A DNA stretch of 18,715 nt from a virus. The stretch is taken from IMG/VR virus record IMGVR_UViG_3300012117_000003, positions 1 through 18,715 of that record; one strand, 5' to 3'. Under the pieces are notes generated by a model. That model was given only the letters and a program-made list of their open reading frames with translations, did no database searches and was not told where the DNA came from. This document shows positions 1-18,715 of this stretch, one piece after another; the stretch's first letter is position 1, and each line of letters begins with the position of its first letter. The position numbers were made by a program, and so were the translations under genes.

Positions 1-123
1 CAATAGCCGCCTTTGTGTTTAATCAAATCCGCAAGGCGTTGCGGCAATTAGTGGATTATTTAGGTAGCGCCATGAGAACTAACGAGCAATATGTGGCCTC
101 CCTAGCGGCTATCAAGGGCAACC
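1..123. repeat. Left copy of exact 123-bp terminal direct repeat (circular-closure overlap)
   Basis: Read base by base: caatagccgcctttgtgtttaatc...atcaagggcaacc is identical to 18593-18715. Confidence 0.95.
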
Positions 124-2657
124 TTTTAACTGCATTTCAACCAATCTACGAAATAGTCATGCCCGCCCTTAATACTTTTATGGCAGGGCTGGCGCGGGTT
201 ACGGGGTATCTTGCGGCATTCATTAGCTTTATAACCGGCAAATCGCTAAAGGCAAGTCAGGACGCAGCAGAAAGCCTATACGATCAAGTTGACGCAATGG
301 ACGCGCTCGGAAATTCCGCGAAGAAAGCGGCTGGACGGTTGGCCTCGTTCGACACGATCAATCAACTTGCGGCGCAGACTTCCGAGGATAGCAAGATCGC
401 TCCTGATTTTGATTATGACCTATCAGAAATGGAGGATTTTTTTAGCCGGTTCGATAAGATTGCAGATGCTTTTTACGGTATGGGCGAAAAGCTTTCAGAC
501 ACAATAACCAATTTCCTCAATAATATTAATTGGGATAAAATCCAAAGCAATGCCCGCAATATCGCACAAAACATTGTTGATTTTATCAACGGATTCCTTG
601 ACGATCCCGCCCTATGGATAGCAGCCGGACATACGATTGCGCAGGGATTAAATACAGCACTTATATTCCTTGATACGCTACTTGCGGGATTGCATTGGGA
701 AACCTTTGGGCGCAATTTCGGCATGATGCTAAATACCATTGTAAGTGAATTTGATTGGCGGCTTTTAGGAAAAACGATGGCCGATGGCATTAATGCTATA
801 TTTGGCTTTTTGCTTAGAGCCATTGAAACATTTAATTGGGCGAACCTGGGAAACAAGCTTGCTGATGCGCTACTTTCTTTAACCAATACCGTGAAATGGG
901 ATCACATAGCCCTCACGCTTTCAAAAGGCTTGAATGGCGTATTGCTGACACTCTATACATTCCTAACATCATATCCGTGGGGTAATCTAGGCTCTACATT
1001 GGCAAACTCTCTGAATCTAATGGTATCAACCATTAGGTGGGCCGATATAGGCGCGACAATCGCAGCGTTTTTCAATTCCGCGATTAGTTTTCTGCTTAAC
1101 GCTGTAACTGATTTTAGATGGGGTGATTTGGGCGCTGGTTTGGCCGGAGCAATAAATAAATTATTCCATGATATCAAATGGGCCGACTTGGGTAAACTGG
1201 TTTCAAATTTCTTTAAGGGCGTTCTTGATTTTCTTAGTAAAGCAGTACAAGAAACGGATTGGCGAGGAATCGGAAAAAGCATAGGTGAATTTTTAGCAAA
1301 TATTGATTGGGTTGAGATTCTAAGCAAGGCAGGAAGATTTATTGGTAATGCCTTAATCGGAATCTTGAATGGTCTATCACAAGTCATACAAACGGTTGAT
1401 TGGCAAGCTATAGGAAATGCCGCCGCCGCGTTCATAGCAAGTATTGATTGGTCTGGCCTCACTTCTGCATTGTTTGAGGGCATAGGAAGCGCTGTCGGCG
1501 CGGTTGTTCAATTATTATACGGTTTCATTGAAGATATCTGGAATAATCTAATTGATTGGTGGCATGACGTAGCCTTTGAAGATGGGAAATTTACAATTCA
1601 AGGCTTGCTTGATGGTATTTGGGAGGCAATTAAAAATATAGGCCAGTGGATTAAAGATAATATTTTTGATCCATTTATTAAAGGGTTCAAGTCTGTGTTT
1701 GGGATCGCTTCTCCGTCAACCGTCATGATGGAATTAGGCGGCTATATCATAGAGGGATTAAAGCAGGGATTGGTGGGATTGTGGGATAAGGTAAAGGACA
1801 TATTCACCAACACTATTGATAATATCAAGAAAACCTTTTCCCTTGATAACCTAAAGTCCATTGGTTCAAACGCCGTAACCGGATTAATGAATGGCCTTGA
1901 ATCTATCGGCTCCAAAGCGTCGAAATGGGGTTCCGGTATTCTTGATGATGTTAAAAATACATTGGGGATTCATTCTCCATCAACCGCTATGTTAGAGATA
2001 GGCAAGTATCTTGTACAGGGTTTGGATAACGGAATATCTAAGTCTATGGGTTCCGTAACAACGGCGTTTCAAAATTTGTGGGATGGCATTAAATCAGGAT
2101 CGAAAGTTGCGGCAGAATCAATCAATAGTGTGTGGAAGTTTTCGGGCGAACAAATTGCCAACAGTTTTCGCGCAGCAGGAAACACGATATTGGGAACCAT
2201 GACGAACATTGCAAACGGAATAATTACCGTGTTTGAAAGCGCGATAAACCGCATTATCAAAGAGGTTAATAGATTAGTTGACAATGTAAACAAGATTAAT
2301 ATTGATGGTGCCAAGCTGTCAATTCCAAAATTATCAAGTACATCTATTCCGCGCATGACAATCCCCAAGCTTGCTACCGGCGCGGTTATCCCTCCACGAC
2401 AAGAGTTTATGGCTATACTTGGAGATCAGCGCAATGGGCGCAACCTTGAGGCCCCGGAAGGGCTGATACGGCAGCTTTTACAGGAGGAAATGCGCGATAT
2501 TATGGCTGACCTTACACGTTTACTAGAACGAAACAACCAACAGATTACTATAAAATTTGAGGGTGAACTAGCACAACTGGCCCGTTTGCTACATCCCGCC
2601 ATTGAGCAGGAGCGGGGCCGGATCGGCGGCGGGATGTCCTCACGTCCGGCATATTAA
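1..2657 (+). CDS. Tail tape measure protein, remainder (the same ORF as 17635-18592)
   Basis: 880-aa track ORF; the GVG start at 15 is an artefact of the window edge. It has hydrophobic helices, a regularly spaced Trp repeat block, and two copies of the G-I-x-SPST-x-M-x-E-x-G-x-Y-hh-x-GL motif common in Firmicutes phage TMPs. TAA stop at 2655-2657. Confidence 0.85.
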   Translation, partial: IAAFVFNQIRKALRQLVDYLGSAMRTNEQYVASLAAIKGNLLTAFQPIYEIVMPALNTFMAGLARVTGYLAAFISFITGKSLKASQDAAESLYDQVDAMDALGNSAKKAAGRLASFDTINQLAAQTSEDSKIAPDFDYDLSEMEDFFSRFDKIADAFYGMGEKLSDTITNFLNNINWDKIQSNARNIAQNIVDFINGFLDDPALWIAAGHTIAQGLNTALIFLDTLLAGLHWETFGRNFGMMLNTIVSEFDWRLLGKTMADGINAIFGFLLRAIETFNWANLGNKLADALLSLTNTVKWDHIALTLSKGLNGVLLTLYTFLTSYPWGNLGSTLANSLNLMVSTIRWADIGATIAAFFNSAISFLLNAVTDFRWGDLGAGLAGAINKLFHDIKWADLGKLVSNFFKGVLDFLSKAVQETDWRGIGKSIGEFLANIDWVEILSKAGRFIGNALIGILNGLSQVIQTVDWQAIGNAAAAFIASIDWSGLTSALFEGIGSAVGAVVQLLYGFIEDIWNNLIDWWHDVAFEDGKFTIQGLLDGIWEAIKNIGQWIKDNIFDPFIKGFKSVFGIASPSTVMMELGGYIIEGLKQGLVGLWDKVKDIFTNTIDNIKKTFSLDNLKSIGSNAVTGLMNGLESIGSKASKWGSGILDDVKNTLGIHSPSTAMLEIGKYLVQGLDNGISKSMGSVTTAFQNLWDGIKSGSKVAAESINSVWKFSGEQIANSFRAAGNTILGTMTNIANGIITVFESAINRIIKEVNRLVDNVNKINIDGAKLSIPKLSSTSIPRMTIPKLATGAVIPPRQEFMAILGDQRNGRNLEAPEGLIRQLLQEEMRDIMADLTRLLERNNQQITIKFEGELAQLARLLHPAIEQERGRIGGGMSSRPAY

Positions 2658-2674
2658 GAGAAAGGATAATTTTA

Positions 2675-2887
2675 ATGATTCCTGATTTTTATGAGTATTT
2701 AGTGACCTTAGATAAGGATAGGATTTTAAGTGATTCTGTAGCAGGGGCTAGTAAATTTGTTGATATGAAAACATCACGACAAGTAGATCATAACGAATTA
2801 TTAAAAATTGCTATGTCGTCGGCGTTTGGTATGTCTATTGCACTATTACAGGCATATCATGAGTGGTTACAAGATCAGATGATATAA
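2675..2887 (+). CDS. Hypothetical 70-aa protein, low-GC insert (moron-like)
   Basis: ATG with an upstream AAAGGA. By my count about 71 of 213 bases are G+C (~33%), against ~50% in the flanking genes. A GC hairpin follows. Confidence 0.55.
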   Translation: MIPDFYEYLVTLDKDRILSDSVAGASKFVDMKTSRQVDHNELLKIAMSSAFGMSIALLQAYHEWLQDQMI

Positions 2888-2893
2888 GAAAAA

Positions 2894-2916
2894 GGCGCGG
2901 TTCCCCACGCCGCGCC
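2894..2916 (+). terminator. GC-rich hairpin GGCGCGG-N9-CCGCGCC after the low-GC gene
   Basis: Perfect 7-bp stem. The A-run is upstream and no T-run follows on the + strand, so a terminator function on + is uncertain. Confidence 0.35.
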
Positions 2917-2924
2917 CCTGCCTC

Positions 2925-2953
2925 TTGACAGGCCCTATTTATTAGAGTTTAAA
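2925..2953 (+). promoter_or_regulatory. Candidate promoter for the sigma factor gene (TTGACA-17-TTTAAA)
   Basis: Perfect -35 at 2925-2930. The best -10 at 17-bp spacing is the weak TTTAAA. Confidence 0.3.
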
Positions 2954-2987
2954 CCGTAAAACCTTATCTGTCAAGGGAGGCGCAATC

Positions 2988-3770
2988 ATGAGAAATGAAG
3001 AACTGGCGATATTGGCGCAACAGGGCGATAAAAATGCAATGTTCGACCTATGGGAGGCGACCCGGCGTCTGATCTACAAGTTGCTGCAACCCTACCATAC
3101 AGTATGCCCCCGGTATGGCATGGTAATTGAGGATTTGCAACAGGAGGGATATTTCGCATTTGTCCGAGCGGTAAAGGCATACAAGCCGGAGAAAGGCATC
3201 CTATTCACTTCCTACCTTAATTACAGCGTCCAGAACGTCGCACATGAGGCTTTAGGCGGCAGAGGCAAGAAAACGCCTGACCCATTCCCGGCATCCCTTG
3301 ACGAGCCTATAAAGGGCATTGAGGATGAAAGCATATCCCTGGGCGATACCATACCGGACGAGAGCGCGGCGGCAGAATTTGAACAAGTGCAAGACGATTG
3401 GCAGCGGGAACAATTAGCCGCGACCATGCGGGAATGCCTGGGCGAATTGCCGGAGAATCGCAGGAATATCCTATATGCCCGCTATTATGAGCAGAAATCA
3501 TTAAGGGAAACAGGACAGGCGCAGGGATGCACCCCGGAGGCCGTAAGGCAGCAGGAGTACCACGCATTAAGGGCTTTACGCCACCCGCGCCATGCTGGGC
3601 GGCTGAAACCGTATTATGACGCTATGGACTTCATAAGCACAAAAGCATATAGCGGGAATAGCTTCTCAGCATTTAAGCGGCGTACATGTTCGCAACCCGA
3701 ATGGATGGTTGAAATTTTAGAGCGGATTCAGGCAAGAGAGGCTAACACAATAAACCAAATGGAGGCATGA
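2988..3770 (+). CDS. Sigma-70 family RNA polymerase sigma factor (regions 2 and 4) with C-terminal extension
   Basis: GGGAGG RBS 7 nt upstream. Region 2-like: DLQQEGYFAFVRAVKAYKPEKGILFTSYLNYSVQNV. An acidic linker follows. Region 4-like HTH: LPENRRNILYARYYEQKSLRETGQAQGCTPEAVRQQEYHALRALR. About 60 extra C-terminal residues. Confidence 0.85.
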   Translation: MRNEELAILAQQGDKNAMFDLWEATRRLIYKLLQPYHTVCPRYGMVIEDLQQEGYFAFVRAVKAYKPEKGILFTSYLNYSVQNVAHEALGGRGKKTPDPFPASLDEPIKGIEDESISLGDTIPDESAAAEFEQVQDDWQREQLAATMRECLGELPENRRNILYARYYEQKSLRETGQAQGCTPEAVRQQEYHALRALRHPRHAGRLKPYYDAMDFISTKAYSGNSFSAFKRRTCSQPEWMVEILERIQAREANTINQMEA

Positions 3771-3784
3771 ATTTACAGTGCTTG

Positions 3785-4100
3785 AAACCGAACAAAAACT
3801 GACATAAAAAAAGACAAAGTTAGGACAAAGTTAGGACGGATTATAACAAGGTTTTGATAAGGTATTCAAACATTCCTAGCACCCTACCAACGGCAGCAAT
3901 ATGGGATATGCTTCATGTTGCAGTCTCTTTATGGGCCGCGCAAAACTAGCGCAAAACTAGCGCAGAAAATCCAAGTTTTCATTTAGCACAAAGTTGGCAT
4001 AAAACTAGCACAAAAAAGCCCACCACAAAATCACCACAAATACACAACAAATCGGAGATACCAGGGGCCATAAAAGTGTGAAAAAGTGTGAGTAAAAAAA
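3785..4100. repeat. Array A of ~11-bp-phased A-tract degenerate repeats, including exact tandem 11-mers
   Basis: gacaaagttag x2 (3813-3834). gcgcaaaacta x2 plus degenerate gcgcagaaaat (3938-3970). aaaagtgtg/aaaaagtgtg (4072-4090). A-tracts at 3942, 3953, 3966, 3990, 4001, 4012, 4027, 4038, 4048. The + strand is A/C-rich and G/T-poor. No ORF. Confidence 0.7.
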
Positions 4101-4114
4101 GAGGGGGATTGTTC

Positions 4115-4372
4115 ATGAATAAGAACTTGATACCCTTTGATGCTATGTCCTCAGAGCGACACCGGGAATTGTCTGCCAGAGGCGGCAGGGCCAGCGGTGA
4201 GGCCCGCAGGAATAAAAAGGCACTCAGGGAGCAGCTACAGGCGAAAATGGAGCAGTACGCGCAGGCCGAGGGCTTTATAGACGATATAGGCGAGTTTAAT
4301 AGATGGAAAAAGCGCAGGGCTAAAGCGAGAGCCAAGAGAGAGCGAACCACGGGGGGAATCATAAAAAAGTAA
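4115..4372 (+). CDS. Small highly basic hypothetical protein (85 aa)
   Basis: ATG at 4115 with a GAGGGGG RBS 7 nt upstream, preferred over the GTG at 4088. Contains RELSARGGRASGEARRNKK and a C-terminal KKRRAKARAKRER tail, which suggests nucleic-acid binding. Confidence 0.6.
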   Translation: MNKNLIPFDAMSSERHRELSARGGRASGEARRNKKALREQLQAKMEQYAQAEGFIDDIGEFNRWKKRRAKARAKRERTTGGIIKK

Positions 4373-4520
4373 CCTTACATCATGCGGCTTTTATCCGGCA
4401 GTTTTATTACATACTGAAATACACCGCAAACCCGCATAACAAAAGTATTTGTAGCGGGCGAATGTTGCAGGGTATTGATATTTTTACCTATTGATTTAGG
4501 CAAACGGGAGGCGGGGCTAT

Positions 4521-5144
4521 ATGGGCGGCTATAATAGTGGAGGCCGGAACCGGACGCACAGCTACACGAACCAATGCAAGCAGCTTGACAGCTTCTATTT
4601 TGGCAAGGGTATTCCGCTCATGGAGGAAAAGGAGATAAAAAGCCTAGATCATACCATAAGCTGGAAAGATGGCGGCTCTATTGCGGTTGTCCTGCATCCC
4701 GGCAAGCTGGATGTGGGTTATGCCGCAGGAGCCGAACGAAAGGAAATCCACGATACTTTTTATTTTGATTCCGTCCCGAACAATTACGGCGGCGCGGATC
4801 GCTATTACTTTGAGTGTCCCGAATGTGGGCGGCGTTGCCGGTTCCTGTATCTGCACAAGCAGCATTTTAAATGTCGGAAGTGCGCCGACCTAAACTATTC
4901 CAGGCAGCGTTTGAACAACACAAATGAGGATATAGCAACCTACAAAATGCGGAAACTTCTGCATGATGGCTTTAAGGTAAAGGGGGCCTTGTCACCAATG
5001 GACGCCAGTACATACAGGCCGGATCGCCCAAAGGGTATGCACCAAAAAACATACATGCGGTTACGGATGCAGCTATTACGGGCGCAGCAGGATTATATCA
5101 GTTACTTGTGGGCGTTCGTGGGGAGATTATACGCAAGACAATAG
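4521..5144 (+). CDS. Zinc-ribbon hypothetical protein (207 aa)
   Basis: GGGAGG RBS 9 nt upstream. N-terminal GGYNSGGRNR. CPEC-x14-CRKC four-cysteine ribbon (YYFECPECGRRCRFLYLHKQHFKCRKCADLNYSRQ). Confidence 0.75.
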   Translation: MGGYNSGGRNRTHSYTNQCKQLDSFYFGKGIPLMEEKEIKSLDHTISWKDGGSIAVVLHPGKLDVGYAAGAERKEIHDTFYFDSVPNNYGGADRYYFECPECGRRCRFLYLHKQHFKCRKCADLNYSRQRLNNTNEDIATYKMRKLLHDGFKVKGALSPMDASTYRPDRPKGMHQKTYMRLRMQLLRAQQDYISYLWAFVGRLYARQ

Positions 5145-5149
5145 AGCGG

Positions 5150-5352
5150 CTAAAAGTTGCGGAAAGTTGCACATAAAAAAGGGATAAAACTGCCGGAAAA
5201 TGCCACCAAAAAAAAGATGAAAGCGCCACAACGCACCACAAAAAAAGAACGAGTAGTTTATTTTAGTTGACCCAAAAAAAGATCGGCAGAAATCGCCACC
5301 AAAAAAAGGCGTTGCCGCTCTGAAACGAAACAAAAAGCTACACAAAAAAACT
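5150..5352. repeat. Array B of ~11-bp-phased A-tract degenerate repeats
   Basis: A-tracts start at 5152, 5163, 5175, 5186, 5197, 5208, 5220, 5240, 5274, 5290, 5301, 5323, 5332 and 5344, at spacings of mostly 11-12 bp or multiples. Shares the AAAGTTG word with array A. No ORF. Confidence 0.7.
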
Positions 5353-5399
5353 ATGAGCATTAAATAAGGGCCAATGCGCATACAAGCCCCTAGCAAGCC

Positions 5400-5950
5400 C
5401 TACAAGGCGATTACCCGCTAAACGTGAAATGTCACGACAAAACCAACAGAACGCCGTGCAGGGCAATTCTAGCGGGCAGACAGGCATATAAAGCGGTGCC
5501 GTTTAAACCGGCAGCGGCTTTTGCTTTTGGTTGCACATGCGACAGAAAGAGGGCGCTCAAAAAAGTGCGGAGCGGGCCACGCCCGCTGCGGGCAGAAGTG
5601 TCCAGGGTGTACCATTTGGTACGGAGTGCGCGAGACGCACAGCGGGGATACCCCGTTTCAGGGTACCCTTGCAATGCTGCGTAGGGTATGGCATTTACAT
5701 TTTGTTCATCAGGCGTTGTCGTGCCTCTTGGCTGCGCAATTTTGCGCAACGAGATAAACGGATTATCGCACTTATTCAACAGCGAATTTTCGCCGGTGAC
5801 TTTTGCTCCATATATTTATGGCGCAAATTCCGTGGCCGGATTTTCGACCGCGAGAAAACGAATTATCCGAGGACGGTTTAACCGTCAGCGGCAATCACCT
5901 AAAAAGTCAAACGGGCCGCTCGTAATGAGTAGCCCGCTATTTTTTATTTC
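5400..5950 (+). ncRNA. Candidate large structured noncoding RNA (strand and ends uncertain)
   Basis: No credible CDS: only short, mutually overlapping Arg/Cys/Ala-rich track ORFs in several frames on both strands, none with an RBS. At least 10 perfect 5-7-bp GC-rich hairpins with 3-7-nt loops. Ends at a hairpin plus T-run on the + strand. Confidence 0.35.
5912..5949. terminator. Probable bidirectional intrinsic terminator between the noncoding region (+) and the TM2 gene (-)
   Basis: CGGGC-cg-CTC gtaat GAG-ta-GCCCG stem, followed by ctATTTTTTATTT on + and by TTTGACTTTTT on -. Confidence 0.55.
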
Positions 5951-5978
5951 CTTTAGTCCGGCGTTGCCCTATGTTCAT

Positions 5979-6260
5979 TTACCATTCGCGCAAATGCGCA
6001 CCTACATTGTCCTTATATATGCCTAATAGAATCTTAACCAGATCAGGTATAGCAAACAAATACATTACAAGGAGAGACGGTAAAACAACGGGGTCTACGA
6101 ATGAACTGCCGACACACACAAGCCCGATAATTAAGAATATCAGGCCGGATTTGATTTTACCAACATAGAGCCGGTGCAATCCCAAGAAGCCACCAAGCAA
6201 GCAAAGAATCAATGCGGTCTTTCGCTTCTTATCACTGGTGATGGTTCCATAGTTTGCCAT
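5979..6260 (-). CDS. TM2 domain-containing small membrane protein (93 aa)
   Basis: GGGGGTG RBS. KKRKTALILCLLGGFLGLHRLYVGKIKSGLIFLI is the characteristic TM2-domain pattern. Two predicted TM helices. Confidence 0.8.
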   Translation of the reverse strand: MANYGTITSDKKRKTALILCLLGGFLGLHRLYVGKIKSGLIFLIIGLVCVGSSFVDPVVLPSLLVMYLFAIPDLVKILLGIYKDNVGAHLREW

Positions 6261-6321
6261 AGCTGCACCCCCGTTGTCATTTGAAAACAGTATAGCACGG
6301 CCCCGGCGGGAATGGCAAGGG

Positions 6322-6537
6322 TTATTTGTCGGTATCCTCCATCGGCTTGCCCGTGGCCTCCTGTACGGCCTTACTTACTGCCGAGCGTATAAAACCGTTG
6401 GTGCTTTGCCCGGTGGTTGTAGCAGCTTCTACAATGCGTTCCTTTGCGCCTTTACGGGCTTTGAATGTGATGTATTGGAAATTCTCTTTGTCGTGCTTGT
6501 CGCTGGCCTTGCGTTGAGCATCACTTACTGGTGACAT
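6322..6537 (-). CDS. Ribbon-helix-helix (Arc/CopG-like) DNA-binding protein (71 aa)
   Basis: AAGGAGG RBS 7 nt upstream. FQYITFKARKGAKERIVEAA...GQSTNGFIRSAVSKAV fits a beta-strand-helix-helix layout. Confidence 0.7.
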   Translation of the reverse strand: MSPVSDAQRKASDKHDKENFQYITFKARKGAKERIVEAATTTGQSTNGFIRSAVSKAVQEATGKPMEDTDK

Positions 6538-6599
6538 GGTTTGTCCTCCTTTCCATCGGCTGGGAGCCGGTTTATAAAGCTATGCCTTTCCACAATACC

Positions 6600-6628
6600 A
6601 TTATAGCATAACCCGCTATAAGTTACAA
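6600..6628 (-). promoter_or_regulatory. Candidate promoter of the RHH-TM2 operon (TTGTAA-17-TATAAT on the - strand)
   Basis: -35 at 6628-6623 and -10 at 6605-6600, read on the reverse complement. It abuts a CGTATA operator half-site. Confidence 0.45.
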
Positions 6629-6701
6629 CGTATAAATTGCACAAGATATACGTTACAACCTTGTGTGTTTTGTCAATAGACATTATACGTTATATCGTAT
6701 A
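6622..6701. promoter_or_regulatory. Operator-like repeats built on TATACG/CGTATA hexamers
   Basis: AACGTATA (6627-6634) and TATACGTT (6647-6654) form a perfect 8-bp inverted repeat. GTTACAAC is a direct repeat at 6622 and 6652. The TATACG-N6-CGTATA palindrome (6684-6701) overlaps the rightward -10. Confidence 0.5.
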
Positions 6702-6705
6702 TAAT
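6677..6705 (+). promoter_or_regulatory. Candidate promoter of the 6861-9676 operon (TAGACA-17-TATAAT)
   Basis: -35 at 6677-6682, a 17-bp spacer containing the palindromic operator, and a consensus -10 at 6700-6705. Confidence 0.5.
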
Positions 6706-6860
6706 ATAATCAAGAGGTAAGGGAAAGCGGACGGAGTAGGCAGGAGCCGAAACAAGAACGCAGCATAAGGGCCGGAACGGATAAGGGAGATTGAGATTGC
6801 CATAGGCATAGATGCTTAAAGCCCCCGGCCCCTTACCTAAAAACGAAAGGAGCAACCGCC

Positions 6861-7166
6861 ATGATGTTAGAAGAAGCGCAAGCGCGGTTAAAAAAGGAGA
6901 AGATCACCACGCAAGATCAGATTTGGGCGATAAATTCCTTATATATCCTGCTTGACCTCCACAAAGACGATTTCTGCAAAATCATTGATGCAGTAGGGCT
7001 TGAAACCCTGATAAAGAAGCAAAAGCATTATGACCGCTTAGACCAGGCCGAAAAGGAATTAGCGGCAAAGGAGCGATACCTACAGGCAAAAGCACGGTTG
7101 GAAGAACTTGAAGCGGAAAAGGCCAGCCTTGAACAGATCGTAAGCGGATATAAGCAACCCGCCTGA
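6861..7166 (+). CDS. Hypothetical coiled-coil protein (101 aa)
   Basis: AAAGGAG RBS 8 nt upstream. C-terminal Glu/Lys/Ala heptad-like region. Confidence 0.7.
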   Translation: MMLEEAQARLKKEKITTQDQIWAINSLYILLDLHKDDFCKIIDAVGLETLIKKQKHYDRLDQAEKELAAKERYLQAKARLEELEAEKASLEQIVSGYKQPA

Positions 7167-7225
7167 CGAAAGCCGAACCGGGCAACGCAGCCCGTAATAT
7201 ACAAATTTGAAAGGAGCATACCACC

Positions 7226-7507
7226 ATGACAGATCGCACATTGAAAGCCAAAGTTTCCAAGCTGCAAGAACTCCAGGCAGAGATTGACTTCCTTACTGGT
7301 CAGGCCGAAACCATCAAAGACCATATCAAGGAGGAAATGACCGCCCGCGAGACTGACGAACTCAAAGCCGGTGACGCTGTAATCCGGTGGAAGTACATCC
7401 GGCAGAACAAATTCGACAGCAAGGCATTTAAAGCCGCACACGCCAGCCTGTACAGCAAGTACACGCAGGAGCAGGAAACCCGGAGATTTACCCTTGTCAG
7501 CGCATAG
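7226..7507 (+). CDS. Hypothetical protein (93 aa) with N-terminal coiled coil
   Basis: AAGGAG RBS 9 nt upstream. No family assigned with confidence. Confidence 0.7.
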   Translation: MTDRTLKAKVSKLQELQAEIDFLTGQAETIKDHIKEEMTARETDELKAGDAVIRWKYIRQNKFDSKAFKAAHASLYSKYTQEQETRRFTLVSA

Positions 7508-7641
7508 GAAAAGCCCCATACATCACCGGCCCGGAAAGCAAGGTTGATGTAAGAGGCCCCACAACAGGCAGATTGCCCGCTACCTATAGTATAAGCGGCG
7601 GCGGGCTTTCTGTCAAGATTAAGACAGGAGGCTATTTTTTA

Positions 7642-8121
7642 ATGGGAAAAGCGGCAGACCGTACCCGGCACATATTACAGGCTTATGGATATACGCCCCG
7701 GACGCTTGCGATTGATCTTGATGTGTCACCCAAAGTGGCGCGGCGCATACTTCAAGGCGAGAATGACCTTTACTTGAGCGACTATTATTTACTCCAAGAT
7801 TGCATATTAGGCGTTGATCTGAACTTTCTGTTTTGCCAATTCAAGCCCGGTGAAATGAAAGCCGAACGGGAGCGCCGGGAGGCTGAACGGGCCGAAAAGC
7901 AGCGCAAGGATGCCGAGCAAAAAGCGAAATGGGAAGCGGAGGCGCAGGAGCGCCGGGAAAGATGGCGCAATATGACACCGCAAGAGAAATGCGCCGATAC
8001 TGCAAGGGTAATTATTCCTCTGCTTGACGACTGCGAACGGCGCGGATTTACCATTACTGATGTAGCCCGCGAAATTATCAAGCAAGCGGAGGCTAGACGA
8101 ACGGAGGGCGGGGCGGCATGA
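7642..8121 (+). CDS. Hypothetical protein with possible N-terminal HTH and Glu/Arg-rich central helix (159 aa)
   Basis: ATG at 7642 with an AGGAGG RBS (7626-7631), preferred over the upstream TTG at 7573. RTLAIDLDVSPKVARRILQGEN is HTH-like. Also contains ERERREAERAEKQRKDAEQKAKWEAEAQERRER. Confidence 0.6.
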   Translation: MGKAADRTRHILQAYGYTPRTLAIDLDVSPKVARRILQGENDLYLSDYYLLQDCILGVDLNFLFCQFKPGEMKAERERREAERAEKQRKDAEQKAKWEAEAQERRERWRNMTPQEKCADTARVIIPLLDDCERRGFTITDVAREIIKQAEARRTEGGAA

Positions 8122-8348
8122 ATACTTACAAGCCATTAACCGATAAGGACATAACCCGTATGATGAACATGCCCGCCGTATGTGACCAGGCTTGCATTGA
8201 TGTTTCCCGTGTCTTGTGGGAAAAAATGCCGGACGCTTCTATTTTAACCCGCCTTTGCTTTATTTACAAATGGGGCTACCTACAGGGCAAGCGCGGCGTT
8301 GAGAATTGGCATGGACAGTCAATCAAGAAAAGGAGCAAAACAGTATGA
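8118..8348 (+). CDS. Hypothetical protein (76 aa)
   Basis: ATGA start/stop overlap with the preceding gene. Confidence 0.6.
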   Translation: MNTYKPLTDKDITRMMNMPAVCDQACIDVSRVLWEKMPDASILTRLCFIYKWGYLQGKRGVENWHGQSIKKRSKTV

Positions 8349-8533
8349 AAAAGATACATTTCGCCGCCATACCCTGCCATAAAGAAGCCCAAAAGTGCGG
8401 CATGACAGCCAAGCAATACATGAACCACAAGGAGCAGCTACGGGCGGCATTCGCCGCCGCCCTGGGCTTTCCTCCATCAGATGTTCACCTGTTCCGCATA
8501 ATCTTATTTGCAAGGGGAGGCAGGGCCGCATGA
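8345..8533 (+). CDS. Hypothetical protein (62 aa)
   Basis: ATG at 8345 with an AAAGGAG RBS and an ATGA overlap with the preceding gene; the track start at 8306 is rejected. Confidence 0.55.
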   Translation: MKKIHFAAIPCHKEAQKCGMTAKQYMNHKEQLRAAFAAALGFPPSDVHLFRIILFARGGRAA

Positions 8534-8730
8534 ATAAAAGCACATTAAATTCTCTTGTGCCTGCACAAAAACAAAGCGTCGTACCGCAAAATGATCCATT
8601 GAGGGAACTCAAGGATTATTTAATTAGCAAAAATTATACCGTGGCACAATGGAAACGAGTGCGGATAGTTTTGTATCTCGCATTCAAGGCGGCGCTCTCG
8701 CAAATGGAAAGTGACGGTGATCCGGTATGA
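8530..8730 (+). CDS. Hypothetical protein (66 aa)
   Basis: ATG at 8530 in an ATGA overlap with the preceding stop; the track start at 8395 is rejected. Confidence 0.55.
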   Translation: MNKSTLNSLVPAQKQSVVPQNDPLRELKDYLISKNYTVAQWKRVRIVLYLAFKAALSQMESDGDPV

Positions 8731-8849
8731 CACCTGATGAAAAGCGTCAAGCGCTGGTTAGCCTGATTGTTAGCATGAGCGACGAGGATGTAAAACAGCT
8801 TTTTGCTACCCTGTTAAAAATGGGAATGGAGCAGGACACAGTACAGTAA
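8727..8849 (+). CDS. Hypothetical small protein (40 aa, MTPDEKRQALVSLIVSMSDEDVKQLFATLLKMGMEQDTVQ)
   Basis: Below the track cutoff. ATGA overlap with the preceding gene; fifth link of the coupled chain. Confidence 0.4.
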   Translation: MTPDEKRQALVSLIVSMSDEDVKQLFATLLKMGMEQDTVQ

Positions 8850-8913
8850 AGCAACGAGGGGCCGGGGCTGATAAATAGCCCCTCCTCCCGCTATCAGAAA
8901 AGGAGAATGAACC

Positions 8914-9210
8914 ATGAGAAAGAAAATTGAGAACCCTACCCGCGACGCTTTTCTTGCACACCTTGAGAACGTGGAAAGCTACGAGGCCGACAAGGACGCT
9001 GTTTTGAAAGCATACCGCCTAGAGCGGCACGAAAGCACCCGCAAGCCTGTGAACCCGTTAGCCGTGGCCGGAGTGTCCGGCGGGGCGGCGGTGGCGTGTA
9101 CCGCCCTTGTGTTGGGCTACATTAGCGGGCATTTTATCCCGGCGCTAATCGGTGTAGGCGTTGCCGCTTTTATCGGCGTTGTGTGTTTGGCTATGGCGTT
9201 ATGCAAGTAA
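8914..9210 (+). CDS. Small membrane protein (98 aa, two C-terminal TM helices)
   Basis: AAAGGAG RBS. VAGVSGGAAVACTALVLGYISGHFIPALIGVGVAAFIGVVCLAMAL. Confidence 0.7.
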   Translation: MRKKIENPTRDAFLAHLENVESYEADKDAVLKAYRLERHESTRKPVNPLAVAGVSGGAAVACTALVLGYISGHFIPALIGVGVAAFIGVVCLAMALCK

Positions 9211-9223
9211 AGGGGGCGCTCCT

Positions 9224-9676
9224 ATGAGCGAATTTGACAAACTGCTTATCCCGATTTATGAAGCTATGAAGCGCGAGAAAATCCGTTGTATCTGTATTTT
9301 CGCCTGTGTTGTTATCGTGCTGGCCTCTGTGTTGGGAGCAACGATTTATTATTTGCCGCCTCCATCCATTGGCGGGACGCAGGAGCCGGTAACATACACC
9401 TACACCACAGAAGCGGGGCAAACCGTCACAACGACAATAAATGGCAGCACCACGACAACGATTGTCACGGATGCAAGCGGGCGGGTTATATCCACCTCCA
9501 TCACAAGCGGCAGGAGAACAAGAACGGCAGCGCAGAGGGACGAGGCGCGGGAGCGGAGGGCGGCGGCGCGGGCAGAGCGGAGAGCGCAGCGCGAAGCCCG
9601 CCGCCTTGAAAGACAGGCCGCAAGGCTGGAACGGCAAGCCGAGAGGTTAAAGCGGCAAGCCGAGCGGAACGGATAA
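9224..9676 (+). CDS. Single-pass membrane protein with Thr-rich segment and Arg/Glu/Ala-repeat tail (150 aa)
   Basis: ATG at 9224 with an AAGGGGG RBS. TM helix IRCICIFACVVIVLASVLGATIYY. Thr-rich YTYTTEAGQTVTTTINGSTTTTIVT. Repeat tail RRLERQAARLERQAERLKRQAER. Confidence 0.7.
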   Translation: MSEFDKLLIPIYEAMKREKIRCICIFACVVIVLASVLGATIYYLPPPSIGGTQEPVTYTYTTEAGQTVTTTINGSTTTTIVTDASGRVISTSITSGRRTRTAAQRDEARERRAAARAERRAQREARRLERQAARLERQAERLKRQAERNG

Positions 9677-9680
9677 ACAG

Positions 9681-9710
9681 AGGGGCGGTCTTTCGGGGCC
9701 GCTCTTTTCT
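9681..9710 (+). terminator. Probable intrinsic terminator of the 6861-9676 operon
   Basis: Stem 9681-9688 / 9699-9706 includes G-U pairs that only work on the + strand. It is followed by a TTTTCTT run. Confidence 0.45.
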
Positions 9711-9750
9711 TATATCTTGCAGTAACTTTTTATAGCCTTTTCACGCTCTT

Positions 9751-9770
9751 GTGAGGTTTTTGTGAGGTTT
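9751..9770 (+). repeat. attP arm-type repeats, left arm: GTGAGGTTT x2 spaced 11 bp
   Basis: Exact 9-mers at 9751-9759 and 9762-9770. Confidence 0.6.
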
Positions 9771-9805
9771 TAGCGAAAATAAGCCACTAAAAGCAAAAGA
9801 ATAAA

Positions 9806-9840
9806 CCGCCTAACTTTGCTTTAGTTAAGCGGTTTTTCTT
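9806..9840. terminator. Hairpin plus T-run immediately 3' of the tRNA fragment (bidirectional terminator-like)
   Basis: CCGCCTAAC-tttgcttta-GTTAAGCGG (one mismatch). Followed by TTTTTCTT on + and by TTTATTCTTTT on -. Confidence 0.5.
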
Positions 9841-9890
9841 TGGTCTGAGTGGCGGGACTTGAACCCACGGCCTCTACCACCCCAAGGTAG
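9841..9890 (-). other. attP core: 3' 50 nt of a tRNA gene (anticodon arm to CCA), tRNA-Pro(GGG)-like
   Basis: Reverse complement reads ctacc-ttggggt-ggtag aggcc gtggg-ttcaagt-cccgc cactcag a cca. This gives a 5-bp anticodon stem; a 7-nt loop with U33, GGG and G37; a 5-nt variable loop; a T arm with a TTCAAGT loop and G53-C61; a 7-nt acceptor strand ending in G72; A73; and CCA. No D arm or 5' acceptor strand lies upstream. Confidence 0.65.
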
Positions 9891-9993
9891 AGGTTTTCTT
9901 TTTGCGTCTTATTATGGCTTGCGCCATTCTGTTATTTTATAAGGCTTTTCTTGTATGTCCTTGCTGTATCTTATTATAAAATTTAATAGATTC

Positions 9994-10033
9994 GTGAGGT
10001 TTCTAATTGGATTGTGAGGTTTTTGTGTGGTTT
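9994..10033 (+). repeat. attP arm-type repeats, right arm: GTGAGGTTT x2 plus GTGTGGTTT
   Basis: Copies at 9994-10002, 10014-10022 and 10025-10033 (the last one degenerate). Same orientation as the left-arm copies. The last two overlap the integrase 3' end. Confidence 0.6.
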
Positions 10034-11415
10034 GAATCATCAGCACCTAAAACTTGACCTATCACGTCGGAGGCCATAGCGTCCACCGTCTGGATTGCGT
10101 GAGAATATACGGCGTTGGTTGTGTTCTGTGTCGCATGACCCAACCGGGCAGATACCGCCTTGACCGGGACACCCTGCATAATAAGAAGTGTTGCGGATGT
10201 ATGTCTCAAACTGTGCGGCGTGAAGTGTGGGAGGTTGTGCGCCTCTCTAAATTCCCTTACCCATCCCGTGATACTGCTAGGATGGATTGGGAGGCCGTTT
10301 TCCTGCGTGAAAATCTTCCCGCTATCCTGCCACCTATCGCCCATTTTAAGGCGTTCCCCGGCTTGCCAGCCCTTGTATTCGCGGAGCATATTAAACATTT
10401 CATCCGGCAGTTTGATTACACGGTTAGATGGTTCGTTTTTCGTGTCTTTTTCAAAAATGCCTTTGCCTGACAGATATTGATTAGCCTTTGTGATATGCAC
10501 AAGCCGGTTGTCAAAATCCAGATCATCCCACACAAGGCCGCAAGCCTCACCCCTACGCATACCGGAATATAACAACAGCATTATAACGGTTCGCCATTTT
10601 AGCGGGGCCGTTGCAAGGGCCTCCACTACCCGCAGGGCTTCTTTATCGTCAAGATAAGGGGCTTCTTTTTTTGCGCCTTTTGGCTTCATTACCCGCAGGG
10701 CAGGATTTTCCGGTATAGCTTGCATTTGCACCGCCGCACCCAAAATAGCGGACACCATCCCATAATAGCGTTGAAGCGTTTTATCTGCAAGGGCCTCCTG
10801 CTTTTCCGTGACCTTGAACAGTTTGTTTACATCCATATCAAGGGCGGCGGCTATTTTTTTGGCCGTGCTTAACTTTATATTTTTACCCTGACAGGCCGTT
10901 GTGATCGTAACGGCAGACACGCCAGCAGTTTCACCCATAGCGGCGCGGGTTATCTTCTTTTCTTTTAGCAATTCGGCAAGGCTACTCGATACCGCGACCG
11001 GCTCCGTGTTCTTTACTCCGCATTCAGCCAGATTACTATAAAACGATTGTATATGATTCGGGCGCAGCTTTCCGAGCGGAATATGTCCAATGGCGGCATT
11101 GATACGCACCAATAGATCAGAGGCCAGTTTTTGAGTGCCGGGAGAATGCTTGCCGCGATTCATTTCCAGCCATCGATCGGCAAAAGCCGCAAACTTCGTG
11201 TTTGTGTCCAGCACTTTTCCACTACGGCATTTTTCCTCAAATAAGACTTTTTGCCGCTCCAATTCCTTTTCAATCTGCTTTGGTGTCATACCTTTAGCGG
11301 GTTCCCATGTGTGATACTTTAGGATTTGCTTATTATTGATATCGCGGCCCAGGCTCACCCGGATTTCAAATGAAATAGAACCGTCTTTATGCGTCCTCTT
11401 TTTTGACGTTGCCAT
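10003..11415 (-). CDS. int: Tyrosine recombinase / phage integrase (470 aa) with an internal XRE-type HTH insertion
   Basis: ATG at 11415 with an AGGAGG RBS 9 nt upstream, preferred over the TTG at 11436. N-terminal arm-binding-type domain (KDGSISFEIRVSLGRD). Catalytic signature: SGMRRGEA, HSLRHTSAT, LGHA, VYSHA. Confidence 0.9.
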   Translation of the reverse strand: MATSKKRTHKDGSISFEIRVSLGRDINNKQILKYHTWEPAKGMTPKQIEKELERQKVLFEEKCRSGKVLDTNTKFAAFADRWLEMNRGKHSPGTQKLASDLLVRINAAIGHIPLGKLRPNHIQSFYSNLAECGVKNTEPVAVSSSLAELLKEKKITRAAMGETAGVSAVTITTACQGKNIKLSTAKKIAAALDMDVNKLFKVTEKQEALADKTLQRYYGMVSAILGAAVQMQAIPENPALRVMKPKGAKKEAPYLDDKEALRVVEALATAPLKWRTVIMLLLYSGMRRGEACGLVWDDLDFDNRLVHITKANQYLSGKGIFEKDTKNEPSNRVIKLPDEMFNMLREYKGWQAGERLKMGDRWQDSGKIFTQENGLPIHPSSITGWVREFREAHNLPHFTPHSLRHTSATLLIMQGVPVKAVSARLGHATQNTTNAVYSHAIQTVDAMASDVIGQVLGADDSNHTKTSQSN

Positions 11416-12133
11416 TGTTTCGCGCCTCCTTTTCAAGTGGTGGCAATTTACTATGCGGCAAGTTGTAAGTTTTTTTCATGTCGCGAAGTGCGTCAGAAAT
11501 TTCGCCCAATAGAATCCTTTCCATTTGAGAAGTCGAGATAACCGTATCTGATACATTGTGGCTTTTTGATTCGTGCTTGCGTATACCTCCTACAGCATTC
11601 ATTATATAACTTTTGGAATTTTCATTCATAAGGCAAAAGTAATTTGAAATCATATCTATAATTGAAACTTTACTTAGATCATTTGTGTGGTAGGTGATAT
11701 TTTCAAGTAAATAATTTACAACATCAATCCTTGAAACCCAGCCAACTTTTCCAGCCTTATCTAATAACCGGTGTAGTTTTAAGGTGCTTATTGCCTCACT
11801 ACTTAACCCGGTTTTTTCGATTATGGCCTTATCCTCAATATCGGTAGTTGGATCTTCAACTCCACCGATTAAATAATCAGCAGATACCCCAAAGCACTTT
11901 GTCATTTTTGCAAGGGTCTTTACATCTGGTACGTTATCACCAGTCTCATACAGCCCTATGGTGGATTTGGTAACGCCTAATAATTTAGCCAATGCTGATT
12001 GTGATATATCTAATTTTTGTCTTTGTTCCCGGAGCCTTGACGGGAATACAGCGTTTTTATTATCTTCTGATGAATACTTAATCTTTGCCTTTTCTGCCTC
12101 TTTTCTGCTTAACGGAAATATTAACTTTGCCAT
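11387..12133 (-). CDS. XRE/CI-like repressor (248 aa) with a non-peptidase C-terminal domain
   Basis: GGGAGG RBS. HTH: LREQRQKLDISQSALAKLLGVTKSTIGLYETGDNVPDVKTLAKMTKCFGVSADYLIG. I could not find an S24 Ser/Lys autocleavage motif in the ~150-aa C-terminal part. Confidence 0.8.
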   Translation of the reverse strand: MAKLIFPLSRKEAEKAKIKYSSEDNKNAVFPSRLREQRQKLDISQSALAKLLGVTKSTIGLYETGDNVPDVKTLAKMTKCFGVSADYLIGGVEDPTTDIEDKAIIEKTGLSSEAISTLKLHRLLDKAGKVGWVSRIDVVNYLLENITYHTNDLSKVSIIDMISNYFCLMNENSKSYIMNAVGGIRKHESKSHNVSDTVISTSQMERILLGEISDALRDMKKTYNLPHSKLPPLEKEARNNGNVKKEDA

Positions 12134-12152
12134 TTTAAAATCCTCCCTTGGA

Positions 12153-12207
12153 CTGAAATACTTGTTGTGTCTAAAAAATGCAGTCTGAAATATTGACCTA
12201 CTGAAAT
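12153..12207. promoter_or_regulatory. Three direct CTGAAAT repeats in the repressor/cro intergenic region (candidate operators)
   Basis: Copies at 12153-12159, 12185-12191 and 12201-12207. The last two flank the -35 of the rightward promoter. Confidence 0.4.
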
Positions 12208-12221
12208 TATGGGTGTATACT
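12193..12221 (+). promoter_or_regulatory. Rightward early promoter (TTGACC-17-TATACT)
   Basis: -35 at 12193-12198, 17-bp spacer, -10 at 12216-12221, upstream of the cro-like/replication operon. Confidence 0.55.
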
Positions 12222-12235
12222 TATTATGATGACAA
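12207..12235 (-). promoter_or_regulatory. Candidate leftward repressor promoter (TTGTCA-17-CATAAT on -), interleaved with the rightward promoter
   Basis: -35 at 12235-12230 and -10 at 12212-12207, read on the reverse complement. Confidence 0.4.
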
Positions 12236-12285
12236 GTAAATCATACCACAAGGCCAAACATAATGCAAGGAGGTTTTACAAGAAA

Positions 12286-12465
12286 ATGAGCGCAAATACT
12301 GATATTCGCAGAGAAGCGAAAGCCAATGGCGTGCCGCTCTGGAGAATCGCTGAATTTTTAAAAATTAGCGAACCCACAATGTCGCGTCGAATGCGTAAAG
12401 AAATGCCGGACGAAGAAAAAAAACAAATGCGTGAGATTATTTCACAGCTTGCCCAGGAGGTATGA
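12286..12465 (+). CDS. Cro-like small HTH protein (59 aa)
   Basis: ATG at 12286 downstream of an AAGGAGG. The track start at 12226 lies upstream of the predicted transcription start. HTH: GVPLWRIAEFLKISEPTMSRRMRKE. Confidence 0.65.
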   Translation: MSANTDIRREAKANGVPLWRIAEFLKISEPTMSRRMRKEMPDEEKKQMREIISQLAQEV

Positions 12466-12468
12466 ACA

Positions 12469-12705
12469 ATGGCCGCAAGGTTAATGAATACCGTGGATGA
12501 AACATTTACAAGGGCGCAAGCGGAAAATATCGGCGTATCTAAGAACTTTATACGGCAATCTGTCCGCAATGGGGCATTGCCTTGTGTGCGGGCCGGGACA
12601 AAATATCTTATAAATTGGAACGCCTTTATGTCCTATCTGGAAAATCCCGCGCCAGCGGTGCAACCGGAGCCGAGTATTGGCGGTATTCGCCGGGTAGGGG
12701 GTTGA
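12469..12705 (+). CDS. xis: Excisionase-family (MerR-like HTH) DNA-binding protein (78 aa)
   Basis: AGGAGG RBS 8 nt upstream. FTRAQAENIGVSKNFIRQSVRNGALPCVRAGTKYLINWNAFMSYL matches the excisionase-family HTH pattern. Confidence 0.6.
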   Translation: MAARLMNTVDETFTRAQAENIGVSKNFIRQSVRNGALPCVRAGTKYLINWNAFMSYLENPAPAVQPEPSIGGIRRVGG

Positions 12706-12707
12706 AA

Positions 12708-13004
12708 ATGTCAAATTGTAATCTACTTGATTTACTTTCCGAGGGGCGCGAAAATGCGAAAACAGCGCGGGAATTGATGTTGCCTTTAGGTTTCGATAAT
12801 GTCAGGGAGGTTGCCGCTGAGATCGCACGGCTACGAAAGGCAGGGACGATTATTTGTTCTGTGACCGATTCCGACGTAAAAGGCTATTACCTCCCCTCAT
12901 GCCGAGACGATATTATACGCTTCGTCCGCAAAACTGAATCCAGAATCCGAGAAACTGAAAAGATGTTGCAGTCCGCCAGAGATTTTCTACAAGGCGAGGT
13001 GTAA
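12708..13004 (+). CDS. Hypothetical protein, probable winged-helix (98 aa)
   Basis: ATG at 12708; the track start at 12582 overlaps xis. NAKTARELMLPLGFDNVREVAAEIARLRKAGTIICS. Confidence 0.6.
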   Translation: MSNCNLLDLLSEGRENAKTARELMLPLGFDNVREVAAEIARLRKAGTIICSVTDSDVKGYYLPSCRDDIIRFVRKTESRIRETEKMLQSARDFLQGEV

Positions 13005-13007
13005 TAA

Positions 13008-13841
13008 ATGGCAGAACGAAGAATGTTTGCAAAATCAGTCATTGAAAGTGACGCATTTTTAGATATGCCAATATCTGCCCGCCTCTTATACTTCGATTTG
13101 GGTATGCGTGGGGATGATGATGGTTTTGTGGATAGTCCAAAACGCATTATGCGTATCACCGGAGCATCCGAGGACGATTTGAAATTGCTTATAGCCAAAC
13201 AATTCCTCATACCGTTTGAAATCGGCGTTGTGGTGGTTCGTCACTGGAAGATGCACAATTACATACGGAATGATCGGTATAAGCCCACGCAATATCAGTT
13301 TGAAAAAACCGTATTAACAGAGGACACAAACGGGATTTATTCATTGCGGTTGACGGATGGTATACCAAACGACAACCAAGTGGCTACCGCTTGCCTCCCG
13401 GATGGTTGCATAGGGGAGGTTAATAGAGGTAAGGAGAATATAGGAGAGAGGGAGGAAGAACACGCCGCTATCGCGTCGGCCCCTGCCCCCTATGATGAAA
13501 TTGTAAACCTGTACAATTCTATATGCGGTTCTTTCCCGAAAGTCAAGCGGCTATCCAATGACCGGCGAAAAGCGATAAAGGCGAGATTGAATGATTACGG
13601 CTTAGACGATTTCCGGCAACTTTTCACCATAGCGGAATCTACTCCGTTTCTAAAGGGCAAAAACCCCCGGAATTGGGCGGCTACCTTTGATTGGTTGATT
13701 TCTGATAAAAATATGGCAAAAGTGCTTGATGGAAATTATGGTGACAATTCCCCCGCTACCAGCAGCGCCCACGGCGCAGACGGAACCACACACCCGGACG
13801 GTGGCGTATGGATGAACGGAAAGCAAGTGTTGGGGGTATGA
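13008..13841 (+). CDS. Phage replisome organizer (N-terminal organizer domain plus conserved phage C-terminal domain)
   Basis: MAERRMFAKSVIESDAFLDMPISARLLYFDLGMRGDDDGFV is the typical replisome-organizer N-terminus. C-terminus: YNSICGSFPKVKRLSNDRRKAIKARL...NWAATFDWLISDKNMAKVLDGNY. Confidence 0.85.
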   Translation: MAERRMFAKSVIESDAFLDMPISARLLYFDLGMRGDDDGFVDSPKRIMRITGASEDDLKLLIAKQFLIPFEIGVVVVRHWKMHNYIRNDRYKPTQYQFEKTVLTEDTNGIYSLRLTDGIPNDNQVATACLPDGCIGEVNRGKENIGEREEEHAAIASAPAPYDEIVNLYNSICGSFPKVKRLSNDRRKAIKARLNDYGLDDFRQLFTIAESTPFLKGKNPRNWAATFDWLISDKNMAKVLDGNYGDNSPATSSAHGADGTTHPDGGVWMNGKQVLGV

Positions 13842-13842
13842 T

Positions 13843-15591
13843 ATGGAACCTTTAGAATTTGCGCGGCTATACCTCCAACCATATAAAGAAAAAGGCGCGG
13901 AGATCGTACCGCAGTATTGCCCGTTCTGCCACGGCGGGAGCCACCGCGATAAATATTCCTTTGCGCTGAATATCGAAAAAAAGACATATAACTGCAAGCG
14001 CGGGAGTTGCGGAGCGCAGGGGCATTTTACGCAGCTATGCCGGGAATTTGGGGTACAGACTATGGAATATACGCCGCCCAAAAAGACTTATAAAAAACCA
14101 GAGAAGCAGCCAAAACCGTTGCATGATGCGGCTATGAAATATATGTTTTTGCGGGGGATCAGCCAAGAAACCGCCGAGGTATACCGAATAGGAACAGATG
14201 AAAATGGAAATTTAATGTTCCCATACTTTGCCGACACCGGGGAACACGTTTTTAATAAATACCGTTATCCGCGCAAGCTGGAAAAGGGAGATCGTAAGGC
14301 GTGGCGCGAAGCTGATACAATGCCGGCATTGTTCGGTATGAATCTTTGCGATACGTCGAAGCCGTTGACAATCTTTGAGGGAGAATTTGACGCATTAGCG
14401 GGGCATGAGGCCGGAATACCAAATTGTGTTAGCGTTCCGTCCGGGGCCGAAGATTTCACATGGTTAGATACATGCTGGGAGTTTGTGCAGCGGTTTGAAA
14501 ACATTTACTTGTTCGGTGACAATGACGCGCCCGGAGTGCAAATGATACGGCGGCTGGCGGCAAAATTGAGCGATAAAAAAATATTTGTCGTGGCGCATAA
14601 ATGCAAGGACGCGAACGAATTATTATACCGCGAGGGGCCGGAGGTGGTAAGGGCGGCATGGGAGGCCGCAAAGGAAATACCCGTTGCTGGACTTCTCAAC
14701 CTTGCGGAAGTGGCCCCGCTTGACGTTGAAAATATGGAAAGCGTCAATACGAGTATTTCCCCTCTTAATAAGATGATCGGCGGCTTTTATTATGGTGATG
14801 TAACCACATGGACGGGCAAGCGTGGCGAGGGGAAAAGTACCCTGTTATCCCTGCTTATGCTGGATGCAATCGAGGACGGGAAAAAAGTATGCGCTTATTC
14901 CGGCGAACTTCGGGCAGATCGTTTTCAGTATTGGACGGATTTACAGGCGGCAGGAAAAGATTCCATACAAGAATATTATGACTACGCCAAAGACAGACAG
15001 ACGTATTATGTTCCGAAAGATACCCGGAGTAAAATCCATGAATGGTATAACGGCAAATACTGGCTCTATGACAACGCTATATCCCAAACGGACGAAGAAA
15101 TAACCATATTGAAAGCCTTTGAAATGGCGGCGCGGCGGTATGATTGCCGGGTATTTCTGGTTGATAATCTTATGACCGCCGATTATGGGAAAATGAGTGA
15201 CAGCGATTTTTACCGACAACAATCAAGATTTGTCGGGCAGCTTGTATCATTTGCAAATAAGCACAACGTCCATGTTCACCTTGTCGCGCACCCGCGAAAA
15301 ACGAGGGGGCCGCTGGAAAATGACGATATAAGCGGCAGCGGAGATATTACTAACCGAGTAGCAAATGTTATTACCTTGAGCAAGAATACAAAAGCAGAAA
15401 TAGCCTTTGATTTATCGCTGGAAGTAACAAAGAACCGTTGGGAGGGTAATTGTGGGACTGTTGGACTGAATTACTGCAAGATTAGCCATAGGATATATGT
15501 CCCGAATGTTGGCGATATTGTCCGCTATGGCTGGACAGATCAGCCCGACCGCTTCATTGAAGTTGACCCCTCCGGGGATATGCCGTGGTAG
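13843..15591 (+). CDS. Bifunctional primase-helicase (zinc finger + TOPRIM + DnaB/gp4-like helicase), 582 aa
   Basis: CPFC...CKRGSC zinc finger. TOPRIM residues: IFEGEFDALA and LFGDNDAPG. Walker A: TGKRGEGKST. Walker B: VFLVDNLM. Also HVHLVAHPRK. Confidence 0.9.
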   Translation: MEPLEFARLYLQPYKEKGAEIVPQYCPFCHGGSHRDKYSFALNIEKKTYNCKRGSCGAQGHFTQLCREFGVQTMEYTPPKKTYKKPEKQPKPLHDAAMKYMFLRGISQETAEVYRIGTDENGNLMFPYFADTGEHVFNKYRYPRKLEKGDRKAWREADTMPALFGMNLCDTSKPLTIFEGEFDALAGHEAGIPNCVSVPSGAEDFTWLDTCWEFVQRFENIYLFGDNDAPGVQMIRRLAAKLSDKKIFVVAHKCKDANELLYREGPEVVRAAWEAAKEIPVAGLLNLAEVAPLDVENMESVNTSISPLNKMIGGFYYGDVTTWTGKRGEGKSTLLSLLMLDAIEDGKKVCAYSGELRADRFQYWTDLQAAGKDSIQEYYDYAKDRQTYYVPKDTRSKIHEWYNGKYWLYDNAISQTDEEITILKAFEMAARRYDCRVFLVDNLMTADYGKMSDSDFYRQQSRFVGQLVSFANKHNVHVHLVAHPRKTRGPLENDDISGSGDITNRVANVITLSKNTKAEIAFDLSLEVTKNRWEGNCGTVGLNYCKISHRIYVPNVGDIVRYGWTDQPDRFIEVDPSGDMPW

Positions 15592-15607
15592 AAAGGAGGG
15601 TAAACGG

Positions 15608-15847
15608 ATGAACAGGCAAACAGTATCGGCGGTAGAGGGGTTTGTAATGTTTATAGAATCCCTGCGAGAACCGCAGCCGCGCCACGGACGCAAAGAAATA
15701 ACCGCCTTACTCGATTACACAAAGCGGCAGACAAAGAAGAATTGGCATGTTTATTCTGATTGCAAGCGCCGCCTTGATGACCTGAATATCACATGCAAGC
15801 AATATCAAAGGGCGCACAGGTCAATTATTAATATTTTGCGAGTTTGA
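15608..15847 (+). CDS. Hypothetical protein (79 aa)
   Basis: ATG at 15608 after a GAAAGGAGGG RBS; the track start at 15497 overlaps the helicase gene. Confidence 0.55.
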   Translation: MNRQTVSAVEGFVMFIESLREPQPRHGRKEITALLDYTKRQTKKNWHVYSDCKRRLDDLNITCKQYQRAHRSIINILRV

Positions 15848-15860
15848 AAGGAGAACGCAT

Positions 15861-16088
15861 TTGACATTCACGCAATGGCTCAAACGCCACATAAAGGATG
15901 ATACCCCCGTGGGGGATTTCGCGAGGGACGCGCAGAGGGCAAAGGATTTTCCGCAGAATGGGACAATGGGAACCTATTCAGCATACCTCACCAATCGCGG
16001 AGCCTGTCGGGAGGCACGGGCCGCATTCCGTGAAGCGTGGCCTCAGTATGAAAAAGAAAAAGCACCCGCCGGCAATGCCCGTCAGTGA
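15861..16088 (+). CDS. YozE (SAM-like) family protein (75 aa)
   Basis: TTG start 7 nt after AAAGGAG. TFTQWLKRH...VGDFARDAQRAKDFPQNGT...YSAYL...AFREAWPQYE parallels the YozE pattern (FY.YL...D.FP...SYL...FDEAW.QYE). Confidence 0.7.
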   Translation: MTFTQWLKRHIKDDTPVGDFARDAQRAKDFPQNGTMGTYSAYLTNRGACREARAAFREAWPQYEKEKAPAGNARQ

Positions 16089-16178
16089 GTGCCGCAGGGA
16101 ACGCGCCCCGCCTATCCAATGTCAGTATACCACAATGGGGCCGCTCCTGCAATCCAAACAATACAGGAGGGTTATTCC

Positions 16179-16433
16179 ATGACAACAGATGATGTTATTC
16201 AGATCGAAAGAAGCCCGGATTTTACCACCATAGCGCACGAAGTAAGCGCCCACATGAGCGCGTTGCCGTTAACTAATGAGCAGAACAACCGGCTTGTGGA
16301 ACTCGTCATAAAGCAAATAAACGAGGCCGAAACCACCGCCTTTAGACAGGGGTTTGATATGGGCGTGGAGCTGGGCCGGTACTTTGCCGAGAACCCGGAG
16401 GACGCGCCGCCGGTTGTGGGGTTGCTGCAATGA
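16179..16433 (+). CDS. Hypothetical protein (84 aa)
   Basis: ATG at 16179 with an AGGAGG RBS 8 nt upstream; the track start at 16089 is rejected. Confidence 0.55.
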   Translation: MTTDDVIQIERSPDFTTIAHEVSAHMSALPLTNEQNNRLVELVIKQINEAETTAFRQGFDMGVELGRYFAENPEDAPPVVGLLQ

Positions 16434-16915
16434 GCGATTACATACTTGCAATAGACCCCGGCAATGTCCAAAGTGCCTATACTCTGCTTGATGCTGAATC
16501 CCTAAAACCTATCACGGCGCAGATCGTCCCCAACGACAAGTTGCTACAGATCGTAACGGGCAACCCGGACAAAGATACCACAAATTTTGTAATCGAAATG
16601 GTTGCATCTTACGGTATGGCGGTAGGCGAAACAGTTTTTGAGACGGTATTCTGGATAGGCCGGTTTTACGCCGCCGCCGAACAGTACCGCGCCCGCTATC
16701 GTATCAAACGCATGGACGTTAAAATGCACTTGTGCCATAGCAGCAGGGCCAAAGATGCGAATGTTCGACAATCCCTAATTGATCGTTTCGGTGAAGTTGG
16801 CACGAAGAAAGCGCCGGGGTGGTTCTATGGATTCCGGGCCGATATGTGGGCCGCTTATGCCGTGGGCGTGACCTATGCGGATAGCGTGTGCATACCGGCG
16901 GCGCGGCCTCCTTAA
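16430..16915 (+). CDS. RuvC-like Holliday junction resolvase (161 aa)
   Basis: ATGA overlap with the preceding gene. ILAIDPGNVQSAY (first acidic motif), FVIEMVASYG (Glu motif), and late acidic residues (DANV, DMWAAYA), as in Gram-positive phage RuvC-type resolvases. Confidence 0.65.
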   Translation: MSDYILAIDPGNVQSAYTLLDAESLKPITAQIVPNDKLLQIVTGNPDKDTTNFVIEMVASYGMAVGETVFETVFWIGRFYAAAEQYRARYRIKRMDVKMHLCHSSRAKDANVRQSLIDRFGEVGTKKAPGWFYGFRADMWAAYAVGVTYADSVCIPAARPP

Positions 16916-16958
16916 CCATTGATAGATTTATCAATCGTAAACGGAAAGGAGAAAGCCC

Positions 16959-17267
16959 ATGACTGATAAAATATTTAAGCACAAGGATTTTTCAGCCTAT
17001 ATTGATCCCTGTAATGGCCCTACCCGAAAGCGCATTAACCGGCTTTTGAGTAAATCAATGCAAAAACTACGCCGAACGCAAAGCGAAAAAACAGATGAAG
17101 AAAGATATAAAAAATCCGCTATTATCACTTGTGACTTCTTCGACAATCTGTTTGGCAAAGGTTCCGCTTACAAGATTTTAGGCGATTCCCCTGCTTCAGA
17201 TGATTTTTCAAATGCTATATATGCTTTCGTTGACTATATTAATTCATTCAATAAAAGAGGTGGATAA
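16959..17267 (+). CDS. Hypothetical protein (102 aa)
   Basis: AAAGGAG RBS. No recognisable motif. Confidence 0.6.
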   Translation: MTDKIFKHKDFSAYIDPCNGPTRKRINRLLSKSMQKLRRTQSEKTDEERYKKSAIITCDFFDNLFGKGSAYKILGDSPASDDFSNAIYAFVDYINSFNKRGG

Positions 17268-17270
17268 TTT

Positions 17271-17468
17271 ATGAGCGCGGAAAACGATATTGACCGGAAG
17301 CGCCAAAAAATAAAATGTCCTCATTGCGGACAGGAGCAATATACCAATACTTTCACACCGGCCTCTGTCTGCCTGGGATTGTGGGCGAAGTGCAAAAACC
17401 CCCATTGCCGCAAGGAATATGAAATAAAGGTTTTCCAGGGTGAGCAATACGGAAAGGGGGGAATCTGA
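17271..17468 (+). CDS. Small zinc-ribbon protein (65 aa)
   Basis: GAGGTGG RBS. CPHC...CKNPHC four-cysteine arrangement. Confidence 0.6.
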   Translation: MSAENDIDRKRQKIKCPHCGQEQYTNTFTPASVCLGLWAKCKNPHCRKEYEIKVFQGEQYGKGGI

Positions 17469-17557
17469 TGTTTATACCGCAATTTGTTCTTGGTGTCATT
17501 GTGGGGATCGTGGGCGTATGCGTAGTCGCAGTTATCTATAGCCAGTATAAGAAATAA
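17468..17557 (+). CDS. Possible 29-aa single-TM peptide (MFIPQFVLGVIVGIVGVCVVAVIYSQYKK)
   Basis: TGATG start/stop overlap with the preceding gene. Uniformly hydrophobic core with a KK tail. Below the track cutoff. Confidence 0.35.
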   Translation: MFIPQFVLGVIVGIVGVCVVAVIYSQYKK

Positions 17558-17563
17558 AAACTT

Positions 17564-17614
17564 TTGTGCCTGTGTGCCATTCAGAGAAAAATAATCTATT
17601 GTGCCGTGTGCCAT
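17564..17614 (+). repeat. Direct repeat TTGTGCC(T)GTGTGCCAT x2 immediately upstream of the tape measure gene
   Basis: Copies at 17564-17580 and 17599-17614, with starts 35 bp apart, in the only intergenic gap (77 bp) of the long rightward operon. Confidence 0.5.
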
Positions 17615-17634
17615 AAACCGAAAGTTGGTGAATT

Positions 17635-18715
17635 ATGGCAGAAGGTCGCGTAGAAATTTCAACTGAATTGGACAACACAGGCATAAAAAAAGGCATTTCT
17701 AATCTTCCTAAAGTTTTCAATCAGTTTAAATCCGCAGTAAGAGATATTGCGGGCGCGTTGGACACTTCCTTTGGCCCCAAACAGCAAAAGCAGATTGACA
17801 CATTAACACAGCGGCTTGCCCGACAGCAAGAAGCGGCCCAAAAAGCGGCCCGCGCCGTTGACGATATCCGGCGGCAATATGAAGCAGTAGCGGGCATGGA
17901 AACCACTCCTGCATCACTCCGCAAGATGGAAACCGAACTTGCCAGAGTGCAAAAGGAAATCCAGAAAGCCGAAAAAGAATATGAAAATCTGGAATCGCAA
18001 TTACTTAAAGTGCAAGAAAGAGCGGCATTTGAAACAATGGCCTCCGGTGTAGCTTCACCCAAAAATGCTACGGAAATGGAGCGGCTTACTCGCGAATTGG
18101 ACGCTGCCGGACAAAAGCTGGGCGGGATGGACGATAGGGCGCAGCAGTTACAATCATCCATTGAAAGAATCAGGCTTAGTCCAGAGGGATCACAAGAAGC
18201 GCAAAACCTAGCAAGCAAGCTTCAAGGCGCGGAAGAAAAAGCAGCACGGCTTGCAAATGAGGCAGATTTTACCGCAAGTCGGCTGGAGGGATTAAAGGAC
18301 GGGCCGGAGCAAGGAGAAACCGCATTTCAAAAAATGCGCAACGCTGTATCACAAGTCGGCGGCGCTGTAGGTTCTATAGTAAGCAAAGGTGTATCAGCTT
18401 TTGCAAGGCTCGCAAATGTAGTATCACAGGTTGGAACCGGCATTTCCTCTATTGCCCAAAAAGGCGTTTCCGGCATGGGTAAACTATTTGGATCAATCAA
18501 AAAGGTTATAACCGGATTAAAAAATACCACCAAGCACACAAACAAGGCCGGTGGCGCTCTTGAAAAATTCGGTAAGCGAATATTAAAACTTGCAATAGCC
18601 GCCTTTGTGTTTAATCAAATCCGCAAGGCGTTGCGGCAATTAGTGGATTATTTAGGTAGCGCCATGAGAACTAACGAGCAATATGTGGCCTCCCTAGCGG
18701 CTATCAAGGGCAACC
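17635..18715 (+). CDS. Tail tape measure protein, N-terminal part (continues across the junction into 1-2657; total 1,204 aa)
   Basis: ATG at 17635 follows an in-frame TGA (17629-17631) and a GGTGA. There is no stop before the window end, so the ORF is missing from the supplied track. The phase of 18593-18715 equals that of 1-123 (position 3 starts a codon). 958 + 2657 nt = 1,205 codons including the stop. The N-terminal ~250 aa is an Ala/Glu/Gln/Lys-rich coiled coil, followed by the hydrophobic segment LKLAIAAFVFNQI, as in siphophage TMPs. Confidence 0.85.
   Translation, partial: MAEGRVEISTELDNTGIKKGISNLPKVFNQFKSAVRDIAGALDTSFGPKQQKQIDTLTQRLARQQEAAQKAARAVDDIRRQYEAVAGMETTPASLRKMETELARVQKEIQKAEKEYENLESQLLKVQERAAFETMASGVASPKNATEMERLTRELDAAGQKLGGMDDRAQQLQSSIERIRLSPEGSQEAQNLASKLQGAEEKAARLANEADFTASRLEGLKDGPEQGETAFQKMRNAVSQVGGAVGSIVSKGVSAFARLANVVSQVGTGISSIAQKGVSGMGKLFGSIKKVITGLKNTTKHTNKAGGALEKFGKRILKLAIAAFVFNQIRKALRQLVDYLGSAMRTNEQYVASLAAIKGN
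18593..18715. repeat. Right copy of exact 123-bp terminal direct repeat
   Basis: Identical to 1-123; the window ends at the end of the repeat. Confidence 0.95.

Follow-up and report, generated by a model that had tools for sequence, protein, structure and literature searches.

That a phage satellite supplies its own tape measure protein (TMP) is a strategy proven experimentally only recently, in Vibrio: the TMP of PLE11 from Vibrio cholerae enters the satellite virions and alters tail length (Nature 2026, PMC12987554). Putative tmp genes are reported for other satellites, some cf-PICIs included (PMC12987554, Extended Data Fig. 10), and the EPIPs of Mycolicibacterium aichiense are TMP-carrying satellites as well (bioRxiv 10.64898/2025.12.02.691453). 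An earlier sequence-only reading of the locus described here took known satellites to be without a TMP, a premise that is out of date.

The locus is virus record IMGVR_UViG_3300012117_000003, analysed over its full 18,715 nucleotides (the window). Like PLE11, this element has a TMP of its own and lacks tail tube and sheath genes. PLE11 in addition has a chaperone, a baseplate hub protein and the anti-TMP defence Rta, none of which was found in the element; its helper is a lytic myovirus (ICP1) of a Gram-negative host, whereas the helper proposed here is a siphophage. The two backbones are unrelated, with no sequence similarity seen and different integrase and replication types. EPIPs are likewise small siphophage satellites with a TMP, and the tails of EPIP particles differ in length from those of the helper. 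However, they measure 11 kb, their integrase is of the serine type, and they encode TerS, a head-tail adaptor and stopper, a scaffold and a major capsid protein; their conserved genes as listed include no replication module. The element is without those head genes, encodes a tyrosine integrase and brings a replicon and a sigma factor of its own. cf-PICIs bring capsid, portal, protease and connector genes of their own, all absent from the element. The name reflects that they make their own capsids (PMC12987554; bioRxiv 10.64898/2025.12.02.691453); they resemble the element in relying on helper tails and in the putative tmp genes reported for some of them (PMC12987554). Gram-positive PICIs and JavanS elements (PMC6813308) share with it an integrase at one end, divergent repressor and cro genes, a replication module and the lack of capsid and lysis genes. 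JavanS elements also share the families of its 207-aa Zn-ribbon protein and phrog_2412 TerS-like protein, at protein identities of only ~30%. The two that were compared (11.6 and 13.7 kb) lack a TMP and an annotated sigma factor, both of which the element has. At 18.6 kb it exceeds typical PICIs in size, an observation counted against its being a satellite.

A closed circle with its own integration, regulation and replication genes

Bases 1-123 of the window are identical to 18593-18715, so that the sequence closes into a circle of 18,592 bp, the ends of the assembly overlapping by 123 bp. Two further contigs, both 100% identical to the window, were found: ENA contig ERZ27241861 k141_76642 (18,733 bp, overlap 141 bp, beginning at window position 3962) and Logan contig SRR6448741_638 (18,610 bp, overlap 18 bp, beginning at 13341). 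The three assemblies are therefore broken inside the TMP gene, at 3962 and inside the DnaD-like gene, respectively. As the breakpoints differ between identical assemblies, the circle junction inside the TMP gene is not the artefact of one assembler, although a single read set may be the common source of all three. In L001 the TMP gene is unbroken (13674-17288). It is highly improbable that the contig stems from a larger phage genome which lost its head, tail and lysis genes through a collapse or mis-join in assembly. The junction of the window does fall within a repeat-containing gene and reads may be shared (ERZ27241861, SRR6448741), but the identical circle was obtained three times with breakpoints at three unrelated places, two separate deletions would be required, one before and one after the TMP, the TMP repeats have no similarity at the DNA level, and the junction between TMP and sigma genes is seen independently in another contig (L011). 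The closed 18.6-kb unit first proposed is confirmed.

The genes of integration, regulation and replication, and the accessory genes, are the following:

9750-10033, no strand: attP, with a core that reads like a tRNA-Pro 3′ fragment (~9843-9893, minus strand) and arm-type repeats
10003-11436, minus: tyrosine integrase (Pfam Phage_integrase, E=3e-27; phrog_1)
11387-12133, minus: CI-like HTH_3 repressor (Pfam HTH_3, E=4e-15, and Phage_CI_repr), divergent from the cro side
12286-12465, plus: cro-like gene (phrog_17740), conserved in relatives
12469-12705, plus: excisionase (TIGR01764, 32.1 bits against a cut-off of 28.8), conserved in relatives
12708-15591, plus: replication module of a conserved 98-aa phrog_2113 protein, DnaD-like organizer and primase-helicase (phrog_5708, E=1e-64; phrog_239, E=6e-96; Toprim and AAA_25)
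13008-13841, plus: DnaD-like organizer of this module
13843-15591, plus: primase-helicase of this module
16430-16915, plus: RuvC-like Holliday junction resolvase (phrog_1770, E=5e-18)
5979-6537, minus: accessory TM2-domain membrane protein (5979-6260; PF05154 TM2 match in L001) and 71-aa protein (6322-6537)
6861-9676, plus: accessory block of ~10 small ORFs (101, 93, 159, 76, 62, 66, 40, 98 and 150 aa; gene calls, profile searches)

The arm repeats of attP, (T/C)GTG(A/T)GGTTT (D1 repeat family), flank the core, two of them (9750, 9761) on one side and three (9993, 10013, 10024) on the other; five were counted against 0.93 expected, a number reached in 0 of 200 shuffles. ARAGORN detected no complete tRNA in the window. 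The integrase carries a Cro/C1-type HTH (HTH_26/HTH_3, residues 153-208) inserted between its SAM-like and catalytic domains, and the integrases of relatives, 33-47% identical, are encoded beside tRNA genes. Divergent promoter-like sites occupy 12193-12235, and a strong terminator lies at 9679-9708. Profile matches and sequence agree with the earlier assignment of integrase, attP, repressor/cro/xis switch, replication module and sigma factor: the closed circle carries a complete gene set for integration, regulation and replication. Among the accessory proteins, the 71-aa protein is also present in L209 and L211, and the 93-aa and 150/171-aa proteins are common to L095, L094 and L209; neither a virion nor a known defence function was recognised in the 6861-9676 block by profile searches and PADLOC.

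The tape measure gene and its surroundings

The remaining features surround the TMP gene:

16959-17468, plus: two small genes directly upstream of TMP, for a DUF6673 helical protein (16959-17267; Pfam DUF6673, 24.9 bits) and a 65-aa Zn-ribbon protein
17635-18715, plus: 5′ part of the TMP gene (1,204 aa in total); the ORF resumes at base 124, past the 123-bp overlap
1-2657, plus: 3′ part of the TMP gene, with Trp-periodic repeats and a conserved C-terminus; bases 1-123 duplicate 18593-18715
2675-2887, plus: 70-aa hypothetical ORF directly after TMP, the slot of the distal tail protein in phages; weak phrog_8353 match
2988-3770, plus: sigma-70 family factor with regions 2 and 4 (Pfam Sigma70_r2/r4; phrog_351, E=2e-32)
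4115-4372, plus: 85-aa basic protein (94 aa from a GTG at 4088); phrog_2412, E=4e-9, N-terminal 45 residues only
4521-5144, plus: 207-aa Zn-ribbon protein (g207), CPxC...CxxC, a signature gene shared with Streptococcus satellite prophages
5175-5360, no strand: six A6-A8 tracts (CCACCAAAAAAA-like) in an 835-bp non-coding stretch

The TMP ORF (17635-18592 joined to 1-2657) makes up 19.4% of the element and matches the TMP profile phrog_1535 over residues 27-1195 (E=2e-80). Residues 497-740 form 47-residue repeats with Trp spacings of 27 and 20 residues. That the gene is intact, as first read, is borne out by a 3.6-kb ORF free of stops and frameshifts, the full-length profile match and homologs of phage origin. 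These homologs all lie in ordinary siphophage tail modules; the closest, from other samples, are just 40-53% identical (51-53% to P0002; 40% over 97% of the length, to P0003). Temperate siphophages (L003/L107, L005/L106, L009, L010 and L244) encode TMPs that are 29-53% identical to that of the element and agree with it in domain order and in the Trp-periodic repeats, and one of them (L009) also has the TerS N-terminal motif in common with it. In these phages the TMP gene is flanked by a Phage_Gp15 chaperone gene and by distal tail genes within full head-tail modules, whereas that of the element is bordered by the resolvase gene with small ORFs and, at its other end, by the sigma factor gene.

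None of the genes in the element was recognised as encoding a tail assembly chaperone. Such a role was considered for the DUF6673 protein, whose AF2 model is a helical bundle (pLDDT 72) with no Foldseek match and which has about one convincing homolog among 1.8 billion representatives. GC3 is 0.42 for TMP and 0.32 for the DUF6673 gene, below the 0.51-0.59 of the backbone genes, a composition suggestive of acquisition.

ORFs of at least 200 aa encode 1204, 582, 477, 277, 260, 248 and 207 aa, the last being the largest unassigned one, in keeping with the initial argument from ORF size. Searches of ~30 ORFs against Pfam and PHROGs gave no match to a large terminase, portal, capsid, tail tube, baseplate, holin or endolysin, and NCBIfam (10 ORFs) and PADLOC (10 ORFs) gave no virion or lysis match either; the profile searches suggested earlier for hidden capsid or terminase genes thus returned none of the large ones. 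The statement that TMP is the only recognisable virion gene holds for large virion genes, but has to be amended for the small-terminase-like N-terminal motif in ORF 4115-4372. It is scarcely credible that the element is a very small autonomous virus with capsid and packaging proteins diverged beyond recognition. Some room is left for this by the ORFs without an assigned function, about half of the total; yet no unassigned ORF exceeds 207 aa, the confident AF2 model of g207 (pLDDT 79) has no significant Foldseek match, capsid-like or terminase-like ones included, and a 1,204-aa TMP implies a long tail, for which the tube, terminator and tip proteins needed are absent.

Relatives of the backbone

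The gene order int-rep-cro-xis-replication-sigma-g207 is shared with relatives. These include a 7.3-kb island at a tRNA-Arg gene, bordered by a 68-bp direct repeat, further islands of ~9-10.5 kb and an 8.4-kb circle from human faeces; such small relatives (7.3-10.5-kb islands at tRNA genes, small circles) have no structural genes. Closed and complete, devoid of every large virion and lysis gene, and built on a backbone that recurs in small elements, the locus is satellite-like rather than a phage, as had been supposed.

Sigma homologs 25-47% identical occur in ~50 metagenomic loci, and the L011 sigma, 90% identical, lies upstream of a TerS-TerL pair; the factor is a conserved backbone gene of the family and likely a late-gene activator. 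In relatives g207 always adjoins the sigma gene (pairs in L094 and L098). Searched by tblastn against 50,697 phage records, g207 gave 105 matches, all Streptococcus; the 15 of these 105 that were listed are all 10-15-kb elements, 14 being named ‘Streptococcus satellite phage JavanS’. Members of the TerS-like family stand directly upstream of TerL in L011, Javan488 and L009 and are also present in Streptococcus satellite prophages. ORF 4115-4372 is a possible packaging or DNA-recognition protein, its likeness to TerS spanning ~45 residues. The A-tract cluster, a candidate bent-DNA site (pac/cos or origin), is not conserved in L094, L098 or L011.

Most backbone relatives have no TMP (L094, L098, L191, L193, L196, L211 and L242), so that TMP is dispensable for the lineage, which was counted against a satellite with a TMP of its own. 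Four contigs do have a TMP without capsid genes: L011, L012 (int 38%, DnaD 66% and TMP 31% identical), L188 (651-aa TMP, phrog_8462) and L198 (TMP of at least 996 aa, phrog_13339/28). Their TMP ORFs are intact over all visible codons and belong to different families; as these contigs are incomplete, the missing capsid genes could lie off-contig. In L011 the TMP-sigma junction is as in the element, with TMP 51% identical. Nucleotide identity reaches 88% only in sigma and its upstream region, dropping to 76% in the final ~270 bp of the TMP gene; the match is broken across most of the 70-aa ORF.

These comparisons bear on whether the element is instead a defective prophage or recombinant island, its TMP a passenger captured from a co-resident siphophage by illegitimate or homologous recombination, without a role in transfer and not yet decayed. 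This is possible, if rather doubtful. Backbone relatives managing without TMP, its foreign composition, the mosaicism seen against L011 and the lack of chaperone or tip genes alongside are all consistent with it. Against it stand the unbroken 3.6-kb ORF, clean borders (no fragments of neighbouring tail or head genes came to light when the element was searched by tblastn for ORFs from eight related loci) and the same TMP-sigma junction in L011 despite TMPs only 51% identical. TMPs of three families in backbone relatives, moreover, make chance hitch-hiking of exactly that gene hard to credit.

A possible satellite cycle

We give roughly even odds (about 0.5) to the element being a non-autonomous, PICI-like phage satellite that builds part of its own tail. 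It would belong to an undescribed Gram-positive lineage, hosted probably by anaerobic Firmicutes, with a backbone of int, repressor/cro/xis, replication module, sigma factor and 207-aa Zn-ribbon protein. The element would integrate at a tRNA-Pro gene and, upon infection by or induction of a helper siphophage, excise through int and xis and replicate with its own primase-helicase. The sigma factor, placed like the late activators of related phages, would switch on the late genes of the element and possibly those of the helper, and the TerS-like protein may steer the helper terminase to element DNA. The element TMP would then be used in virions, replacing the helper TMP in tail assembly on the helper tail tube, chaperone and tip proteins, a replacement demonstrated for PLE11 with phage ICP1 (PMC12987554). 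By the rule of 0.15 nm per residue, chimeric tails of ~180 nm would result, and either the length of the helper tail or DNA ejection may be remodelled. The selective reason could lie in a matched ejection apparatus or in escape from a block on the helper TMP, be it an anti-TMP factor such as Rta or superinfection exclusion of the Ltp type.

An unlikely variant is that the TMP acts against the helper or for entry and not on tail length, as an assembly-poisoning competitor or as an ejection variant passing a TMP-targeting exclusion such as Ltp. It is pure inference, overlapping with the satellite cycle above and not exclusive of it, and profile searches and PADLOC revealed neither an anti-TMP nor an Ltp gene in the window. 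Satellites often disturb the assembly of their helpers, the tail being among the known targets (PMC11364771; Rta in PMC12987554). Also in line with this variant, L101, a relative in the g207 family, has a Lipoprotein_Ltp gene, and the C-terminal 200 residues are the most divergent part of the TMP (35% identity to P0002, 51% to L011).

Closure and gene content of the element

The first 123 bases of the window are an exact copy of its end, and removal of this overlap leaves a circle of 18,592 bp, hereafter called the element. A sequence identical to the window was found in two further assemblies. The ENA contig ERZ27241861 (MEGAHIT-style, 18,733 bp, 141-bp overlap) starts at window position 3962 and carries the tape measure protein (TMP) gene unbroken in mid-contig. 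The Logan contig SRR6448741 (18,610 bp, 18-bp overlap) is broken within the DnaD-like gene. The sequence-only reading had named a chimeric or collapsed assembly as a way in which it might fail. Recovery of an identical circle by three assemblers with three unrelated breakpoints argues strongly against false closure, although the read set is possibly shared by all three, which are not three independent samples; an assembly artefact is very improbable. Near-identity DNA searches of phage and plasmid collections gave 0 matches to the element.

Profile scans covered about 30 ORFs in Pfam and PHROGs and subsets of them in NCBIfam and PADLOC. The features discussed here are the following:

10003-11436, minus strand: tyrosine integrase, at one end and beside the att site
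about 9843-9893, minus strand: attP core
HTH_3 (CI-like) repressor, divergent from a cro-like gene (profile scans)
excisionase (TIGR01764, above cut-off)
DnaD-like organizer and Toprim/AAA primase-helicase, the element's own replication module
RuvC-like resolvase (profile scans)
sigma-70 family factor, with regions 2 and 4
15861-16088: YozE_SAM-like small protein, within the replication block
5979-6260, minus strand: TM2-domain membrane protein, in the accessory region on the opposite strand
4115-4372, plus strand: 85-aa protein with a small-terminase (TerS)-like N-terminal motif
4521-5144, plus strand: 207-aa Zn-ribbon protein (g207)
16959-17267, plus strand: DUF6673 gene
17635-18592, then 1-2657: TMP, read across the circle junction

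Every gene assignment made earlier from the sequence (integrase, CI-like repressor, cro-like protein, excisionase, organizer, primase-helicase, resolvase, sigma factor and TMP) was borne out by these scans. The proposed attP at tRNA-Pro is also well defined. Its core reads as part of a tRNA-Pro, with the anticodon and T arms and the acceptor end. Five copies of (T/C)GTG(A/T)GGTTT, all in one orientation, lie around this core, two to one side of it and three to the other (0.93 expected; five reached in 0 of 200 shuffles). Rfam returned nothing at gathering thresholds and only chance-level matches around attP. No replication origin was identified in the element, and PADLOC detected no defence system in the accessory block.

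The predicted absence of large terminase, portal, capsid, tail tube, baseplate, holin and endolysin genes also held: profile scans of the ~30 ORFs gave 0 matches to any of these or to a protease. ORFs of at least 200 aa are limited to the assigned ones and the 207-aa protein, and a tblastn search with the full ORF sets of eight related loci, phages or elements, revealed no head or tail gene fragment in the window except TMP. Neither a TerL pseudogene nor other tail remnants were found there. An autonomous temperate siphophage would be expected to carry a large terminase, portal, capsid, tail tube and lysis cassette, all of which the element lacks; that it is an unrecognised autonomous virus is hardly credible.

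TMP had been taken as the only recognisable virion gene. No other was found, but this view had missed a TerS-like N-terminal motif in the 85-aa protein. The latter shares only its N-terminal ~45 residues with phrog_2412, a positional TerS family whose members lie directly upstream of the large terminase in L011 (a relative described below), in Streptococcus phage Javan488 and in L009, a siphophage with a related TMP. Members also occur in annotated Streptococcus satellite prophages. A small-terminase-like DNA recognition role is plausible from this similarity but, because the similarity is short, unproven.

In the g207 family the CPxC...CxxC residues are invariant and a motif, RPKGMHQKTY, is conserved (alignment A1). 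The protein matches 105 of 50,697 phage records, all from Streptococcus; among the 15 matches listed, all are records of 10-15 kb and 14 are named 'Streptococcus satellite phage JavanS'. Its gene lies downstream of the replication module in both JavanS records read. Its AlphaFold model (pLDDT 79) is confident but gave no significant Foldseek match in PDB or BFVD, which excludes a hidden capsid or terminase fold for this protein. An IMG/VR scan with g207 found nothing. A genome scan with its alignment yielded only three distant matches, in Ponticaulis, Butyrivibrio and Acinetobacter, which indicates that the family is broader than Firmicute satellites. This single genome scan gave no integrated copy or host of the element. 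In L101 (4154-5659), a g207 homologue (58% identical) adjoins a Lipoprotein_Ltp gene. That superinfection-exclusion family is reported to prevent DNA entry where it depends on TMP, and the neighbour is suggestive given the TMP in another g207-bearing element.

An 835-bp non-coding stretch follows the g207 gene. At 5175-5360 it contains six A6-A8 tracts, mostly of the form CCACCAAAAAAA and spaced 25-45 bp apart. This cluster, which is not conserved in the related loci L094, L098 and L011, could be bent DNA of a candidate pac/cos site or origin.

The tape measure gene outside a tail module

The TMP gene is intact, as had been claimed: its 1,204 codons make up 19.4% of the element (about 19% in the earlier estimate), and the product matches phrog_1535 over residues 27-1195 (E=2e-80) as well as >15 other TMP PHROGs. 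It is 40% identical to the phage homologue P0003 over 97% of its length. Between residues 497 and 740 (nt about 530-1260 of the window) tryptophan spacing alternates between 27 and 20 residues. The resulting 47-residue repeat runs for five full periods and is more regular than in the closest phage homologues, in which similar patterns are present. No DNA-level tandem repeats were found in the gene, which indicates that the repeats are old; a recent expansion was rejected on this ground.

All close TMP homologues are embedded in normal tail modules, with a Phage_Gp15 chaperone on one side and distal tail genes on the other. The canonical order of tail tube, chaperone, TMP and distal tail protein is not found in the element, where TMP is preceded by the resolvase, DUF6673 and a Zn-ribbon gene and followed by a 70-aa ORF and the sigma gene. 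No tail-assembly chaperone or hub was recognised by profile scans or by the DUF6673 structure search. For DUF6673, a chaperone role was examined by PDB sequence search, HMMER, and modelling followed by Foldseek: exhaustive HMMER gave ~1 real homologue among 1.8 billion representatives, and the helical single-sequence model had no structural match. The small genes upstream of TMP show no similarity to those upstream of sigma in L094, and no anti-TMP factor was identified in the element.

Third-position GC content is 0.42 for TMP and 0.32 for DUF6673, against 0.51-0.59 for sigma, g207, RuvC and primase-helicase; this compositional difference is consistent with capture of TMP from a phage. By the rule of 0.15 nm per residue, 1,204 aa would specify a tail of ~181 nm, and the nearest phage homologues (1,020 and 1,336 aa) tails of ~153 and ~200 nm. 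A co-resident phage with a related TMP, which the sequence-only reading had proposed to look for as helper, was not found in the same sample, the TMP homologues looked up being from other samples. An IMG/VR scan with TMP alone found nothing. The 80 loci recovered there with a TMP alignment have nothing of the element's backbone except for a weak, generic similarity of integrases; seven short contigs among them were inspected and resemble ordinary tail modules.

Relatives sharing the backbone

A family of related loci emerged when the sigma factor, g207 and the organizer were used as queries; an IMG/VR scan with the primase-helicase gave three unrelated phages only. Many loci share a common backbone composed of an integrase with an HTH insert, repressor, cro, xis, a phrog_2113 protein, a variable replicon, sigma and often g207. 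The simplest is a 7.3-kb island at tRNA-Arg in an NCBI MAG (L094, 5350-12687), with a 68-bp direct repeat at its borders, which contains int, repressor, cro, xis, the phrog_2113 protein, Phage_rep_org_N, sigma and g207, and nothing else. A second, truncated sigma-like gene lies outside this island (18579-19046). Other relatives are islands of ~8.9-10.5 kb bounded by 21-45-bp repeats; like L094 and the scaffold described next, they are demonstrably small and contain no large ORFs.

A distant relative, L242 (MT836843.1), is an 8,514-bp GenBank scaffold from human faeces (Mexico) with a 124-bp terminal overlap, giving an 8.4-kb circle; it has the backbone described above, with int, rep, xis and sigma, and in addition an abortive-infection-like gene (phrog_2158). 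The record probably derives from a DNase-treated VLP virome, a link drawn from its metadata; if so, the family is encapsidated. In L098 (2984-4457), a PemK-type toxin with an HTH antitoxin and a HIRAN-domain protein are present as cargo between g207 and the integrase, and a 491-aa DUF6076 protein occupies the repressor position. Small size, an integrase at a tRNA gene, the switch, varied replicons, defence or toxin cargo and the lack of virion genes form a combination that fits PICI-like satellites.

TMP is missing from most backbone relatives (those without it measure 7.3-10.5 kb) and is thus an accessory gene. Four other loci do carry one. In L011 (=L186; 1-6693) the order is TMP, sigma, TerS-like gene, TerL (411 aa), two small ORFs and a head-tail connector (Minor_capsid_2), with no portal or capsid gene after TerL, nor between TerS, TerL and the connector. 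Its sigma is 90% identical to that of the element and the TMP C-terminus only 51%, with the same TMP-sigma junction; L011 appears to be a differently reduced relative that has kept the large terminase. L012, integrated at tRNA-Thr, has int (38%), cro, DnaD (66%), DnaC, TerS-like and connector-like proteins, and its TMP (31%) starts only 3.7 kb after the replication genes. In L188, sigma is followed by a 129-aa tail protein and a 651-aa TMP of phrog_8462, and in L198 by a few small, head-related genes, TerS and a TMP (phrog_13339/28) at least 996 aa long. These four TMPs differ in family, and portal, capsid and tube genes are missing ahead of each of them; every one of the contigs is incomplete, however, which limits what can be concluded about missing capsid genes. 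The four loci hint that different TMP families were captured repeatedly.

TMP could instead be a passenger gene in a defective element. Its dispensability in the lineage and the mosaic composition of the element would suit this explanation; an intact 3.6-kb ORF with clean borders, a TMP-sigma junction that is conserved although the TMPs have diverged, and the repeated appearance of TMPs from different families are harder to reconcile with it, and we regard it as unlikely, though by no means negligible. A broader claim, to which we give a probability of about 0.35, is that the element belongs to a widespread, undescribed clade of sigma-encoding PICI-like satellites of anaerobic Gram-positives (gut, digester, sediment), whose members would have independently captured at least three TMP families and carry no capsid genes.

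Comparison with known satellites and a proposed life cycle

The element is closed, integration- and replication-competent and unable to build a virion, and it encodes an intact TMP. With PICIs it shares an integrase at one end beside att, divergent repressor and cro/xis genes and its own primase/helicase module. It differs through TMP alone from their lack of virion and lysis genes, which makes it a variant, and at 18,592 bp it exceeds their ~10-15 kb. Their packaging-redirection gene (TerS or equivalent) may have a counterpart in the 85-aa protein. The major capsid protein, portal, protease and head-tail connectors that cf-PICIs encode are absent, and no ORF is large enough for them. PLEs combine their backbone with a module of TMP, chaperone and baseplate hub, whereas the element has TMP only and its integrase is a tyrosine recombinase. 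EPIPs carry a serine integrase, TerS, adaptor, stopper, scaffold and capsid protein in addition to TMP, the only one of these that the element shares. P4-like satellites are characterised by Sid/Psu/Delta-type proteins for capsid and late-gene control and by an alpha-type primase; in the element, neither PHROGs nor Pfam gave matches of this kind. For a long time, satellites were assumed to interfere with capsids and packaging only.

That a satellite may bring its own tape measure is no longer a new idea (Nature 2026; EPIP preprint 2025). In Vibrio cholerae, PLE11 has a TMP, chaperone and hub protein of its own, and its chimeric tails are 10 nm shorter than those of ICP1, whereby it escapes its own anti-TMP defence Rta (PMC12987554). 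Putative tmp genes were noted in other PLE-like elements and some cf-PICIs (PMC12987554), and the TMP-carrying EPIPs of Mycolicibacterium make tails longer than the helper's (EPIP preprint 2025). It was not until 2026 that tail remodelling through a tape measure of satellite origin was demonstrated, in one Vibrio system (Nature 2026, PMC12987554). What is new here is a sigma-bearing PICI-like backbone that shares g207 and TerS-like families with streptococcal satellites, and the lack of any capsid, chaperone or hub gene beside TMP, together with the hint of repeated capture of different TMP families. Our data suggest that the TMP strategy also exists in Gram-positive siphophage systems, on a different backbone with sigma and a conserved Zn-ribbon protein as hallmark.

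In the life cycle that we propose, excision, replication and packaging would depend on a helper, as in PICIs. The sigma factor may act as a late activator, a role supported by its place before TerS-TerL in L011, and the element's TMP would be incorporated into helper-built tails, for which PLE11 is a direct precedent. A TMP used for interference or entry rather than for length setting is inseparable from this main reading on present data; we think it quite unlikely. If the clade proposed here is real, replacement of the helper tape measure would be a general satellite strategy that extends to Firmicutes siphophages, and a satellite-encoded sigma factor a means of driving late genes. The element itself offers a closed 18.6-kb test case, with a predicted tail of ~181 nm and a defined attP at tRNA-Pro.

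The integrase of the element has a Cro/C1-type HTH (residues 153-208) inserted between its N-terminal SAM-like and catalytic domains. Integrases of the same length are present in L094 (5541-6935), L098 (5659-7047), L188 (4353-5741) and L242 (3495-4892), with a Pfam HTH match also in L094 and L098, those with precomputed annotation. Such an integrase may be a useful marker for the family and, combined with sigma and g207, forms a marker set for finding members and counting TMP captures.

Follow-up and report, generated by a model that had tools for sequence, protein, structure and literature searches.

A hairpin-dense non-coding region between convergent operons of a small circular element, best read as an unusually expanded terminator-type hairpin array

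Positions 5400–5950 of the window (the whole stretch of DNA analysed here, 18,715 nt in length) hold a densely packed chain of hairpins, a real feature that had been described accurately in an earlier sequence-only reading. Our best, albeit tentative, explanation is that it is a + strand 3′-untranslated array of hairpins derived from a terminator hairpin, which may work in cis as a terminator, an insulator or an RNA stabiliser between two convergent operons. The large structured RNA first proposed for this region was upheld in part: the DNA is non-coding, rich in hairpins and closed by a terminator, but the architecture of an ornate RNA is unsupported.

All eleven hairpins and palindromes listed in the sequence-only reading are present within the region:

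5400–5950, + strand: hairpin-dense non-coding region
5423–5436: hairpin CGTGA/TCACG
5497–5513: hairpin TGCCG/CGGCA
5571–5587: hairpin AGCGGGC/GCCCGCT
5609–5622: hairpin GTACC/GGTAC
5626–5640: hairpin GTGCG/CGCAC
5643–5655: hairpin CGGGG/CCCCG
5660–5669: palindrome
5733–5749: TGCGCAA, two copies
5753–5767: hairpin GATAA/TTATC
5837–5869: composite hairpin CGGAT..TTCG/CGAA..ATCCG
5872–5886: hairpin GACGG/CCGTC

A mechanical count of perfect hairpins (stem of at least 5, loop of 3–9, in 551-nt windows) gave 13 in 5400–5950, bearing out the description of the 3′ part of the surrounding gap as packed with hairpins. Other 551-nt windows of the element contain 2.8 ± 2.0, with a maximum of six outside the gap, and shuffled versions of the region contain 3.7 ± 1.9, one of 200 shuffles reaching 11. 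The MFE z-score of the region is −5.9 on the + strand and −5.7 on the − strand, with none of 100 shuffles folding as well, and that of its core (5531–5900) is −4.2 (+) and −4.6 (−); in a 150-nt sliding scan, 5101–5925 is the sole long run of low z in the element. Measured against dinucleotide shuffles, 5145–5400 is unstructured on the + strand (z 0.03), so the dense part is 5400–5950, as had been proposed. The fold is a chain of local hairpins of 5–7 bp, perfectly Watson-Crick paired, whose loops are mostly of 3–5 nt, GNRA and UNCG loops being absent, and local hairpins alone survive in the centroid structures.

The window is a circularly closed assembly, the first and last 123 nt being identical, which yields a circle of 18,592 bp, and a Logan contig carries this element in permuted form. 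The − strand encodes a tyrosine integrase and a CI-like repressor, the replication genes specify a DnaD/O-like initiator, a primase-helicase and a RusA-like resolvase, and the + strand operon includes genes for a 1204-aa tape-measure-like protein, a sigma-70-family factor, an 85–94-aa phrog_2412 protein and a 207-aa zinc-ribbon protein. By size or similarity, no ORF of the element qualifies as a capsid, portal or terminase large subunit (TerL), from which we infer a satellite-like or defective integrative element. Adjoining the integrase gene, attP (~9750–10030) holds a tRNA-Pro 3′ fragment (9840–9890) flanked by TTGTGAGGTTT repeats, which rules out the gap as attP; this fragment was all that an ARAGORN scan of the window for tRNA and tmRNA detected, and no tRNA gene was found.

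The gap that contains the hairpins (5145–5978) is bounded by two stop codons, that of the zinc-ribbon gene and that of a convergent TM2-domain gene, which lies on the − strand together with a 71-aa gene. It had been taken to be free of genes, and the public record likewise calls none there. Its parts and its flanking genes are as follows:

4521–5144, + strand: zinc-ribbon gene (207 aa, CxxC...CxxC, rare family), last of the long + strand operon
5145–5399, unstranded: A-rich spacer, unstructured on the + strand, with iteron-like repeats
5450–5477, + strand: 28-nt block in common with the related contig L009, 26 of 28 positions identical
5484–5530, + strand: T1, an intrinsic-terminator-like hairpin AAAGC..UGCCG/CGGCA..GCUUU, then UGCUUUUGG; includes H1
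5490–5521, + strand: hairpin unit H1, the T1 stem (34.6 bits)
5564–5595, + strand: hairpin unit H2 (34.9 bits)
5618–5649, + strand: hairpin unit H3 (33.4 bits)
5864–5895, + strand: hairpin unit H4 (repeat D7), directly upstream of T2 (33.7 bits)
5896–5950, both strands: T2, a bidirectional intrinsic terminator made up of an A-run, a 9-bp GC-rich interrupted stem and a T-run
5979–6260, − strand: TM2-domain membrane protein gene, convergent

The region is closed by T2. The hairpin and T-run previously noted on the + strand at this end are real, and T2 is moreover predicted to serve both strands, with folding energies of −17.3 kcal/mol on the + strand (z −3.9) and −17.9 kcal/mol on the − strand (z −3.4) and with T6 on the + and T5 on the − strand; it is the predicted end point of the + strand unit as well as of the convergent TM2 operon. 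T1, at the other end of the hairpin chain, folds with −16.0 kcal/mol on the + strand and −14.4 kcal/mol on the − strand. Both T1 and T2 show the GC-rich stem-loop followed by a U-run that is expected of an intrinsic terminator, and the hairpins between them are without U-runs.

Four of the hairpins, H1 to H4, are paralogous units on the same strand, built as CGG-N-hairpin-N-GCGG, with conserved flanks of (G/A)CGG-N 5′ and N-GCGG(G/C) 3′ of the stem; six of the region's eight GCGG tetramers directly adjoin a hairpin. In a MAFFT alignment the stems are in register and four of six stem positions are changed on both sides, with 87.5% of cells paired, a value reached by one of 500 shuffles. This covariation is suggestive, and it is partly circular because the units were picked for being hairpins. 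A covariance model of the units (R1) gives 33–35 bits on the + strand and no more than 16 bits on the − strand; searched across the window and 70–90 kb of related loci, it recovered no convincing further copy. H2 sits within a 59-nt extended helix (5548–5606), a domain that folds with −29.4 kcal/mol on the + strand (z −3.0) against −17.4 kcal/mol on the − strand (z +0.3), a strand specificity of 12 kcal/mol. A + strand transcript is plausible because of the four units in the same orientation and this + strand-specific domain.

We compared the gene contexts of nine relatives of the flanking proteins. The zinc-ribbon protein has nine relatives, none of them close (best identity 53%), and the TM2 protein none above 50% identity, while the sigma factor has two distant relatives and one that is 90% identical, encoded on the IMG/VR contig L009, which is the same as the JGI locus L011. 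L009 matches the window at 76–88% DNA identity over the end of the tape-measure-like gene and the sigma gene; downstream, a phrog_2412 gene, a TerL gene and a 79-aa gene replace the zinc-ribbon gene and the gap. This only close relative found lacks the hairpin-dense region, and conservation of the stems among related elements, the hallmark sought for a structured RNA, is thus absent as far as it is testable. L009 does, however, carry the 28-nt block, the gap's only similarity to any other sequence, and carries it directly upstream of its operon terminator. That terminator has a 10-bp stem with two G.U pairs, through which it is + strand-specific (−20.3 kcal/mol on the + strand), and its loop is a related one (CUAAAC versus UUUAAAC and UUUAA).

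Beyond L009, homologous DNA of the region was found nowhere in phage and plasmid records, IMG/VR, JGI contigs or GTDB genomes. A blastn search of phage and plasmid records gave no match; of three exact or degenerate patterns run against IMG/VR, one matched only L009 and two matched nothing; and the 18-mer core of the 28-nt block occurs in IMG/VR, apart from the window, in L009 alone, its single match in GTDB genomes being a chance one in a Chloroflexia MAG without flanking similarity. Copies of the element from three assemblies (Logan, JGI and ENA) are identical across the gap regions, the sole differences being three substitutions (L008 versus L006) in or upstream of the zinc-ribbon gene.

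The zinc-ribbon gene itself belongs to a family without a Pfam, PHROG or NCBIfam name. Its AF2 model is confident (pLDDT 79) and has no fold match in PDB or BFVD. The family adjoins phage sigma factors in the window, L002, L015 and L016, the pair being also found in the distant L002 and L016 and, in reversed order (zinc-ribbon, then sigma), in L015; it further occurs in the small integrase/primase elements L005, L013 and L014. These distant sigma/zinc-ribbon elements (L002, L015 and L016) have no sequence in common with the gap, and a hairpin gap is not generally tied to the zinc-ribbon gene, since L005, L014 and L015 are without one.

The array reading joins these observations as follows. The region would be the 3′-untranslated tail of the long operon of replication, tape-measure-like, sigma and zinc-ribbon genes on the + strand, whose ancestral end may have resembled that of L009, with the 28-nt block and one terminator. 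The present layout would then comprise the A-rich spacer, the inherited block with T1, ~370 nt of packed GC-rich hairpins, and T2. Given that the four units are paralogous to the T1 hairpin, the array probably arose through duplication of a hairpin of the terminator type; the copies would have diverged and further local hairpins been added, giving a roughly 450-nt array that ends at T2. Transcripts that pass T1 would be expected to fold co-transcriptionally into a chain of stable hairpins, which could halt or delay RNA polymerase ahead of a collision with the convergent TM2 operon and could hold off 3′-exonucleases, in the manner of tandem terminators and REP/BIME arrays. Consistent with such a role are the position between convergent operons, the hairpins with U-runs at T1 and T2, the block with a single terminator in L009, the flanks and stems of H1–H4, the + strand-specific domain, the purely local centroid and the non-coding status. 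Against it, no sigma-70-type promoter was recognised in the gap on either strand, and T1 would limit read-through into the array; over the whole region neither strand folds better than the other, and the + strand has no excess of G.U pairs (18 on + and 16 on − in the MFE structures, 3 and 7 in the stem flanks); perfect palindromic stems with small loops suit DNA palindromes equally well; and 13 hairpins far exceed the needs of termination.

Among known arrangements, the region resembles the tandem or bidirectional terminators of convergent junctions in its site and in the GC-rich hairpins and U-runs of T1 and T2, T2 having, as bidirectional terminators do, an A-run upstream and a T-run downstream, and L009 having a single homologous terminator. 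It differs from normal terminators in the ~370 nt with some ten extra hairpins, all without U-runs, that lie between T1 and T2. The region is best filed, on our best reading, as an unusually expanded hairpin/terminator array at a convergent junction.

The alternative that survives best, though we consider it unlikely, is a cis-acting site at the DNA level: either a replication origin, with iterons and bent DNA in 5145–5360 and hairpins serving as single-strand initiation sites for the element's primase-helicase, or a pac/cos site for packaging a satellite that has no TerL of its own. The genes for the DnaD/O-like initiator and the primase-helicase show no obvious iterons within them, and no origin was identified in the element. 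The spacer offers candidates, with the iteron-like repeats CCACCAAAAAAA (two copies) and CACCACAAAAAAA (one copy), of the CCACCA(C)AAAAAA type, and with seven phased A-tracts of at least five A, spaced ~31 nt, in what is the element's most A-tract-rich stretch; on its − strand several weak hairpin-plus-T-run sites are predicted. Related CACCACAAA motifs recur in the other gene-free region (3771–4087), yet the four sets of 11-nt tandem repeats there make it the better iteron or pac candidate. The hairpin part, moreover, is too GC-rich (0.54–0.55) for an AT-rich unwinding element, DnaA boxes occur no more often than by chance, and the replication genes lie ~8.8 kb away.

For packaging, the missing capsid, portal and TerL genes would fit, as would the position of the L009 TerL gene, which occupies the place of the zinc-ribbon gene and gap, and the 28-nt block, which also occurs in a relative with a terminase gene, might be where a terminase recognises the DNA. 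Strand-symmetric folding, perfect palindromes and the concentration of TGCGCA (four of the element's six copies fall within 5375–6000) would all suit a DNA site, and the core is bracketed by two terminators and thus shielded from transcription. However, the palindromes all differ, so that no single dimeric protein could read all of them, and the directional units, covarying stems and non-palindromic flanks point to a single-stranded reading.

Precedents for a DNA-level role are only partly alike. The f1 intergenic region is a stretch of ~0.5 kb without an ORF, in which a chain of hairpins (A–E of f1/M13) serves single-stranded DNA packaging and priming, and RSF1010 carries iteron repeats beside hairpins at its single-strand initiation sites ssiA and ssiB. 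Our region shares with the f1/M13 intergenic region and the RSF1010 ssi sites an ORF-free chain of hairpins with adjoining repeats, whereas the element has no rolling-circle Rep or relaxase and encodes instead a DnaD/O-like initiator and primase-helicase, a combination characteristic of double-stranded theta/sigma replication. Gene-free stretches with direct and inverted repeats are likewise found at the origins of Firmicutes phages and in PLE satellites, small integrative elements that depend on other functions, whose large non-coding region includes an origin and yields abundant ncRNAs (PMC7567579); here, the hairpin part is GC-rich and better iteron-like repeats are found at 3771–4087.

A stand-alone structured non-coding RNA of a new class (~400–550 nt), acting in trans, for example as a protein-binding scaffold or decoy, and transcribed from a promoter that the sigma factor of the element itself would recognise, appears improbable. 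The very low z, a 3′ terminator of its own in T2, the + strand-specific domain and repeated directional units that could bind one protein are what such an RNA might show, and phage ICP1 and PLE satellites set a precedent with abundant non-coding transcripts from ORF-free regions (PMC7567579). The syntenic position in L002, after the sigma and zinc-ribbon genes, also holds a gene-free gap, of 1060 nt and hairpin-dense (z −5.3 and −4.6). The two gaps have no similarity, whereas both the window and L002 have a conserved 18-nt hairpin, CCTATTGATTTAGGCAAA, in the 5′UTR of their zinc-ribbon genes; non-coding sequence with a function can thus survive over that distance, and the downstream region did not. 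Further against a trans-acting RNA are the absence of an Rfam match, of a recognised promoter and of any long-range or multi-domain architecture in the centroid; the region is also missing from L009, and no homologue was found, hence no support from covariation. Antisense complementarity between the gap and the element's leaders, of the kind found in P4/PLE, amounts to one inverted repeat of 14–17 nt that flanks the zinc-ribbon gene.

Comparison with known RNA families was made against the 4227 families of Rfam 15, by covariance-model search at the gathering score and then at E ≤ 10. At gathering thresholds neither the whole window nor seven related loci gave a match, and at E ≤ 10 positions 5000–6300 matched only HCV_J750 (19.8 bits, gathering 90) and COG3860 (12.2 bits, gathering 42.5), both unrelated families at chance level. 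We take the ROOL, GOLLD, HEARO and raiA families to be part of Rfam release 15, and the suggestion of the sequence-only reading that the region might be an RNA of one of these types found no match in that search, only local hairpins persisting in the centroid. The region is like ROOL and GOLLD RNAs (PMC12286853, PMC5737381; Rfam) in length, phage or prophage context, lack of an ORF and strongly negative z. It is unlike them in having no covariance-model match, no adjoining tRNA genes (a neighbourhood typical of, though not strictly defining for, ROOL and GOLLD in phage genomes), no multi-domain long-range architecture, no homologues found and no covariation among homologues. A ROOL/GOLLD-like reading is thus not supported, and on our best reading the region would be a cis-acting element at the RNA level rather than an ornate RNA with a tertiary fold.

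Short imperfect palindromes with conserved flanks and variable stems make up the REP/BIME arrays of enterobacteria and pseudomonads, which typically lie at 3′ ends, in the 3′UTRs between convergent genes, and are thought to stabilise mRNA and help termination. The conserved flanking bases, variable stems and convergent 3′-untranslated location of our region are similar, and a build-up of REP/BIME- or MITE-like palindromes where an intergenic site tolerates them, of little or no use to the element itself, would account for an orphan region that is missing from L009 and whose hairpins form small paralogous families with conserved flanks. L002 has a distinct palindrome family of its own in its gap, CCGCATATATGCGG in three copies plus CGCCATACATGGCG and CCCCATACATGGGG, and one of the copies separates the zinc-ribbon gene's ribosome-binding site from its start codon, as though it had been inserted there. 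We nevertheless give this explanation a low probability. The units are confined to one region of the element and absent from 90 kb of related loci; neither terminal inverted repeats nor target duplications are seen; in place of a 5′ tetranucleotide of the GTAG type they carry CGG(A/U) 5′ and (A)GCGG 3′; and perfect stems would decay without selection. The region also differs from REP/BIME arrays in that all four units have the same orientation and do not alternate, that it lies in a mobile element and not a chromosome, and that no dispersed copies or RAYT transposase are known.

It would be a long shot for the region to be a new hairpin-array RNA of an undescribed sigma/zinc-ribbon satellite-like family, with units that bind a protein of the element or its helper and with the L002 gap as its functional analogue. 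Mimicry of CRISPR repeats was rejected, as the units differ in stem sequence, and so was a type I toxin-antitoxin locus, there being no plausible small hydrophobic ORF in 5400–5950 and promoters being found on neither strand.

A hidden or frameshifted protein-coding gene is close to refuted: several overlapping ORFs of 78–116 aa do exist, but the judgement that no credible ORF lies here was borne out by negative codon scores and by the lack of protein family or homologue matches. All gap ORFs of at least 45 aa have a negative per-codon log-likelihood and resemble spurious antisense ORFs, the only gap ORF to score slightly positive (+0.08) being one of 37 aa in the A-rich spacer, and in a leave-one-out test 22 of 22 accepted genes of the element scored positive. 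Pfam and PHROG gave no matches in the gap even at lax thresholds, and the longest + strand ORF (116 aa) has no homologue among 1.84 billion representative proteins. A decayed terminase or other gene was rejected as well, tblastn with the L009 terminase and neighbouring proteins having found no trace in the gap.

These results carry a caution, namely that hairpin density and a very low folding z do not by themselves identify an ornate RNA. As the region has no database homologues, it cannot yet make any long-standing question testable. If the terminator-derived array is the true reading, this is an ordinary, though unusually expanded, terminator/insulator region; if the region is instead a discrete RNA, an origin or a packaging site, it would help to define the replication or mobilisation of a little-known type of small integrative element.

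The first and last 123 nt of the window (1–123 and 18593–18715) are identical, so it represents a closed circle of 18,592 bp; another assembly of this element is a circular permutation of it. Across the whole window, genes for a capsid, a portal and a terminase large subunit are absent from the element; a tape-measure-like gene, encoding 1204 aa, is present. L009, an IMG/VR relative, carries the same tape-measure/sigma module and, after it, both a phrog_2412 gene and TerL; of these last two, the window keeps solely a phrog_2412 homologue, shortened and with 35% identity. Directly 5' of the start of the window's tape-measure-like gene, we observed two copies of TTGTGCC(T/G)TGTGCCAT, spaced 35 nt apart at 17565–17616, a pair that is possibly an operator or promoter element; a sliding scan gave a z of about -6.8 for the 150 nt from 17551.

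Window positions 9749–10033 are the attP, which adjoins the integrase gene and has the following parts:

about 9840–9890, minus strand: 3' portion of a gene resembling tRNA-Pro(GGG), within attP
9749–9771, 9993–10005 and 10012–10033: TTGTGAGGTTT arm-type repeats, flanking the tRNA-Pro(GGG)-like fragment

A second gene-free region (3771–4115), A-rich and bordered by the sigma gene on one side and the phrog_2412 gene on the other, holds four different 11-nt tandem repeats (GACAAAGTTAG, GCGCAAAACTA, CACCACAAATA and AAAAGTGTGA), and is therefore a candidate iteron or pac region. CACCACAAA motifs are common to this region and to 5145–5360, in the gene-free gap between the zinc-ribbon and TM2 genes. 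Of the element's six copies of the self-complementary hexamer TGCGCA, four fall within 5375–6000, among them:

5733–5748: TGCGCAATTTTGCGCA
5988–6000: GCGCAAATGCGCA, within the 3'-terminal part of the TM2 gene

The zinc-ribbon gene is itself enclosed by a 17-nt inverted repeat matching at 16 of 17 positions (TTATCCGGCAGTTTTAT at 4391–4407, ATAAAACTGCCGGAAAA at 5184–5200; blast E about 0.05), and its homologue in L002, a more distant element, by a weaker one of 28 nt; such a repeat could be a module boundary or reflect pairing between the 5' and 3' UTRs. Immediately 5' of the ribosome-binding site of the window's gene lies an 18-nt hairpin, CCTATTGATTTAGGCAAA (4487–4504), which is identical in L002 (about 1216–1233), where the zinc-ribbon protein is only 53% identical, and is likely a regulatory 5'UTR element of this gene.

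L002 also contains a family of five palindromes: CCGCATATATGCGG occurs in three copies, and CGCCATACATGGCG and CCCCATACATGGGG make up the remainder. One of the five separates the zinc-ribbon gene's start codon from its ribosome-binding site. The family could represent operator sites or palindromic units that were inserted:

L002 1247–1262, 2618–2631, 2645–2658, 2764–2778 and 2943–2956: the five palindromes

L016, an NCBI genome contig, carries an inverted duplication of roughly 85 nt (12386–12470 and 12790–12880) derived from the 3' terminus of a 103-aa gene. The two copies flank a tRNA 3' fragment, an arrangement that suggests head-to-head integration of two related small elements.

The 207-aa zinc-ribbon protein (4521–5144) belongs to a rare, unnamed family found at loci L002, L005, L006 and L013–L016, and characterised by an MGGxNSG N-terminus and the motifs VPNNYGG, CPxC...CRxC and PKGMHQKTY. 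Its AF2 model is confident, yet yielded no fold match. Members adjoin phage sigma factors and also occur in small integrase/primase-helicase elements, and the family may act as a late-gene regulator of satellites.
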